Origin: Macrostomum lignano
Lineage: Eukaryota
DNA: 64,000 nucleotides
Assembly: GCA_002269645.1 (NCBI GenBank)
Contig: NIVC01003722.1
Location: 16,578 to 80,577, forward strand
Direction: 5' to 3'
Part shown: positions 1 to 64,000 of the stretch, piece by piece
Layout of the letters: each line of letters opens with the position of its first letter
Numbering within the stretch: position 1 is the first letter of the stretch
Notes under the pieces: model-generated
What the model saw: only the letters and a program-made list of their open reading frames with translations
Database searches by the model: none
Told to the model about the DNA's origin: nothing
Translations under genes and position numbers: made by a program

Positions 1-429
1 TACCAGTGCACTATTTTGTTACAGTATTATGTAATATTAGGCTGTGATATGCTGCTAATTGTTGTTCTGCTTTTAGTACTCCCGGGTATATCAGCTATCA
101 GGCGTCAATTCCAGGGCCTAGTTAAAGATTATATCATAGGAGTTACTAAAAATAGCACTTTACTAGGCTACGTCACTAAACAAATAAATCACGAGATATA
201 TTTAAATATTGAATTTAAGCTCTGCTCTCTTCGCCCGCCGAGCCTCCAACTGCTGATTTAATTGTGTTGTCCGCTTCTTCCGTTGATAATCTGGATAATC
301 CGGCCTACTTCGATGGTGCTGATTTAGTGCATTTGAAATCCCTTAAAATCGCTTTGCTTTTACCTGTTAGTTAGATCATTCTATTTGTTCACCTGGCTTC
401 TCACTTGAGTACAATCATAGCATAACCTG

Positions 430-1550
430 AAGTAGAGGTTAGCAGCGGGGCCTGAAGTTTTTGTGGCAGCGGAGCCTAAAGTATTAGTGGCAGCAGGGCC
501 TGACGTATTAGTGGCAGCGGCACCTGAAGTATTAGTGGCAGCGGCGCCTGAAGTATTAGTGACAGCGGGGCCTGAAGTATTAGTGACAGCGGCACCTGAA
601 GTATTAGTGGCAGCGGCACCTGAAGTTTTTGTGGCAGCGGAGCCTAAAGTATTAGTGGCAGCAGGGCCTGACGTATTAGTGGCAGCGGCACCTGAAGTAT
701 TAGTGGCAGCGGCGCCTGAAGTATTAGTGACAGCGGGGCCTGAAGTATTAGTGACAGCGGCACCTGAAGTATTCGTGGCAGCGGCACCTGAAGTATTAGT
801 GGCAGCGGGGCCTGAAGTATTAGTGGCAGTGGGGCCTGAAGTATTAGTGGCAGCGGCACCTGAAGTATTAGTGGCAGCGGCACCTGAAGTATTAGTGGCA
901 GTGGGGCCTGAAGTATTAGTGGCAACGGGGCCTGACGTATTAGTGGCAGCGGCACCTGAAGTATTAGTGACAGCGGGGCCTGAAGTATTAGTGGCAGCGG
1001 CACCTGAAGTATTAGTGGCATTGGGGCCTGAAGTATTAGTGGCAGCGGCACCTGAAGTATTAGTGGCATTGGGGCCTGAAGTATTAGTGACAGTGGGGCC
1101 TGAAGTATTAGTGGCAGCGGGGCCTGAAGTATTAGTGGCAGCGGGGCCTGACGTATTAGTGGCAGCGGCACCTGAAGTATTAGTGGCATTGGGGCCTGAA
1201 GTATTAGTGGCAGCGGGGCCTGAAGTACGAGTATTAGTGGCAGCGGGGCCTGAAGTATTAGTGGCATTGGGGCCTGAAGTATTAGTGGCAGCGGGGCCTG
1301 AAGTATTAGTGGCAGCGGGGCCTGAAGTATTAGTGGCAGCGGGGCCTGAAGTAATAGTGACAGTGGGGCCTGAAGTATTAGTGACAGTGGGGCCTGAAGT
1401 ATTAGTGGCAGCGGCACCTGAAGTATTAGTGGCAGCGGCACCTGACGTATTAGTGGCAGCGGCACCTGAAGTATTAGTGGCAGCGGCACCTGAAGTATTA
1501 GTGGCAGCGGCACCTGACGTATTAGTGGCAGCGGCACCTGAAGTAGAGAT
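430..1550. repeat. 24-bp minisatellite (GTATTAGTGGCAGCGGCACCTGAA)n
   Basis: Unit read directly. It explains the VLVAAAPE / LPLILQAP ORFs. Confidence 0.95.
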
Positions 1551-1829
1551 GGCAGCAGCTATGAGTACTGAATGACTAAGTGTAGACAGCAGTTTTCAGA
1601 GAATCTACACATATCAGTCTTGTTTGCATATTGGTGTATTGCTATTTCACTCTATTTTTGTTACCTTATTGTTAAAGCAAATTGTTTTATTGTATATCAT
1701 GTCAAGTTTCTTCACCGTTGTTGTATTTTGAGTTATTGTTATGAATAATATTAGTATTAATAACAGCTGCAGAACAATTTAAAGCAACAATTAAATTCGC
1801 GTATTCACTTCTATTAAATACATTCTCAG

Positions 1830-2046
1830 ACACGGCCTACATGAGTTTGCCGCAGAATTTGTCCACACAGCAGCAGCAGCAGCAGCAGCAGCAACATCTG
1901 ACGCTGCCACCAAAACCGAAGCTGCCGCTACAACGCCAATCGTCGGGCTCCGATAATCTTGCTGGAGGCGCGGCCGCAACTGCTGCTAAACAGCGTCAGA
2001 CAATGCTGCTGGCTGACTCTACGGACGGGCCCGTGACCAGGAGAGA
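1830..2046 (+). CDS. Probable internal exon of an unidentified Gln-rich protein
   Basis: Preceded by ttctcag and followed by a GTGAGT donor at 2047. Open frame MSLPQNLSTQ9HLTLPPKPKLPLQRQSSGSDNL...; family not recognised. Confidence 0.4.
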
Positions 2047-2339
2047 GTGAGTCTCTTCTTTCTTTAATTCCTTGCTTCGCTTCTGCTGTAAACTGTTCTG
2101 TTAGTCTCCACTAGTTTCATATGGCTACAGACTCGTGTCTAGCTCGTATTTTATCGGCCACTAGGGAATCACTGTCCCTGGCTTGCTTCATCACCTGTTA
2201 TCTGTTATCAGTTCGCTACCTTTTATCTGTCTTCCATTTTCTGGTCTCGCTTCCTTTCCCAGCCTCTCCACTTGTTCTCCTACCCAGTGCTCAGTGCCCA
2301 GTGCCGGCTATCCCGTCCTCTCTGCCCGCTCTCTTACCC

Positions 2340-2682
2340 TCGATGCCCGCTTTCCCTCCCTGTCCGCTCTCCCGCCCTGTCCGCTCTCCCGCCCTGTCCG
2401 CTCTCCCGCCCTCCCTGTCCACTCTCCCGCCCTGTCCGCTCTCCCGCCCTCCCTGTCCACTCTCCCGCCCTGTCCGCTCTCCCGCCCTGTCCGCTCTCCC
2501 GCCCTGTCCGCTCTCCCGCCCTCCCTGTCCACTCTCCCGCCCTGTCCGCTCTCCCGCCCTCCCTGTCCACTCTCCCGCCCTGTCCGCTCTCCCGCCCGCC
2601 CTGTCCGCTCTCCCGCCCGCCCTGTCCGCTCTCCCGCCCGCCCTGTCCGCTCTCCCGCCCGCCCTGTCCACTCTCCCGCCCT
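2340..2682. repeat. C-rich 17/21-bp minisatellite (CCCTGTCCGCTCTCCCG)n
   Basis: Unit read directly. Confidence 0.9.
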
Positions 2683-3255
2683 TTAGGAAAAAGCTGCATC
2701 TCTCTGCCGCTCTCAAAAGCCAAGGAACTGCAGGATCTGGCTGCACTGCGAGCTACAGTGTTATCTTTTCATGCTACCGATTTTCATTCTGCACTTTCGT
2801 CTCAGCTTAAGATCCGAAAATATTTTGCTGTCAATAATTGGCAGAGCAAAAACCAAAAACACCTGGGGACACAAAGGCGTTTTTCCCGTCTTTTTTCTCT
2901 GCTGGAGCTGCATCGGTTAAACAGAGAGTTAAAAAATAATTGCGCAATTTTCTTTTGCTTTTAACCAGCTGTGCCCAGCTAATCTCTGCTCGATTAGTTC
3001 TCAGTGGTCGAAATGATTAAATATTGGTTTTTAGCCAGGGAGAGATGACTTTATAAATAGTTTAAGAAAGGCGTCATCGTCTGCCTAGAATAGAAGAAAA
3101 GGATTTGTGCAACTATTTTTCCCTTTTTCTGTTTTTTTAAATGGCTTTATTTAGATTTCCTGCGCGAAATAAGCAAATATTTTCGAGGTTAGCAATGGAT
3201 GGCTAGGCAATTACCTACTCAACTGAGATATCCACATGTGTGTGACAGTCTGATA

Positions 3256-5270
3256 GAAGTCAGTAGATTGGTGACTGGAGTTCAAAAGTCAGTAGATTGG
3301 TGACTGAAGTTCACAAGTCAGTAGATTGGTGACTGGAGTTCAAAAGTCAGTAGCTTGGTGACTGGAGTTCAAAAGTCAGTAGATTGGTGACTGAAGTTCA
3401 CAAGTCAGTAGATTGGTGACTGGAGTTCACAAGTCAGTAGATTGGATGGTGACTGGAGTTCACAAGTCAGTAGATTGGTGACTGGAGTTCACAAGTCAGT
3501 AGATTGGATGGTGACTGGAGTTCACAAGTCAGTAGATTGGTGACTGGAGTTCAAAAGTCAGTAGATTGGTGACTGAAGTTCACAAGTCAGTAGATTGGTG
3601 ACTGGAGTTCAAAAGTCAGTAGATTGGTGACTGAAGTTCACAAGTCAGTAGATTGGTGACTGAAGTTCAAAAGTCAGTAGATTGGTGACTGAAGTTCACA
3701 AGTCAGTAGATTGGATGGTGACTGGAGTTCACAAGTCAGTAGATTGGTGACTGGAGTTCACAAGTCAGTAGATTGGATGGTGACTGGAGTTCACAAGTCA
3801 GTAGATTGGTGACTGGAGTTCACAAGTCAGTAGATTGGTGACTGAAGTTCACAAGTCAGTAGATTGGTGACTGGAGTTCACAAGTCAGTAGATTGGTGAC
3901 TGGAGTTCACAAGTCAGTAGATTGGTGACTGGAGTTCACAAGTCAGTAGATTGGTGACTGGAGTTCAAAAGTCAGTAGATTGGTGACTGAAGTTCACAAG
4001 TCAGTAGATTGGTGACTGGAGTTCAAAAGTCAGTAGATTGGTGACTGAAGTTCACAAGTCAGTAGATTGGTGACTGGAGTTCACAAGTCAGTAGATTGGT
4101 GACTGGAGTTCAAAAGTCAGTAGATTGGTGACTGAAGTTCACAAGTCAGTAGATTGGATGGTGACTGGAGTTCACAAGTCAGTAGATTGGTGACTGAAGT
4201 TCAAAAGTCAGTAGATTGGTGACTGAAGTTCACAAGTCAGTAGATTGGTGACTGGAGTTCAAAAGTCAGTAGATTGGTGACTGAAGTTCACAAGTCAGTA
4301 GATTGGTGACTGGAGTTCAAAAGTCAGTAGATTGGTGACTGAAGTTCACAAGTCAGTAGATTGGTGACTGGAGTTCACAAGTCAGTAGATTGGTGACTGG
4401 AGTTCAAAAGTCAGTAGATTGGTGACTGAAGTTCACAAGTCAGTAGATTGGATGGTGACTGGAGTTCACAAGTCAGTAGATTGGTGACTGGAGTTCACAA
4501 GTCAGTAGATTGGATGGTGACTGGAGTTCACAAGTCAGTAGATTGGTGACTGAAGTTCAAAAGTCAGTAGATTGGTGACTGGAGTTCACAAGTCAGTAGA
4601 TTGGTGACTGGAGTTCAAAAGTCAGTAGATTGGTGACTGAAGTTCACAAGTCAGTAGATTGGTGACTGGAGTTCACAAGTCAGTAGATTGGTGACTGGAG
4701 TTCAAAAGTCAGTAGATTGGTGACTGGAGTTCACAAGTCAGTAGATTGGATGGTGACTGGAGTTCACAAGTCAGTAGATTGGTGACTGAAGTTCAAAAGT
4801 CAGTAGATTGGTGACTGGAGTTCACAAGTCAGTAGATTGGTGACTGGAGTTCAAAAGTCAGTAGATTGGTGACTGAAGTTCACAAGTCAGTAGATTGGTG
4901 ACTGGAGTTCACAAGTCAGTAGATTGGTGACTGAAGTTCACAAGTCAGTAGATTGGTGACTGGAGTTCACAAGTCAGTAGATTGGATGGTGACTGGAGTT
5001 CACAAGTCAGTAGATTGGTGACTGAAGTTCACAAGTCAGTAGATTGGTGACTGGAGTTCACAAGTCAGTAGATTGGTGACTGGAGTTCAAAAGTCAGTAG
5101 ATTGGTGACTGGAGTTCACAAGTCAGTAGATTGGATGGTGACTGGAGTTCACAAGTCAGTAGATTGGTGACTGGAGTTCACAAGTCAGTAGATTGGATGG
5201 TGACTGGAGTTCAAAAGTCAGTAGATTGGTGACTGGAGTTCACAAGTCAGTAGATTGGTGACTGGAGTTT
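3256..5270. repeat. 29-bp satellite (AGTCAGTAGATTGGTGACTGGAGTTCACA)n, about 2 kb
   Basis: Head-to-tail units with G/A and C/A variants and an occasional 4-nt GATG insertion. Confidence 0.95.
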
Positions 5271-6491
5271 ACTACAAGTCAGATTGTTGACAGTTTCCCA
5301 CTAGATTTTGATTGACTATCAGCACCGGACAGTCAATGGCTTCCTAATCAGCGCAAATGCGCGTTGCTTTGCATTTACAATCCCGACAGGAAGAATAGCA
5401 TCAGCCATTTGGTCGGCAAGCTCAAGTCCAAAGGCAGTCTGAAAATTAACCGGTTCGGCCAAACAGAATTTCTTTGATTGCCTTACCTGCATTCTTTTGT
5501 CACACAATATGGTTGCTAGTTCAATAACTGGGTCCACTATAATGCTATAAATATATCAGATAGCTATTGCATCAGTTTCCTATCAAATTATTTCGTAAAG
5601 AGTAATTCGCCGATTCCAATATTTAGTGATAAATTTTGAATCATTTTTTCACATTTAATTACTAGCTATTTTTTAAAAATAGTTCGGTTTTTGTAGACGA
5701 AAATAATCGAATGAAATCCTAAACAAAAATTTGGGCGTGCATTGAACTTTTTTGTCTAAGAACCAGCGTCAACCAATTCATTAAAATTTCCATATTTTTT
5801 CAATAATTCTACTTTAACAAACTTTTTTGACAAAAAAATTAATGAGAAAGATCTGGTTAGATACACAAGAACGAATTCGTTTAGTAGATGATTTTAAAGG
5901 CACTAATCTATGGCTACTACTGACGAAGCCAGTCAGTAGCCAAGTTGGACCGTTATCACCCCAAAATGCATGGGACAGCATGTTTTGACAGTTTTTCAAT
6001 TGATTTTCCTGCAGCAGCATCACCGGCGAACAGCAGCAACAACAGCATGAGATTGAATGTTCACCGGCTTCAGCAACTAAAATATGTGTACGATTGTATA
6101 ATTATTTTTAGACAAACAACTAGCCGTACTCAAAATCAGTTCAAATGCGATGCCTCACTGGCTCACTTTTCTAATTTACTGTTCTTTTTATTATACAATT
6201 TCCTCCCTACCTGGTAAATGGCTGCTCAGTGTACTGTCACAATGGTTTGAATTATTCTATTTTTGCTTACATTTAAGGGCGATTTGCATGAGTAGAGTAG
6301 CTTAGTAGGGTATCTGTGTATATTTTTCATTCACTTAAAAATGCATTAAATCTCGCAGTCCATTAGACATTTGCTAAAAAATAGCTAGATCTGGATTAAT
6401 TTTCGTGCATACAGACGTGTAGAGCTTAATGAATTTTCGATTTGAAAATAATACGAAGCGTTTTTGTACTGAAGTAAATTTTTATCAGTCA

Positions 6492-7655
6492 ATGTACACA
6501 CACCCCAGATCAACCCTCATGAATCACATTGTACACACACCCCAGATCAAACCCATGAATCACATTGTACACATCCCAGATCAACCCCATGAATCACAAT
6601 GTACACACACCCCAGATCAACCCTCATGAATCACATTGTACACACACCCCAGATCAACCCTCATGAATCACATTGTACACACACCCCAGATCAACCCTCA
6701 TAAATCACAATGTACACACCCCAGATCAACCCTCATGAATCACATTGTACACACACCCCAGATCAAACCCATGAATCACATTGTACACATCCCAGATCAA
6801 CCCCATGAATCACATTGTACACACACCCCAGATCAACCCTCATGAATCACATTGTACACACACCCCAGATCAACCCTCATAAATCACAATGTACACACCC
6901 CAGATCAACCCCCATGAATCACATTGTACACACGCCCCAGATCAACCCTCATAAATCAATGTACACACTCCAGATCAACCCTCATGAATCACAATGTACA
7001 CACCCCAGATCAACCCTCATAAATCAATGTACACACTCCAGATCAACCCTCATGAATCACAATGTACACACCCCAGATCAACCCTCATAAATCACAATGT
7101 ACACACTCCAGATCAACCCTCATGAATCACAATGTACACACCCCAGATCAACCCTCATAAATCACAATGTACACACTCCAGATCAACCCTCATGAATCAC
7201 AATGTACACACCCCAGATCAACCCCCATGAATCACAATGTACACACACTCCAGATCAACCCTCATGAATCACAATGTACACACACTCCAGATCAACCCTC
7301 ATAAATCACAATGTACACACCCAGATCAACACCCATGAATCACATTGTACACACACCCCAGATCAACCCTCATAAATCACAATGTACACGCCCCAGATCA
7401 ACCCTCATAAATCACAATGTACACACGCCCCAGATCAACCCTCATGAATCACAATGTACACGCCCCAGATCAACCCTCATAAATCACAATGTACACACGC
7501 CCCAGATCAACCCTCATAAATCACAATGTACACACGCCCCAGATCAACCCTCATAAATCACAATGTACACACGCCCCAGATCAACCTCCATGAGGCACAA
7601 TGTACACACACCCCAGATCAACCCCATGAATCACAATGTACACACGCCCCAGATC
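6492..7655. repeat. About 35-38-bp minisatellite (CACACCCCAGATCAACCCTCATGAATCACAATGTA)n
   Basis: Unit read directly. Confidence 0.92.
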
Positions 7656-7908
7656 AAACCCCTCTTCTCCCAAATGCGTAGGCTAATTCCTTAAACTGTG
7701 GTGGTTGTCATTCAGCTGATTTATGAATATACATGCATTTTAAGTCTTCCTCTTTTCACTCTACGGAGATGGGTACCTTAAGCACGCGCGTCACGTTTAT
7801 TTTTTCAATACTGATGATTACTCAGTTTCGTCATCACATTCACAATAAATCCATCATTAGTGTTGTATCTAAACCCAGCCCTTCTTTTAACGCCGTTGCC
7901 AATTTTAG

Positions 7909-8292
7909 CCCGCGGTACCACCCAGACCCGCCCGCCGCCCGGCCGGCCACGGCCTTCCTGCCCGCCAGCTCGCCCGCCCGACCTAGAAAAGCGGCTCCGC
8001 CACCGCCGCCGCCCACTCAGCAACAGCAGCGAAATCATACTGAACAGGCTGAACCTGTGCAGCAACAGCAGCCCCACCAGCCTTCACCGTCACCTGCGCA
8101 GCAGCCTCCGCCGCCCCAGCAACCGCCTCAGCAGCCTCCGCCGCCTCCACCGCCACAGCAGCAGCAACAGCAACAGCCACATCAGCCGCCGCCTCCGCAG
8201 CAGCCTCCGCCACCTCCACCTCCACAGCAGCAGCAACAGCAACAGCCACATCAGCCGCCGCCTCCGCAGCAGCCTCCGCCGCCTCCACCGCC

Positions 8293-8329
<37 letters not shown>

Positions 8330-8596
8330 CCACATCAGCCGCCGCCTCCGCAGCAGCCTCCGCCGCCTCCACCGCCACAGCAGCAGCAGCAGCAGCAACA
8401 GCAGCAACAGCCACATCAGCCTCCACCAATTCCACCTAACAGGCCGCCCGCTCCGCCGTCATCAACGACCACCGCCGCCCCCCGCCTGGATCTGTCGCTA
8501 AGCGGCAAAGAGGAATCAGAGGCCGCTCTGCCAGCGCCGCTAGCTCCAACGCCGGCCAGACCGCGGCCGCCTCCGCCGCCGGTTCAGCCACCCCAG

Positions 8597-8633
<37 letters not shown>

Positions 8634-8727
8634 CTGGGCAGACCATGGGATCGCAGAATTCCGTGTCATCAAGCGGACCATCGATGGACTCGGTGTTCGC
8701 TGGCGAAAAGGAGGAGGTCACAAACTT
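7909..8727 (+). CDS. Probable Pro/Gln-rich exon of an unidentified protein (possibly the same gene as 1830-2046)
   Basis: Acceptor aattttag ends at 7908 and a GTGAGC donor starts at 8728. GC-rich open frame with polyQ/polyP blocks ending ...MGSQNSVSSSGPSMDSVFAGEKEEVTNL. Confidence 0.5.
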
Positions 8728-9332
8728 GTGAGCTGCTACTGGCCCCATGCAGACATCGGATGCTATTATTCATCAGCATTCTGTGATTAACTTCACTATC
8801 CGGGAGACTTGGTCATCTTTCTCTATTTGGTTCTTTACGCCTGTTAATTATATATATTTTTTATTTTAGCTGTCGGCATTAGCTTAAACTTTCCAGACAC
8901 CATAACTTTTCCAATAGGCCATTTCTTATTTCACAATCAGCGCACTAACCGTTTGTTAATTGGTCATTCCACGGTTTCAATTTATATTTTTCCGTTTCTT
9001 TATAAGCCTCTATCAATATTGATCGTTCGGCATTGCATCAGTTGCTGTTGCCGGTTCCTTCCATTTTTTAGATGCCGAGATTTTTTTATTATTGTGATAT
9101 TAGACAAAATTCAATTTATCAATATCCCTAGCTTTCTATGGTACGATGCTCGTAATTCCCAACCTTATTGAACTGCTGTTGATGCTTCTGTGATTTCTTG
9201 ATAGCAAATTGTTCCTTGCATGTTCACACACCCACTCAATGTGAGTCGGTTGTGTTGTATGGCATGACTGACTTCGCTCTGTTTCTTTGTTATTAGATTA
9301 AAATGTACTTTTCTAGCTTACTTTTGACTGAA

Positions 9333-9828
9333 ATCTGCAGATTGGTTATCCTAATGTGTTGAGATCTGCAGATTGATTATCCTAATGTGTTGAGATCTGC
9401 AGATTGATTATCCTAATGTGTTGAGATCTGCAGATTGGTTATCCTAATGTGTTGAGATCTGCAGATTGATTATCCTAATGTGTTGCGATCTGCAGATTGA
9501 TTATCCTAATGTGTTGAGATCTGCAGATTGGTTATCCTAATGTGTTGCGATCTGCAGATTGATTATCCTAATGTGTTGCCATCTGCAGATTGATTATCCT
9601 AATGTGTTGAGATCTGCAGATTGGTTATCCTAATGTGTTGAGATCTGCAGATTGATTATCCTAATGTGTTGAGATCTGCAGATTGATTATCCTAATGTGT
9701 TGAGATCTGCAGATTGGTTATCCTAATGTGTTGCGATCTGCAGATTGGTTATCCTAAGGTGTTGAGATCTGCAGATTGATTATCCTAATGTGTTGCGATC
9801 TGCAGATTGATTATCCTAATGTGTTGCG
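9333..9828. repeat. 31-bp minisatellite (GAGATCTGCAGATTGATTATCCTAATGTGTT)n
   Basis: Unit read directly. Each unit carries the 10-bp palindrome ATCTGCAGAT. Confidence 0.93.
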
Positions 9829-10341
9829 AGTGTCATCTTTCCGATCGCTGAGAGTTGCGCAGCCGATGCTGCGGTTGATATTAAGCTCTGCACTTTAGCC
9901 AGTTTGTTGTCAACACCTCCTCCAGAAAAGTTTTATTCATTCAGCTTTTGAAACTTAGCTAGTTATTAAAATCGAGTTTAAACGCTATGTATTCGTGCTC
10001 AAAAAACTGACTCAAAGCCTTCGTTTCTATGCGAGATCAACTGGTGGCCAAGTGTGCTGTTAGTTTTTATTATCGAATGCTCCACTCCCAGCCTTAGAGC
10101 CGCTTTATTCATGCAGTGATTATCCCTCTCGTAATGTTTTATTCTTATATAAATAATTTTGATGTTTGAAAACACTTGCGTATAAATATATATATTTAAA
10201 ATCATGCTATTATTATTCACTACACAAGGTTGAACACTACACTGATTTGTTGCGACTTGGGCTCGTATTTTTACATAATTGAACTTGACTTGACTCAGCA
10301 TTGACTTGCTTGCTTGAATTTCTTTTTGCTTTTCAATTTTC

Positions 10342-10708
10342 CTCAGCCTGTCACTCCCTCACCCACTCAGCCTGTCACTCCTTTACCCACTCAGCCTGTC
10401 ACTCCTTCATCCACTCAGTCTGTCACTCCCTCACCCACTCAGCCTGTCACTCCCTCACCCACTCAGCCTGTCACTCCCTCACCCGCTCAGCCTGTCACTC
10501 CCTCACCCGCTCAGCCTGTCACTCCCTCACCCACTCAGCCTGTCACTCCTTTACCCACTCAGCCTGTCACTCCTTCATCCACTCAGTCTGTCACTCCCTC
10601 ACCCACTCAGCCTGTCACTCCCTCACCCACTCAGCCTGTCACTCCCTCACCCGCTCAGCCTGTCACTCCCTTACCCACTCAGCCTGTCACTCCTTCAACC
10701 ACTCAGCT
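10342..10708. repeat. 24-bp minisatellite (ACTCAGCCTGTCACTCCCTCACCC)n
   Basis: Unit read directly. It explains the [11 protein letters not shown]. Confidence 0.9.
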
Positions 10709-12599
10709 TTTCGCCAAGAACGCTCTAAGTATTACGTAAAGCATCCTTTCTTGGAAAACATTCGAAGGCTGAATTTACTTGAAACAATACACTATCGTTT
10801 CTTTAAAGATTTTCTAAGAAGAATGTTTCCAGTTCTGCCACGTGGGTCGTCCTTGCCTCTGGCTTGTCACCCTCACCTGCTCTATACGTCCCGCCACACC
10901 TCTAGTGCTGCAGTCAGCTTGTCTTGAGTAAGTGGAAGATTATTGTAGCTTATTTACAATGCAGTTGGGGTTTCCCTGCGATTAGATCGGACATACAGAG
11001 GCTAATCCCATGGCAAGTCCTTCCGTCCTGTTATTTGGCTGGTCAGTAATTAAAAAATTTGGGTTAACAATCGCTGGGCCACTCTGCCAGGCCTTCGGGT
11101 ACAGCTGGCAACGGGGTTTGGAGTTTGGCGCGCATTTTTTGGCAGAATCGCTTATTACGCGCCTGCCTGGATGCGCGGCAATAATTTATTCAAGGGAGAG
11201 TAATAAATAATGCATCCCATAAGGCCCCTTCTAATTAATTAATTAGCAGTGATTCTGGCTGCCTCTGGCGATGCCCAGTACGAGAGAATGCTGCTGCTGC
11301 TGTGCATTCGAAAATCTTTAGGCTATGGCGAGCGTATGGACACACGTTTATTTTCTAAATTTTGGCAATGCCTCCCTTAGGGGCTGTATATCGTATAGCT
11401 CAGCTTGCTGGATGGACTCTTCAAAGTTCGAGCCCGGAAGGTCTACAACGATTTTCGTCAAATGGCTCTGCTGCGATTGTCAATTAAAATGATGCAACGT
11501 GGCACGCACAGGGAGCATGCGTGCCGCCGCGTCTTCTCATCTTTTGCGTGAGGGAGCACTGATTTTCGGAGGGGAGGGGGGGCGCTAGCTACATGTAAAT
11601 TATTCACATTTCCAAAGCTTGGCTCTCGATGCCAGCCCTTGGAAATAAACTGCTTAATTAAACCTGGCGTGCCCTAATTGACTTTTCGCTTGACACCTGG
11701 AAACTGCTGGCTTGACAGTTTCATTTTTTGCTGCATTAAAAAGATGGATAATTAAATCCGCTTTGGCGGAGGCGAGCGGCGGTTTTATTTCGAGGAATAA
11801 TCTTTAATAAATGATAATTAGACAGAGTCCCGCGATCACTCCTCAAGAGTTGCGAGCCGGGCGCGACTCTAGACTTCAATTTGCTCAGCCGGAATCTCCC
11901 AGTACTTCACTGGCCACCACTTCCGCATTCTGAAATTCGGGTCAATTCGGATCGATTGCAGGAATTCTGGTGTACGCTCGTAGAGACATGAGAGGGGAGG
12001 GCGTAGCCTACGCGCCTAGCGCGGCGCCCAGGCAAATTGGAATCACGGCTTGGCTTTGCTCGTGCAATTGAAGGCTTTGAGGGCCAACCCCCGAGGCACA
12101 GTGAAATGTACATGCCTAACGATAAATAAAGTTAGGGCCGCTGTACACTCCTGTGTGAGTGTGTGCCTGTGCGTGTGACTGCGTACGTATCCGCGCGCTT
12201 GTGTGCCTGCTCAGGGAAGTCGGCGTAATGGGCAGTAATGCCTTTCGCCGGTTGTGTGACAATGTCGCCTAAAATGCGCCAGGGTGCACACAGCCCCCTG
12301 CCTCTTATCTAAAAAACATACGGAGACCGACAGTAGCTTTATCATTACTATTATCACTTATACTCAGCAACATTGAAAAGCCGCCACCCTTTGCCCCAGT
12401 GAGCAGTGTCTCTATCAACTGGCCAACTATTTTGATATTAAAAATGCTTGAAAAACTATGAAAACCGGGCGGAAGTTTCAATCCATCCAATCTTCGCCCT
12501 CCACTCTTCCCAATCCCTCCTCACTAGCTCAACTCTGCGTCGCGTGGCGCAAGTTGCGTCACTCAAAGTCAATACTGAGCTAGAATTTACTGCACACTC

Positions 12600-12965
12600 T
12601 CAAAGGTTGTTGAAGATCCTCAAAATGCCCTTTGCAGCAATACGCGGGTGTTGAAATTGGCACCCTACACCAAGGCCGATTTCATCAGCTTGCGCCCTGA
12701 CATGAGAAGATAAAGAAGATTTATTATAATCAGACAATGATCACCTTTGAAACCGGTGGCCCAGCGCCGCCTTGACCGCCTCCGACACCAGCTGCCGCTG
12801 TCTGCCTTTGCCAGCCCGGACTGGCCAGGTCTCCCCAGCCTCCTCCAGGGGATCCTCGGCGCCGCCCGCCGACATCCGTGAGGGTCGCCCAGCCGCCTCG
12901 GCCGAGAGCAGCGCCAGGGTCAGCAGCAGCAGGAGACTGGCTTTGCCTCGCATCTCTATTCTCAT
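12600..12965 (-). CDS. Candidate small secreted protein / peptide precursor (about 105 aa, 2 coding exons)
   Basis: Exons 12965-12745 and 12696-12600, joined by a 48-bp GT-AG intron in frame. Hydrophobic signal-like N-terminus (KASLLLLLTLALLSAEA). Upstream 5'UTR donor AAG|GTAAGC at 13110/13109 and a TATA box. Confidence 0.45.
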
Positions 12966-13221
12966 CGCTGCGGTGCAGAGTCCGGTCTATTAACTACTTG
13001 GGAAAGTCTGAAGATAATTGTTGGGTGTCTATGTGAGCTTTGGAGACCGTAGCTTAGTCAGTTGGGGGGGGGGGAGTTTCGCTTATTGCTGAGCATAATT
13101 TCCGCTTACCTTGTGTCCAGGTGACAAGAACCTCTTGAGCCTGCTTGGGTGAAGTCTATTAATAGCTGACCTGAAGCAACGACGCCCGTCGAAGCGGTTC
13201 GTTTCCCTGCTTATAGCCAAC

Positions 13222-13275
13222 TATTTATAAAGGTAGCGGAACTCCCTGGTTGAGTGGAGTCTGAGCCAATCAGAT
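13222..13275 (-). promoter_or_regulatory. TATA box (TATAAATA, minus strand 13229-13222) with a nearby CCAAT box
   Basis: Consensus TATAAATAG upstream of the candidate secreted-peptide gene; GCCAATCAG near 13265-13273. Confidence 0.45.
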
Positions 13276-13695
13276 GCTGAGGCTGCATGGGAGTTAGCGT
13301 TTTTATTATTACGATCCAATCCATTAAATTGCTACATCATTGGCTGCATCACGGACGCACTGCAACGAGTCAAAGCCAGCAGAGGACCTGGAGTTCCTGA
13401 ACTCGTTTCTAGGCGTTGTCGCATTAATTTTAGGTGGAGCTCCCAGAGACTAAGAAGTAATTGAGTTTCTGAGGTGAGGCAATGAACGAAGTGCTCTGTC
13501 TGCGTATTAGAGGTCTCTGTCTGTCTGTGTGCTTGGGCGTTGCAAGGACTTCTCTCAATGAATAGGATTAAATGATTACATTCATAGCTCCCTGGTGGTA
13601 AATGCTAACCTGAACCAAGCACAGTGAAAATTTTTAATGATAAAAGCATTAAAATTTCCTCAAAATTTGCTAATGCGTTTTAGGTAAAAAAATCG

Positions 13696-13864
<169 letters not shown>

Positions 13865-14169
13865 GATTTTCTGTTCGCGAAGTACGTAACGGCGATCTGG
13901 TTGAAGACAGCTACATTGTAGGCCAACCCCCAATTACGCGACTATTATTTTTAGCAAGACTCCTTTAGCAGCGGTTCGCTATTATACTGCCAACAGTGCT
14001 CACTGCTCAGCATTCAATTATACTCTATGGGATTGATATTACTGCAAATGTCCGTGAGACTTTACTAATGGTAGTAGCATTCCCAGCAACTGCCTAAACG
14101 GAGTCCTGCATCTACTCGTGACTTTTGTTTGAGCTGCTTATAGCTGCTCTTGTAACGCCTGTTTCTCCT

Positions 14170-14392
14170 GTAACAGCCTCCCGTCACTTCTCAGTCTGTC
14201 ACATCATTCCGTCACTTCTCATGCTGTCACATCATTCCGTCACTTCTCAGTCTGTCACATCATTCCGTCACTTCTCAGGCTGTCACATCATTCCGTCACT
14301 TCTCAGTCTGTCACATTATTCCGTCACTTCTCAGTCTGTCACATCATTCCGTCACTTCTCAGTCTGTCACATCATTCCTTCACTTCTAGTCA
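14170..14392. repeat. About 28-bp minisatellite (CTTCTCAGTCTGTCACATCATTCCGTCA)n
   Basis: Unit read directly. Confidence 0.88.
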
Positions 14393-14661
14393 CTTTGTTA
14401 AAATTACTCTTAAGTATTTTTGGAATAAAAAAGCGCAACTGAAAACTTATCAAGTTATTTGCCAGCTTAAATAGTTATAGAGATAGAGAGCGTCTGCTAA
14501 ATAGATTTAAGATAAAGAGATGGCGCACAAAATAAGAGCTGTGACAATTCCAATGATCAACTGATCGTGCCCTAAAATTAAGTCATATTAATTATTTTTT
14601 CTCTGCTAGCTGCATGTCAAGCGCAGTCAAATCCATCACTAGCTGGTCCCTGACTCGCCGG

Positions 14662-17521
14662 CTAATACGTTGGACACCAGCTAGAAGCGTTCTTGACCGC
14701 GGTGACAAAAATCAGCAGCAAGACGGCCACAGAGCAGCTGACGGAGCAGATTATCAGCAGGCGGTCAATCGCTGAGCCAATCTGCTGCCACTCGGATCCC
14801 GGACTGGTTTTGATTGTTGTCATGGAAACCGACTCGAGCGATTGGGCTTGGTTGCTCTCCTTGCAGTTCTCAACGCTTTGCTGCAAAAATTGTGCGACAG
14901 TTGCTAACTGCATCCGAGTGAGTTATTAAAGACTCAGAACTTTATGCTCACCACAGTGTTCTTCCAGCCGCACAGGCGGTTGAGGAACAGCAGCCTCAGC
15001 ACTGGGCTGCTCACAGCCTCCCGCGATGCAGCTCTCCTGTAGCACAGGTGCACAACTATGCTGCCGATTGTGCTCAGAGCGGTCACAGCCATGGCCACCG
15101 TGAAGTACCAGGCTGGGGATGGGCAGAGACAGACTTGGCTCAGTGTAGCTGCATAGCACAGCACAGCACAGCACAGCACAGCACAATACAGCACAGCACA
15201 GCACAGCACAGCACAGCACAATACAGCACAGTACAGCACAGCACAGCACAGCACAGCACAGCACAGCACAACACAGCACAGCACAGCACAGCACAGCACA
15301 GCACAGCACAGCACAGCACACATCAATAGCCATACACTCTGACTCACTGAGCACTGGAACAGACTCGCTCTGAGCAGGGGTGATGCTGCCCGCCAGCTGC
15401 AGGAACACACTCATTGACAGCAGGATGGCCACATTCAGTGCCAGTCGGTCGCCCGAGTCCGCTGGCAGGAGAAAGCCGAAGATGCAGGTGGCGAGGATGA
15501 GGGCGCTGGGGATGATGAGCACGATGACGTAGTAGAGGGGCCGCCTCTGCAAAGGGATGGGGAGCGGGAGACTGAGCGGGCACTTAATGCCGAGCCTCGG
15601 GGACCTTTATATACGAGTATCTAGTTTCTATCTCACCTTGAAGCTGACAGTGATATTCACTATGTCGTGTTGTCCCATCTTACTATTCCAGGATGTATTG
15701 ACATTGGTGACGCAGAATTCATTATTTTGGCTAGCAGTCACGACAATCTGCTGGTCATTGGGTCTTGGTAAAGCCTTCAGCCTGATGTATTTACTACCCT
15801 TCGCTACTGAGGACAGGTAGATTGAGCAGTGCTGGGAGTCGAACGGGAAATCGTTCAGCTTCATCTTGCACTTGTTGGTTGTGCCGTAGGACAGCAGTGC
15901 CGTGACCTGGCCATTCGCGAGCACCTTCGCTAGCAGCCTGTTCTTCTCGAAGCTGCGAATGTCGATGCTATGAGAGAGGTTGAGTAGCTTTTAAGTGAGT
16001 TGGTGTCAAAAGTGCAATAATCATCGTATACTTTTTTATAAGCTTTAGTGAATCATATTTGAGTTAGTAGCCAGCCAAAGATCATGAAAGATACATCGCT
16101 TCATATCTTTTTACTTATCATTATAAGTAAAGTACCAGTCAGAGGTTTGAATTATAAGCCGCAAAAACACCAAATATTTCTAATACTGAATACCACGGAC
16201 AACTAAAGCAACGTACAGGACGCGACACTGTACGAGCTAAATCTATACAAAATGTTTTGAAGGCCACTGTTCGCCGAGAAATACACTATGTAGATAGAAA
16301 GTTTTCATTTTTTCAGCTCAAAAATTGTTATTGCTTTCAATAGGAGGCAGACCCAATGCTCATCTTTGAGTTGTCCTTGGCTTACTGTGTAACAATATGT
16401 GTAACAGAAATGATAAAATAGATGCATACGAGCTAAAACTAAAGATTCGAGCCGTGCCATGCATTTTAATGATTTTTTAGGTACAGGAAATGTACGTAGA
16501 ATATGAAATTAACATAGAATCCCAATTTTCCGAACAAAGAGCTTTACGAATATCAATAGAGATCTTATCCAAAGATGAGCATTGCGTCTGCCTCCTATCG
16601 AAAGCAATAACAATTTTTATGCTGAAAAAAGAGAACTTCCTATCTCCGTAGTTCTACCATGTCCTTCTACTTTAGTAGTCCTTGCTGAATACTACTTTCG
16701 ATTGTTGGCAATTCAGTAGTATCGACTAATTTTGAATCAATTTTTATCAGGAGCGAATCTGGTGATTGGCCAGTTGTGCCGTCTGAACGGATTTTGCAAT
16801 GGTTCGCTCCTTCATCCAACGTGGAGCTGTGGGATTTCGAGGAGTTTGAGACGCGATCCCGGACGAGAAGAGAAGATAAGAGCAACTTTTGCACTTGAGC
16901 TATGGAGCTAATAAACTGAAATCTGATGTCGCACTCACGGCCTCATCACAATGACATCCGGCACCCAAATCATGTCGAGTGGCAGGAAGATTTCGTCAGT
17001 TGTCAGCAGCTCAGCATTGCCCGACCTGTCCCAGGCCAGTCTCCTGTCAGTCCATTGCTTGGGGGCGGAAGAGTTACAAAGGTTTTTTTCAGCATGAATG
17101 TAACATCAATATTTCTAATAACTCATCAAGCTTACCAGCATTATGTAGCTGTCAAGAGAAAACAACTGCTTCACATCATTCTGGAACAGCACAAGATGGA
17201 GCATCGTTATCGGACAGGGGTTAATTGAATTAGCGCTAGCGCTACATCACTATTTTTGGACATCTATGGTATTTACTGGTGCCAACTCACCACTTCAAGC
17301 AGCTCGTTGACAAGGCAGTCCACAGTAACCAAGGTAGCGGTGCCATTGTCCTGCGGCGGAGCCGCCTCCTTGCAGTACCTGGCGGTCAGGTTCAGCCATC
17401 GGATCACCTGCTCCTCTCCAGATGCCGCTTCTTCTGTTTGAGAATGCACTCCTGATGACAGCAAGACGAGCACTGCTACGCAGAGTCTGCAGCAGAGGTC
17501 TGAGTATTGTTGAGTCCGCAT
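14662..17521 (-). CDS. Divergent nAChR-like Cys-loop ligand-gated ion channel subunit, copy A (443 aa, non-alpha type)
   Basis: Seven exons: 17521-17291, 17180-17136 (the 45-bp exon typical of nAChR genes), 17057-16939 (WTDRRLAW...WVPD), 15967-15637 (Cys-loop CKMKLNDFPFDSQHC), 15546-15348 (M1-M2, SGDRLALNVAILLSMSVF), 15112-14952 (M3), 14907-14662 (EW..I...IDRL, M4). Total 1332 nt in frame, all GT-AG. Confidence 0.9.
15153..15321. repeat. (CAGCA)n microsatellite in intron 5 of channel copy A
   Basis: Pentamer run read directly. Confidence 0.95.
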
Positions 17522-19187
17522 CGATCTATTCGGGTAGGAGCGCAGGCTCACACAGCAGTATTTGCCAAGTATCACAGCGCCAGACTGCTAGCAGTTCACC
17601 AAACTAAGTAAGCAGAGCATGAACTGATGTAGACAAGCCTCTTATATATACATACTAGAGCAAATGCAGCCTTTTGCTATAACCAATAAGCTGATTGCGA
17701 TTGCTGAGCTGAGTGAATGCGACGCTGATAAAGCAGTTGGTGGCATATTGGCCTGCCGTTTCCCCGACTCACTTTGCTCAGCGACTGCAAGGCTTTAATT
17801 AACAGTCACGACAGTTAAACCAAGCACTGAGCAGAGCACACAAAGGGCCGGGTTAGCATGGTGCTCAAATATTGAATTAGTAGAAGCTATCGCTGGGAAG
17901 CTTCAGAGTTGAATTTGTTTAAGCTGTGAGCAAGCGAAGTGACCATGGCAACATTTTTCGAGAAAGTGAACTTTCCGGTGCCCTTGCAGTTCACTGCCTA
18001 ACGGATGAGAAAGTCAGGGCCGCTGTACACCCAGTGTGAGCGAGTGCGTAATCCGTATATGTACTTGGCAGCGGCCAAGGTACTCAACTTGAAGCAGACT
18101 AGAGTAAGTTCAGCTGCGCGCCACTTCAATTCGGCGACTCAAACTTTAATTAATGAGAGTCCGTGCAGCTTATCAACTTTCGTGCTGTCGTCCGTCAGAC
18201 ACATGGGTTTGATTCCGAGAAGAACAGTTAGTTTTCTGAGTTGCTTCAACTATTGGATATTGTTCAGAGTTGCCTAATTAGATTCTATTAACTCGGCTCT
18301 CTTCGTCACTGATGCACCGAATCAATTTGCTTAAGTGCTACTCAATTGTTTGCTTCCAGCCACCTAGCCAGTGCCCCGGCCGTATTGTCATGCAATTGTC
18401 CAATTTGTCAACTCTAGCTGTTCATCAAATATTATCCGTAAGAGTGCGTGACACTTACGGTGTGGTTTGTGACCGGTCGGATGTTCTTTCTCTCCGGCCT
18501 CCGTCGCGCCCCGTCTCCGTCTCTCTGGCGCACCCACCTCCCCCCGATCTGGCTTTAAGGCCTTCTTCTCGCGTTGATTTGCCTCCCCTTTGTCTGTTTG
18601 CAGGGACTGCTAAAAATAGCATCACTGTGGTGCCAGCTCTAGAAGTCCCTGGCGATCCCTTGTAGGTGTTCGCGTCTGGCTTCTTTCGTGCTCTGACTGT
18701 GGAGTTAATGAAACCATTTATACTTCCGGCTCAGTACCATCTTCATTTTAATAAGCTCCCGTCTCAAACTCACTGCACTTACATGTAATAGACACATGGA
18801 AAGCTAAACCTTGACTATATCAGTATCGTAAGATCTAATCGAATGAGGAATTCTGAAGCTAATGTTTTTCACTAATATAGGTACAAGTAAAACCCACGAT
18901 GCCCTCAACTCCGGAGGTAATTACATCAGTCCGAAAGATTCAGTCTTCAGTTGTCTTGAAACAAGTGCAATGCGTCAAAATGATTATTATAGTTTAACAA
19001 GATAAAATATAGTTGTAATATATATCTGCTGCGGCAGTTTGGTTAACTGGCCTATTGGTTCAATAATTAGCTGCTAGTGTTGGCTGCTGGAGTATTGCAC
19101 GGTACACAGCTGATGTGTTAGTTTATTAAGGAGTTAGTTTAGTAGGCCTTAAACTCGAATTGATGAGCTCGGTCATCAGCATCCCGC

Positions 19188-22100
19188 CTAGTTGCTCTTG
19201 TTAGCGGTGGCGCCCAGCAGCACGGTGACGGCCACGGAGAGGCTCACAACGCAGACCAGCATCAGTCTGTCCAGCACGCAGCTCACATGCAGCCACTCGT
19301 CTCCAGGATCGCGGCAGCCGTCCTGGACGCTGGCGAGGCTGCTGCTGGATGATGAGGCGGCCGCGGCCTTCGATGTGGCGCTGCTGACTCGGTAATTCTG
19401 GCGAAAAATGAGAGCAATTTAAAGATTCGACAAGCTGTCAGCAGATAAAGTAAGAGCAACGTCGGAAAATCTAAGTACATATGAGAGAGCACGCACCGAC
19501 CAGCCGCACAGGCGGTTGAGGAACAACAGCCTCAGCACTGGGCTGCTCACAGCCTCCCGCGATGCAGCTCTCCTGTAGCACAGGTGCACAACTATGCTGC
19601 CGATTGTGCTCAGAGCGGTCACAGCCATGGCCACCGTGAAGTACCAGGCTGGGGATGGGCAGAGACAGGCTTGGCTCAGTGTAGCTGCACAACACAGCAC
19701 AGCACAGTACACCACAGCATAGCACAGCACAGCACAGCATAGCACAGCACAGCACAGCACAGCACAGCACAGCACAGCACAGCACAGCACAGCACAGCAC
19801 AGCACAGCACAGCACAGCACACAGCCCAGCACAGCACAGCACAGCACAGCACAACACAGCACAGCACAGCACAGCACAGCACAGCACAGCACAATACAGC
19901 ACAGCACAGCACAGCACAGCACAGCACAGCACAGCACAATACAGCACAGCACAGCACAGCACAGCACAGCACAGTACAGTACAGCACAATACAGCACAGC
20001 ACAGCACAGCACAGCACAGCACAGCACAGCACAGCACAGCACAGCACAGCACAACACAGCCCAGCACAGCACAGCACAGCACAGCACAACACAGCACAGC
20101 ACAGCACAGCACAGCACAGCACAGCACAATACAGCACAGCACAGCACAGCACAGCACAGCACAGCACAGCACAATACAGCACAGCACAGCACAGCACAGC
20201 ACAGCACAGTACAGTACAGCACAATACAGCACAGCACAGCACAGCACAGCACAGCACAGTACAGCACAGTACAGTACAGCACAGCACACATCAATAGCCA
20301 TACACTCTGACTCACTGAGCACGGGAACGGACTCGCTCTGAGCAGGAGTGATGCTGCCCGCCAGCTGCAGGAACACACTCATTGACAGCAGGATGGCCAC
20401 ATTCAGTGCCAGTCGGTCGCCCGAGTCCGCTGGTAGGAGAAAGCCGAAGATGCAGGTGGCGAGGATGAGGGCGCTGGGGATGATGAGCACGATGATGTAG
20501 TAGAGGGGCCGCCTCTGCAATGGGATGGGGAGCGGGAGGCTGAGCGGGTAGTCAGAACAGAGACTGCTGTGCAATGAGTGAGTACCCAGCACCTCTCAAA
20601 CATGCGGTATCTTACCTCGAATTCAACTGTAACCAAAAGCTTCTTGAATTGGGGAAATTGGGTGCTGAAGTCAATAATGACTGAGCGCACACTAGTAACA
20701 CAGTACTCATTGTTCTGCAGGTTTATCTCGCTGTAGTTGATAGGCAGCCCACTTTTTATCTCAAGCTGCAAAAGCGTCTGCTTCTTCGCCGCTGACGAGA
20801 AAGAAAACTGGCAAACTTGCGTGTCAAATGGAAAGTCGCGCATCTTCAGCGGGCACTTGATGGTTATGCCGAGCGGCGTTTCCAGTTTCATCCTACCGTT
20901 CGAGCTCACGTCAACCAAGAATTTGTTGGTTTCAAAGCTTTTGACGTCAACCCTGTCAAAATATTTACGAGAGTATTTGATAAAAGACTGGGCTGTCTAT
21001 GGCCGAGTGCAGTTCTGTGGCAGTGGCTTTGGTTGGCTTCATTGTCTATGGCCGAGTGCAGCTCTGTGGCAGTGGCTTTGGTTGGCTTTATTGTCAATGG
21101 CCGAGTGCAGTTCTGTGGCAGTGGCTTTGGTTGGCTTCATTGTCTATGGCCGAGTGCAGTTCTGTGGCAGTGGCTTTGGTTGGCTTCATTGTCTATGGCC
21201 GAGTGCAGCTCTGTGGCAGTGGCTTTGGTTGGCTTCATTGTCTATGGCCGAGTGCAGCTCTGTGGCAGTGGCTTTGGTTGGCTTTATTGTCAATGGCCGA
21301 GTGCAGTTCTGTGGCAGTGGCTTTGGTTGGCTTTATTGTCTATGGCCGAGTGCAGCTCTGTGGCAGTGGCTTTGGTTGGCTTTATTGTCTATGGCCGAGT
21401 GCAGCTCTGTGGCAGTGGCTTTGGTTGGCTTTATTGTCTATGGCCGAGTGCAGCTCTGTGGCAGTGGCTTTGGTTGGCTTTATTGTCTATGGCCGAGTGC
21501 AGCTCTGTGGCAGTGGCTTTGATAGGCTTTATTGTCTATGGCCGAGTGCAGTTCTGTGGCAGTGGCTTTGGTTGGCTTTATTGTCTATGGCCGAGTGCAG
21601 TTCTGTGGCAGTGGCTTTGGTTGGCTTTATTGTCTATGGCCGAGTGCAGCTCTGTGGCAGTGGCTTTGGTTGGCTTTATTGTCTATGGCCGAGTGCAGTT
21701 CTGTGGCAGTGACTTTGGTTGGCTTTATTGTCTATGGCCGAGTGCAGTTCTGTGGCAGTGGCTTTGGTTGGCTTTATTGTCTATGGCCGAGTGCAGCTCT
21801 GTGGCAGTGGCTTTGGTTGGCTTTATTGTCTATGGCCGAGTGCAGCTCTGTGGCAGTGGCTTTGATAGGCTTTTTTGATAGGCTGCAGCGAAAGGGGACT
21901 CTCCACCTGATCGGCTTTATTATCAACCAATATAAAAATCAATGCCATATTAAATTGGCAAACAGAACTCACGGATGGCTCAGACTCAAGTCCGGAAGCC
22001 ACACATAGTCTGTTGGTAGAAAGATCTTCTCAAACTTGGCCAGTTTGGGATCGTCGGTCTCGTTCCAGGCGAGTCGCAAATCCGTCCAAAACTGAAAATT

Positions 22101-22613
22101 CAGAGTTGTTCGAGGGCGGCCGAGGCAGGTGTTGCGGTAGATGTGCAGCTGCTACTCATTCAGGTAACTTAAAGGTGGATTATCTAGGAGTCAAACTCAC
22201 CATCATTATCCAGAGATCCAAGGACACTAGCTGATTCACAACATCCTACAAAGCGTTTTTTCAGGCTGATTTAACTGCTTTTAAACCGATTACAGTGGCT
22301 ATCGCATTTTTGAGTAAAAGTTTGAGCAAAAACCTGTAAGTTTGGGGAGTTAAAATAAGATATACAATACTGCACCCTCAGTGGCACTCACCACGCTGCT
22401 GATTCTGATGAGTTTAGTTCTAAACTTGATTACATTGGCCGTGCCGTTGTCTGGCGGAGGTGCCGCCACCTTGTAGTAGCCGGAGGTGATGTTCAGCAGC
22501 CGGATGATCCTCTCTTCGGTTGACATCCTGGAAGGCTCCTTCGCCGAGCAGACGGCGGCCTGGAGGACCAGCAACGTCAATGTCAACGCCAGAATAATCC
22601 CCTGTCTCAGCAT
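19188..22613 (-). CDS. Divergent nAChR-like Cys-loop channel subunit, copy B (427 aa)
   Basis: Exons 22613-22392, 22245-22201, 22091-21973, 20952-20616 (CPLKMRDFPFDTQVC), 20514-20316, 19648-19497, 19397-19188 (EWLHVSCVLDRL). Total 1284 nt in frame. Confidence 0.9.
19686..20289. repeat. (CAGCA)n microsatellite in intron 5 of channel copy B
   Basis: About 600-bp pentamer run. Confidence 0.95.
20993..21870. repeat. 49-bp minisatellite in intron 3 of copy B
   Basis: Unit TCTATGGCCGAGTGCAGCTCTGTGGCAGTGGCTTTGGTTGGCTTTATTG. Confidence 0.93.
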
Positions 22614-23084
22614 TGCTCACTGGCTGAATTCAGCTGTGCTAATCCGGTGATCTTCATCGAATCCCCCGATGGTTTTATTCGTTAAATATTTCCCACAGGG
22701 GAGAACCACTTTGGGAAATTGCTGAATTAGATTCTGACAACTACCCGGCTCTCTAATTGACTGTAGTGCAGCTGAGAGAGCATCCCGTAAATAGGTTATC
22801 GTCTAAGTCAATTTGATGGATTGGCAAGCATTGTTTGCTTTCAGCATTATCCTCTGCCTTTTTAGCCACCAATCAAACCCAATTTACTCGTCGTAATGCA
22901 AATTTGCGAATTTTCGTTGACCAGCAAATGTCTGCTGAGCAAACTTTTCGCTACAATAGACACTAAGTCCATTAAAGGCTCGTTAATCAAAGGTCCATTA
23001 TTGGTACTGATAAAAATTGGAGGTTGCGACAGACACGGAATGGGCGGAGACAGGCTTGGCTCAGTGTAGCTTTTTTGTTACCAA

Positions 23085-23320
23085 TGTGTTTTTTTGGTTA
23101 AAAAGCACATCGGTAACAGAACGGGAGGTTAAAAAGCACATTGGTAACAGAACGGGAGGTTAAAAAGTACATTGGTAACAGAACGGGAGGTTAAAAAGCA
23201 CATCGGTAACAGAACTGGAGGTTAAAACAGACACATTGGTAACAGAACGGGAGGTTAAAAAGCACATTGGTAACAGAACGGGAGGTTAAAAAGCACATTG
23301 GTAACAGAACGGGAGGTTGA
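23085..23320. repeat. 31-bp minisatellite (AAAAAGCACATTGGTAACAGAACGGGAGGTT)n
   Basis: Unit read directly. Confidence 0.88.
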
Positions 23321-23474
23321 GCTTGGGACACCTACACCTACACAAGGGACACCTTGGGACAACTGCGAAGGGACACAATATTATTACTATACAAGTGAGT
23401 CGATAAATTATTGTTTAAATTACGACTCGAATGACAGCTGCTCTCACAATATTTGAATTAATAAATAGCTATTG

Positions 23475-24120
23475 ACTCATTGGTACACAGCCATTGGCTC
23501 ATTGGTACATAGACAAAAGTTCTTTGGTACACAGCCATTGGCTCATTGGTACACAGACAAATAGTTCTTTGGTACACAGTCATTGGCTCATTAATATACA
23601 GACAAAAGTTCTTTGGTACACAGCCATTGGCTCATTAATATACAGACAAAAGTTCTTTGGTACACAGCCATTGGCTCATTGGTACACAGACAAAAGTTCT
23701 TTGGTACACAGTAATTGGCTCATTGGTACACAGACAAAAGTTCTTTGGTACACAGTAATTGGCTCATTGGTACACAGACAAATAGTTCTTTGGTACACAG
23801 CCATTGGCTCATTGGTACACAGTTATTGGCTCATTGGCACACACTTATTGGCTCATTGGTACACAGACAAATAGTTCTTTGGTACACAGCCATTGGCTCA
23901 TTGGTACACAGTTATTGGCTCATTGGTACACAGTTATTGGCTCATTGGTACACAGACAAATAGTTCTTTGGTACACAGCCATTGGCTCATTGGTACACAG
24001 TTATTGGCTCATTGGCACACACTTATTGGCTCATTGGTACACAGACAAAAAGTTCTTTGGTACACAGCCATTGGCTCATTGGTACACAGCCATTGGCTCA
24101 TTGGTACACAGTTATTGGCT
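23475..24120. repeat. Compound minisatellite (TTGGCTCATTGGTACACAG core)
   Basis: Repeated core with variable tails. Confidence 0.88.
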
Positions 24121-24206
24121 CGTTTAAAAACAGTTATAATTTTATGATGCCATTCAGATGATTTTGCTAGTGTGTCACGTTTAGTAAGAGGTCGGTGTCA
24201 AATCCA

Positions 24207-27200
24207 TCAGCAAGCTACAAAGCCGCTATTAGCAGCTGTGACGAAAAGCAGCCCGCCAACAGCTGCAGCGGACAGGACAGCGCAGGCAATCAGCAGCCGG
24301 TCCACTGCAGAGCCGATGTGACGCCACGCATCCGCGGGGTCGCTGCCTTGAAAACCGCACAGGCGGTTGAGGAACAGCAGCCTCAGCACTGGGCTGCTCA
24401 CAGCCTCCCGCGATGCAGCTCTCCTGTAGCACAGGTGCACAACTATGCTGCCGATTGTGCTCAGAGCGGTCACAGCCATGGCCACCGTAAAGTACCAGGC
24501 TGGGGATGGGCAGAGACAGGCTTGGCTCAGTGTAGCTGCACAGCACAGCACATTACAGCACAGCACAGCACAGCACAGCACAGCCCAGCACAACACAGCA
24601 CAGCACAGCACAGCACAGCGCAGCACAGCACAGCACAGCACAGCACAGCACAGCACAGTACAGCACAGTACAGCACAGCACAGCACAGCACAGCACAGCA
24701 CAGCACAGCACAGCACAGCACAGCACAGCACAGCACAGCACAGCACAGCACAGCACACATCAATAGCCATACACTCTGACTCACTGAGCACTGGAACGGA
24801 CTCGCTCTGAGCAGGAGTGATGCTGCCCGCCAGCTGCAGGAACACACTCATTGACAGCAGGATGGCCACATTCAGTGCCAGTCGGTCGCCCGAGTCCGCT
24901 GGCAGGAGAAAGCCGAAGATGCAGGTGGCGAGGATGAGGGCGCTGGGGATGATGAGCACGATGATGTAGTAGAGGGGCCGCCTCTGCAAAGGGGTGGGGT
25001 GCGGGAGGCTGAGCGGGCACTCAGCACAGAGACTGCTGTGCAATGGGGTGGGGAGCGGGAGGCTGAGCGGGCACTCAGCACAGAGACTGCTGTGCAATGG
25101 AGTGGGGAGTGGGAGGCTGAGCGGGCACTTAGCACAGAGACTGCTGTGCAATGGGGTGGGGAGCGGGAGGCTGAGCGGGCACTTAGCACAGAGACTGCTG
25201 TGCAATGGGGTGGGGAGTGAGAGGCTGAGTGATGCAGCTGGTAAAGCACAGATGTTCAACTCATCTGCTACTTGCCTTGAAGCTGATTGAAACCTGAACT
25301 TTTTCGTAATATTCATAGATAGATACTTTTGAAGTTTCGATGTGGCTGATGCAGAATTCGTTGCTCTCCTTGTTAAGATCGGCATAGGTTTTGTTTGCCT
25401 CCTGTCCCAATTCAAGCTGCAAATCCGCAGGCGTTTTCACAGCCGAGGAGAAGGTTGCGTTGCACTGCTGGGAGTCGAAGGGAAAATACGCCATGTTCAT
25501 CGGACACCTGCTGGTTACTCCGTATGGAATGCCGATTATTACAGTTCCACTTTGGTAGACAATAGACAAGTGTTTATTGGCCTCATAATTGCGGATTTCG
25601 ACTCTGCGTTGCAGGAGTAGGTATTGATCTGTGTTCGCCACAATGACAAGGCATTGCTTTTAAAGTTACATGATACATGCACATCTACATGATACATGCA
25701 CATCTACATGATACATGCACATCTACATGATACATGCAAAACTACATGATACATGCACATCTACGTGATACATGCACAGCTACATGATACACATCCGCAA
25801 CTACATGATACACATAAACAGTTACATGATACACATACGCAACTACCGGTACATGATACACATACACAGTTACATGATACACTTACACAACTACATGAAA
25901 CACATACAGAACTACATGTTACTCATACGAAACCCTAAAACACAACCACAGTTAGTTACATGATACACATATACAGTTAAATAATACACATACACAGCTA
26001 CATGATACACATACGCAACTACATGATACACATATACAGTTACATAATACACATACGCAACTAAATGATACACATACACAGTTACATGATACACATACGC
26101 AACTACATGATACACATAAACAGTTACATGATACACACACGCAACTACATGATAAACATATACAGTTACATGATGCATGAACTTACGGGTGGTCCACGGT
26201 CACATCGGGCAGCCACAGCCAATCAGTCGGCACGAAGATTTTCTCAACCTTGGCTAAGCTTTCATCGCTTGTGTCATTCCAGGCTAATCGGGCATCTGTC
26301 CATCTCTGAATAATTTTTTTTATTAATGGCACATTGCTATGCTCGTAACTGCATATGAGATTTGATTGAGCTGAGATGCATATGACATTTGGTTGACCTG
26401 AGATGCATATGACATTTGGTTGAGCTGAGATACATATGAGATTTGAATGAGCTGAGATGCATATGAGATTCGATTGAGCTGAGATACATATGAGATTTGA
26501 TTGAGACGAGATACCTATGAGATTTGATTGAGCTGAAATACCTATGAGATTTGATTGAGGTGAGATACCTATGAGAGTTGATTGAGGTGAGATACCTATG
26601 AGAGTTGATTGAGGTGAGATACCTATGAGAGTTGATTGAGGTGAGATACCTATGAGAGTTGATTGAGGTGAGATACCTATGAGATTTGATTGAGGTGAGA
26701 TACCTATGAGATTTGATTGAGGTGAGATACCTATGAGAGTTGATTGAGCTGAGATGCATATGAGATTTGGTTGACCTGAGGTGCATATGAGATTCGATTG
26801 AGCTGAGATGCATATGAGATTTGATTGAGGTGAGATACCTATGAGAGTTGATTGAGCTGAGATACCTATGAGAGTTGATTGAGGTGAGATACCTATGAGA
26901 TTTGATTGAGCTGGGGTGCACACACTGAGATGTAAACGATGGCTTACCAGTATCATCCAGAGGTCAATGGACACTTGCTGTTTCACAATATCCTGAATGG
27001 CAGCAGCAACAGCTTTATTACACAAAGGTAGAGTTGAGCACAAGATGCACAAGCTGCACTCACCACGCTGCTCAATCGAACAACTTTAATGGACACAATG
27101 ACAACATTCGCTGTGCCATTGTCTGGAGGCGGCGCCGCGCCCTTGCAGTAGCCGGAGGTGAGGTTCAGCAGCTCGACAATTCTCTCCTGGTTGGACTTCC

Positions 27201-27294
27201 TGGATTGCCCGGCCGAAGTCAGAACCCAAGCGAGCGCGAGCAGCATTTGCAGCAGGCCGGCTGCCCGGTGAGTCAGTGCTCGAGGAGGCTTCAT
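24207..27294 (-). CDS. Divergent nAChR-like Cys-loop channel subunit, copy C (404 aa, 6 exons)
   Basis: Exons 27294-27064, 26992-26948, 26305-26187, 25603-25276 (CPMNMAYFPFDSQQC; GC donor AAG|GCAAGT), 24983-24785, 24499-24207 (M3 and M4 in one exon). Total 1215 nt in frame. Confidence 0.87.
24538..24758. repeat. (CAGCA)n microsatellite in intron 5 of copy C
   Basis: Pentamer run. Confidence 0.95.
24995..25230. repeat. 54-bp tandem duplication (about 4 units) of the intron 4 acceptor region of copy C
   Basis: Unit GCTGAGCGGGCACTCAGCACAGAGACTGCTGTGCAATGGGGTGGGGAGCGGGAG. A single related unit lies in copy B intron 4. Confidence 0.88.
25660..26175. repeat. About 21-bp minisatellite (ACATGATACACATACGCAACT)n
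   Basis: Intron 3 of copy C. Confidence 0.88.
26350..26915. repeat. 27-bp minisatellite (GAGATTTGATTGAGGTGAGATACCTAT)n
   Basis: Intron 2 of copy C. Confidence 0.9.
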
Positions 27295-27555
27295 CAGCGA
27301 GGCTGGACTAATTCCGGGCTCCAGTGCTGCAGAATAAACTATTAATATTCATAGCCAGTTATCAGTTAGCAAGCAGTCAGACAGTTTGGCTCCATAAAAA
27401 ATTGCGCAAATACAGAGAGGGGGGGCTCATTTGATTTGGCTGATCAGCATCTGAGCTGGGCTTAAGTAATTAATCCAGCAGTTCTGTTTGCCGAATAATA
27501 ACAATGCTCAGACACGCACGCAAACATCCTGAGTTTGTTGACTTTAGACAGTTGG

Positions 27556-28078
27556 AATCATTAGCATCGTTAGCACCATTAGCACTATTAGCATCATTAG
27601 CACCATTAGCACTATTAGCATCATTAGCACCATTAGCATCATTAGCATCAATAGCATCATTAGCATCATTAGCATCATTAGCACCATTAGCACCATTAGC
27701 ACCATTAGCACTATTAGCATCATTAGCACCATTAGCACTATTAGCATCATTAGCACCATTAGCACTATTAGCATCATTAGCACCATTAGCATCATTAGCA
27801 TCGTTAGCACCATTAGCACCATTAGCACTATTAGCATCATTAGCATCAATAGCATCATTAGCATCATTAGCATCATTAGCACCATTAGCACCATTAGCAT
27901 CAATAGCACCATTAGCATTATTAGCATCATTAGCATCAATAGCATCATTAGCATCATTAGCATCATTAGCACCATTAGCACCATTAGCATCAATAGCATC
28001 ATTAGCATCATTAGCACCATTAGCACCATTAGCATCAATAGCATAATCAGCATAATCAGCATCATTAGCACCATTAGC
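27556..28078. repeat. 9-bp repeat (GCATCATTA/GCACCATTA)n
   Basis: Unit read directly. It explains the ANGAND / LASLAP / MLMLM ORFs. Confidence 0.93.
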
Positions 28079-28845
28079 ACTGGAAACCATTGACATGACA
28101 TGGCCACTAGTATTACTATAAACTAACATCAGCTCAGGTTTGTTAGTTTTACTTCTGCAATGTCGATCATAAATTTTGTAGGATGAGCAAAAATAACTCG
28201 ACCTCTGTGTCCGTTTGAAGCTCGTTGCAACTCAAAAGTCAATCGACATATTCTGGACACTCACCTGGCTGGCTCTACATCAACTGCGATCACGACAGCG
28301 ACAGCGCCTTTTTTAAGGGCCTTCCCATCAAGAAGCTGGAAGCGATCGATACTTTCATCTTCATCGTCCGTTTTTGTGATCGGCTCGTGACCTTCAACAC
28401 CGACATCACCGCCGTTTTCGGGATGGTCGGGCGTGTTAAATCCGGATGCTCATGCGGTCGGCGCTGCATCACAACATCCGATTCAGTGCCCAGGCAGTAC
28501 CAAATTCTCGCTAATCTCGTCTCGACCTGTGTCCGTTTGAAGCTCATTGAAACTCAAAAGTCTTCGCGCCTCAAGGTGTCAGCTGTTTGCGTTTCAAAGA
28601 TGGCTCTTTTTCGGGGCGATCGTTGCGATCGGAGCGGCTTTCCTTCTCAAGAGCCACTCTTGCGATCTTTGCGCACTTCCCTCTTCTCCCGATGTGTATG
28701 GCAAAATTCCAGTAGTTGAAAAGTTGTGGATTTAATGTTTAAAAAAACTGAAAACTTCAAATCTTGCCAATGCAGTTGGCAGCTGGAATCGGCCTGCAAC
28801 AAAATCCGCACGATTTGCGGCGGCCTTCTGCTTCATTTTTTTTAG

Positions 28846-29262
28846 GATTCGAACCTGAGACTATGATAAGGTGAGGTAAGCAGCATTCGAACCAAGGACC
28901 ATTATAGGATGCAATAAGCAGGATTCGAACCTAGGACAATTTTGGAACTCACTAAGTAGGATTCGAACCTAGGACTATTATAGGATCAACTATATGGATT
29001 CGAACCTAGGACTATTATAGGATCAACTATATGGATTCGAACCTAGGACTATTATAGGATCAACTATATGGATTCAAAACTAGGACTATTATAGGATCAA
29101 CTATACGGATTCGAACCTAGGACTATTATAAGATCAACTATATGGATTCGAACCTAGGACTATTATAGGATCAACTATATGGATTCGAACCTAGGACTAT
29201 TATAGGATCAACCATATGGATTCGAACCTAGGACCATTAAAGGACTCACTAAGATTCAAACC
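28846..29262 (-). repeat. 37-bp minisatellite carrying a Pol III B-box (GGTTCGAATCC on the minus strand) in most units
   Basis: Top-strand unit GGATTCGAACCTAGGACTATTATAGGATCAACTATAT; about 12 copies of the motif, most perfect. Confidence 0.85.
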
Positions 29263-29429
29263 TAAAACTACTGGGAGAGTTTATTTCCTATAGCATATCA
29301 GGAAAATTAATAAATATCCAGATAATATCGATGACAGAGGATTATTAGAAAGATGCAGCTTCATAGAACAGAGGAGCTCAGTAAGCAGGCGTCAGCGATC
29401 AGGCACGGTGTCCGATGATTGAGCCGGAA

Positions 29430-32400
29430 TCAGAATTCAGAAAATCTTATTTTTCTCAAAGCGGGCTCGCAGTCGCCGCTCCCCGCCGCGGTGAGAGCCA
29501 GACAGATCAGAATGCCAGCTGAAGCAACGATCGCGCCGAAGGCCAGCAGCCGATCGATGATGCGACCGATTTGACGCCACTCGGCAGTTTCCATGGAAGT
29601 CGTTGCTGGGGCGACGCTCGTTTGCTTGCCGACCTGGTCAGCCCAGGCGGAGTCGTCATCGGCCTGCTTTGGGGCGGAATGAAATGCTCAGGTGAAAATT
29701 TAGAGGCAGGCATGGGGCTCGAACTCAGGAGCTCCAGACAGAGTACACATCAGATTTAGGAAGTCAGAACCATTGCCATGTAAAAGTCCAGAATCTCTGC
29801 TAATTAATCTAAAATGCGCTAAATAACAAATTTACAAGCAGAACTCTTAGCTCGTCTCACCACAGTGTTCTTCCAGCCGCACAGGCGGTTGAGGAACAGC
29901 AGCCTCAGCACTGGGTTGCTCACAGCCTCCCGCGATGCAGCTCTCCTGTAGCACAGGTGCACAACTATGCTGCCGATTGTGCTCAGAGCGGTCACAGCCA
30001 TGGCCACCGTGAAGTACCAGGCTGGGGATGGGCAGAGACAGGCTTGACTCAGTGTAGCTGCATAGCACAGCACAGCACAGCACAGCACAGCACAGCACAG
30101 CACAGCACAGCACAGCACAGCACAATACAGCACAGCACAGCACAGCACAGCACAGCACAGCACAATACAGCACAGCACAGCACACCACAGCACAGCACAG
30201 CACAGCACTGCACACATCAATAGCCATACACTTGGACTCACTGAGCACTGGAACAGACTCGCTCTGAGCAGGAGTGATGCTGCCCGCCAGCTGCAGGAAC
30301 ACACTCATTGACAGCAGGATGGCCACATTCAGTGCCAGTCGGTCGCCCGAGTCCGCTGGCAGGAGAAAGCCGAAGATGCAGGTGGCGAGGATGAGGGCGC
30401 TGGGGATGATGAGCACTATGACGTAGTACATCGGCAGTCTCTGGAGTGTTGAGTGTAAATATTTGGCCAGAAATTGAAACAAAATATTTGCGTTATAACA
30501 ATGCAGTCGTCAGTCAACTAAAAGTCTGTACCTTAAAAGTAATGATAACCTCCATCTGGTGGTAACTAGAATAGACCCATTTCAGAATCGAGTCAACGGC
30601 AGTGACGCAGTACTCGTTGCTGCGGAGAAACCGAATCGATAGGTCAATAGCGATGCTTCGCACCACTCTGAGCCGCAGCGAATTGGGCGGTCTCTGGCCC
30701 GAGGCCATGCTGAAATTGCACTGCTGTTTGTCAAACGGAAAGCTGGCCAGCTGCATGTTGCATTTTTTTGTTAAGCCGAATGCCAGCTTGGTTTGCACCT
30801 GACCGTCTGAGCTGATCTCGGCTAGCAGTTTGCTCTGATCGTGGTTGCGAATCTCCACACTGGAAATGTTCAGGCTATGGTTGTGAAGTTCGGGCACAAG
30901 GAAAATAAGGATACTCGTAGAAGTGCAGGAGAGATAAGGATAGGAATACAGGTGAGATAAAAAAGGATAGGAATAAAGGTGAGATAAGGCTAGGAATACA
31001 GGTGAGATAAGGATAGGAATACAGGTGAGATAAGGCTAGGAATACAGGTGAGATAAGGATAGGAATACAGGTGAGATAAGGATAGGAATACAGGTGATAT
31101 AAGGCTAGGAATACAGGTGGGATAAGGATAGGAATACAGGTGAGATAAGGATAGGAATACAGGTGAGATAAGGCTAGGAATACAGGTGAGATAAAAAGGA
31201 TAGGAATAAAGGTGAGATAAGGCTAGGAATACAGGTGAGATAAGGATAGGAATACAGGTGAGATAAGGATAGGAATACAGGTGAGATATGGATAGGAATA
31301 CAGGTGAGATAAGGATAGGAATACAGGTGAGATAAGGATAGGTATACAGGTGAGATAAGGCTAGGAATACAGGTGAGATATGGATATAAATACAGGTGAG
31401 ATAAGGATAGGAATACAGGTGAGATAAGGATAGGAATACAGGTGAGATAAGGCTAGGAATACAGGTGAGATAAGGAGAGGAATACAGGTGAGATATGGAT
31501 AGGAATACAGGTGAGATAAGGAGAGGAATACAGGTGAGATAAGGATAGGAATACAGGTGAGATAAGGATAGGTATACAGGTGAGATAAGGCTAGGAATAC
31601 AGGTGAGATATGGATATAAATACAGGTGAGATAAGGATAGGAATACAGGTGAGATAAGGATAGGAATACAGGCGAGATAAGGCTAGGAATACAGGTGAGA
31701 TAAGGAGAGGAATACAGGTGAGATATGGATAGGAATACAGGTGAGATAAGGCTAGGAATACAGGTGAGATAAGGAGAGGAATACAGGTGAGATATGGATA
31801 GGAATACAGGTGAGATAAGGATAGGAATACAGGTGAGATAAGGATAGGTATACAGGTGAGATAAGGCTAGGAATACAGGTGAGATATGGATATAAATACA
31901 GGTGAGATAAGGATAGGAATACAGGTGAGATAAGGATAGGAATACAGGCGAGATAAGGCTAGGAATACAGGTGAGATAAGGAGAGGAATACAGGTGAGAT
32001 ATGGATAGGAATACAGGTGAGATAAGGCTAGGAATACAGGTGAGATAAGGAGAGGAATACAGGTGAGATATGGATAGGAATACAGGTGAGATAAGGATAG
32101 GAATACAGGTGAGATAAGGATAGGTATACAGGTGAGATAAGGCTAGGAATACAGGTGAGATATGGATATAAATACAGGTGAGATAAGGATAGGAATACAG
32201 ATGAGAAAAGGATATAGGAACACTCGGAAATAAAGATACGAGTAGAAACACAAAAATTAGTATTGAATAAGAAGTCAATAAAGAATCCCAGCCGTGCGAT
32301 GTGTGAAAGTTGATGGCATAAATTACAAGCGGCACCCACCAATGTCTGACACAGTCTCCAAAGTGGATTTAATTATAAGCCGCACCATTTTAAAGTAAAG

Positions 32401-34403
32401 TGTCTTTAAAGTGTCTGTCAAGCCGCATGGGTGGTCAAATATTGCTAATGGATGCCCAGAGCCTGTCAGTTTTAGACACCATTCGGAGCAAATAGATAAG
32501 TAGGATAGTTATCAAACTCACGGCTGGCTAACGCTGATGTCAGGTGTCCACAGCCAATCCAGAGGCGCGTAGATGGCGCCAACTGCGGCCAGTTCCGGTC
32601 TGGCGATTCCTTTCCAGGCTAGTCGGGGGTCTGTCCAGTTCTGTTGTATTGACATCAGTGTGGCAGAAATGATTGATGAGTCAACACGTTGGCTTTGGAG
32701 TGAGGCTGCGGGTTGGAAGGTTGTCCCAAGGTTGATGCAAATAGATCGATGAGGAAGGTGTATGCTTGTATGTGTGCTTGGAAGTAACGAGAAGGCTGTG
32801 TTTGGGAAGTGAGGCTGGCATGGGAGTCAGGGGGAGAGGGTGGTATGAGAGTCAGGGGTGAGCTTTGTGGCATAAGAGTCAGGGGGAGAGGGTGGTATGA
32901 GAGTCAGGGGTGAGCTTTGTGGCATAAGAGTCAGGGGGAGAGGGTGGTATGAGAGTCAGGGGTGAGGTTTGTGGCATAAGAGTCAGGGGGAGAGGGTGGT
33001 ATGAGAGTCAGGGGTGAGGTTTGTGGCATAAGAGTCAGGGGGAGAGGGTGGTATGAGAGTCAGGGGTGAGGTTTGTGGCATAAGAGTCAGGGGGAGAGGG
33101 TGGTATGAGAGTCAGGGGTGAGGTTTGTGGCATAAGAGTCAGGGGGAGAGGGTGGTATGAGAGTCAGGGGTGAGGTTTGTGGCATAAGAGTCAGGGGGAG
33201 AGGGTGGTATGAGAGTCAGGGGTGAGGTTTGTGGCATGAGAGTCAGGGGTGAGGTTTGTGGCATGAGAGTCAGGGGATGAGGCTTGTGGCATGAGAGTCA
33301 GGGGTGAGGCTTGTAGCATGAGAGTCAGGGAGTGAGGCTTGTGGCATGAGAGTCAGGGATTGTGAGGGTGGCATAAGAGTCAGGGGTGAGGGTGGCATGA
33401 GAGTCAGGGATTGTGAGGGTGGCATGAGAGTCAGGGATTGTGAGGGTGGCATGAGAGTCAGGGATTGTGAGGGTGGCATGAGAGTCAGGGGGTGAGGTGG
33501 CATGAGAGTCAGGGATTGTGAGGGTGGCATGAGAGTCAGGGGGTGAGGTGGCATGAGAGTCAGGGGTGAGGGTGGCATGAGAGTCAGGGATTGTGAGGGT
33601 GGCACGAGAGTCAGGGGTGAGGGTGGCATGAGAGTCAGAGAGTGAGGTGGCATGAGAGTCAGGGGTGAGGGTGGCATGAGAGTCAGGGGTGAGGGTGGCA
33701 CGAGAGTCATGGGTGGTGGTTGGCATGAGAGTCAGAGAGTGAGGTGGCATGAGAGTCAGGGGTGAGGGTGGCACGAGAGTCATGGGTGGTGGTTGGCATG
33801 AGAGTCAGGGGTGAGGGTGGCATGAGAGTCAGGGGTGAGGGTGGCACGAGAGTCATGGGTGGTGGTTGGCATGAGAGTCAGAGAGTGAGGTGGCATGAGA
33901 GTCAGGGGTGAGGGTGGCACGAGAGTCATGGGTGGTGGTTGGCATGAAAGTCAGGGGTGAGGGTGGCATGAGAGTCAGGGGTGAGGGTGGCACGAGAGTC
34001 ATGGGTGGTGGTTGGCATGAGAGTCAGAGAGTGAGGTGGCATGAGAGTCAGTGCATGTTTAACAGACTGCTTACCATGGAAACTCTGTTCTCCAGCACAA
34101 TGAACTGCTTGACCATGTCCTGTAAAGAGCACAAATAAATTAACAAATGAGAATGCGATGATTTAGCGCAAATCCGGACAAACCGGCTCTACTTACGACA
34201 TCAATGAGCTTGACTATCTCAATCATGATGGTCACAACGACGGCCGTGCCATTGATCGGTCTCGGACTGGCGCCTTTGACATAGCCGCCGTTGGTGAGAT
34301 TCAGCATCCGGATGATCTGCTCATCGACAGACGCGTCATCGGCGACAGGTTCCGCCGCATTGGTTGCTAGGAGCAGCTGTGCTAAAATCCCTGCCAGTAG
34401 CAT
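29430..34403 (-). CDS. Divergent nAChR-like Cys-loop channel subunit, copy D (about 430 aa)
   Basis: Exons 34403-34197, 34119-34075, 32640-32522, 30859-30532 (CNMQLASFPFDKQQC), 30440-30242, 30021-29861, 29663-29430 (AEWRQIGRIIDRL). Total 1293 nt in frame. Confidence 0.9.
30061..30208. repeat. (CAGCA)n microsatellite in intron 5 of copy D
   Basis: Pentamer run. Confidence 0.95.
30930..32205. repeat. 23-bp minisatellite (AGGATAGGAATACAGGTGAGATA)n
   Basis: Intron 3 of copy D. Confidence 0.93.
32815..34050. repeat. G-rich minisatellite of about 24 bp (GAGAGTCAGGGGTGAGGGTGGCAT)n
   Basis: Intron 2 of copy D. The same family occurs at 39385-39775. Confidence 0.9.
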
Positions 34404-34870
34404 GATTCAGAACTCGCTGTCCAGTGTATCCGGGACGTGTGGTGGGGCTGCTTCCCTATCAGAGGGTCTGTATAGATATACAGGTAAGTCAGGGTATATT
34501 TGCAGGCGTTGTCGGTGACGAAAAATACACACTGGCACTGGTAGTGTTTGAACAGGCCAGTTGGTCAAACAGATTCAGCCATCGGATCAGCCATTGGCAA
34601 ATTGAATGGCGAACAGTTACTTAACAATTGTGCTTTAGCCGAAAATGGTTGTTTGAGCACTATCATTCTTTGCTTTAGGGATAAGGGACAAAATTCGTTT
34701 GTCATGTGATGGACGGTTTTTTATAGCGAACTTTAACAGCAGCCTTGAAATAGATGAGCTACTCTCTCTAGCAGCATCTTTATTACCTGCAAATATTAGA
34801 ATATGAGCCCGGCTAGGGCTGACGCGCTCGTAACTGACCAACGAATGAATAAATTTACATTAGCCTGGAT

Positions 34871-35739
34871 CAGCGGCGTCGCCACCGAAAAGGGGGACAG
34901 GGGGACATGCCCCCCAGTAAAAGCTATGAGAGGACATACCAATGCTTTGTCCCACCACCCAACCTTGTGAGCCGTTATGGAAATCAATAATTTTGCTTCA
35001 GGACGAAAATCTATAGCGCCTACGGCAAAAAAATGAGTGCCTGCGGCGCCAAAGTGAGTGCCTGTGGCGCTAAAATAAGTGCCTGCGGCGCTAAAATGAG
35101 TGTCTGCGGCGCTAAAATAAGTGCCTGCGGCGCTAAAATGAGTGCCTGTGGTGCCCAAATGAATGTCTGCGGCGCCAAAATGAGTGACTGCGGCGCCAAA
35201 GTGAGTGCCTGCGGCGCCAAAGTGAGATCTTGCGGCACGAAAATGAGTGCTTGTGGTGCCCAAATGAGTGTCTGCGGCGCCAAAATGAGTGACTGCGGCG
35301 CCAAAGTGAGATCTTGCGGCGCCAAAATGAGTGTCTGCGGCGCCAAAATGAGTGTCTGCGGCGCCAAAATGAGTGTCTGCGGCGCCAAAATGAGTGTCTG
35401 CGGCGCCAAAATGAGTGACTGTGGCGCCAAAGTGAGATCTTGCGGCGCCAAAGTGAGAGCCTGTGGCACCAAAATGAGTGACTGCGGCGCCAAAGTGAGA
35501 GCCTGCGGCGCCAAAATGAGTGACTGTGGCGCCAAAACGAGTGACTGTGGCGCCAAAATGAGTGCCTGCGGCGCCAAAAAGAGTGTCTGCGGCGCCGAAA
35601 AGAGTGCCTGCAGCGCTAAAAAGAGTGCCTGCGGCGCCAAAATGAGCGCTGACAACAGTGATGCTGAAAATAATGTACATGCAATATGTGGAATTCTCGG
35701 CTTTGTCCCCCTACCATAAAATCCATGGCGGCGCCCCTG
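34871..35739. mobile_element. hAT-like MITE, copy 1, with expanded internal 21-bp repeat
   Basis: Ends CAGCGGCGTCGCCA ... TGGCGGCGCCCCTG (imperfect TIR). 8-bp flanks GCCTGGAT/GCCTGTAT match 7/8. Shares its body with 52074-52401. Confidence 0.75.
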
Positions 35740-36359
35740 GCCTGTATAGTAAAGTAAACAGAATTAGAGTCAGTGAAAAGTGGAAAGTGAAAGTGATGAA
35801 AACAAGTCTTTAAGTGTCTCGACTTTAGGGCAAAATTAATTATTAGAATTTATCTCTGCATGTGCAAATGCTACTACTGTGTACAAACAGTAGTCACACG
35901 TGAAGAGTGGAAATTATCTGTGATTGATACGGTGGAGTTTATTGATTACTATTGCTAATTGCTGGCACTTGCCCCTTGTTATCTCTCACACCTTAATCAG
36001 TTTAAAAGCGGTGCAAGTTTCAGCTGTAGGCGAAAGGCATTGGAGGGCGGCCGCACGTGGTCGGGGTTGCATATTCCACCGTACTACCAGAGATATCTAA
36101 TCTATTGCACCGAGCAGGCTTCTCTGCTTTCTCTCTCGCCAGCAAACCAGTTAATATACGAATAGCACCTGGCATTGAATCGTTTCAATAGTCGCCGCTT
36201 GTTATTCTCGAGCTACTAAAACGGTCAAAGATAAAGCGGAAAGACAAACAAATCTGAGCCAAGATTTTAAAGGTCTTGCTCACAGTTCAGAAATACGCCC
36301 AGTCATTTTTCGGCCGAGATCTGCTGCTCAGGGTTACAGTTTTTGAGTTGCATTCAGGA

Positions 36360-39300
36360 ATGCCTTCAATAGCGGCCAACAGGGACTCAAACTATGCGTC
36401 CATTGATTTTCACTATGGCGAGAATAGCGACGGCTACGGCGACACTCGCGGCTGTTGCTCGTCCCTGCGCCAGATCACCTGGGCAAGCCTTCGGCAAGAG
36501 ATTCAACTGCTGCTCAAGATTGGCTGGCCTGTGGTGAGTCGGGAGGGGGGTCTTCTTTGATAGTTGAGCTTGCTAGGTAGGACTGTGAAGGCTTTGCAAA
36601 TTTTCTACATCAAACAGACCCTAAATTTCAAAAACTTGGGGGGGGGGGTTCCAGGACATCACTGTACTTTTTCTGTGAACACACGCTGCTTCGTCATAAA
36701 TTATATTCTATCATAAAGAGAAATCAATTCTGGAAAAATAGAAATAAACAGACTTACTTTCACACGCAACCTTTATAATGGCATGATTAATAATTTCTGC
36801 CTTCGAAACAATGCACACCGTTTGCTAATGTAGAGTCTGTGCTTAAATCTTGTTCATGTCGCCACCAATGAGTCATCGATCATTGCTCTGACAAGTCGCT
36901 TACATTTTCTGACTGAGCTGACATTCCCTATTGTGTAACAGTTCATGCTGTCAAATTTTAATTTATCTTTTTTTCAGATTGTAACCAATTTTTTAAACTT
37001 TGTCATCCTCTCCGAGAGTGTGATGATGTGCGGTCACCTCACGAAGGACGAACTTGATGGGGCTGCACTGGCCAATAGTGTAAGCTGTGGCTGGGACTGG
37101 CGTGGCCTCGTGGGGCCAATCAGATGGAACTGGGCGTGGGGGCTCTGAGGGGGAGGGGGCGATCATTTAAGGTGGGACTCTGTTCAGGTAAGTTCGAGGA
37201 TCGGAAAGAAGCGGAGAGACAGATTTGTCTAAGAATGAGGGACCTTAGAGGCATGCAGATTCTCAATAATAATGAGGCAGATTCTCAATGGTAGTGAGGC
37301 AGATTCTCAATAATAATAAGGCAGATTCTCAATGGTAGTGAGGCAGATTCTCAATAATAATAAGGCAGATTCTCAATGGTAGTGAGGCAGATTCCCAATA
37401 AAACTGAGGCGTATTTTTAATGGTGGTGAGGCAGATTCTCAATAATAATGAGGCAGATTCTCAATAATAATGAGGCAGATTCTCAATAATAATGAGGCAG
37501 ATTCTCAATAATAATGAGGCAGATTCTCAATAATAATGAGGCAGATTCTCAATAATAATGAGGCAGATTCTCAATAAAAGTGAGGCAGATTCTCAATAAA
37601 AGTGAGGCAGATTCTCAATAATAATGAGGCAGATTCTCAATAAAAGTGAGGCAGATTCTCAATAAAAGTGAGGCAGATTCTCAATAAAAGTGAGGCAGAT
37701 TCTCAATAATAATGAGGCAGATTCTCAATAATAATGAGGCAGATTCTCAATAATAATGAGGCAGATTCTCAATAAAAGTGAGGCAGATTCTCAATAAAAG
37801 TGAGGCAGATTCTCAATAATAATGAGGCAGATTCTCAATAATAATGAGGCAGATTCTCAATAATAATGAGGCAGATTCTCAATAAAAGTGAGGCAGATTC
37901 TCAATAATAATGAGGCAGATTCTCAATAATAATAAGGCAGATTCTCAATGGTAGTGAGGCAGATTCCCAATAAAACTGAGGCGTATTTTTAATGGTGGTG
38001 AGGCAGATTCTCAATAATAATGAGGCAGATTCTCAATAATAATAAGGCAGATTCTCAATGGTAGTGAGGCAGATTCCCAATAAAACTGAGGCGTATTTTT
38101 AATGGTGGTGAGGCAGATTCTCAATAATAATGAGGCAGATTCTCAATAATAATGAGGCAGATTCTCAATAATAATGAGGCAGATTCTCAATAATAATGAG
38201 GCAGATTCTCAATAATAATGAGGCAGATTCTCAATAATAATGAGGCAGATTCTCAATAATAATGAGGCAGATTCTCAATAATAATGAGGCAGATTCTCAA
38301 TAATAATGAGGCAGATTCTCAATAATAATGAGGCAGATTCTCAATAAAAGTGAGGCAGATTCTCAATAAAAGTGAGGCAGATTCTCAATAAAAGTGAGGC
38401 AGATTCTCAATAAAAGTGAGGCAGATTCTCAAGCGGGCGGAGAGGCAGATTCTTAAGGACGGAGAGGCAGATTCTTAAGGACGGAGAGGCAGATTCTTAA
38501 GGGCGGAGAGGCAGATTCTTAAGAACGAAGAGACAGATTCTTAAGGACGGAGAGGCAGATTCTTAAGGGCGGAGAGGCAGATTCTCAAGCGGGCGGAGAG
38601 GCAGATTCTCAAGCGGGCGGAGAGGCAGATTCTTAAGGACGGAGAGGCAGATTCTTAAGGACGGAGAGGCAGATTCTTAAGGGCGGAGAGGCAGATTCTT
38701 AAGGACGGAGAGGCAGATTCTCATGGGCGGAGAGGCAGATTCTCATGGGCGGAGAGGCAGATTCTCATGGGCGGAGAGGCAGATCAGAAAGCGAACAATT
38801 AAGATGCCATACCTCAGAACGATCGCTGCCTTGAAAGCATCGAATTCCCACCCACTGTACAGCTGATCAACGCCCTGGGGCTCAGCATCGGCGTCGGCCT
38901 GTGCACCGGATGCGACACCCTGTTCTCGCAGTCCTACGGCAGCGTCAACAAGAGGCGGATGGGCACCTACCTGCTGCAGAGTGAGTGGAATTCTTGTGAG
39001 GTATTAATCTACTGGAGTAAGCAAATTGATATTAAAGTTCACAAGATCCTTCAAGAAAGATATTGTAAATAAGAAAACCGTAATAAAAGATAAAATTAGA
39101 TAACTCAATTATAAAACAGTAACTGTTCAGCCTTCAAAAGTTTTCTAAGAAACAAGTGTTTCGCCCATCTATTTTTTTCATCCTTGATAATAACTTTATC
39201 AAGTCTGGCGCTCCGACTGACGAAATTAAATGCCGCAATAAAACCCCAGGTCTGATGATAATTGGCCTGTTTCCGTTTCTGATCTGGGCGGTGCACATCA

Positions 39301-42300
39301 ACATCCTGCCGATACTGCTGGCGCTTGGCCAGCTGCCCAACGTGTCTCTGTGAGAATCTGCGCGATAATACTGAGTTTTATCGAGTGTCAGGGAGTGAGG
39401 ATGGTGTGAGAGTCAGGGAGTGTGGATGGTGTGAGAGTCAGGGGTTGAGGGTGGCATGAGAGTCAGGAGGTGAGGGTGGCATGAGAGTCAGGGGGTGAGG
39501 GTGGCATGAGAGTCCGGGGTGAGGGTGGCATGAGAGTCAGAGAGTGAGATGGGATAAGAGTCAGAGAGTGAGGTGGCATGACAGTCAGTAAGTGAGGTAG
39601 GATGAGAGTCAGGGAGTGAGGTGTGAAGCGTGAGAGTCAGTGAGTGAGGTAGGATGAGAGTCAGGGTGTGAGGCGGGTGGCATGAGAGTCAGTAAGTGAG
39701 GTAGGATGAGAGTCAGGGAGTGAGGTATGAAGCGTGAGAGTCAGTGAGTGAGGTGGGGTGAGAGTCAGTGAGTGAGAGTTATCAAGCCGCTCACCTCATT
39801 GCCACAACGCACTGGCATTTCAGCCTGGCAGCCGAGTACATGCTGTGGTTCTCACCAGGGGTCATAGTAAGTGACCAGATTCCTACAGTTGCCGCTCAGA
39901 CTTGGCGGGCACAAAGACCAATGTCGTTATTGTTATTGTTCATAATAATTCCAGTTCAACTTTTTCTACCTGATCCTGGCTCGGTACTTGCAAAATCAGG
40001 ACCGAGTCTACGCGCCAATGCTCTGCGCAGTGGCTGGCAACGTTTTCAATTTGATCTCGCAGTACCTCTGCATCTACGTGTGGAACTTCGGCTTCGTGTG
40101 AGTCGTCAGTTTTCATAGGTTTTCAGTTTTTGGCGTCGTTCGGTGCGTTTTGCTCGAGCGCTTACCTCCCCCAGCCATGGACGCTCACCCTATGGATACT
40201 TACTCCCGAGTCAAAGACACTCACCCTATGGATACTTACTCCCGAGTCAAAGACACTCACCCTATGGATACTTACTCCCGAGTCAAAGACACTCACCCTA
40301 TGGATACTTACTCCCGAGTCAAAGACACTCACCCTATGGATACTTACTCCCGAGTCAAAGACACTCACCCTATGGATACTTACTCCCGAGTCAAAGACAC
40401 TCACCCTATGGATACTTACTCCCGAGTCAAAGACACTCACCCTATGGATACTTACTCCCGAGTCAAAGACACTCACCCTATGGATACTTACTCCCGAGTC
40501 AAAGACACTCACCCTATGGATACTTACTCCCGAGTCAAAGACACTCACCCTATGGATACTTACTCCCGAGTCAAAGACACTCACCCTATGGATACTTACT
40601 CCCGAGTCAAAGACACTCACCCTATGGACGCACCCCCCCGAGGCGACTCGAGTCAAGGACACTCACCCTATGGACGCACCCCCCCCCGAGCGACTCAAGT
40701 CAAGGACACTCACCCTATGGACGCACCCCCCAAGCGACTCGAGTCAAGGACACTTACCCGATGGACACTTACCCCTTCCCCCGAGTCAAGGACACTCACG
40801 CTATGGACAGACCCCCTGAGTCAAGGACACTCGCACTATGGACACACCCCCGAGTCAAAAGCACTCACCCTATGGACACACCCCTGAGTCAAGGATACTC
40901 ATCCTATGGATACACCCCCGAGCGACTCGAGTCAAGAACACCCCAGAGTCATCCCAGAGTCAAGGACTTGACTTACTTTGACTTAGCTGCAGGGTGGTCC
41001 GTAGACACAGCGGGGAGGCGAGGGTCGCCCATTCCGCTAGCCCCTGAAGGCCCGCAGACAGGCAGAGGCGTGGGGCCGGTCAGGGTGGTCCGCCGGTCCG
41101 TCCTGCAGCGTGATCTTCCGTTGGGAAGAAACTGGCTCGTCTAGTCGCCCGAAGGAACTGGATGAGCCGTGGGATGCTGTCGGGCTGGCAAACCTCGTCA
41201 ATGGACGGGTTCGGCCCGAGGTAGCGTAGCCGGTCTCTGTTAAAGAAAGGGCAGTGACAGACAAAGTGCTGAGCATCTTCATTGTCGCACTCGCAAAAGG
41301 GGCAAATTTCGCTCTCGAGGTCGCCTCGGAGGAAGCAGTGCCTGGCGAGGTAGCCATGGCCGGTAAGGGTCATGACAAGGGCTCGAATATCCTTCCGATT
41401 CTGGTTCAGAAGGATGTTTCTGAGCCTGTGAGACGGGCAAGGAACCGCGGCACGAGATTGCCGGCAGTTTTGGGTGCCCGCCCATCTGTCCCTGTGGAGG
41501 GAGTCAGCCCAGTCGTCGATCTGACGATTGATGACTGTCAAGGGCATAGGGACCAGGGGGGCAGGGCCGAAAAAAGAGCCAGAGCCGCCCCTCTTGGCGA
41601 GGGTGTCTGCCAGCTCGTTCCCCGGAAACCCTGCGTGCCCTGGGATCCACTTCAGCCTGACAGTATTGCTTCTGGCCAGGAGGTTGAGCTGCCGGGCGCA
41701 GTCGGCGACTGTCCGGGAGTTCGTTGTGGTGTGGCAAAGGGCCTGTAAGGCCGCTTGGCTGTCGGAGTGGATGACAATAGTCTTTCCTCTCGTAACCTTG
41801 GCGTTTAGCTCTGCAGCGCAAGAGCTGATGGCAAGGACTTCGTTCTGGAAGACTGTGGAGAGTCTACCAGTGTGCTGGGCATGCGTGGCAATTACGCGGC
41901 CGTTGATGATGATGCAGACCCCAAAGCCGGCGCGACCGTCTTTGATGGATCCGTCCGTGTAGCAATGGACCTCCTGGAAATTCCAGTGGTCATTGGCAGC
42001 ATCCCTAGAGGGGATGGTGACCTTGTAGCGCTGAAAGAGGTTGAGAGTGCGGGGTTCGCCGTCAGATAGGACGTGGAGCCCGCCGCTGTCTCTCAAGTCC
42101 TTGAGGCAGAGGTCAGCGTGGGGCAGAAGCTTGCGCTTAGCCATGGCCCTATGGGGCTGGATTCGAATGCCAGCGTCAGCTAGACGGCGGGCAGTCTTAG
42201 CCGCTTCCCTGCGGACAAAGATGTCCAGCGGAGGAATGTTGAGGAAGGCGTTGAGGCCATCGTAAGGAGCAGACGGAGGGGCGCTCATGATCGTGCGACA

Positions 42301-45300
42301 AGCGCGCCCTTGCGCTCTCCTGAGAGCCTCTAGACAGGTCTTTATCTGCAGGGCGCTAGCCCAGATCAGGCCGCCATACGAGATAGCGGGCCTAACCATT
42401 GCAGTGTAGATCCACCAGAGGCGCTTGGGGGTGAGCCCCCAGGTGGTGCCGACGGCCCTGCGCAATTGCGCGAGGACTGCGAAGGCCTTTTTGGCTTTTG
42501 TTTGAACGTGGGGAGACCAGTTCAGCCTGTGGTCCAGGGTAATACCCAGACATTTAGTCTGCTTGCAGAAGGGGATTTCCCTTCCGTAAAGCGTGAGCGG
42601 CCGAATCTGCCACTTGGTCCTGCTGGTGAACATGATCGCTGCGGTCTTAGTCTCAGAGAGCCTTAAACCACAGCGGTCCGCCCATTGCTCAGCAGCGTAG
42701 ATGAAGTTCTGAAGAAGGTCCCTGAGGGTATCAGGGGACGGACCAGATGCCACCGCGGTGACATCGTCCGCATATCCAACTTTCAGAATGGGGTCAGGCC
42801 GAACATCCCGGAGGAGCTCATCGATGACCATATTCCAGAGAACTGGAGACAGCACCCCACCTTGCGGGCTACCTTTGCAGACGGGGACCGTCCTCTGGTA
42901 GCCCAGCAGACTGGCGGTGGCCGTGCGATGGCTGATCATGTACATGATCCATCTGGTGAGATGTGAGTGCGTTAGCCTCTCACAAAGAGCTCTTCGGAAC
43001 GCCTCAAAGAGGACGTTATCGAAGGCGCCAATGATGTCCAGGAAGATCCCCAGAGCAAAGCCACTACCAAGCACGGCCTTCTCGAGTTTATCGACCAGGA
43101 CGTGCAGCGCGCTTTCAGTGGAGCGACCCGCCCGAAAAGCGTGCTGGTTCTCGCTGAGAGGTTTGTTCTTCAGCTCAACAGAGAGAAGGCGCCAAAGCAC
43201 CAGTCTCTCCATCAGCTTGACCAGGGAGGAGGTCAAGCTGATCGGTCTGAAGGATTTGATAGAATGGTAGTCCGGGCGGCCTGGCTTAGGGATAAAGATC
43301 ACCTTTGCCTCGGTCCATGCCTGCGGGACATAACCAAGCGTGATGCATGCCCGAAGAAGGCTGCAAAGTTTGCGCAGGAAGCCTGGGCATTTAACCGCCT
43401 CTCTCAGAAGGGCCGGTACAATGCCGTCGGGTCCTGGGGCTTTGAAAGGCTTGAAGGAATTTGCCGCTCTCACAATGCGGTCCTCCGTGATGATAGATGC
43501 AGCCAGCGCGTGACCTCCCTCCGAGTGATCCGGAGTGGTCTGGTTAGCTGGCTCGTTAGGGAAAAACGCAGTGAGCATTACATCAAGCGTTTCCCCTGGG
43601 TTGTCCGTGGACGTACCGTCGGTGCGTTTGACCGAGGAGAGCTTAGACATTTTGTCCAGCGTGAGCGCTTTCACAACTCTGGAGGTGGGGCGTGAGCCCT
43701 CTAGCTCCTCACAGTATTGTCGCCATTTTTGAGCCTTTGCATTCCTAACCTGCCTTTTAAACTCATGAATTGCTTCATGATAGGCGGTTTGGTCTGCAGG
43801 GCTCTTAGTTTTAGTTGCTCTGCGGTGGAGTCTCTTAGCCCTGCGACGGAGGTTGCCGAGCTCGGGATTCCACCACGGCGCCGATTTTTTCCCTTTATAG
43901 GCTTTTAAAGGGCAGGACGCCTCAAAGGCGGCGGTTAGCGTCTCTGTCAAAACAGTCGCGCACTCATCCGCCTCTCGGCACGACGTGATCGTGAATGGTT
44001 GGCCAGGAGACCGATGGAATTCCTTCAGGGCGAGCCCGAAGGTTTCCCAATCAGTATTTCTGGCGTTCCGTCTCCACATAACACGAGTTGCGCTACGCGC
44101 GGCCATTAGGTTGAAGGAGATGAACTTGTGATCCGATAGTGAGGACACTGGAAGCACCCGCCACGCCCCAATACTCTGGTAGAGTCTGGGCGTTGCGAGC
44201 GTAGCGTCGATCACCTCCGACCACCGTCCGTTGTCAAAGGTAGGGGTGGACCCAGAGTTGCAGAACTCGAGGGTCGTAGAGGCAACGTAGGCTAGGAGGT
44301 CTTCGCCTCTCTGATTAATGCCAGTGCTGCCCCAGTGAGTGTGGTGGGCGTTGATGTCGCCGGCAACCATGAGCTCGTAGTTTTTGGCAGAGCAGAGCTC
44401 TACCAGCGTAGCGAGGGCTCTGGGGACGACCGCAGCATCGCCTGGTAGGTAAACCGAGGCAATGAGGGTGGTCTTCCCAGGAAGAAGGTCCTCGGATTGG
44501 ATGACGCAGATGTCCCTGTTGGACAGGTCCGATCTGAGCCACGCACTGAGCGTTTTGCTCGCAAAGATGCAAGCTCTGGGAGGCTGGTTGGCCTCGCGAG
44601 GGTAAGTATAAAAACAATTGTAGCCAGCAGGGGCGTTTTGAGGCTTACCTCTGAGAGTCCAGGGTTCCTGGACGAGGATGAGCCCCGGCTTGTCGAGCTC
44701 GGCGTAACGCATAAGGTTGACCGAGGCTGCGACGCAGTGCTGCAGATTAATCTGCAGGCAATGGATTCCCTGGTTGCTGATCATTATCACGCAGTTGGGG
44801 AATCGTTGAGCAGGTCATCCTCCTCCTTTTCAGTGGTGGGTGACCCGCAGACCTCCATGGGAGTTTCAGCGTCCTCAGCAGTTAGGGTGGCTGTGGAGTC
44901 CTCCGCGGACGTGAGCCCAGCGTGGACGTTACCGTCGCCTCTCCTGCGTGCTTCGGTGCTGTCACTGCCCGTCCCCTCTGCCTCGTCGGTCAGGTCGATG
45001 CGGGTGGCGCCAGCCTCCTGGTGAGTCACAGACTCGAACCAGTCGGTCGGAGCCTCCCCGCTTAGAGTCTGGCCTTCTGGCTGTTGGGGTGGAGCGCGAG
45101 AAGCGCGGGCCCGCTCACGATGCGCACGAAGGTTCTTGGCCTGGTCCAGCGCGCGCTGGATCAGGCCGGACCTCCGGGTGCTCCTGGCGGGTCTGCGATT
45201 GCGATTTCCGGTTTCAGCAGCGCGAACTGCCTTACCGGGCATAGGATCGGCCGTTTGCCTCGGCTTCTTTGCCGGAGGAGCCTGGGCCCCAGTTCCGGTT

Positions 45301-48300
45301 TCGGAAGCTTTGGCATTCTTGGCTTCATCAGCTTTCCGCTCCTCGCAACGGAGGATGGTCAGCTGAGTCAGACCAATATGAATTGTGGACTTAGGCGGCA
45401 AGCGCTTAGCCCAGTCATCAGAGAGCCCTAGGATCACCGTAGCCCCCTTCTCCTTGCGGGAAGTGGCGTGGTGTAGGAGCCCGTTGACCTTAAGGTCGGG
45501 GTGCAGCTTTAGCAATATTTGCCTAAGCTGATCTCCGGACTTAATGGCACTGCCGGCCGGGATCCAGACGCGAAAGCGCTGGGTCTTCTGTCGTTCGCCC
45601 TCGCTGGCGAAGACGAGCTTGCCGAGCTTCTTGGGCCAGTTCAGCTTTGGCAGAAGCTCGCGTAGATTGCGGCTGCTCTCCTCCGAGCTGCACCAGATGA
45701 AGATGCAGCCGTCGGTCTTGGCAGACTTGACCACGCTCACAGGGCGGCCCGCCAGGAGCTGGTCGATGAGCGCAGCATCGATGGTGCGCCAGGCACTGTC
45801 GAGCTCGTCGGCCGTGAGGTCCTGCTCTTCCCCGAAGACGATGACCGCCGGTTGGAGCTTGACCTTTGAGGCGTAGTTGGTGGCGGCGGTTCCCGAAGGC
45901 CCGGCCGCGCTTGTAGCAGGTATACTGGGTGGCTCACCAGCGGGGGTTGTATCCTGGGGGCAGGGGTTGCTGTGGTTCCTTTCGGCCCAACAGCAGCCTC
46001 GCCCTCCCTAGGTTCCCCTTCCGCCGGTGGCCGGCCCGCAGTACCCCGTAGTCGCCGTCGCCGCTCGTTGCGGCGTTGGTTGCGGGTGCGTCGGGCTTCA
46101 GCGGAGGGCCCGGTTGCGCGTGCGGGCATGTCACCAGCCGAGCCGGCGGCAAGCCCATCTGCCCCCGGTGGGGCGGCGCTGGTGCCAGAGTCACCGGCCG
46201 GAGTTGCCGGGGCCCCGGCTTCAGCGGGGGTTAAAGAGGCGGATGACGCCATAGCTGAAAGCGGGAAGGAGTGAGCTGAGTCACAAAAGAAAGAGGAAAG
46301 AAGAAAAAGAAAAGGACCGCTAGCGACCGGACAACCCCCCGGCCTTCCAGCCCATCGGCACGGTCAAACACCTTAGGCATTAGGGGTACGTTAAGCAGTA
46401 CCACGGCCTGCAGGCTGGCAAGCCAGACCCGCATACCCAAATTCGGCCGAAGCCACTGGATGGGTCGCCAGCGTCGGAGCCCAGTCTGTCCAGCAGCCCT
46501 AGGGTCTGCCTTGAACACACGCGGGGACGAGTACCCTGGGTCGACTTGTGAAACAGCGTGAGGGGGGGGGGTCTGCGGCTGCCAGTGGCAAATAGCGGGT
46601 GCAGACCTCCCTCTCCAGCCTTGACCTGCTGAATATAGGGGCAGGCGTGAAGCATCGCAGACCGTAGCCCTTAGGCCTGGTCTGTCTCATACTTCACTGG
46701 CGTGCTGAATACACCTTCGCGTGCCAGAGTCAAAGACACTCACCCTATGGATACTTACTCCCGAGTCAAAGACACTCACCCTATGGACGCACCCCCCCGA
46801 GGCGACTCGAGTCAAGGACACTCACCCTATGGACGCACCCCCCCCCGAGCGACTCAAGTCAAGGACACTCACCCTATGGACGCACCCCCCAAGCGACTCG
46901 AGTCAAGGACACTTACCCGATGGACACTTACCCCTTCCCCCGAGTCAAGGACACTCACGCTATGGACAGACCCCCTGAGTCAAGGACACTCGCACTATGG
47001 ACACACCCCCGAGTCAAAAGCACTCACCCTATGGACACACCCCTGAGTCAAGGATACTCATCCTATGGATACACCCCCGAGCGACTCGAGTCAAGAACAC
47101 CCCAGAGTCATCCCAGAGTCAAGGACACTCACCCTATGGACACACCCCCCGAGTCAAGGACACTCACCCTATGGACACGCCCCTGAGTCAAGGACACCCT
47201 CCTATAGGACACTAATCCTATGGACACCTCACCATATGGGCACTTCCCTAAGTGATGGACACTCATATTACCTCAGGTCTGCCCCACCCCACCTCTGGCC
47301 TGGCACTTAAATAAATTCTCATTGATTCGAAGTTTGACCCTCTCTTTGCCTTCCACTTCATGGAAGTTGTGTTTGTGCATGACATGCACAAACAGCGCCT
47401 CACGCAGCACCAGCTGCAGATAACCCGATCCCAGCTCTCCCCATTTCACTCTCGCCCAGTTCGAGCGCAGTCTGCCAGGCCCTGACCTTCGTCATCATGT
47501 TCGTCCTGCTGATTGGTTACATCGTCTTCAGCCATGTGTACGTGGAGACCTGGAATGGCTGGGACGTAGAGAGCCTCTTCAACTGGTGGCAGTTTCTCAA
47601 GCTGGCCCTGCCGGGAATGGGAATGGTCAGCTTGGAAACCTTCTGCTGGGAGGTTGGCACCTTTGTGGCCGGTGAGTGGCGCTTGACTAACTGCCGAACA
47701 ACTGACTGAGCTTCTAAATGTGCACTTATAAAAACCAGAAAAGCTGGTTCATTAATCTTTCTTCCTCAAGAGTCTCGAGTCAAAATAAAAACAGTGAAAT
47801 TAACGCAGCCATGCCCATTCCTGAGCAGTCACACGGACACGCACGCAGGCTCACACTCATACGATATAAAAATCTCTCCGCAGGCTACATGGGCGAGGAA
47901 GAGCTGGGCGCTCAGTCTATCCTATTTCAAACTGAAACCTGGACTTTCATGGTAAGCCAGTCCCAACTCTGGGGGCATCAAGCCCGAGTGAGCTAACGGT
48001 AGATAGATTAAAGTGACACTCCGAAACGCACCCGCAGATTGCTCTCGGCCTGTCGATTGCGGTCAACATCCGGGTTGGCCAGAGCCTGGGCGCTCTGAAC
48101 GGCAGCCGGGCCAAGCTGGTGTGGCTGGCCGGCTGCTGCTGCCTGCTCTGCTCGGCCACCGTCACTACCATCATCTTCATCACCTGCCGCAGCCTGCTGC
48201 CCTACATGTTTACTAACGACGCGTACGTTAATCACTGCTAAAGTGCATCTCATATAACGCTTTTGCCTTCTAGTAGGTCGTTTGGTGTTTCAGTTTCGCG

Positions 48301-48911
48301 TGTAGTCTCGGGGCTATTCAACAACTGATACCTGGTATAAGCAATATTGAATCGCCTATTAACAAGTAGCGAGAAGGATTTTCAAGCGAAAAAAAAGTTA
48401 AACGCAGAAAGTTAGATTGAACTTCGAACGTCATACGCGGGTGCCTACGGATAAGTAGGTTCGTAAATGTACATGTAGATAGGCAGTTGAAGGCTGCAAG
48501 TAATAAGGCCACTATGTACATCAGTAGTGTGGCTCGATAGCTCCTTTGATTTTTTCGGCGTGAACGAGCGCTAGAAAACTCACGAGACCGGTCTGGGTCT
48601 CTCACGAGTATTGTAGTAAGTAGTAAGTAGTAAAGTAAGTTTCTCGCCCGACTCAATCTTCACTTTTCCCTCCTCCGCAGGAACATAGCCGCCATCGCTG
48701 CCGGCATATTCCCAGTGCTCGGCCTGTTCCAATTCATCGACGGCATCAGCTGCATCTCAGCTGGCGCTCTGCGCGGCTGCGGCCGCCAAGCCACCGGCGC
48801 CCTGCTGGTCATCACGGCCTACTACATCATCGGTCTGCCCGTCGGAATTCCGGTGGCTCTCACCACCTCGTTGAGGGTATTCGGTGAGTGTGCTTGGATA
48901 CAGTTATGAGC

Positions 48912-48978
<67 letters not shown>

Positions 48979-50541
48979 CAGAGAGTTCTTCACCATCGGA
49001 GCTCGCACACCCACACAGATACTCGTACATACGACGGCACATATTCGCGCAGGGTAGACAAGCGGCATGCATTCATCAAACAATTTGCGGGTGAATTGCC
49101 GTGAAAACAGAAGCTCTGGACGCACAAATACCCGAATCGATCTTCCACCAGGCCTGTGGCTCGGCCTGCTAATCGGCATCTGCATCACGGCTCCGACCTA
49201 CATTTTCCTGCTCTGCCGGCAGGACTGGAACCGCCAGGCTGAGCTGGCCCAGGAGCGAATTCAGGTGGCGGAGGAGCGGCAGCAGGTGTACGACACCGAG
49301 GCCGAGCTGGAGGACTCCGGGCGGTCACCTTCCACCAAGGCTAAGCGGGCCGCCTCTGAAGCCACAGGTGAGCTGATGTTTAACCAATGTGTGCAAGTTC
49401 GCATTACCGTTCGTAGCTCCGAGGATCGGAGATCGCTCAAACAAAGGGGTTGGCAAACTCCGGCCCGCCAAGCCTCTCTATCCGGCCCTCGGGTCTTTGA
49501 AACTTCAAAGTAGCAACCCGACTCAAGGTTTGTGTCTCTTCTCAGCCTTCTCTAGAATCTCCTCTCCCTTCTTTCCTCTCTCCCTTCTCTCTTATCTCCT
49601 TTCTCTCCTCTCCCTTCTCTCTTCTCCCCTTACTCCTCTCCCCTTCTCTCCTCTCCCTTCTTTCCTCTCCCTTCTCTCCTCTCCCCTCTCTCTTCTCCCC
49701 TCTCTCTTCTCCCCTCACGTTCTCTTTTCCCTTTTCTCTCTTCTCCCTTCTCCCTTCTCTTCTTTCCCTTCTCTTCTCTCCGTTTTCTCCTCTCCCTTCT
49801 CTCCTATACCTTCTCGAATCTCTTGTCCCTTCTCTTTCTCTCTCCTCTCCTTTCTTCTCCTCCCCCCCCCTGGCCCGCAGTCATACGCTAGATTCTCCAT
49901 CTAGCCCTTCCTTGAGATAAAAAGTTTCCAGTCCAACCCCTACTCAAACCCATCGGCGCAGAGCCATTTAAGAATTGATTGAACCAAACTGTGGCCCGTG
50001 GAGCTGCTGTAGCAGAAATTTGTGAGCCGGCAATTAAGCGCCAGAATGCAAGAACCAGAAGTGATGCTCCGGACTATCTGCGGTACGCCCGATCAGTCAA
50101 TTGAATTACTGTATCACATGGGAGTCAAGGCTTTCTAAGCGACTCCCAAATCCTCCAAAATCCCCTCGTCCGCTGCCCTCCGCAGCCCTCCTGGACGACT
50201 CGCCTGGTGCAAGACGCCTGTCAACGGCATCAGCAGGCGGCGGCAGGCGTCACAGGCGGCGGATGCCGAGCAACCCGGCATTCGTGAGCAGCATCCGGGT
50301 GGTGCCGCTGCGCGTTAAGCCGCACGCTAGCGATCCAAAAAAGATCTGGCGCATGGCCCTGACCCGACTGGCTATCGGGCTGGCCTGCCTCGGCATCCTG
50401 CTGATTGGCGTGATCGGCCGAGTCGCCACCCAGAACGTCTACTACAATGGCAACGGCGGCGGTAGCTTGAATGAGACTACGACGGCGAATTCAACGGCGA
50501 TAGAGTTGACAACTGTGGTGGTGGCTGCTTTGGCGAATTGA
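36360..50541 (+). CDS. SLC47A: MATE-family multidrug and toxin extrusion transporter (SLC47-like), 639 aa, 12 exons
   Basis: Exons 36360-36533, 36978-37079, 38863-38980 (CDTLFSQSYGS), 39250-39349, 39824-39866, 39955-40097 (RYLQNQ), 47460-47671 (TWNGW...FLKLALPG...ETFCWE), 47884-47951 (ELGAQS), 48038-48222 (RVGQSLGA), 48681-48883 (GALRGCGRQ), 49152-49367, 50186-50541 (13th TM). Total 1920 nt in frame. Confidence 0.9.
37250..38780. repeat. 22-bp minisatellite (GAGGCAGATTCTCAATAATAAT)n grading into (GAGGCAGATTCTTAAGGGCGGA)n
   Basis: MATE intron 2. Confidence 0.93.
39385..39775. repeat. Degenerate GAGAGTCAGG minisatellite (same family as 32815-34050)
   Basis: MATE intron 4. Confidence 0.85.
40170..40967. 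repeat. 36-bp minisatellite (CCCGAGTCAAAGACACTCACCCTATGGATACTTACT)n and degenerate units; left flank of the retrotransposon
   Basis: Unit read directly. Positions 40568-40967 are duplicated at 46727-47126. Confidence 0.93.
41080..44784 (-). CDS. ORF2 polyprotein: AP endonuclease, reverse transcriptase, RNase H, C-terminal CCHC
   Basis: APE motifs LVQEPW, GDINAHH..WGS, SDH. RT motifs PQGGVLSP and YADD. RNase H motifs YTDGS, NEVLAI, SDSQAAL, WIPGHAGFPGNELAD. Zinc knuckle CPFC...H....C. No stops. Confidence 0.95.
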   Translation of the reverse strand: MISNQGIHCLQINLQHCVAASVNLMRYAELDKPGLILVQEPWTLRGKPQNAPAGYNCFYTYPREANQPPRACIFASKTLSAWLRSDLSNRDICVIQSEDLLPGKTTLIASVYLPGDAAVVPRALATLVELCSAKNYELMVAGDINAHHTHWGSTGINQRGEDLLAYVASTTLEFCNSGSTPTFDNGRWSEVIDATLATPRLYQSIGAWRVLPVSSLSDHKFISFNLMAARSATRVMWRRNARNTDWETFGLALKEFHRSPGQPFTITSCREADECATVLTETLTAAFEASCPLKAYKGKKSAPWWNPELGNLRRRAKRLHRRATKTKSPADQTAYHEAIHEFKRQVRNAKAQKWRQYCEELEGSRPTSRVVKALTLDKMSKLSSVKRTDGTSTDNPGETLDVMLTAFFPNEPANQTTPDHSEGGHALAASIITEDRIVRAANSFKPFKAPGPDGIVPALLREAVKCPGFLRKLCSLLRACITLGYVPQAWTEAKVIFIPKPGRPDYHSIKSFRPISLTSSLVKLMERLVLWRLLSVELKNKPLSENQHAFRAGRSTESALHVLVDKLEKAVLGSGFALGIFLDIIGAFDNVLFEAFRRALCERLTHSHLTRWIMYMISHRTATASLLGYQRTVPVCKGSPQGGVLSPVLWNMVIDELLRDVRPDPILKVGYADDVTAVASGPSPDTLRDLLQNFIYAAEQWADRCGLRLSETKTAAIMFTSRTKWQIRPLTLYGREIPFCKQTKCLGITLDHRLNWSPHVQTKAKKAFAVLAQLRRAVGTTWGLTPKRLWWIYTAMVRPAISYGGLIWASALQIKTCLEALRRAQGRACRTIMSAPPSAPYDGLNAFLNIPPLDIFVRREAAKTARRLADAGIRIQPHRAMAKRKLLPHADLCLKDLRDSGGLHVLSDGEPRTLNLFQRYKVTIPSRDAANDHWNFQEVHCYTDGSIKDGRAGFGVCIIINGRVIATHAQHTGRLSTVFQNEVLAISSCAAELNAKVTRGKTIVIHSDSQAALQALCHTTTNSRTVADCARQLNLLARSNTVRLKWIPGHAGFPGNELADTLAKRGGSGSFFGPAPLVPMPLTVINRQIDDWADSLHRDRWAGTQNCRQSRAAVPCPSHRLRNILLNQNRKDIRALVMTLTGHGYLARHCFLRGDLESEICPFCECDNEDAQHFVCHCPFFNRDRLRYLGPNPSIDEVCQPDSIPRLIQFLRATRRASFFPTEDHAAGRTGGPP
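44787..46252 (-). CDS. ORF1 (DUF4780-like, no zinc knuckle), split by a 1-nt frameshift near 45955-45960
   Basis: The N-terminal frame (MASSASLTP...ATPAP) and the C-terminal frame (PQDTTPAG...NYASKVKL...IWCSSEES...FRVWIP...) overlap at a C homopolymer. The DUF4780 resemblance is from memory of LOA-clade ORF1 motifs. Confidence 0.7.
46727..47240. repeat. Right flank: duplicated 400 bp of target minisatellite plus further degenerate units
   Basis: Matches 40568-40967 base for base by eye at offset 6159. Confidence 0.92.
48915..48980. repeat. (GA)n microsatellite
   Basis: MATE intron 10. Confidence 0.95.
49540..49870. repeat. CT-rich low-complexity tract
   Basis: MATE intron 11. Confidence 0.85.
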
Positions 50542-51351
50542 AATACTACAATATAGTTAGATCAGACACTTATTAATGTTTATTGACAGATGAACGCCTC
50601 ATATTCTATTCCAATTATGGATTTTAATGCTGGAGGCTCTTTCACACACTGTTGTATTTTTTAGCAGTGCAAAGCGACGAAAAAGTAAATGTATGCAAAG
50701 TTGGCCTTATTTAATTGCGATGTGAACGAGTCTCTCGTACACTAGACAGCATTGTTTAGTTAGAAAACTTCTTTTTCTTCTTCAAGTGATCAAATACCGT
50801 ATTGAGCCAACTTGAACACTATCTCTTGTTCAGTACGGTGCTGCTCTGTGGCCATTTTATAAATGTATAAAAACGAGTGATATACTATAACGCTAAAAAT
50901 ATAAAGACGTCCGCCTTAATCTGGCTTGAATATAAGCCTTTGTTAATCCACATCGATTTTTATGCACAAAGGATAAATAAGACTACGTCGACCATTTAGT
51001 TTAATGCTATTGCGCAGAGACGCGTCAGCGCGTGAGTCACAAAAGGCCCAATTTGCACACCGAGAGCTAAAAATAGATCCGGGCCAGTGCGACCATTCAC
51101 CCATCAATGTACAGACAGATTCAGTCAGGTTCTAAAAATAGACACAAGAGAGGAAATCCCTCTCCGCAGTTGGGCGGCCTGGGGGCTCCATGACTGCTTT
51201 TCAACCTCTGCCAGCGTGGCAGAATCCAAACAAGAAACAGTATTTAAGCTGGATTTACAGCCAGCGCGCACACCAAGAAGGCATACGCAGGCAAGATCTG
51301 CTACGCAGAAATCAACAATCGCTTTAACGAGGAGCAATTACCAAAGAGTTC

Positions 51352-52008
51352 ATGGACTACGACTATCTGTTTAAGCTGGTGCTCACTGGCTGCAGTTCAG
51401 TAGGTAAGACCAGCCTGCTTCATCGATTCATGGACGACGAATTCCTGACCGTGGGCATACCGACAATCGGCGTCGACTTCCGCATCAAGCAGGTGAACAT
51501 CGATGGTCAGCAGGTGAAGCTACAGATCTGGGACTCGGCTGGTCAGGAGCGCTTCCAGGCGCTAACCAGACAGTATTACCGAAATGCGAGCGCGCTCTGT
51601 GTGGTCTATGACGTCACCGACTACACCAGCTTTGAGCGGGTGGCCGACTGGCTAGCCGAATTCGAGCTGTACGGCTGCACGGGGGCGCCAAAGTACCTGG
51701 TTGGCAACAAGAACGACCTGCCCGAGGCTCGGCGCCAGGTACCCCGTCAGCAGGCTGAGGAATTTGCCAACAGACGCGGCCTGATCTTCTTCGAGACGTC
51801 GGCTCGCACGGGTGAACACGTGCAGGACATGTTCCTTGGCATTGCGGAGGTCCTGCTGGGCATGGCCAAGAGGCAGGAGCTGCTGCCTCTGAACCGAGGC
51901 GCCGGGGCAGCGCCCAAGCTGCCCGGTCCGGCCACCCGGCCAGTGGGGGTGCCGTCCACTGTCCGACTTGGACAGAAGATTCAAGGTGCTCTGTCCTGCT
52001 GCCAGTGA
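51352..52008 (+). CDS. Intronless Rab-family small GTPase (Rab1/Rab35-like, divergent)
   Basis: YDYLFK, GCSSVGKT, PTIGVDF, WDSAGQE, GNKND, ETSA; C-terminal CCQ prenylation motif. Confidence 0.9.
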   Translation: MDYDYLFKLVLTGCSSVGKTSLLHRFMDDEFLTVGIPTIGVDFRIKQVNIDGQQVKLQIWDSAGQERFQALTRQYYRNASALCVVYDVTDYTSFERVADWLAEFELYGCTGAPKYLVGNKNDLPEARRQVPRQQAEEFANRRGLIFFETSARTGEHVQDMFLGIAEVLLGMAKRQELLPLNRGAGAAPKLPGPATRPVGVPSTVRLGQKIQGALSCCQ

Positions 52009-52073
52009 CACTAGCCAATGAATCAATGGTAGAGACCGTGACTTAATTACACTCTATGTGCTCTTATTGTGAA

Positions 52074-52401
52074 CAGGGGCGTCGCCACCGGGGGGGGGGG
52101 GACATGTCCCCCCAGTAAAAGTTATGGGGCGGACATGCCAATTCTTTGTCCACCACGTACCCACCTTTGTTGACCGTTATGGAAATCAATAATTTTGCTT
52201 TATGGAGACAAAACATAGTGCCTGCAGCACCAAAATGAGTGCCTGCGGTGCCAAAATGAGTGCCTGCGGCGCTAAAATGAGCGCTGACAACACTGATTCC
52301 CCCAATAGTGTACATGTAGGAATTTAGTCATGTACACGTACAAAACGAATTCTTGGCTTTGTCCCCCGGTCCCCACCATAAAATACATGGCGACGCTCCT
52401 G
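52074..52401. mobile_element. hAT-like MITE, copy 2 (short)
   Basis: TIR CAGGGGCGTCGCCA ... TGGCGACGCTCCTG, perfect 8-bp TSD ATTGTGAA, about 3 units of the 21-bp internal repeat. Confidence 0.85.
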
Positions 52402-53105
52402 ATTGTGAACATTCTATCATACCTGGTCTATCATGTGTTAATAAATTCATCGCAGAAATTGTGTTACTTATATTGTACTACTATACATACAAATATAAAC
52501 TACGACTAAAATTACTGTCTTTGTTCCGTTCGAGCGATTAAAGTTGTACAATGGCGCGGCCTTTATTTACTATTTGATACCATTGCAAATTTACATGAAG
52601 CTATACATGTAGCTTTCGCTATGCCTGCTGGAACGCATCATACTTGTAGCAACAAATTTTGTATACTCAACCAAGAACTCACTTTTTTAGTCAAAATAGC
52701 TACGCAAATGTTAGCTCGGCAAGTCATGCTTTATGTATATTTCGTACAGAACAGAGCAAATGCTTTAATAAGTATCAGATATAAAAATGGTCACATTAAA
52801 GTGCCACATTTCTCAACTTAATCTGAGCCTGAATGCTCACAGCATAAACCACAGATTCTAATATCTGAGTCTCTGTGGCCTAGTAAACCTCGGGGTTTGG
52901 GCCACAGACATCAGCTGTTGCTGCAGAAGCTGTAGCTGTAGCATAGCTCGTAAACACCATAGTGGAAGCCAATTCACGGTCAATGGTCTATGGTGCTAAA
53001 ACCCTGGATTTGACCTCCACTAAATAATGCAATTTGGCTGACTGAGATACACACAGAGAAATGCAGTAGTGACTACTATATAGTAGGAATACTAGCAGCA
53101 GCGGG

Positions 53106-56100
53106 TCACAGCACGCTAACAGGATCGGGCACAGCCGGCAGGCGGCCAAACTCCGAAGCGGCCCGATTGCGCAGGCTGGCCAGCCCCAGCCGGTGGTACA
53201 GGTGCGCCAGCAGCAGACAGCAGAGCCGCTGACGGCCTACGCAGCCAATCGCGCGGAAGCCTCGCCTAGCGGCCAGAAGCCGGCGTACAGCAGCCCGGAG
53301 CCGGTCCAGAGCCGACAGGGCCTGGGCTTCCAGCAGCAGCAGTCGGGCGCGCAGGCACAGCGACGCCTGCGACATCAGGTAGCATCGGCCGGGCGCCAGT
53401 TCGGCCAGGGCGTCGGCCGGCCGGCCGGAGGCGTGCAGAGCGGCAGCCTGGTACAGGCGAATCAGCGGGTCCAAGTTGAACAGGCGGTCGCCAATCAGCT
53501 GGCGGCACTGAGCCAGCTCTGAGTAGATCAGGCTCGGGCACCGGCCAATAAGCGCCGCTTCGCACAGCAGCAGGCGCGCCCTGACGGCCAGAGCGGCAGC
53601 CGGGGTGCCTTTGTCGGAGCTGAGCAGGGCCAGGGCCTGGCCGCACAGGCTGTGAGCAGTGTGCAGGTTAGCCAGGCCGAGCTGGGCGACAGCCCGCTTC
53701 AGCAGCGAGTCGGCCGCTATGCAGGCGTCGCCACCGTCGCCAAGCTGTTGGACATCGGCGGCGGCGGCCAAGGAGGCGGCGCGGGCGTGATCAGAGCTGA
53801 ATAGGGCACGCTGGAACTGCAGCTCCCGTCTGGCCGTGTCCAGCGCCTGGGTTAGCGGGGAGCGCAGCTCGCGCAGATTGCGCTGCAGGCTATCCAGCAG
53901 GTCGCTGGCCAAGTCTGAGGCGCCCTGACAGCGGAAGTGTAATCAGGGACGCTTGATCATTGAGTCAGGTGACTTCTGCTACCCTCCATCTATTCACCCT
54001 CCATTTGCTACCCTCCATCTATTCACCCTCCATTTGCTACCCTCCATCTATTCACCCTCCATTTGCTACCCTCCATCTATTCACCCTCCATTTGCTACCC
54101 TCCATCTATTCACCCTCCATTTGCTACCCTCCATCTTTCCACCCTCCTTTGCTATTTTCCATCTATTCACCCTCCATTTGCTACCCTCCATCTATTCACC
54201 CTCCATTTGCTACCCTCCATCTATTCACCCTCCATTTGCTACCCTCCATCTATCCACCCTCCTTTGCTACCATCCATCTCTCCACCCTTCATTGCTACCC
54301 TCCATCCACCCTCCGTTGCTACCCTCCATCCACCCTCCGTTGCTACCCTCCATCCACCCTCCGTTGCTACCCTCCATCCACCCTCCATTGCTACCCTCCA
54401 TCCATCCTCTGTTGCTACCCTCCATCCATCCTCCGTTGCTACCCTCCATCCACCCTCCGTTGCTACCCTTCATCCATCCCCGTTGCTACCCTCTACCTAC
54501 TTCAGTCACTCACCTGTTCGCCCAGTTGGACAGCCAGTTGAGCAGCTGCCACAGCCACGGACTCATTGAGCAGCGGAATGCCTCTCTCGGACAGGTCAGT
54601 TAGCAGCAGCACCTGGGCCAGCACGCTGGACACGCTGTGCAACCCGAACAGGTGACAGGCCGACAGCACCTGCTGCACAGTGGATGCAACAATCAGTTTA
54701 GGCTTGCCGGCAGCCCCGGCCTTGTCCAGCAGGATGCGGGCGAGGACGCCGCGCAGCGGAACTGGGCAGGACAGCAAACGGCGAGCGTCCGAACGCATCT
54801 GCGACAGAGCCAGCTCGGCCGGGGATCTGGCCTGCGGGCGGACGGGGAATTATTCAGTGTTTCTAAATCGGGATTTCCCAGATGTCTCTAATCGGGATTT
54901 CCCAGACATCCTCAATCGAAATCGGGATTTCCCAAATGTCCCTAATCAAAAAAGGGATTACCCAGACATCCCAATAGAATATGGATTTCCCAGATGTCCC
55001 TAATCGAAACCGGGATTTCCCAGATGTCCCCAATCGAAATCGGGATTTCCCAGATGTACTTTATCAAAATTGGGATTTCCCAGGCATCCCTATTCAAAAT
55101 CGGAATTTCCCAGATGTCCCGAATCAAAATTGAGATTTCCCAGATGAAACTTATCGAAATTGGGATTTCCCAGATGTCCATAATCAAAATCGGAATTTCT
55201 CAGATGTCCCAAATCAAAGTCAGGATTCCCCAGATATACCTAATCAAAACCGGGATTCCTCAGATGTCCCTAATTGAAATCGGGATTTTTTAGATGTCCT
55301 CAATTGAAATCAGGATTTCCCAGATGTAACTTATCGAAATTGGGATTTCCAAGATGTCCCTAATCAAAATCGGGATTTCTCAGATGTCCCTAATTGAAAT
55401 CGGGATTCCCCAGATGTTCCTAACTGAAATCGGGATTTCCCAGGCTTCTTGAGTATAATCGGAACATTTGCAGGAAAGCCACGCTACTCACCCTATCGGG
55501 ACCGGCCTCGCCCCTGGCCAAGCAGTGCAGCAGGGCTTCCTTAAGCGGCATCTGGGCCTCGTCTCTGAAACCGAAATAGTGCATCATAGACGCCAGCGCC
55601 ATCACGTCGTAGGCGTTGCCTAAACCGCCATCGCCGCGTTCGCCGCGCAAATCGAAATAGGCGCGCAGATGGCGCTCAGCGCCGGTCCGATCGCGCTGGC
55701 GGACAGAATTGAGATAGCGCAGGAACAGCAGCGAGTCCAGGCCCGGGTGCAGGCTGCACAGCCGGCTTAGCCGCTCCTCCAATTCGTTAGGATCGGCCGC
55801 TTCAGATGGATTGTGCTCAAGTAGGAAGGCCTGCTCAGCAACCAGAGCCTCAGCTCGGCGCCTGTCCAGTTGCCAGGCGTCAGGCTCGTCCTCAGGCAGG
55901 AACCGATTCGTGTCCAGCAGGCCGTGCGTGTGAAGCTCCTGGCGTGGGGATGGTTTTACAGTGCTGCACTCTTGGCTGCCCAGCAGAGTCATAGGTGAAT
56001 GCATGTCTGCTATTCTTTGTCTACCTTTCTGAATTTTCCCAATTCCTTAATCTAATTCAGTTCTTTGGTTCCCCTGGTTGGTTAAACCCGACCCATAACC

Positions 56101-57905
56101 CTACCCTAAACCCGCCCCATAACCCTACCCTAAACCCGCCCCATAGCCCTACCCTAAACCCGCCCCATAACCCTACCCTAACCATAACCCTACCCTAAAC
56201 CCGCCCCATAGCCCTACCCTAAACCCGCCCCATAACCCTACCCTAACCATAACCCTACCCTAAACCCGCCCCATAGCCCTACCCTAAACCCGCCCCATAA
56301 CCCTACCCTAACCATAACCCTACCCTAAACCCGCCCCATAACCCGCCCCATAACCCGCCCCATAGCCCTAACCTAAACCCGCCCCATAACCCGCCCCATA
56401 GCCCTACCCTAAACCCGCCCCATAACCCGCCCCATAGCCCTAGCCTAAACCCGCCCCATAGCCCTACCCTAAACCTCTCAACCCCTTTTCCATTTCGGCA
56501 CGCACCACCTCCTCATTCTGCCTCCTTCGGAGGTCGTCCGGCCCCGGGAAAGTGTCGTTAGCGTCCACGCTGCCGTAATAGTACATCCGCAGTCGGCCAA
56601 CAAAGTTATAGGCCTGGGCAAACGTCCTAGACTGGAACGCGTACACAACTTTGCGCATGAAAGCACCGCACACGCTGCTGGGCGACAGGCCGGGACCGCC
56701 GTTGCCGCCGCCGCGAACTTCGTCTCGGTAAAGCGAATTAAGCGCCTGAGAAGACAGGTAGGTCTCCAGCATGTGGAACGGGCTGCGCGTCTCTTTGGCC
56801 GGCTGCTTCATGAAGAATTGACGGATGCGTCTGTCCACCTGGTGGATTTGGTTACAGTTGGAATATTAAGTTGATAGACAGCAGACAAGAGAACTGACAG
56901 CTTTCCCGACCCACTTTGCGAGCTATAGTACTAGCTAACTACTGCAATATATAACTAGTTAGGTAAGTAACTGAATAATTAGCTAACTAACTAGCCAACT
57001 AACTAACTAGCTAACTAACTAACTAACTAATTAACAAGCTAACTAATTAACTAACTAATTAATTAACTAACTAACCAACTAACTAACCAACTAATTAACT
57101 AACTAACCAACTAACTAACAAACTAATTAACTAACTAACTGACTAACTAACCAACTAACCAACTAATTAACTAACTGACTAACTAGCTCCTCGTAACTAA
57201 CTTTTTCCAACGGAAAATCATCGATAACCACGGATACTATGATAACTAGATTGGTCACATAGCCATATTTGCATACTGGACAATTTCTCTACTTTCAGCT
57301 CAGTAGCGAGGAAGAATGTGTAAGCTGGCCCAGATAAGAGGCTAAGAAGGATAAGAGGCCCAATAAAACGATTACTGTCTTTGAATAAATCAATTCCCAA
57401 CAGACTATTTCTTTATTCAATCATAGATGAGACTCACCTGCTTGCACAGGGTCGGCTTCATCACAGCCCGACCGCGCGACATCAGCGTCTCCATAGGAAA
57501 CAGCTGCTCAGCATCCAGCTGATCCAGAATGAAGTTAAACAGTTCGAATTTCTCTAATGGCGTTCGAGCTAAGCCGGAGTCTTGCTGCTTCTGCTGCAGG
57601 CCCATCGCCGAAAGGCCGCTTGTGTCGGCGCCTCCCGCTCCGTCTGACATCATCGACACGGAGGCCAGCTGCGAGCCGTCCAGCGCGCAGCCGCTAGTGG
57701 TGTGGCACAGCTGCAGATACTCTCTAATGATGACAAACATGCACACATTGTGCGGAGTCAGATACTCCTGATAGGTCTCGGCCGCTCTAGCCAGATCGTC
57801 TTCGCTGTGCAGCTGCGCGGCCGCCGCCGTAGCAGCCGGATCGTGGTCGCCGAAACCGCCGACGCCGCCGCCGGCGACGCTGGCAGTGCCGCCGCTGAGA
57901 AACAT
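53106..57905 (-). CDS. ANAPC5: Anaphase-promoting complex subunit 5
   Basis: Exons approximately 57905-57438 (EYLTPHNVCMFVII), 56838-56506 (SVCGAFMRKVVYAF..RTFAQ), about 55990-55492 (AEALVAEQAFLL...RYLNSVRQRD...HLRAYFD), 54831-54514, 53924-53106 (TPR-like). The motifs match APC5 from memory; the exon 3 acceptor is unresolved. Confidence 0.8.
53975..54495. repeat. 29/24-bp C-rich minisatellite (CCATCTATTCACCCTCCATTTGCTACCCT)n
   Basis: ANAPC5 last intron. Confidence 0.9.
54860..55445. repeat. 30-bp minisatellite (ATCGGGATTTCCCAGATGTCCCTAATCGAA)n
   Basis: ANAPC5 intron. Confidence 0.88.
56085..56475. repeat. About 23-bp repeat (CCCTACCCTAAACCCGCCCCATA)n
   Basis: ANAPC5 intron 2; G-tract-rich on the minus strand. 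Confidence 0.88.
56985..57185. repeat. (CTAA)n-like AT-rich microsatellite
   Basis: ANAPC5 intron 1. Confidence 0.88.
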
Positions 57906-58742
57906 GAAGAGAGCCGACTGTAAGCAGCACTAACTATTGTCTTTCTTTCAATCTCTTTAACTGTTGGCTCAGTGAGAGTGTTTGACAGCAGGAAATCAAT
58001 GAGGAGACACTGATGCTTTTTATATTTAGTTTACCGGTTTTCGAAAGTCGAAAACCAAGCCCACTCGGCACCTTGACTTCCATATACTAAAAATGGTCTG
58101 TCGGTATCTATCTATCTAGGTATGTAGGTATGTGATCGATTTTGTCACGTGACTGCCCCGACCCAATAACGACTTTATTAATCCTGGAAGGGCTTAAATG
58201 CTCATTGGATTGCCAAAGAGTGTCAGCCGATATGTAGCGTTAATAATTTACGTTTCTTGGAAATTCCTAGGAGGCAGGTTTTACCGAAAAAAGACATTAA
58301 GGAGAATGGAGGTTTTCATTTTTCGGCACAAAATTTGCAATTGATTTTGATAGTAGACAGTAGATCCTACCTACAAGTCCCGTGCCTAAAAATCATAAAA
58401 ATAACACTGCTCAACTCATTGGTTTTATGAATCGAGACAATAATAAATTTTAAGAGGCTCTCGTCAAACTGAAAGCCAGTGTTTGACAAAAAACATATGA
58501 TAAAAATAGGCACTTTTATTTCCTATTAACAAACAAAAATGAACAATGCAATAGTTAGTTTCAATATCAAGGCAACAAATAAATAAACTAATAAATTATA
58601 GCTGGGACGGAGATATCTCGCCTATTTAAGTGGAGATTTAACTCGTCTATAAAACAGAACGAAATCTAAAATCTGCAGTTTTAAGATTTGGCTTTATCAG
58701 CGCTAGAAATATGTGGAATGTCCCGGATTTCCTCATTATTAA

Positions 58743-59225
58743 TTAATTATCCTCCTGCTGTCCCTGTTTGGCAGTCAGCCGGTCCAAGAATGCCGCATTT
58801 GCCGCGCGCATCTCCTCGCGCCGGCGCTTCTCAGCAACGCCGCCAGCAGCGGCGCCACCGCGCCCAGCGCCCGAAGTTCGCGCAGGAGGCGCGCGTCGAA
58901 CAGACGGCGAAGCGGCTGGCGCCACCGACGGGCCGCCGGGCGCCAATCGACGCAGATTCGACGACTTCGCGGCGCCGCCAGCACTAGAAGTCGTTGCGTT
59001 TGTCGACGCCCGAGTCGTTGTTCTAGCGCCGACTGTTGGCGCCGGCGCCTGTCGCGGCGCCACCGTAGGCGCCAAACGAACGCCGCGACCAGGAAATCCG
59101 GGAGCTGAAGATGAGGCGGCAGCGGCCGTCCGACTGGGCCTCTCTGAGGAAGCTGGAGCGGCGGCGGCTGCCGGCCGATGCAAACTGACAGCACCGCCTG
59201 AGCGTCCCGAGCCGCGCGAGGCCAT
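58743..59225 (-). CDS. Intronless 160-aa Ala/Arg-rich protein of unknown function
   Basis: GC-rich ATG-to-TAA ORF in AT-rich surroundings. The C-terminal EKRRREEMRAANAAFLDRL loosely recalls the CFAP97/KIAA1430 motif (unverified). Confidence 0.5.
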   Translation of the reverse strand: MASRGSGRSGGAVSLHRPAAAAAPASSERPSRTAAAASSSAPGFPGRGVRLAPTVAPRQAPAPTVGARTTTRASTNATTSSAGGAAKSSNLRRLAPGGPSVAPAASPSVRRAPPARTSGAGRGGAAAGGVAEKRRREEMRAANAAFLDRLTAKQGQQEDN

Positions 59226-59339
59226 GACCGGAAGCGAATAAGCTTGAGCATTTTAGATCCTGATATCCATCATAACCATAGCCATAATAATCTAGGTGGC
59301 GACTCGTTAATTTAAAATTTCTAACACAACCATACTTTA

Positions 59340-59790
59340 CAGTATCCTACAGCCTTATCAGCAGCCCCAGCATCTTACAGCCTCATCAGCAGCCCCAGCA
59401 TCCTACAGCCTCATCAGCAGCCCCAGCATCCTACAGCCTCAACAGCAGCCCCAGCATCTTACAGCCTTATCAGCAGCCCCAGCATCCTACAGCCTCAACA
59501 GCAGCCCCAGCATCTTACAGCCTTATCAGCAGCCCCAGCATCCTACAGCCTCATCAGCAGCCCCAGCATCCTACAGCCTCAACAGCAGCCCCAGCATCCT
59601 ACAGCCTCATCAGCAGCCCCAGCATCTTACAGCCTCATCAACAATTCCAGCATCCTACAGTCCAGTCCCATCAACAGCCTCAGCATCCAAAAATATATCA
59701 ACAGCCTTAGAATCCCAGTCTCAGCAACAATTCCAGCATCCTACAGTCCTATAAACAATTCCAGCATCCTACAGTCTCAGCAAAAACTCC
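59340..59790. repeat. 28-bp minisatellite (CAGCATCCTACAGCCTCATCAGCAGCCC)n
   Basis: A related degenerate array occurs at 62055-62290. Confidence 0.87.
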
Positions 59791-60058
59791 ATCACACACT
59801 GTTGGTAGTTCCCAGAATAAATGATGACTAGAAATTATCAAATAAGAAATAAAGCCGATTAGCATGAATTTATAGTTAGGCAACAAAATTATATTTCATA
59901 ACAAACTATAAACAGCAAGACTGAGAAAAGTACAAATTTCAGGTACAGGTAACTGTAGCAATAAGTTTCTAGCAGCAATAAATTCAGCAGTTAATTGGCT
60001 TCTTTTTAAGACAATTAAATGCACTATTTTAATTTAAAAGTACAACGTTATAGCGAAA

Positions 60059-61931
60059 TCAATCGCGCTTTTTCGCCTCACTGTCACCTTGCATTCGCCG
60101 TCTGTAGGCATCAAACAGGCGCCAGGCAATCCAGGCGTTGCTTAGCAACACAAACAGACTGGCTAGCCAGACTAATTCAACTATAGGCAGGCGGCGAAAC
60201 TCCAGCAGGTAGGCCAGGCCGAGCCAGACAGCCTGCGGCAGCAGCCAAGCTATGGCCAGCTGGCATAGCAACCACCGGCCACTGGACGGGAACAGACGGT
60301 ACAGCAATAGCGGTAGAAACACCAGGTACCAAAGGAAGTACTGAGAAGTTATTACCTGAAGCCAGAGGGGGTAAACACATCCAGTATATATGCTACCAAG
60401 ATACTGACAGAACTCAGTAGTTAGAGTAGTTATAGTATCATAGCTTTTTGCTTTTCTTCAACCTACGTTTGAAAAATCCAAAACAGAATGGGACTCGAAC
60501 ACAGTTTCCCAGGCCTCACAAATGCACTCATATTTAACACAACACCCAGTCTATGCAATCCAGTGTAACACTGACACCTAATCCAATCCACTCCAGTGTA
60601 ACACTGACACCTAATCCAATCCACTCCAGTGTAATACTGATACCTAATCCAATCCACTCCAGTGTAACACTGACACCTAATCCAATCCACTCCAGTGTAA
60701 TACTGATACCTAATCCAATCCACTCCAGTGTAACACTGACACCTAATCCAATCCACTCCAGTGTAATACTGATACCTAATCCAATCCACTCCAGTGTAAC
60801 ACTGACACCTAATCCAATCCACTCCAGTGTAATACTGATACCTAATCCAATCCACTCCAGTGTAATACTGACACCGAGTCCATCCACTCCAGTGTAATAC
60901 TGACACCCAGTCCATCCACTCCAGTGTAATACTGATACACAGTCCATCCACTCCAGTGTAATACTGACACCCAGTCCATCCATTCCAGTGTAATACTGAT
61001 ACACAGTCCATCCATTCCAGTGTAATACTGATACACAGTCCATCCACTCCAGTGTAATACTGATACCCAGTCCATCCACTCCAGTGTAATACTGATACAC
61101 AGTCCATCCATTCCAGTGTAATACTGACACCCAGTCCATCCACTCCAGTGTAATACTGACACCCAGTCCATCCACTCCAGTGTAATACTGACACCCAGTC
61201 CATCCATTCCAGTGTAATACTGACACCCAGTCCATCGACTCCAGTGTAACACTGACACCCAGTCCACCCACTCCAGTGTATAGATATGAATAATACTGAC
61301 ACATAGTGCATCCACTCCAGTGTATGAATAATACTGACACCCAGTCCATCCACTCCAGTACTGGACTATCCCTGACACCTAATCTCTTACATAATGCGAA
61401 AAAAGGTCGCACAGATGCGCCCAAAGGTGAGTTCGCTGGCTCAGTGATTAAGAAGACCAGCTGACGAAAAGAGAAAAGTAAAATACTGGGAGTTCAAATA
61501 CTAATTTTGGACACCCATTTCGAACAGGCTCGCACCTTATTCAGACTGACAAAGCCGAAGGTGACAAAGAACCAGCAGGCATCCTGATGAGGCACAGCCC
61601 AGGAAAACAGCAGCACGGAGCCGGCCTGCAAGCCGAACGCCAGGCCGGACACGGCGCGCAGAATCCGAGGCCCGAGCAGTCGCATTGGCAGAAAGTACAC
61701 CGAGAAATTGTGCTGCGGATCCAGCCGACCAAAATGGTACAGGTAGGCCTGCGACATGAACTCATTGCCATAGAGATGATAGAACAGCGCTAGTGGTGCG
61801 CCAAAGCTGAGGGCGGCGCAGATGGCTAAGCGGATCAGGCGACTAACAGCTTGAGAGGCGCTGGCAGATGTGCGCCAGACATGCAGACAGATCGCTGGAC
61901 AGTAGATCACCGGGTACAGCTTGGCGTGCAC
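60059..61931 (-). CDS. PIGM: GPI mannosyltransferase 1, last two exons (5' exons not located in the window)
   Basis: Exons 61931-61536 (VHAKLYPVIY, YGNEF...YLYHFGRLDPQHNFSVYF, FVSLNK) and 60355-60059 (VITSQYFLWY, LAYLLEF) carry PIG-M signature motifs. Confidence 0.88.
60560..61355. repeat. 32-bp minisatellite (CCATCCACTCCAGTGTAATACTGACACCCAGT)n
   Basis: PIGM intron. Confidence 0.92.
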
Positions 61932-62054
61932 CTGCATCGGTATAAAAAAGCCAACAGTTAATTAAGCAACTCTATTTGTACCTCGATATAGACTAGCCTC
62001 GCTGACTTAAAAATCATCCGGGTGCTAAATTTTACTCGGATGAGCATTAAACAG

Positions 62055-62290
62055 GCTCATCAACAGTCCCAGCAGCTCACAGCCTCATCAACAGTCTGCA
62101 TCCCACAGCCTCATAAACAGTCCCTGCATCCTACAGCCTCATTAACATTCCCAGCAGCTCACAGCCTCATCAACAACCCCAGCATCCCACAGCCTCATCA
62201 ACAGCCTCAGCATCCCACAGTCTGCCCAGCAGTCCCAGCATCCCACAGCCTTATCAACAGCCTCAGCATCCCACAGTCTGCCCAGCAGTT
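62055..62290. repeat. Degenerate CAGCATCCCACAGCCTCATCAA array
   Basis: Same family as 59340-59790. Confidence 0.75.
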
Positions 62291-62589
62291 GTCGCGAAAT
62301 TTCAGCTTACGCTAATAGAATTCACTTGCTCCCTTTTCATTTTCTTCCATTCCCTGTGTGCCTAGTCCATCTTCTATCTCTTATCTTGTTTTCCGATTAT
62401 CGATCGGTGAGTTTTCAGTCAGCCCCCCCCCTCGGTCTCGTTAGAGCATTTTAGCCCTCGCCCTTCTTACCCATTTTCTTCTTATCTATTCTCTACCCCC
62501 CTCTCTCAACCACGCAAATAAATATACTGCTGGAGGAGCCTTTTCATCTTAACTTTGTTTTTCAAGTTGTTATTGTCAACGTATTCACT

Positions 62590-64000
62590 GGCCTCACTGG
62601 ACTCCGTTTCCTCAACCGGTGGCCGAAGAGTCCACGTCTCAGTCTGGTACAGTGCTTCTTGCCTCTGTGGCTGCAACCACGCTCCTTGATCGTGAGTCTG
62701 GTTCGGATTCCCCAACTTCGGACATGTCTTCAATTATTGATGTCGAGCGGTTCTCTAGTTTTAACAAGTTACTTCGCGTCACAGCTTGGGTCAGGCGTTT
62801 CGTTCTGAATTTAAAAGCCTCGTTGGCGCGGTCACCGCTGCAAAAATTCAATTTTGTGACCGCAGCAGAGTTGCACACGTGTGAAACACTCTGGCTCCGT
62901 TCTGCTCAACGTTCTGGATTCTCGAAAGAAATCGATCACCTCTCGAAACACTCGACAGCTACTCCGCTGTGCAGGGATCTAAATCTGGTTCTCGACGACG
63001 AAGGTTTGCTTCGATCGAAAGGACGAATCGGTGAAGCCTTTCCCTATGCGACCAATTATCCGATTCTAATTCCTCGTCATTCTCACCTGGAACAGCTCCT
63101 CATCAGGAGGGCTCATCAGTCAGTCGCGCACGGGAGTGGCTCCCACGCTCTGCAAGATTCGAGAGAAGTTTTGGGTACTCAAAGGTAGACAGCGAGTGAA
63201 GCAGGAGTTGTCTCGGTGTGTTGTATGTCGGAAGATTCAAGGGCGTACGTACACCGTGCCGGTCGTTCCCCAGTTACCGAACTTTCGTTTGGCGGATCTT
63301 CGCCCCTTTCAGACTGTTGGTCTCGACTATTTTGGTCCGATTTTTTATCGGACGGGGGAGAGTGACGTCTCGACTAGTGAGCCTGCTAAAGGGTACGTGT
63401 TGCTCTTCACATGCTCGACCACTCGAGCAGTGCATTTGGAGCTGCTATCAGATATGTCAACTCAACAGTTTCTTCACGGCTTGCGACGTTTTGTGGCGCG
63501 TCGAGGACTTCCTTCGTTGATCAGCGACAACGCAAAGACCTTCCGTTCAGCAGCTCGGATCCTCGTGCCCAGCACTAGCGATCAGGTGCAGGCGTTCTGT
63601 GCCGAAAGGAGAATTACCTGGCAGTTCATACCGGAAAAGGCCCCATGGTGGGGCGGATTCTGGAGCGGTTAGTTGGAGTCATTAAGAGTTCTTTGAAGAA
63701 AAGCATCGGTCTCGGTCTGCTGCTCATTAAACTTTGATCAGTTGTCGTCTACAATCATCGAAATCGAAGCTATCATCAACAGTAGGTCCATTGTTGTACG
63801 TCTCTGCCGATGACCGGAGTGAAGTTATTACTCCTTCACACTTTCTACTTGGAGTGCGACTCACTTGGAACCTGATCAAGGTGCGACTCAATCGTCAACG
63901 CTCTGCTGTCACTACCTAGACGACTCGATCTTCTGCGCAACGCTCTGAATCGTTTTTGGAAGGTTTGGCAAGAGGACTACGTCACCGCTCCTCCGCGAGA
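62590..64000 (+). mobile_element. Degenerate BEL/Pao LTR retrotransposon pol fragment (integrase region), frameshifted, runs off the window
   Basis: RFSSFNKLLRVTAWVRRF, PILIP, HHCC zinc finger (AH...H...CVVC), PFQTVGLDYFGP, LFTCSTTRAVHLE, RRFVARRG, SDNAKTF, APWWGGFW, ITPSHFLLG, RFWKVWQEDYV. Several frame breaks. Confidence 0.9.

What the first reader, a model, noticed from the sequence alone, without database searches (positions are those of the whole stretch)
14662..34403. Four tandem Cys-loop channel genes with a near-identical pore module but strongly diverged ligand-binding domains
Seen: exon 5 (M1-M2), the non-repeat flanks of intron 5 and exon 6 (M3) are almost identical in DNA across copies A-D. 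By eye A and B differ at 5 of 199 nt in exon 5, and A and C at 3. Intron text such as CACATCAATAGCCATACACT and GGGCAGAGACAG(A/G)CTTGGCTCAGTGTAGCTGCA is shared too. Exon 4 of the extracellular domain shares only roughly one third of residues, and the M4 exons also differ. The tract ends sharply after AACCGCCTGTGCGG in exon 6 and, in copy D, starts about 15 nt inside exon 5. Inference: ongoing gene conversion keeps a constant pore/assembly module while the sensor domains diversify. Matching synonymous and intronic sites argue against protein-level selection alone.
Basis: partly seen in the sequence, partly recalled or inferred. Interest (0 to 1): 0.9.

Follow-up and report, generated by a model that had tools for sequence, protein, structure and literature searches.

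The report
Gene conversion homogenises channel pore exons
Four neighbouring ion-channel genes of the flatworm Macrostomum lignano are old, strongly diverged duplicates, except for a 0.6-1.1 kb stretch encoding the pore helices M1-M3, which has been copied among them by gene conversion; this is a very clean example of a known process, region-restricted concerted evolution.

Summary
The window carries exactly four intact, same-strand (minus) pentameric ligand-gated ion channel (Cys-loop) genes of Macrostomum lignano. I rebuilt all four gene models: seven exons each, including a 45-nt microexon, and six exons in copy C.

Outside one block the copies are saturated: ECD dS is 1.4 to more than 3, dN 0.43-0.62, and 4-fold sites are 35-48% identical. 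Inside the block, module dS is 0.03-0.09 and 4-fold sites are 94-98% identical. The block runs from the last ~35-60 nt of intron 4 through exon 5 and intron 5 with its (TGTGC)n microsatellite to the first 143-166 nt of exon 6. The 73 nt of unique intron-5 flank differ at 0-4 sites per pair.

Each copy keeps private substitutions and its own microsatellite length, and the tract ends differ between pairs. This excludes assembly collapse and protein-level selection alone, and it requires several non-allelic gene-conversion events.

Not shown: that conversion is still ongoing, or that it is selected to keep a common pore or assembly module. A self-sustaining island of homology explains the data equally well.

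The kind is known, with regional conversion in fish protocadherin clusters as the closest analogue. I found no report of it for this channel family. Interest is moderate.

The parts
14662..17521 (-). Gene A: complete 7-exon pLGIC gene (434 aa)
   Evidence: Exons (high-low): 17521-17291, 17180-17136 (45-nt microexon), 17057-16939, 15967-15637, 15546-15348, 15112-14952, 14880-14662. All introns are GT-AG and the ORF is intact. It is identical to UniProt M. lignano model P0001 except for the microexon that model skips.
19188..22613 (-). Gene B: complete 7-exon pLGIC gene (427 aa)
   Evidence: Exons: 22613-22392, 22245-22201, 22091-21973, 20952-20616, 20514-20316, 19648-19497, 19397-19188. Exons 1-4, including the microexon, are reproduced exactly by the separately deposited UniProt model P0031.
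24207..27294 (-). Gene C: complete 6-exon pLGIC gene (404 aa); GC donor in intron 4; no intron 6
   Evidence: Exons: 27294-27064, 26992-26948, 26305-26187, 25603-25276 (donor AAG|gcaagt), 24983-24785, 24499-24207 (exon 6 fused to M4).
29430..34403 (-). Gene D: complete 7-exon pLGIC gene (431 aa)
   Evidence: Exons: 34403-34197, 34119-34075, 32640-32522, 30859-30532, 30440-30242, 30021-29861, 29666-29430. P0005 equals the exon 4-5 translation of D.
14947..15584 (-). Homogenised tract in A: last ~38 nt of intron 4, exon 5, intron 5, exon 6 and the first bases of intron 6
   Evidence: blastn: 95% to D (14947-15549), 90% with gaps to C (14968-15584), 93-95% to B. Site-by-site list.
19500..20576 (-). 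Homogenised tract in B
   Evidence: blastn: 95% to A, C and D. Homology between B and C reaches 62 nt into intron 4.
24355..25045 (-). Homogenised tract in C
   Evidence: blastn. The 3' end lies at ...CTGTGCGG (24355), where C also lacks the intron and about 27 codons found in the other copies.
29856..30428 (-). Homogenised tract in D; identity starts at nt 13 of exon 5
   Evidence: Intron 4 of D is unrelated to that of A, B and C (30-34 differences in 45 nt).
15151..15320 (-). (TGTGC)n microsatellite in intron 5 of A, 34 units
   Evidence: TRF. It lies in the middle of the tract.
19687..20288 (-). (TGTGC)n microsatellite in intron 5 of B, 120 units
   Evidence: TRF.
24538..24757 (-). (TGTGC)n microsatellite in intron 5 of C, 44 units
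   Evidence: TRF.
30060..30214 (-). (TGTGC)n microsatellite in intron 5 of D, 31 units
   Evidence: TRF.
24985..25229 (-). 54-nt minisatellite (4.5 units) made of copies of the intron-4 acceptor region, abutting the 5' edge of the tract in C
   Evidence: TRF; the repeat finder family D15. B carries about one unit.

Best explanation
These are four intact, tandem, same-orientation genes for orphan cation-type pentameric ligand-gated channel subunits of Macrostomum lignano. They are old duplicates: synonymous sites are saturated everywhere except in one block.

That block comprises the 3' end of intron 4, exon 5 (pre-M1 Arg, M1, M2), intron 5 with a (TGTGC)n microsatellite, and most of exon 6 (M3 plus the post-M3 helix). 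It measures about 405 unique nt, or 0.6-1.1 kb with the repeat. It has been overwritten repeatedly by non-allelic (interlocus) gene conversion among the four copies, so all four encode an essentially identical M1-M3 core (113-115 of 115 residues per pair). They keep different extracellular domains, M3-M4 loops and M4 helices.

Shown: the dS discontinuity, the intron identity, the pair-specific tract ends and the private substitutions.

Inferred: conversion persists here because two strongly constrained exons separated by a short intron form the only stretch still similar enough to pair. The tract stops where the flanks (introns 4 and 6, exon 4, the loop) are no longer homologous, so the island sustains itself. 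The central microsatellite may add to break or initiation frequency. Divergence of 1-3.5% inside the tract fits a steady state with a per-site conversion rate roughly 10-30 times the mutation rate. It also fits a few events some time ago.
For: Family and organism: Pfam LBD and memb domains. Best PDB matches are 5-HT3A and nAChR alpha7. There is a C-x13-C Cys-loop with the FPFD motif, and a GDR motif before M2. UniProt M. lignano models match copies A, B and D exactly.

Conversion evidence:
- Nei-Gojobori dS is 0.033-0.087 in the module against 1.4 to more than 3 in the ECD and 0.5-2.1 in M4. Fisher p is 1e-21 to 1e-27.
- 4-fold sites are 94-98% identical in the module against 35-48% in the ECD.
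- The unique intron-5 flanks differ at 0-4 of 73 nt per pair, and about 35 nt of intron 4 is shared by A, B and C.
- Tract ends differ by pair. The B-C tract extends 62 nt into intron 4 and A's about 38 nt, while D's tract starts at exon-5 nt 13. At the 3' end, A and D run about 23 nt further than B and C.
- Of 13 variable sites in the core, 11 are private (A 2, B 3, C 1, D 5), and microsatellite lengths are 34, 120, 44 and 31 units.
- Module GC3 is 0.78-0.81 against 0.61-0.68 in the ECD, the direction expected from GC-biased conversion (PMC1852091).

Baseline for protein constraint alone: in other fused tandem pLGIC models of M. lignano, 36-42% identity in the Cys-loop exon goes with only 58-79% identity in the module.

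The tract size fits published mean non-allelic conversion tracts of a few hundred bp, and paralogues are known to 'escape' conversion as they diverge (bioRxiv 10.1101/135152).
Against: A Sawyer/GENECONV-style permutation on polymorphic sites is weak: significant only for A-C and A-D, and not located in the module. All four copies are homogenised over the same stretch, which leaves few polymorphic sites there. This is a known blind spot of that test.

The topologies of the ECD and the module do not conflict; both favour (A,D)|(B,C).

No DNA from a second species or a second locus could be obtained. So the classic signature, paralogues within a species closer than orthologues between species, is untested. 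Timing and continuing activity are unknown.

The 3' end of the tract in C coincides with the loss of intron 6 and about 27 codons. It may be a deletion junction rather than a conversion end.

The role of the microsatellite is only positional inference. Minisatellites are present in nearly every intron here.
Confidence: 0.88

Rival explanations
1. Adaptive concerted evolution: homogeneity of M1-M3 is itself selected. A common pore and gating core would let the four subunits co-assemble, or be swapped, without changing conductance, while the sensor domains diversify. Conversion is the mechanism and selection sets the boundaries.
For: The tract coincides with a structural unit: it starts at the pre-M1 Arg and ends just after the post-M3 helix that aligns to 5-HT3A 'WLRHLVLERIAW'. 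Module dN is 0-0.018, and only 4 amino-acid positions vary among the four copies. ECD dN is high at 0.43-0.62. Other M. lignano arrays of the family do not show such identity.
Against: The boundaries also coincide with the ends of the only alignable DNA, which the neutral model predicts without selection. There are no expression, co-assembly or polymorphism data. ECD dS is saturated, so diversifying selection cannot be tested. M4, which packs against M1 and M3, is not homogenised.
Confidence: 0.25
2. Purifying selection alone, on the protein and perhaps on codons, keeps the pore exons nearly identical. There is no DNA exchange.
For: M2 and its surroundings are the most conserved part of the wider M. 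lignano family. For example, PPECGERVSFS(I/V)TIVLSMCVFLQL is shared across other arrays.
Against: 4-fold degenerate sites are 94-98% identical in the module against 35-48% elsewhere. Unique intron sequence is 95-100% identical. The same microsatellite sits at the same place in all four copies. At comparable ECD divergence, other arrays reach only 58-79% amino-acid identity in the module.
Confidence: 0.02
3. Assembly or polishing artefact: one pore segment was wrongly propagated into four diverged genes, or paralogous reads homogenised the copies during polishing.
For: M. lignano is repeat-rich, and the tract contains a microsatellite that is hard to assemble. I could not inspect reads.
Against: All four tracts are distinct, with 11 private substitutions, four different microsatellite lengths and different tract ends. 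The flanks join seamlessly with correct splice sites and intact ORFs. UniProt gene models of M. lignano attach the same module to the A, B-like and D extracellular domains, including a second B-type locus, B' (P0002/P0155), with its own differences. Polishing cannot create 600 bp of identity from saturated sequence.
Confidence: 0.04
4. There was one sweep-like replacement rather than recurrent conversion: a single recent event or short burst spread one pore variant through the array, and the copies have simply diverged since.
For: All informative sites fit one tree, (A,D)|(B,C), with no four-gamete conflict inside the tract. Every copy has accumulated private changes, and no pair is identical.
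Against: The different 5' and 3' ends for different pairs need at least three separate events. The divergence level equals what a steady state would give with a conversion rate 10-30 times the mutation rate (inference). At the A,D|B,C diagnostic site of exon 5, the second B-type locus B' carries the A/D state, V instead of I. That hints at later shuffling.
Confidence: 0.2

Closest known systems
Regional gene conversion in clustered protocadherin genes of teleosts (fugu, zebrafish)
   Same: Both are tandem arrays of paralogues in which one part of the coding sequence is more than 95-99% identical at the nucleotide level, including synonymous sites, while the ligand- or recognition-determining part stays diverged. 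GC3 is raised in the converted part. The inference drawn is the same: repeated regional conversion rather than protein constraint (PMC1852091).
   Different: The gene family and phylum differ. Here the tract is much shorter (about 0.4 kb unique), spans an intron carrying a microsatellite, and lies in the middle of the gene, so both the N-terminal domain and the C-terminal M4 escape. Only four genes are involved.
Classical interlocus gene conversion between tandem duplicates, e.g. human fetal gamma-globin genes with a simple-sequence (TG)n stretch in IVS2 proposed as an initiation site (recalled from memory, Slightom et al. 1980; not retrieved here)
   Same: Both show a converted block with sharp ends inside otherwise diverged duplicates. 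Both include intron sequence, and a simple GT-rich repeat lies inside or at the edge of the tract.
   Different: There are four copies instead of two. The flanks are saturated rather than a few percent diverged. The hotspot role of the repeat is only a positional inference here.
Cationic pentameric ligand-gated channels (nAChR / 5-HT3 branch of the Cys-loop superfamily)
   Same: The domain architecture matches, as do the C-x13-C loop with FPFD, the pre-M1 Arg, 9' Leu, an acidic -1' residue (GDR), the 45-nt microexon and M1-M4. The best structural-sequence matches are 5-HT3A and alpha7 (1e-34 for the single sequence, 5.5e-48 for the profile).
   Different: Identity to any named receptor is only about 27-30%. 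The loop-B Trp used for cation-pi binding of ACh and 5-HT aligns to V/A/A/G. Loop C has no vicinal Cys pair. The M3-M4 loop is very short, about 27 aa shorter in C than in the other copies. The clade is a Macrostomum-specific expansion, and its ligand is unknown.
Variable-exon / constant-exon gene clusters (UGT1A, protocadherin constant exons)
   Same: The functional outcome is the same: many sensor or recognition domains are coupled to one common effector module.
   Different: In those clusters the constant part is physically shared through splicing. Here each gene owns its copy, and sameness is kept by DNA copying. The resemblance is in outcome only, not in mechanism.

Membership tests
Pentameric ligand-gated ion channel (Cys-loop receptor) superfamily | N-terminal ligand-binding domain followed by a 4-helix transmembrane domain | tested here: met
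   Pfam PF02931 2e-20 and PF02932 1.9e-18, both above the gathering cut-offs. The alignment to 5-HT3A runs from the ECD through M4.
Pentameric ligand-gated ion channel (Cys-loop receptor) superfamily | Signature disulphide loop C-x13-C with an FPFD-type motif | tested here: met
   A has CKMKLNDFPFDSQHC, and B, C and D have the equivalent. Both Cys residues and F-P-F-D are invariant in all four copies.
Cation-selective branch (nAChR / 5-HT3 / ZAC-like) | Acidic residue at M2 -1' (G-E/D-R/K) and no Pro-Ala-Arg anion motif; closest relatives are cationic receptors | tested here: met
   The motif SGDRLALNVAILLSMSVFLQL aligns to SGERVSFKITLLLGYSVFLII of 5-HT3A. The top PDB hits are all 5-HT3A or nAChR. 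Actual ion selectivity was not measured.
Acetylcholine- or serotonin-gated receptors (alpha-type agonist site) | Loop-B Trp, and for nAChR alpha subunits a vicinal Cys-Cys in loop C | tested here: not met
   The Trp of 5-HT3A (FTSW) and alpha7 (FGSW) aligns to SS-V/A/A/G. Loop C has no CC pair. These are therefore orphan receptors, not to be filed as nAChR or 5-HT3.
Interlocus (non-allelic) gene conversion / concerted evolution | Synonymous divergence sharply lower inside the tract than in the flanking coding sequence of the same genes | tested here: met
   dS is 0.03-0.09 against 1.4 to more than 3, with Fisher p at most 1e-21 for all six pairs.
Interlocus (non-allelic) gene conversion / concerted evolution | Non-coding sequence inside the tract is homogenised too | tested here: met
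   The intron-5 flanks differ at 0-4 of 73 nt per pair. The same microsatellite is present in all copies. The last ~35 nt of intron 4 is shared by A, B and C.
Interlocus (non-allelic) gene conversion / concerted evolution | Mosaic structure: tract end points differ between pairs of copies, implying multiple events | tested here: met
   (see parts). Caveat: the 3' end in C may be a deletion junction.
Interlocus (non-allelic) gene conversion / concerted evolution | Significant fragments in a GENECONV/Sawyer-type permutation, or conflicting tree topologies | tested here: inconclusive
   The permutation on polymorphic sites does not pick out the module, because all four copies are homogenised there. 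The quartet topology is the same, (A,D)|(B,C), in the ECD and the module.
Interlocus (non-allelic) gene conversion / concerted evolution | Paralogues within a species are more similar in the tract than orthologues between species | not testable with these tools
   No DNA or protein from another Macrostomum species, and no second M. lignano locus, could be retrieved.
Interlocus (non-allelic) gene conversion / concerted evolution | GC3 raised in the converted region (GC-biased conversion) | tested here: inconclusive
   GC3 is 0.78-0.81 against 0.61-0.68. The direction is right, but the four modules are effectively one sequence and TM codon usage differs anyway.

The most novel reading that the evidence does not exclude
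The array works as a 'variable sensor, constant pore' system maintained by selection. Conversion, perhaps seeded at the intronic (TGTGC)n repeat, is tolerated or favoured only across M1-M3, so that subunits with different orphan ligand-binding domains can co-assemble into channels with one fixed conduction and gating core. This would be a DNA-level counterpart of the variable/constant exon clusters, and a natural version of the ECD/TMD chimeras made in the laboratory.
Probability: 0.2. Interest if true: 0.65.

Novelty: new member of a known kind. Interest (0 to 1): 0.45.

Why it matters
This is a near-textbook natural experiment on the modularity of pentameric channels. Four different extracellular domains (30-47% identical by exon) and four different M4 and loop regions are coupled to one and the same M1-M3 core. 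That implies the ECD-TMD coupling interface tolerates wide ECD divergence.

For gene-family evolution, it is a compact case of a small island of homology kept alive by conversion inside otherwise saturated duplicates, with a microsatellite at its centre. It could be used to measure conversion rates and tract lengths in a flatworm.

In practice, trees or dS-based dating of this family must exclude exons 5-6. The public gene models of the locus also need correction.

It does not reveal a new mechanism. Regional conversion in tandem arrays is well documented (PMC1852091; bioRxiv 10.1101/135152). My literature searches found no report of it for Cys-loop receptors or for Macrostomum. That is absence of evidence within a limited library.

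Tried and rejected
- Sawyer/GENECONV-type permutation on polymorphic sites (after a time-out). It was uninformative because all copies are converted over the same stretch. I replaced it with synonymous-site contrasts.
- Separate trees. With four taxa, the ECD and the module give the same quartet, so there is no incongruence to exploit.
- A second locus or a second species:
  - The look-up of encoding contigs with P0001 found nothing on record.
  - A metagenome DNA scan with 50 nt of exon 5 gave 0 hits.
  - The word-indexed search with the module alone returned only a fragment of D.
  - A search with copy C found no C model and no other Macrostomum.
  - The full HMMER scan found only M. lignano paralogues, then lophotrochozoan nAChR-like proteins at 27-30%.
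- A fifth copy or pseudogene in the window: none found.
- The idea that the module is invariant across the whole family by constraint: rejected using other M. lignano arrays, which reach 58-79% identity.
- I tried to read nucleotide states of the second locus from frame-shifted UniProt models (P0002). It was too error-prone to use beyond one site.

Full report
**What is there.** A repeat search and a self-blastn of 10-40 kb show one DNA family present exactly four times, spaced about 4.5-5.5 kb apart (starts near 14.95, 19.5, 24.35 and 29.86 kb). The copies are 90-95% identical over 340-670 aligned nt. Apart from a 149-nt B-C match at 75% and two shorter matches of 54-60 nt at about 81-82%, nothing else aligns between the units. 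Many unrelated minisatellites surround them. Translation of the minus strand shows Cys-loop receptor exons. tblastn of the copy-A exons against all 64 kb finds four copies of every exon and no fifth copy or fragment. A joined translation hits Pfam Neur_chan_LBD (2e-20) and Neur_chan_memb (1.9e-18).

**Gene models.** I read the splice sites directly and rebuilt the models. A, B and D have seven exons. These include a 45-nt microexon, found in each copy as the only sensible AG-45 nt-GT open frame between exons 1 and 3. C has six exons: its exon 6 runs without an intron into the M4 coding part, and its intron 4 has a GC donor. All four ORFs are intact (434, 427, 404 and 431 aa), and every other intron is GT-AG. 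The genes span 14662-34403, matching the coordinates in the finding.

**Organism and family.** Copy A equals UniProt Macrostomum lignano model P0001 except that the model skips the microexon. P0031 reproduces exons 1-4 of B exactly, including the microexon. P0005 equals exons 4-5 of D. P0155 and P0002 describe a second B-type locus, B', with a few differences. A full HMMER scan of 1.84 billion representatives finds only M. lignano paralogues as near relatives. After those come lophotrochozoan nAChR-like proteins at 27-30% identity. The nearest named vertebrate proteins are alpha9-type nAChRs at about 30%. The best solved structures are 5-HT3A and nAChR alpha7.

The sequences carry the C-x13-C loop with FPFD, a pre-M1 Arg, 9' Leu and an acidic -1' residue (GDR). 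They therefore look like cation channels. The loop-B Trp of 5-HT3A and alpha7 aligns to V/A/A/G, loop C has no Cys pair, and the M3-M4 loop is very short. I class them as orphan cation-type pLGIC subunits of a Macrostomum-specific expansion.

**Checking the observation.** In a codon alignment, Nei-Gojobori estimates give the following:
- ECD (207 codons): dS 1.4 to more than 3 (saturated), dN 0.43-0.62.
- M4 region: dS 0.5-2.1.
- Exon 5 plus the shared part of exon 6 (114 codons): dS 0.033-0.087, dN 0-0.018.

Fisher tests of synonymous differences in the module against the ECD give p of 1e-21 to 1e-27 for all six pairs. 4-fold degenerate sites are 35-48% identical in the ECD and 94-98% identical in the module. 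In 20-codon windows, third-position identity jumps from 0.31-0.5 to 0.92-1.0 and falls back just as abruptly.

The non-repeat flanks of intron 5 (32 + 41 nt) differ at 0-4 positions per pair. A, B and C also share the last ~35 nt of intron 4. All four introns carry the same (TGTGC)n microsatellite, with 34, 120, 44 and 31 units.

**Tract ends.**
- 5' side: B-C homology runs 62 nt into intron 4 and into a 54-nt repeat unit. A's homology runs about 38 nt into intron 4. D's homology begins only at nt 13 of exon 5, and its intron 4 is unrelated.
- 3' side: C breaks after ...CTGTGCGG and B after GGCTGG. A and D stay identical for about 23 nt more, across the donor site.

Different ends for different pairs require several events. 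The break in C coincides with its missing intron 6 and about 27 missing codons, so it could be an in-frame deletion junction.

**Is it an artefact or plain constraint?** Within the core (about 405 unique nt) there are 13 variable sites. Eleven are private to one copy (A 2, B 3, C 1, D 5) and two split (A,D)|(B,C). Four distinct sequences with four repeat lengths and seamless, spliceable junctions to four different ECDs are not what a collapse or a polishing error produces. UniProt models attach the same module to the A, B' and D domains.

Constraint alone cannot explain identical introns and 4-fold sites. As a baseline for protein constraint, I compared other M. lignano models that fuse neighbouring pLGIC genes (P0006, P0007, P0154). 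There, 36-42% identity in the Cys-loop exon goes with only 58-79% identity in the M1-M3 module, not 97-100%.

**Weak or uninformative tests.** A Sawyer-type permutation on polymorphic sites does not single out the module. All four copies are homogenised over the same stretch, which leaves few polymorphic sites there. The longest identical runs (111-161 nt against at most 38 nt in permutations) are significant, but on their own they would not exclude constraint. The ECD dN distances and the two informative module sites support the same quartet, so separate trees differ in scale and not in shape. GC3 is higher in the module (0.78-0.81 against 0.61-0.68). This is the direction expected under GC-biased conversion (PMC1852091), but it amounts to a single observation.

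**Mechanism.** The best-supported reading is recurrent non-allelic gene conversion confined to exon 5, intron 5 and exon 6. I infer that the confinement is largely self-generated. M1-M2 and M3 are the slowest-evolving coding parts, and only 73 nt of unique intron separates them. Together they form the one block still similar enough to pair, and heteroduplex cannot extend into the non-homologous introns 4 and 6.

Published estimates for human duplicates give mean tracts of about 250 bp and a per-site conversion rate roughly ten times the mutation rate. Conversion slows as the copies diverge, until they 'escape' it (bioRxiv 10.1101/135152). By simple balance (inference), a conversion rate 10-30 times the mutation rate gives a few percent equilibrium divergence, which is what is seen. 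'Ongoing' is therefore compatible with the data but not demonstrated. A burst of events followed by divergence fits as well.

The microsatellite sits in the middle of the tract, about 230 nt from the 5' end and 185-210 nt from the 3' end, and may favour breaks. This is positional inference only, because almost every intron here has a minisatellite of its own.

Whether homogeneity is selected (a common pore for co-assembling subunits) is open. M4, which packs against M1 and M3, is not homogenised, and there are no expression or assembly data.

**Comparison and novelty.** The closest documented analogue is regional gene conversion in teleost protocadherin clusters. There, part of each variable exon is more than 99% identical among neighbours, including synonymous sites, while the recognition domains stay diverged (PMC1852091). 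Conversion between the gamma-globin duplicates, with a simple GT-rich repeat in the intron, is a second analogue, which I recall from memory. My searches found no report of domain-restricted conversion in Cys-loop receptor genes or in Macrostomum. I therefore rate this a new member of a known kind. It is real, unusually clean and useful, but not mechanistically surprising.

**Context in the window.** The rest of the window carries:
- a non-LTR retrotransposon (ORF2 with endonuclease, RT and RNase H domains, 41083-44814, minus strand);
- a Rab-like GTPase ORF (51328-52005);
- PIG-M exons (60062-61961);
- an ANAPC5-like exon (55423-56046);
- an integrase fragment (63070-63669).

Noticed in passing
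window 24207-24499 and 25270-25276 (copy C): Copy C has lost intron 6: exon 6 is fused in frame to the M4 exon, and the loop is about 27 aa shorter. Its intron 4 has a GC-AG splice (AAG|gcaagt). The homology break after CTGTGCGG may therefore be a deletion junction.
   Followed up: partly
window 24210-25436 (-): On the gene strand (TGTGC)n has no stop codon in any frame, and intron 5 of C is 285 nt (a multiple of 3). From within intron 4 through exon 5, intron 5 and the fused exon 6/7, C therefore reads as one continuous open frame (409 codons stop to stop). Intron retention would insert a Cys-rich (CAVLC)n peptide into the M2-M3 linker.
   Followed up: no
window 24985-25229; also 20515-20576: A 54-nt minisatellite (4.5 units in C, about one unit in B) is built from duplicated copies of the intron-4 acceptor region. 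It sits directly upstream of exon 5, at the 5' edge of the homogenised tract.
   Followed up: partly
window 20994-21877, 23096-23318, 23467-24121, 25667-26174, 26354-26913, 27557-28079, 28885-29244, 30926-32214, 32816-34051: Several long introns and all three intergenic spacers of the array carry their own private minisatellites (periods 49, 31, 22/44/89, 21, 27, 9, 37, 23 and 52 nt). The 52-nt family of D intron 2 recurs at 39383-39779 at 78-82% identity.
   Followed up: no
exon 1 of A-D, e.g. 22384-22532 vs 27056-27204: There is a local identity bump at codons 41-70 (IIRLLNLTSGY.K.AAPPPDNGTAN). Third-position identity is 0.54-0.64, and B and C are 75% identical over 149 nt. This may be an older, decayed conversion tract, or codon and motif constraint.
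   Followed up: no
copies A-D, residues after the Cys-loop (e.g. A 15790-15830): The loop-B Trp of 5-HT3A and alpha7 is replaced by V/A/A/G, and loop C lacks a Cys pair. The predicted agonist site is not of the ACh or 5-HT type, so the ligand is unknown.
   Followed up: partly
whole locus 14662-34403: The public UniProt models of this locus are faulty. P0001 skips the 45-nt microexon, P0002 and P0004 are frame-shifted or fused across neighbouring genes, and no model for copy C was found.
   Followed up: partly
window 41083-46007 (-): There is an apparently intact non-LTR retrotransposon. ORF2 is 1244 aa with Exo_endo_phos_2, RVT_1 and RNase_H domains. It is preceded by a 406-aa ORF with no Pfam hit, in a GC-rich stretch (56-60% GC).
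   Followed up: partly
window 51328-52005 (+), 55423-56046 (-), 60062-61961 (-), 63070-63669 (+): Neighbouring genes or fragments: a Rab-like small GTPase (Ras family, 2e-53), an ANAPC5-like exon, two PIG-M mannosyltransferase exons, and an rve integrase fragment below the Pfam cut-off.
   Followed up: partly
window 13683-13941: A long pure trinucleotide repeat, which translates as poly-Ser or poly-Val on the minus strand, lies just downstream of the 3' end of gene A.
   Followed up: no

Follow-up and report, generated by a model that had tools for sequence, protein, structure and literature searches.

Cephalopod chemotactile receptors (CRs) and several invertebrate orphan subunits are the closest described systems for the genes considered here. 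CRs are marked by diversifying selection at binding-pocket sites, by expression in peripheral sensory cells and by activation through environmental, poorly soluble ligands. The octopus receptor CRT1 keeps an aromatic, hydrophobic pocket made up of Y58, W122, F124 and F192. In the Alvinella receptor Alpo4 an aromatic cage is kept (F103, W159, Y199, Y205 and W65). The molluscan nAChR-like expansions are largely intronless retrocopies, and the survey that described them left out flatworms (Jiao et al. 2019). Where a role has been proposed for orphan nAChR/5-HT3-like genes of other phyla, it lies in development, immunity or the stress response.

The four-gene cluster described here (genes A-D) comes from Macrostomum lignano contig NIVC01003722.1; the window, meaning the whole stretch of DNA analysed, is 64,000 nt long. 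Judging from their sequences, A-D are probably orphan, non-cholinergic subunits of pentameric ligand-gated cation channels. What is new is gene conversion of a pore cassette among divergent binding domains.

The cluster and its gene models

Spliced reconstructions of the four minus-strand genes give tandem Cys-loop receptor genes, all intact and encoding 404-434 aa. The first-pass annotation had set the extent at 15637-34403. A four-gene cluster does lie there, but 15637 is the 3' end of the gene A Cys-loop exon; since gene A reaches its stop codon at 14662, the cluster occupies 14662-34403. No further copies or fragments were found by tblastn elsewhere in the window.

14662-17521, minus strand: gene A, 434 aa; exons 17521-17291, 17180-17136, 17057-16939, 15967-15637, 15546-15348, 15112-14952, 14880-14662 (splice model; Pfam LBD and memb)
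19188-22613, minus strand: gene B, 427 aa; exons 22613-22392, 22245-22201, 22091-21973, 20952-20616, 20514-20316, 19648-19497, 19397-19188 (splice model; Pfam LBD and memb)
24207-27294, minus strand: gene C, 404 aa; exons 27294-27064, 26992-26948, 26305-26187, 25603-25276 (GC donor), 24983-24785, 24499-24207 (splice model; Pfam LBD and memb)
29430-34403, minus strand: gene D, 430 aa; exons 34403-34197, 34119-34075, 32640-32522, 30859-30532, 30440-30242, 30021-29861, 29663-29430 (splice model; Pfam LBD and memb)
A 17136-17180, B 22201-22245, C 26948-26992, D 34075-34119, minus strand: 45-bp microexon (beta2 strand, loop D); the sole in-frame AG...GT 45-mers fitting the paralogue pattern
A 15637-15967, B 20616-20952, C 25276-25603, D 30532-30859, minus strand: exon 4 (loop E, Cys-loop, loops B, F and C); 30-36% identity between paralogues

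The models contain no internal stops, and their splice sites are GT-AG throughout apart from the GC-AG donor of gene C. All four proteins match Pfam Neur_chan_LBD (E-values 1e-26 to 1e-34) and Neur_chan_memb (1e-16 to 1e-18) and have four transmembrane helices, with M4 located in the last exon; in gene C a single exon spans M3 to M4, with a very short M3-M4 loop.

The canonical exon sizes of nAChR genes are 45 and 110 bp; 5-HT3 genes are believed to have the same exon layout, which may not separate the two groups. The 45-bp exon is kept in all four genes, as the first pass had it, each copy bounded by AG and GT. Its products are NDVKQLFSLDSYIML in A, DVVNQLVSLDLWIMM in B, DIVKQQVSIDLWMIL in C and DMVKQFIVLENRVSM in D, and the alpha7 counterpart in the alignment is DEKNQVLTTNIWLQM. 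The ancestral nAChR gene structure is present, with phase-0 introns flanking the microexon and a phase-2 intron after loop A. The exon that follows the microexon is 119 nt long, equal to the canonical 110 nt plus a three-codon insertion, and the layout matches the alpha7 gene. The first introns are common to all vertebrate nAChR genes (PMC6354393).

The gene A model is identical to GenBank PAA50078.1/PAA53391.1/PAA73977.1 (BOX15_Mlig024351g3/g4), an annotation derived purely from whole-animal RNA-seq. Gene B is represented in databases by partial or faulty UniRef models from another locus copy (P0001, P0193), gene D by a frameshifted UniRef entry (P0003), and gene C by no database protein in any protein search. 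None of B, C and D had a GenBank protein among the results of the protein searches, and B and C are unannotated in the GenBank record of the fetched loci. Transcript-based annotation is limited to gene A; low expression or repeat filtering could explain the absence of B-D. The same assembly holds two additional copies of the locus, in which A, B and C are likewise intact.

Binding pocket and family

The states of the pocket were read from an alignment of A-D to human alpha7, and they bear out the residue losses listed in the first pass. The vicinal cysteine pair of loop C (YxCC) is absent from all four subunits, and loop C falls 3 to 5 residues short of its alpha7 length. In loop B, the G-S-W149 column reads SSV in A, SSA in B and C, and ASG in D, with Val, Ala, Ala and Gly in place of the Trp. 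The loop A Tyr is gone (Y93 column M, S, D and S in A-D), and the W55 column of loop D is variable (Y, W, W and R). Of the loop C tyrosines, Y188 faces an alignment gap in A, C and D and is replaced by Thr in B; the Y195 column holds H, F, Y and Y. Counted over the aromatic box (loop A Tyr, loop B Trp, two loop C Tyr, loop D Trp), one of five residues is kept in A and D and two in B and C; loop-E positions differ in every copy. The Cys-loop is retained in all four, aligning with alpha7 as C-x13-C with FPFD; the individual sequences are CKMKLNDFPFDSQHC, CPLKMRDFPFDTQVC, CPMNMAYFPFDSQQC and CNMQLASFPFDKQQC, each a C-x13-C containing F/YPxD.

Neither of two familiar receptor types is matched by this pattern. 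The loop B Trp of 5-HT3A is described as highly conserved, and its column (W183/184, equivalent to alpha7 W149) holds V, A, A and G in A-D. The missing cysteine pair fits a non-alpha subunit, but the loop D Trp is found in B and C only and the loop B Trp in none. An AlphaFold model is weak in the ECD (mean pLDDT 69.6) and too poor for pocket inspection. By the alignment, the cation-pi pocket for ACh (and 5-HT) is lost from all four subunits. The orthosteric aromatic box has been dismantled in a different way in each paralogue, and classical loop-B cation-pi binding of ACh or 5-HT would be impossible for A-D; some other ligand or stimulus would then gate them.

A-D fall inside a clade of M. lignano sequences only (97-98% bootstrap) and are monophyletic on the ligand-binding domain alone (96%), as tandem paralogues. 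Their closest relatives are all M. lignano proteins (exhaustive HMMER search, 1.84 billion representatives), with no schistosome protein among the taxon-labelled closest matches. The M. lignano family comprises at least 11 distinct units below 50% identity, of which several sit in further tandem arrays. In a neighbour-joining tree rooted on frog 5-HT3, the clade joins near the base within nodes of 46-68% support, at distances of 1.7-2.0 from alpha7, alpha9, insect alpha and 5-HT3 alike. The family profile scores 5-HT3A, alpha7 and beta2 about equally against the PDB (162.7, 159 and 158 bits). With such scores and weakly supported deep branching, the label 'nAChR derivative' is too specific. 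A-D do not nest among ordinary non-alpha nAChR subunits, a placement that the first pass had named as counting against its reading. The clade is best described as an orphan one, seen so far only in M. lignano, which its sequences would place within the nAChR/5-HT3 branch of the Cys-loop superfamily.

Among the 176 closest units, the loop-B aromatic is missing in 46 and at most two of the five box aromatics are present in 78; the loop B Trp is retained in 116, including the M. lignano sister subunit P0020. The signature-poor units come from bivalves, a gastropod, nematodes, a tardigrade, and 5-HT3-like genes of fish and frog. Many nAChR/5-HT3-like orphans, invertebrate and even vertebrate, have lost the ACh signature, and its loss is therefore no specific pointer to chemoreception.

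The pore cassette

The DNA encoding M1-M3 (exon 5, intron 5 and most of exon 6) is 94-99% identical between copies by blastn, which detects almost no DNA similarity between the four genes outside these tracts. In gene A the tract takes in the end of intron 4 (∼40 nt), then exon 5 (M1-M2) and intron 5, and reaches ∼146-165 nt into exon 6 (M3, post-M3).

A 14947-15584, B 19500-20576, C 24355-25045, D 29856-30443, minus strand: gene-conversion tract (blastn identity, dS, GC3)
A 15151-15320 (34 copies), B 19687-20288 (120), C 24538-24757 (44), D 30060-30214 (31), no strand assigned: (GCACA)n microsatellite filling intron 5 (Tandem Repeats Finder)

Between paralogues, dS is 0.04-0.09 in the tract versus 1.4-2.9 (saturated) in the ECD, and GC3 in the tract is 0.78-0.81 versus 0.61-0.68. 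In each of the four genes the converted tract encloses the microsatellite. The homeologous B copy carries I248V and S343N, which are the states of paralogues A and D, and the same pore cassette is present in the UniRef models. A near-identical cassette combined with saturated binding domains indicates gene conversion restricted to the pore cassette, and the conservation of the pore is here owed largely to gene conversion, not to selection alone. Non-reciprocal exchange holds the M1-M3 cassette, intron included, nearly identical across the four genes; the ligand-binding domains and M4 have diverged past DNA-level recognition. Each paralogue would carry its own pocket on one common pore, which is predicted to ease heteromer co-assembly.

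The ligand-binding domains share 36-48% amino-acid identity between paralogues, with an ECD dN/dS of 0.2-0.35. Against the two further locus copies, ECD dN/dS is at most 0.4: gene A shows no amino-acid change, and B and C give 0.19-0.38. Intact frames at this degree of ECD synonymous divergence are not a chance pattern; the reading frames of A-D are under constraint.

The M2 region, aligned to alpha7, is identical in all four subunits (PADSGDRLALNVAILLSMSVFLQLAGS). Its signature is of the cation type: Asp at -4' and -1', no -2' Pro insertion (not PAR), 9' Leu and 13' Val; the outer 20' ring carries Ser in place of Glu. The gating elements are kept, namely the Cys-loop FPFD, the pre-M1 Arg, the M2-M3 'SESVP' stretch and the 9' Leu. 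We infer that A-D belong to the cationic branch, selectivity being read from these motifs.

Possible roles and known systems

A chemosensory role, as proposed in the first pass, is plausible by analogy. The specific form in which the cluster encodes environmental chemoreceptors of peripheral sensory cells, an independent flatworm recruitment of nAChR-like channels analogous to CRs, is a tentative reading. It would account for an ACh pocket lost differently in each paralogue, for tandem genes in a multi-member expansion of M. lignano sequences only, and for binding domains that diverge over a constant pore, the arrangement described for CRs. The very short M3-M4 loop (∼40-80 aa) would argue against synaptic scaffolding, and the absence of B-D from transcriptome-based annotation fits expression in few cells, among other explanations. 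However, orphan nAChR/5-HT3-like genes of many phyla have often lost the same signature, and positive selection is not shown by paralogues with saturated dS or by homeologous copies with just 6 non-synonymous and 7-8 synonymous ECD differences. The constant pore is due to gene conversion and so is not in itself evidence for a pocket-focused selective regime. In a rough apportionment, a receptor for an internal non-ACh transmitter, metabolite or ion would take about a third of the weight, an environmental chemoreceptor a little under a third and an accessory cholinergic subunit about a fifth, the rest going to other roles.

The accessory role would have A-D as structural, non-alpha, 'beta-like' subunits that join canonical alpha subunits in ACh-gated receptors and occupy the complementary face or fifth position only. 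B and C, in which the loop-D Trp is kept (A has Tyr), could form the complementary face of a cholinergic site with an alpha-type partner. The loop-C cysteine pair is absent as in every non-alpha subunit, the family profile gives beta2 as high a score as alpha7, and the top Foldseek matches of the poor model, muscle non-alpha chains and alpha7, may point the same way. Such a role is nonetheless unlikely for subunits that all lack a loop-B Trp found in most of the closest units, P0020 included, that vary in loop E in every copy, with Arg at the loop-D position of D, and that do not group with named beta, delta, gamma or epsilon types; four copies with such divergent binding domains also fit a purely structural role poorly. 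Very improbable is a reading of A-D as duplicates that are decaying or have no function, in a genome rich in repeats and highly duplicated. The extensive redundancy of the genome and the gaps in the GenBank record for B, C and D would agree with decay, but the four ORFs are complete and correctly spliced despite saturated synonymous divergence, the ECD dN/dS is low, A, B and C are intact in both other locus copies with synonymous changes outnumbering non-synonymous ones, and all structural hallmarks are conserved.

Within the reading of A-D as orphan non-cholinergic subunits, a bolder proposal can be made, which we hold to be rather doubtful: that Macrostomum has its own nicotinic-like ionotropic chemoreceptor family, independent of cephalopods and built on a modular plan, in which the M1-M3 cassette is homogenised so that any subunits assemble, and the binding domains are shielded from conversion and free to diversify.

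The nearest comparison is with the M. lignano relatives A0A1I8JJA1, A0A1I8GX25, A0A1I8GVX6, A0A1I8IAP1 and A0A1I8G5P5, which are 30-36% identical to A-D. They share the clade signature 'PPPDNG(T/N/S)AN' before beta1 (variant 'PPPDYNTTN' in the sister subunit A0A1I8G5P5), the beta9 cysteine '(N/D/H)E(F/Y)C', a short loop C and, except in A0A1I8G5P5 where GSW is kept, the absence of the loop-B Trp. At -1' the relatives have Glu (PPECGER), whereas A0A1I8G5P5 and A-D have Asp. Their pore modules are mutually similar but not near-identical, unlike those of A-D. Several relatives belong to further tandem arrays, which have been annotated as single, fused proteins. The schistosome nAChR-type subunits Smp_012000 and Smp_337330, with the pre-M2 motif GDR/SDR, are likened to A-D by motif alone: both sets are flatworm nicotinic-type with -1' Asp, not Glu.

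Human alpha7 and 5-HT3A are the closest solved structures by sequence, at only ∼22-30% identity to A-D. They share the fold, the Cys-loop, a well-conserved M1-M3, the cytoplasmic end of M2 (PADSG-E/D-K/R) and the 9' Leu. In contrast, A-D lack the loop-C disulfide, have Ser in place of Glu at 20', and have an M3-M4 loop far shorter than the well over 100 residues of the comparison receptors. Alpo4 and the bivalve orphans (Jiao et al. 2019) resemble A-D in being lineage-specific, often tandem, without known ligand and without the loop-C cysteine pair. The aromatic cage of Alpo4 is, however, lost in the cluster genes, and A-D retain 5-6 introns including the ancient microexon, unlike the molluscan retrocopies.

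The CRs (octopus CRT1, squid CRB1) differ in origin: in a tree without CR sequences, A-D sit in the M. lignano-only clade (97-98% bootstrap), so that any likeness would be independent, as the first pass had suggested. There are no CR chains among the 60 best PDB matches of the family profile, and in the CR literature no description of pore conservation through gene conversion was found. The CR pocket is aromatic and hydrophobic, whereas the cluster genes combine Val, Ala or Gly in loop B with basic residues; CR function is demonstrated, whereas A-D are known from sequence alone. What the two have in common is an nAChR-like pentameric cation channel that makes no use of the ACh signature residues, and a multi-gene, lineage-specific expansion in which pockets diverge on a conserved channel core. 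If the Macrostomum family were indeed chemosensory, it would be a second, convergent turn of a neurotransmitter-receptor scaffold into a sensory family, in a phylum with poorly known chemoreceptors.

Structure, copies and annotation of the cluster

The four receptor genes A to D, numbered from the low-coordinate end, form a tandem array, and each carries the short 45-bp exon that the first-pass annotation had claimed to be retained.

4662-27521: 100% identical to contig NIVC01003722.1 in assembly GCA_002269645.1 (Mlig_3_7)
14662-34403, minus strand: four-gene cluster, transcribed in the order D, C, B, A
17180-17136, minus strand: 45-bp exon of gene A
22245-22201, minus strand: 45-bp exon of gene B
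26992-26948, minus strand: 45-bp exon of gene C
34119-34075, minus strand: 45-bp exon of gene D

That annotation had placed the span at 15637-34403; the right end stands and the left end does not, since 15637 is the end of the gene A Cys-loop exon, past which the gene continues to 14662. Spliced models, with splice sites read from the sequence and by comparison of the paralogues, have six or seven exons and no internal stops, with products of 434 (A), 427 (B), 404 (C) and 430 (D) residues that all match Pfam Neur_chan_LBD and Neur_chan_memb. The introns are GT-AG save for one GC-AG donor in gene C, the spacers between genes measure 1.6-2.1 kb, and tblastn finds no extra copy or fragment of the cluster genes elsewhere in the window. 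Canonical nAChR exons measure 45 and 110 bp. Exon 3 of the cluster genes is 119 nt long and stops, in phase 2, at the point where the canonical 110-nt exon stops when the two are aligned; its surplus of 9 nt corresponds to a 3-residue insertion seen in the alignment. The first introns are common to every vertebrate nAChR gene (PMC6354393). Between M3 and M4 the loop spans only some 40-80 residues, and in gene C one exon holds both M3 and M4.

Mini- and microsatellites crowd the introns. From 14000 to 35800 and beyond, introns and spacers contain an unusual density of long minisatellites, 9-89 bp in period and up to 1.3 kb in length (20994-21877, 23467-24121, 26354-26913, 27557-28079, 30926-32214, 32816-34051 and 35030-35646; further examples at 40130-41144 and 463-1575), in agreement with the 15% of simple and tandem repeats reported for the M. 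lignano genome. Many of them give rise to long spurious ORFs. In intron 4 of gene C (24985-25229), a 54-bp unit in 4.5 tandem copies is a duplicate of the intron's 3' end, with the acceptor region before the pore exon, and thus provides spare acceptor-like sites upstream of exon 5.

Other features accompany the cluster in the window.

7733-8731, plus strand: long Pro/Gln-rich low-complexity ORF inside a GenBank gene with an 814-aa product, which extends past the record region examined
41083-46252, minus strand: seemingly intact non-LTR (LINE-type) retrotransposon with a 1236-aa ORF (endonuclease, reverse transcriptase, RNase H); two ORFs further upstream (44787-45740 and 45737-46252) are candidates for ORF1
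51352-52008, plus strand: single-exon 218-aa ORF, Rab-like small GTPase (Pfam Ras, E 2e-53) with C-end CCQ
53106-57905, minus strand: several ORFs resembling exons of one gene, among them 55423-56004 (Pfam ANAPC5, anaphase-promoting complex subunit 5, E 8e-6)
62619-63672, plus strand: retroelement integrase fragment at the right end, Pfam rve below gathering score

At least three copies of the cluster locus are present in the assembly, in keeping with the duplicated chromosomes described in the genome literature for the DV1 line. In the two further copies (NIVC01000984.1 and NIVC01003094.1), 93-99% identical, A, B and C are intact. Their coding sequences are nearly identical to each other and 1-3% off the window copy (window 12672-27600 compared); gene A has zero amino-acid changes in both, and its intron 3 is ~1.7 kb larger in NIVC01000984.1. 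There is also a fourth model of gene A, PAA57153.1, which is truncated and lies on a 165-kb contig. The extracellular domain (ECD) dN/dS of B and C against the window copy is 0.19-0.38. Among the four paralogues it is 0.2-0.35, at best an underestimate of constraint because dS is saturated.

The gene A model is residue for residue that of GenBank PAA50078.1, PAA53391.1 and PAA73977.1 (BOX15_Mlig024351g3/g4). As the GenBank annotation of M. lignano derives purely from RNA-seq transcript assemblies, gene A is transcribed and spliced as modelled, with the 45-bp exon in place. In UniRef, the gene A model lacks this microexon, and those of B and D are partial or frameshifted. Database protein searches found no protein model of gene C, the GenBank record of the loci examined has no annotation of B and C, and word-indexed protein searches, with few matches (4, 33 and 2), returned no transcript-derived protein for B-D. 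In practice, three of the four genes are absent or wrong in public protein sets. Automated models of the family systematically skip the 45-bp loop-D exon (A-D; UniRef A0A1I8GLY6, A0A1I8JJA8, A0A1I8JJA1 and others) and often join tandem neighbours into 900-1800-aa proteins, one of which includes a C-type lectin domain. Surveys of pocket residues built on such models would therefore mislead.

The ligand-binding pocket

The residues that line the pocket were read from an alignment to human alpha7.

Pocket residues of genes A-D at human alpha7 positions
Position: A; B; C; D
Loop D, W55: Y; W; W; R
Loop A, Y93: M; S; D; S
Loop B, G-S-W149: SSV; SSA; SSA; ASG
Loop C, Y188: gap; T; gap; gap
Loop C, Y195: H; F; Y; Y

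These states agree with the first-pass reading of loop D as Y/W/W/R, of a loop A that has lost its Tyr and of a replaced GSW in loop B. The loop-C Cys pair is likewise absent, in a loop 3 to 5 residues shorter than that of alpha7, and the Cys-loop is kept as C-x13-C with FPFD in all four genes. The aromatic box is thus dismantled in A-D and the pocket is distinct in each paralogue; with the loop-B Trp gone, the proposal of a pocket that does not bind ACh is supported. Basic residues occupy the alpha7 Y151 column (Lys in A, B and C, Arg in D) and occur elsewhere in the pocket, as the Arg at loop D of D and a loop-E Lys that A, B and D each have. It is tempting to speculate that their gain reflects a shift away from cationic ligands.

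An AlphaFold2 run on gene A without the microexon, from a 27-sequence alignment, gave a confident transmembrane domain and a poor ECD (mean pLDDT 69.6, several blocks at 37-55). A Foldseek search with this model recovered only the generic nAChR/5-HT3A fold (TM 0.43-0.47).

The pore cassette

The four genes share a feature that the first-pass annotation does not contain. Across A-D, nucleotide identity is 95-99% in exon 5 (M1-M2) and in exon 6 over its first ~146 nt (M3, post-M3). The same holds for intron 5 between them, which carries a (GCACA)n microsatellite (31-120 copies), and, in A-C only, for the final ~40-60 nt of intron 4. The remaining exons are 44-80% identical, and blastn finds essentially no DNA similarity between the genes outside this cassette.

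15584-14947, minus strand: conversion tract of gene A
20576-19500, minus strand: conversion tract of gene B
25045-24355, minus strand: conversion tract of gene C
30443-29856, minus strand: conversion tract of gene D

Pore cassette and ECD compared
Measure: pore cassette; ECD
dS between paralogues: 0.04-0.09; 1.4-2.9
Amino-acid identity between paralogues: 97-100%; 36-48%
GC3: 0.78-0.81; 0.61-0.68

The sequences indicate that the cassette has been homogenised by gene conversion or repeated cassette replacement, confined to roughly 0.6-1.1 kb. The raised GC3 is what GC-biased conversion predicts, and in a homeologous copy gene B has I248V and S343N, the states of paralogues A and D. Purifying selection alone was rejected as the cause of the identical pore exons, since intron, flanks and synonymous sites are homogenised too. 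An assembly artefact was likewise rejected: the copies differ by SNPs and microsatellite length and have unique flanks, and the same cassette is found in UniRef models of these genes and on the homeologous contigs. The mosaic suggests that a shared cassette is advantageous for co-assembly, or else that conversion is simply tolerated there. With a pore dS around 0.05 and a binding-domain dS above 1.4 in the same genes, it offers a clean natural case, in a receptor family, of concerted evolution restricted to one domain.

Relationships and possible roles

The nearest database proteins to A-D are all M. lignano entries named 'Neur_chan_LBD domain-containing protein'. Queried with gene A, an exhaustive HMMER search over 1.84 billion representative proteins returned 7558 relatives, of which the close ones are solely M. 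lignano proteins (30-36% identity; 44-61% for short or partial models), several being tandem arrays that annotation merged into single models. The next matches, at 30% identity or less, come from an annelid, bivalves, nematodes, a hemichordate, a chiton, a nemertean, a brachiopod and vertebrate 5-HT3-like proteins. In neighbour-joining (NJ) trees of 176-192 receptor units, none of them CRT1, CRB1, Alpo4 or ZAC, A-D are monophyletic on the ECD alone (96% bootstrap) and fall inside an M. lignano-only clade of 11 units (97-98% support), not among ordinary non-alpha subunits. This supports the claim of an independent origin. Deep nodes are poorly separated, with clade distances to alpha7, alpha9, insect alpha and frog 5-HT3 all at 1.7-2.0. 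A four-protein profile scores 5-HT3A (162.7 bits), alpha7 (159) and beta2 (158) of the PDB about equally, and its best 60 PDB matches are alpha7, 5-HT3A or other nAChR chains throughout, with no chain of the cephalopod chemotactile receptors (CRs), Alpo4 or ZAC among them.

The exclusive clade and the near-equal distances and scores argue that A-D belong to the cationic nAChR/5-HT3 branch and, as judged from sequence, are orthologues neither of the CRs nor of any named non-alpha nAChR type. The description 'nAChR-derived' is best widened to 'nAChR/5-HT3-type', as 5-HT3A scores about as high as alpha7. The clade signature comprises 'PPPDNG(T/N/S)AN' before beta1 (variants 'PPPDYNTTN' in the sister subunit A0A1I8G5P5 and 'SPRPINGTAV' in gene D), a conserved beta9 Cys in '(N/D/H)E(F/Y)C', which stands in place of the 'GEWD' of alpha7, a short loop C, and a missing loop-B Trp save in A0A1I8G5P5, which has GSW. 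Membership of the schistosome 'Cys-less' LGIC clade was ruled out, both Cys-loop cysteines being present in A-D.

A-D encode constrained pLGIC subunits that share one homogenised pore within the M. lignano-only clade. The gating hardware is kept (FPFD, pre-M1 Arg, M2-M3 'SESVP', 9' Leu). The cytoplasmic end of M2 reads PADSGDR against PADSGEK in alpha7, and its acidic -1' residue and absent Pro insertion mark it as cation-type; the outer 20' ring is Ser. The channels would conduct cations and would be gated by something other than ACh or 5-HT acting through the loop-B cation-pi mechanism, and the common pore would permit free co-assembly of the subunits. By analogy with the CRs, a chemosensory role is a reasonable hypothesis, with which none of the results conflicts. 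The same channels may answer to an internal non-cholinergic ligand, or may be accessory subunits in cholinergic receptors, a role that the loop-D Trp kept in B and C would allow. If A-D do sense a ligand other than ACh, they would be a flatworm case of a neurotransmitter-receptor scaffold reused for other ligands, and M. lignano, being transgenic-ready, is a workable system in which to test it.

Loss of the ACh signature is in itself not particularly unusual. In the set of the 176 closest units, the loop-B position is without an aromatic in 46, no more than two of the five box aromatics survive in 78, and the Cys pair is present in only 59; labelled examples of loss include bivalves, a gastropod, nematodes, a tardigrade, and fish and frog 5-HT3-like genes. 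Lophotrochozoans have been reported to carry massive expansions of nAChR-like genes, most of them orphans, in a survey that did not cover flatworms, and the orphan Alpo4 of Alvinella and the cephalopod CRs have likewise been described. With a ligand other than ACh, A-D would join a growing list of reused scaffolds, on which IRs stem from iGluRs and CRs from nAChRs, next to the amine-, betaine- and proton-gated LGICs of nematodes. As lineage-specific orphan nicotinic-like subunits, A-D are of a known kind, to which gene conversion confined to the pore cassette is the noteworthy addition.

Follow-up and report, generated by a model that had tools for sequence, protein, structure and literature searches.

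A LINE insertion in a minisatellite of the flatworm Macrostomum lignano flanked by an exact 400-bp repeat, probably a very long target-site duplication

Second-strand cutting and completion are the least understood step of LINE integration, and in very long target duplications nature has left rare traces of this step taking another course. The R9 elements belong to the R2 group, have a restriction-like endonuclease, are site-specific for 28S rDNA, and produce a 126-bp duplication at every insertion. In the R1 group, some LINEs insert into tandem repeats, TRAS/SART into telomeric repeats and Waldo, Mino, Kibi and Koshi into microsatellites. These are strictly target-specific, and their target-site duplications (TSDs) are unreadable in perfect repeats. 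For the 126-bp TSD of the rDNA-specific R9 LINEs of bdelloid rotifers, both PMC9977147 and PMC13486585 cite Gladyshev & Arkhipova 2009. In Chlamydomonas mutation-accumulation lines, de novo insertions of Dualen-4b_cRei are flanked by duplicated host sequence (PMC9977147). More than half of these duplications exceed 50 bp, their median is 900 bp, and they are read as long TSDs from distant nicks; the presence of both RLE and APE endonucleases in Dualen is the proposed cause of the long stagger (PMC9977147). Large TSDs of human L1 range from >100 bp up to kb scale (PMC5223499, bioRxiv 10.1101/2024.12.14.628481), and TSDs of >100 bp make up as much as 10% of events in HeLa cells and most events in NER-deficient cells (PMC5223499). 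When the R2 protein loses proximal second-strand nicking, insertions shift towards large duplications (PMC13486585). Thus, the premise of the first-pass annotation of our locus, that the R9 value is the extreme, is outdated by Dualen and L1. A 400-bp TSD is unusually long but not unprecedented, since precedents are documented for L1, R9 and Dualen.

The window analysed here is a stretch of 64,000 nucleotides of M. lignano (contig NIVC01003722.1, positions 16,578 to 80,577). It contains a LINE that lies within a minisatellite and has the same 400-bp block, D, on both sides. The region is extremely minisatellite-rich. The features are as follows, with the strand given where there is one.

40180 to 40567: left part of the minisatellite, outside the duplication, near-perfect 36-bp units, GAGTCAAAGACACTCACCCTATGGATACTTACTCCC (from TRF and a listing of units)
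40568 to 40967: block D copy 1, adjoining the element 3' end, 400/400 against 46727-47126
40958 to 40973: junction palindrome AGTCAAG-GA-CTTGACT, made of target motif and element tail, read directly from the sequence
40968 to 46726, minus strand: non-LTR (LINE) retrotransposon of full length (5,759 bp), the only copy in the window, homology to relative L001 from 46692 to 40975
40968 to 40994, minus strand: conserved 3' terminus and short repeat tail, CCCTGCAGCTAAGTCAAAGT plus AAGTCAA on the sense strand, without poly(A)
40968 to 41079, minus strand: 3' UTR, 112 nt, between the ORF2 stop (41080-41082) and the junction
41080 to 44790, minus strand: ORF2, 1236 codons, uninterrupted, with APE-type endonuclease, reverse transcriptase, RNase H and a C-terminal Cys/His motif
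44787 to 46252, minus strand: ORF1, split into two frames, about 488 codons in other copies
46253 to 46726, minus strand: 5' UTR, 474 nt, with the element 5' end at 46726
46727 to 47126: block D copy 2, adjoining the element 5' end, 400/400 against copy 1
47127 to 47244: right continuation of the minisatellite, whose first bases, ACTCACCCTATGGACACACCCCCC, finish the unit that starts with the last 11 nt of D

The two copies of D had been matched by eye, and an in-register base comparison of 40568-40967 with 46727-47126 confirms identity at 400 of 400 positions. The exact match extends 0 bases further on either side, and outside both copies the in-register identity is 25-34%, which is the random level. 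Block D consists of one perfect 36-bp unit, nine irregular units of 28-47 bp, and 11 nt (GAGTCAAGGAC) that begin the next unit. The left edge was earlier described as ambiguous by one 36-bp unit. We reject this, since in D copy 2 the unique transition unit comes after exactly one perfect unit, which fixes both the alignment and the length of 400 bp. The sole ambiguity that remains at the edges is a possible microhomology of at most 11 nt at the 3' junction. The array continues past both copies, as the first-pass annotation had stated. To the left of copy 1 there are 10 more perfect units of 36 bp, starting at 40208, and the array can be detected from ~40180 (TRF: 40180-40628, period 36, 12.5 copies, 99%), and to the right of copy 2 there are 2-3 degenerate units (47127 to ~47244). 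D starts at an exact unit boundary, continuous with the perfect left array, and its join to the right flank restores a canonical 35-bp unit (GAGTCAAGGAC followed by ACTCACCCTATGGACACACCCCCC). The empty site rebuilt from the left array, one D and the right flank is therefore a seamless, in-phase minisatellite, which supports the earlier claim that the duplicated DNA is host target.

Identical direct repeats around a retroelement are also a hallmark of LTR, DIRS and PLE-type elements. The 400 bp could thus be an LTR-like terminal direct repeat of the element, or a 5' or 3' transduced flank, that moves with it. However, on the outer side of each copy D runs on into the array without a break or a change of phase, and a transducing copy would have had to land exactly beside its own identical source, in register. 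The ends of the element, as defined from its relatives, coincide with the inner edges of the D copies, which is further support for a host origin. At the 5' end, the contig of L001, a 61% identical relative, starts about 2-10 nt from the equivalent of 46726. Homology to L001 in the 5' UTR covers 46692-46652, and P0012, another copy, includes a translation of 46625-46455, part of the same UTR. At the 3' end, a terminus of the form ...CCCTGCAG-N-TAAGTCAA... plus a short repeat is common to the element and to L001 and L003, relatives from other samples. L001 reads ...CCCTGCAGCTAAGTCAAAGT followed by GACC..., and L003 reads ...CCCCTGCAGATAAGTCAAGTCAA at its contig end, while L004 and L231 have A-rich tails. 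Since relatives at 61%, 46% and 43-44% amino acid identity share the 3' UTR end ...CCCTGC(AG) and then a GTCAA-type or A-rich tail, the element 3' end is placed at 40968.

If the 400 bp travelled with the element, it should be found with it elsewhere. L001 was searched for terminal and tandem repeats and neither was found, and relatives end where D begins. At a different M. lignano locus, the gene model P0083 continues through the element's 3' terminus (...TLQLSQS) into an unrelated flank, and not one 4-aa word of this flank is shared with any frame of the left array plus D. The evidence from P0083 is a gene model and concerns the 3' side only, and a splice exactly at the element end is possible. 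Taken together, the sequence shows that the 400 bp is host array DNA and not an element terminus, supports the view that it was probably duplicated on LINE insertion, and makes a mobile terminal repeat or transduced flank exceedingly unlikely. Membership in an LTR-, DIRS- or PLE-like group is ruled out, because D is host-array DNA, a relative has no such repeats and another locus has a different 3' flank.

The element is a non-LTR retrotransposon of the APE type, with an N-terminal endonuclease and a reverse transcriptase in ORF2. It lacks terminal repeats of its own and ends in a simple-repeat 3' tail. The Pfam matches of ORF2 are PF14529 (Exo_endo_phos_2, 1.4e-19) and PF03372 at residues 13-224, PF00078 (RVT_1, 8e-31) at residues 500-750, and PF00075 (RNase_H, 3.4e-14) at residues 940-1068. 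RNase H C-terminal to the RT is a feature of the I-like clade (I/Nimb group). No clade labels are attached to the named database matches of the element (insect, fungal and M. lignano models). For ORF1, the only Pfam match is a sub-threshold one to DUF4780. ORF1 lies in two frames because of a 1-bp deletion: compared with the intact ORF1 of P0005 and P0012, one C is lacking from the C-run at ~45956-45960, either through a genuine mutation or through a homopolymer error of long reads. An intact ORF2 had been taken as a sign of a recent insertion. ORF2 is indeed uninterrupted over its 1236 codons, but ORF1 is not intact.

The source assemblies of M. lignano are long-read, and the genome is repeat-rich and partly duplicated (PMC5730564). 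Mis-assembly of the tandem-repeat region could in principle have made one D copy or one junction. The abundance of minisatellites in the region and the ORF1 frameshift in a homopolymer, a typical long-read error, would fit this, as would the published assemblies, which were made from PacBio CLR reads with Canu, polished with Pilon, and described as difficult (PMC5730564). However, both junctions are novel joins between element and array, neither is derivable from the other, and both coincide with independently defined element termini. There are no gaps or Ns in the D-element-D structure, and at ~7 kb it is within reach of one long read. In addition, mis-assembly of tandem repeats usually alters the number of units and does not place an exact irregular 400-bp block beyond a 5.8-kb element. 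We consider an artefact quite unlikely.

Segments of ORF2 are 95-100% identical in M. lignano gene models. Since the other copies have this identity and lie in or near unrelated genes (gene models for a peptidase S8, an LRR protein, a ligand-gated channel, a GPCR and SATB), the family is young and dispersed. The L001 flank starts with GACCTTGACT, which is near-identical to the junction palindrome sequence of the window. Three 3' junctions have only a partial motif in common, G-[A/T]-[C/G]-C-T-(T)-G, and the P0083 flank resembles the motif only partly. On this sequence evidence, the family would have at most a target preference. A strictly target-specific LINE is rejected, since the copies are dispersed among unrelated genes and their 3' junctions share a partial motif only. 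Metagenome, genome and motif scans for further copies with two junctions found no relatives.

Like the R1-group LINEs of tandem repeats, the element sits in an array whose unit holds the nick site, and the flank at its 3' junction is related to the element tail. Unlike theirs, its copies are scattered among genes, and the duplication can be measured because the array is irregular. R9 is similar in being a non-LTR element with a target duplication far above the usual 5-20 bp, whereas the window element is of the APE type with RNase H, has dispersed copies, and shows the 400-bp duplication in one known copy only. The likeness to Dualen is that a LINE insertion is flanked on both sides by duplicated host sequence. 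Dualen, however, combines RLE and APE and makes long duplications habitually, while our element has an APE domain only, and L005 has a TSD of 10-13 bp, a value from a distant relative with 36% identity and not from the element's own family. In structure the element resembles I-factor-like (I/Nimb) LINEs, with the order APE-RT-RNase H, a C-terminal Cys/His motif, two ORFs and a short-repeat 3' end. L005 has a (TAA)n tail and a DUF4780-type ORF1. The window element differs from the I-factor type in its AAGTCAA(AGT)-type tail in place of (TAA)n and in an ORF1 without an above-threshold Pfam match. TSDs in the I/Nimb-type group are 10-14 bp. L005 shows a value in this range, and the window copy, the one copy of its family with both junctions readable, has 400 bp. 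The closest match in behaviour is human L1, an APE-type LINE with usually short TSDs and an occasional far second-strand break as a rare outlier of target-primed reverse transcription (TPRT). L1 is of a different clade, has a poly(A) tail and a TTTT/AA target, and its events were scored in cultured or tumour cells, whereas the window copy lies in a flatworm minisatellite and is a germline insertion, either fixed or segregating. Furthermore, unlike for L1, the repeated motif of this minisatellite offers a sequence-based explanation for the distal nick.

We think it likely that the locus arose by recent TPRT insertion of this full-length, RNase-H-bearing APE-type LINE into the minisatellite, with the two strand breaks 400 bp apart, so that 400 bp of target were duplicated. 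The case for a 400-bp TSD is one insertion, known from the assembly sequence. The polarity of the duplication is as TPRT predicts. The first nick is at the element's 3' end, in the strand complementary to the element, and the sense strand carries the second one, at the opposite end of D. In the first step, the plus strand would be nicked after ...GAGTCAAGGAC (40967, equivalent to 47126), and its freed 3'-OH would prime cDNA synthesis from the RNA tail (...AAGUCAAAGUAAGUCAA), where the primer end GAC can pair with the tail GUC. The minus strand would then be broken opposite 40567/40568, at the far edge of another 11-mer copy ten motifs (389 bp) away, and its 3'-OH would prime second-strand synthesis. 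Filling in of the two 400-nt 3' overhangs would give the two copies of D. Two breaks in one motif copy would instead produce an 11-bp duplication, which is within the 10-13 bp of the distant relative L005.

D starts and ends with the same 11-mer, GAGTCAA[A/G]GAC, and 400 is among the lengths predicted from motif-phased nicks (11, 39, 82, ... 364, 400, 436). Because the array offers 22 copies of this motif, a misplaced second nick is plausible. The earlier inference of nicks at two motif copies is consistent with these boundaries, though a single event does not prove it. We tentatively raise the possibility that both nicks were placed by recognition of the same 11-bp sequence (GAGTCAARGAC) and not by distance from the first nick. 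The phase argument is weak alone, since any two cuts in a periodic array leave a remainder, and a remainder of 10-14 bp has a chance of ~0.1. It is equally conceivable, if doubtful, that the duplication is real and coupled to the insertion but that the distal break was not made by the element endonuclease at a second motif copy. The proximal second-strand nick would have failed, and the insertion would have been completed through break-induced or synthesis-dependent repair, a replication or repair intermediate, or a distal nick of unrelated origin. The agreement of the 5' junction with the motif phase would then be a coincidence, for which the same ~0.1 leaves room. For large L1 TSDs, an explanation of this kind is preferred (PMC5223499; bioRxiv 10.1101/2024.12.14.628481), and R2 insertions without second-strand nicking also give large duplications (PMC13486585). 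The array is rich in G on its minus strand, where D has 18 runs of G3 or longer (plus strand GC skew -0.32), and this strand may be prone to structures or breaks; however, a search found no canonical G-quadruplex motif. Both junctions are bounded by the same 11-mer, with the 5' junction precisely at its edge, which speaks against coincidence.

Two separate insertions of the same element family, in the same orientation, would predict a product identical to the D-element-D structure seen. In this case, two haplotypes or duplicated chromosomes would each have received one element, flanked by the normal duplication of ~11 bp, at motif copies with a spacing of 389 bp. An unequal crossover, or a chimeric assembly join, inside the element would later have brought the left flank of one insertion together with the right flank of the other. 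The sequenced M. lignano line has duplicated chromosomes, and 180 Mb of its assembly are redundant (PMC5730564). The 3' flanks of the window copy and L001 both open with G[A/T]CCTTGACT, a hint of target preference, under which several hits on an array of 22 motifs would be less improbable. Against this, two full-length insertions within 400 bp and a further event are needed, the 22 motif copies here hold a single insertion, and the copies near unrelated genes and the partly motif-like P0083 flank indicate that the family is not strictly site-specific. We therefore regard two insertions as very unlikely and favor a single TPRT insertion with a distant second break.

The locus is a clean example, with a young full-length element, an exact duplication, and a target irregular enough to read both breakpoints to the base. 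It reveals no new mechanism and is one locus, but it extends the known long-duplication behaviour to a new clade and host. Both breakpoints are at the same short motif, which suggests the testable idea, in a genome with abundant tandem arrays, that the second nick is placed by sequence. If motif recognition is true, a single motif would give an 11-bp duplication, and arrays would give 11 bp plus the motif spacing (here 11 + 389 = 400). Should other copies behave likewise, irregular minisatellites would naturally report how an APE-type LINE chooses its second-strand site. The locus also shows a route by which a LINE insertion may duplicate hundreds of host bases and reshape minisatellites.

The retrotransposon at 40968-46726 lies between two copies of a 400-bp block, D, which the first-pass annotation had described as an exact direct repeat. 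Direct comparison bears this out, as 40568-40967 and 46727-47126 are identical at 400 of 400 positions. The exact match cannot be lengthened by even one base at either edge; outside it, in-register identity is 25-34%, the level of random sequence. Tandem Repeats Finder reports a 36-bp array, nearly perfect, at 40180-40628; beyond it, irregular units of 34-47 bp run to 40967. The irregular units are seen again at 46760-47126, and more degenerate units continue as far as ~47244. The minisatellite thus extends outside both copies of D, as had been proposed. The left edge of D had been regarded as ambiguous by one unit, and this is no longer tenable. Because the second copy contains exactly one perfect unit and then a unique transition unit, the register is fixed.

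The window as a whole is a patchwork of minisatellites, with at least 26 distinct high-scoring arrays whose units measure 5-72 bp and which jointly cover at least 18 kb (~28%). This richness fits the 15% of simple and tandem repeats reported for the M. lignano genome (PMC5730564). Apart from the LINE ORFs, all ORFs of at least 250 aa overlap detected arrays, with the exception of 7733-8731. A dispersed repeat of ~0.6-1 kb is present in four copies, all in direct orientation:

14947-15584, dispersed repeat, first copy
19500-20576, dispersed repeat, second copy
24355-25045, dispersed repeat, third copy
29856-30443, dispersed repeat, fourth copy

These copies share 90-96% identity, contain a (GCACA)n / 10-bp array and are spaced by ~4.5-5.5 kb of unrelated sequence. 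A non-autonomous element is one possible identity, the conserved portion of a larger repeat another. Closely related ~52-bp units (GAGAGTCAGGG...GTGAGGGTGGCAT) occur in two arrays ~5 kb apart (32816-34051 and 39383-39776), which may be one array interrupted by the sequence between them or two members of a single array family. A 28-bp-unit array in two blocks 2.5 kb apart (59258-59728 and 62042-62344) may be another insertion-interrupted array.

The sequence between the copies of D is 5,759 bp long, has its coding strand on the minus strand, and is the only copy of the element in the window. Its main reading frame is as follows:

41080-44790, minus strand, ORF2, uninterrupted over 1236 codons, with APE-type endonuclease, reverse transcriptase and RNase H

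ORF1 lies upstream of ORF2, in two frames. The closest database matches are chimeric gene models of the flatworm M. lignano, which is thus almost certainly the source of the window. Because these models hold segments 95-100% identical to ORF1 and ORF2, we take the LINE family to be young and multi-copy. ORF1 is unbroken in two of the protein matches, P0005 and P0012; the window copy has one C fewer than these in a C-run at ~45956-45960, and its ORF1 is thereby split. The missing C may be a genuine, inactivating mutation; otherwise it is a homopolymer error of long-read sequencing. The initial description of ORF2 as intact therefore stands, but it does not extend to ORF1, barring such an error. 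No Pfam domain was found above threshold in ORF1 of the window element or of L001, a Logan contig with a related element, and a Pfam search of the ORF flanking the L001 element gave no identification. Overall, the structure resembles I-like LINEs in its APE-RT-RNase H order, its short-repeat tail, and relatives with (TAA)n tails and a DUF4780-type ORF1.

The termini of the element are definable independently of D. L001 encodes an ORF2 that is 61% identical, and its homology to the window runs from 46692, in the 5' UTR, to 40975. The first base of the contig lies a few bases at most from the position corresponding to 46726, and its homology terminus, ...CCCTGCAGCTAAGTCAAAGT, is matched by the window terminus, ...CCCTGCAGCTAAGTCAAAGT-AAGTCAA. 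The contig of a 46%-identical relative, L003, ends in ...CCCCTGCAGATAAGTCAAGTCAA, and in relatives at 43-44% identity ...CCCCCTGC is retained, with an A-rich tail after it. Terminal direct repeats and tandem repeats were looked for in L001, and none is present. The next-nearest relative is a protein match, P0002, at 57% identity. L002 (34% identity) and L006 (29%) were set aside as 3'-end comparators, since they are too distant for their 3' ends to be compared. A protein-guided scan of metagenome_contigs found no further copies or relatives. Exact scans of metagenome_contigs and genome_contigs for the conserved 3' motif CCCTGCAGNTAAGTCAA gave ~200 loci; tblastn detected ORF2 homology at none of them, and all were dismissed as chance matches.

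Three independent lines agree in indicating that the 400 bp is host DNA: the empty site is seamless, the termini are defined without D, and the 3' flank of another copy is unrelated to it. For the first of these, an uninterrupted array results when the left array, ending at 40567, is joined through one D to the right flank that begins at 47127. D starts at an exact unit boundary, continuous with perfect 36-bp units, and its last 11 nt (GAGTCAAGGAC) make up a canonical 35-bp unit with the 24 nt that open the right flank (ACTCACCCTATGGACACACCCCCC). The other copy was found with a composite query of all reading frames of both element ends, D left out, run in six frames against gene models. One M. 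lignano model, P0083, crosses the element 3' end and reads in sense through the ORF2 C-terminus and 3' UTR. Its similarity to the window ends at ...TLQLSQS, the translation of ...CTGCAGCTAAGTCAAAGT, and its flank beyond the element, ELVNRGGIGDPH..., has no 4-residue word in common with the array or D in any of their frames. Since this flank is unrelated, the 400 bp is not carried along by the element, at any rate at this one other locus with a readable 3' flank. The first-pass annotation had itself raised the idea that the 400 bp moves as a terminal repeat; this was checked and is contradicted by the seamless empty site, L001 and P0083. Transduction of D, 5' or 3', was also rejected, as the block would need to land in register beside its own identical copy.

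The remaining models from the composite query splice into the element interior. P0080-P0082 do so on the antisense strand of element copies inside three unrelated genes, so the family is dispersed. 5' junctions at other loci are unreadable through gene models, because all three sense frames at the element 5' end hit stops within ~40 nt. In P0080, P0081 and P0082 (a ligand-gated channel, a lectin/globin and a GPCR) the host exon is joined to LINE antisense at the same point, ...QAEAWGRSGW..., at window ~41060, which points either to a cryptic splice acceptor that recurs or to a recurring artefact of gene prediction.

We suggest that D is a giant target-site duplication (TSD), which the sequence evidence makes the best-supported and a probable explanation. 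The sense strand of the element is the window minus strand, and the polarity of the arrangement is exactly what target-primed reverse transcription requires. The first nick would fall on the plus strand at the element 3' end, after 40967 (empty site ...GAGTCAAGGAC^ACTCACC), and the second break on the minus strand opposite 40567/40568, at the distal edge of D. The two 3' overhangs left would then be extended in first- and second-strand synthesis, and the plus-strand primer end ...GAC could pair with GUC in the RNA tail. As the source of two D copies around one element, unequal homologous crossover in the array was rejected: it predicts either a duplicated element or, separating the element from D, array sequence of the opposite side, and neither is seen. 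A pre-existing tandem of D with the element exactly at the joint was rejected on parsimony, needing an out-of-phase motif-to-motif joint and a zero-length TSD. A plain assembly artefact is unlikely, since both junctions are distinct element/array joins that match independently defined termini, and gaps are absent.

The first 11 nt of D are GAGTCAAAGAC and its last are GAGTCAAGGAC, the same 11-mer (GAGTCAA[A/G]GAC). Relative to this motif, the plus-strand nick would lie at the 3' edge and the minus-strand nick opposite the 5' edge. Both nicks in one motif copy would give an 11-bp duplication; here the second would lie ten copies of the motif (389 bp) off. The motif occurs 22 times in the empty site, and 400 is among the lengths given by the motif model (11, 39, 82, ... 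364, 400, 436 ...). Staggered nicks at two motif copies had been proposed at the outset. The bounding 11-mer and the length agree with them, but only to a moderate degree, as two random cuts in a periodic array leave a remainder in the 10-14-bp range with a chance of roughly 0.1. Sequence-directed second-strand nicking, with quantised duplication lengths in motif arrays, is a tentative and rather doubtful proposal. The insertion-coupled duplication could also be genuine with a distal break that was an unrelated nick or repair intermediate, not made by the element, and one event does not separate this from motif-phased nicking. Such a break has been used to explain large L1 duplications (PMC5223499; bioRxiv 10.1101/2024.12.14.628481), and R2 protein without second-strand nicking gives large duplications too (PMC13486585). 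The G-rich minus strand of the array has many G-runs; no canonical G4 motif was found on it, and G-quadruplex-driven breakage was discarded on this ground. Two insertions in the same orientation at two motif copies, on different haplotypes, and joined inside the element by unequal crossover or chimeric assembly, would give an identical sequence. The sequenced line does have duplicated chromosomes and a redundant assembly (PMC5730564), but several rare events would be needed and strict site specificity is lacking in the family; we therefore give this a low probability.

Under the favored giant TSD, the length of D can be set against that in a 36%-identical relative, L005, on a 297-kb ENA contig. 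This has a (TAA)n tail, a DUF4780-type ORF1, an ORF2 called as two genes (one with the RT, the other with the RNase H), and a duplication of 10-13 bp, (A)TACGAAAAATGC:

4010-4025 and 9880-9900 of L005, complete I-like LINE with its target duplication

The wider group thus normally makes short duplications. The flank beside the tail is GTCCTTGACTCT in the window and GACCTTGACTAT in L001 (5957-5976), which is from another sample, with 10/12 positions identical. Together, tail and flank make up a short palindrome at 40958-40973 (AGTCAAG-GA-CTTGACT). Agreement of the P0083 flank (GAG-CTN-GTN-AAY) with the start of the window and L001 flanks is only partial. The shared start could be at most a target preference, or else a few terminal nt or a terminal hairpin belonging to the element. 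If the element RNA ended ...GUCCUUGACUC, the 3' junction would include up to 11 nt of microhomology, and the duplication would measure 389-400 bp.

The view that the 126 bp of R9 is the extreme is outdated. De novo insertions of Dualen-4b in Chlamydomonas are flanked by duplications whose median length is 900 bp, expressly called longer than those of R9 (PMC9977147). L1 TSDs of >100 bp make up to 10% of HeLa events and 57-91% in NER-deficient cells (PMC5223499), and L1-associated 1-10-kb tandem duplications are viewed as large TSDs (bioRxiv 10.1101/2024.12.14.628481). These L1 outliers are the closest in behavior, L1 being an APE-type LINE with normally short duplications and occasional completion from a distant second break. 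We found no paper in the literature describing LINE target duplications in M. lignano. The phenomenon is known, and the example is new in its host and LINE lineage. Here the irregular minisatellite allows both breakpoints to be read exactly, and both are at the same 11-bp motif.
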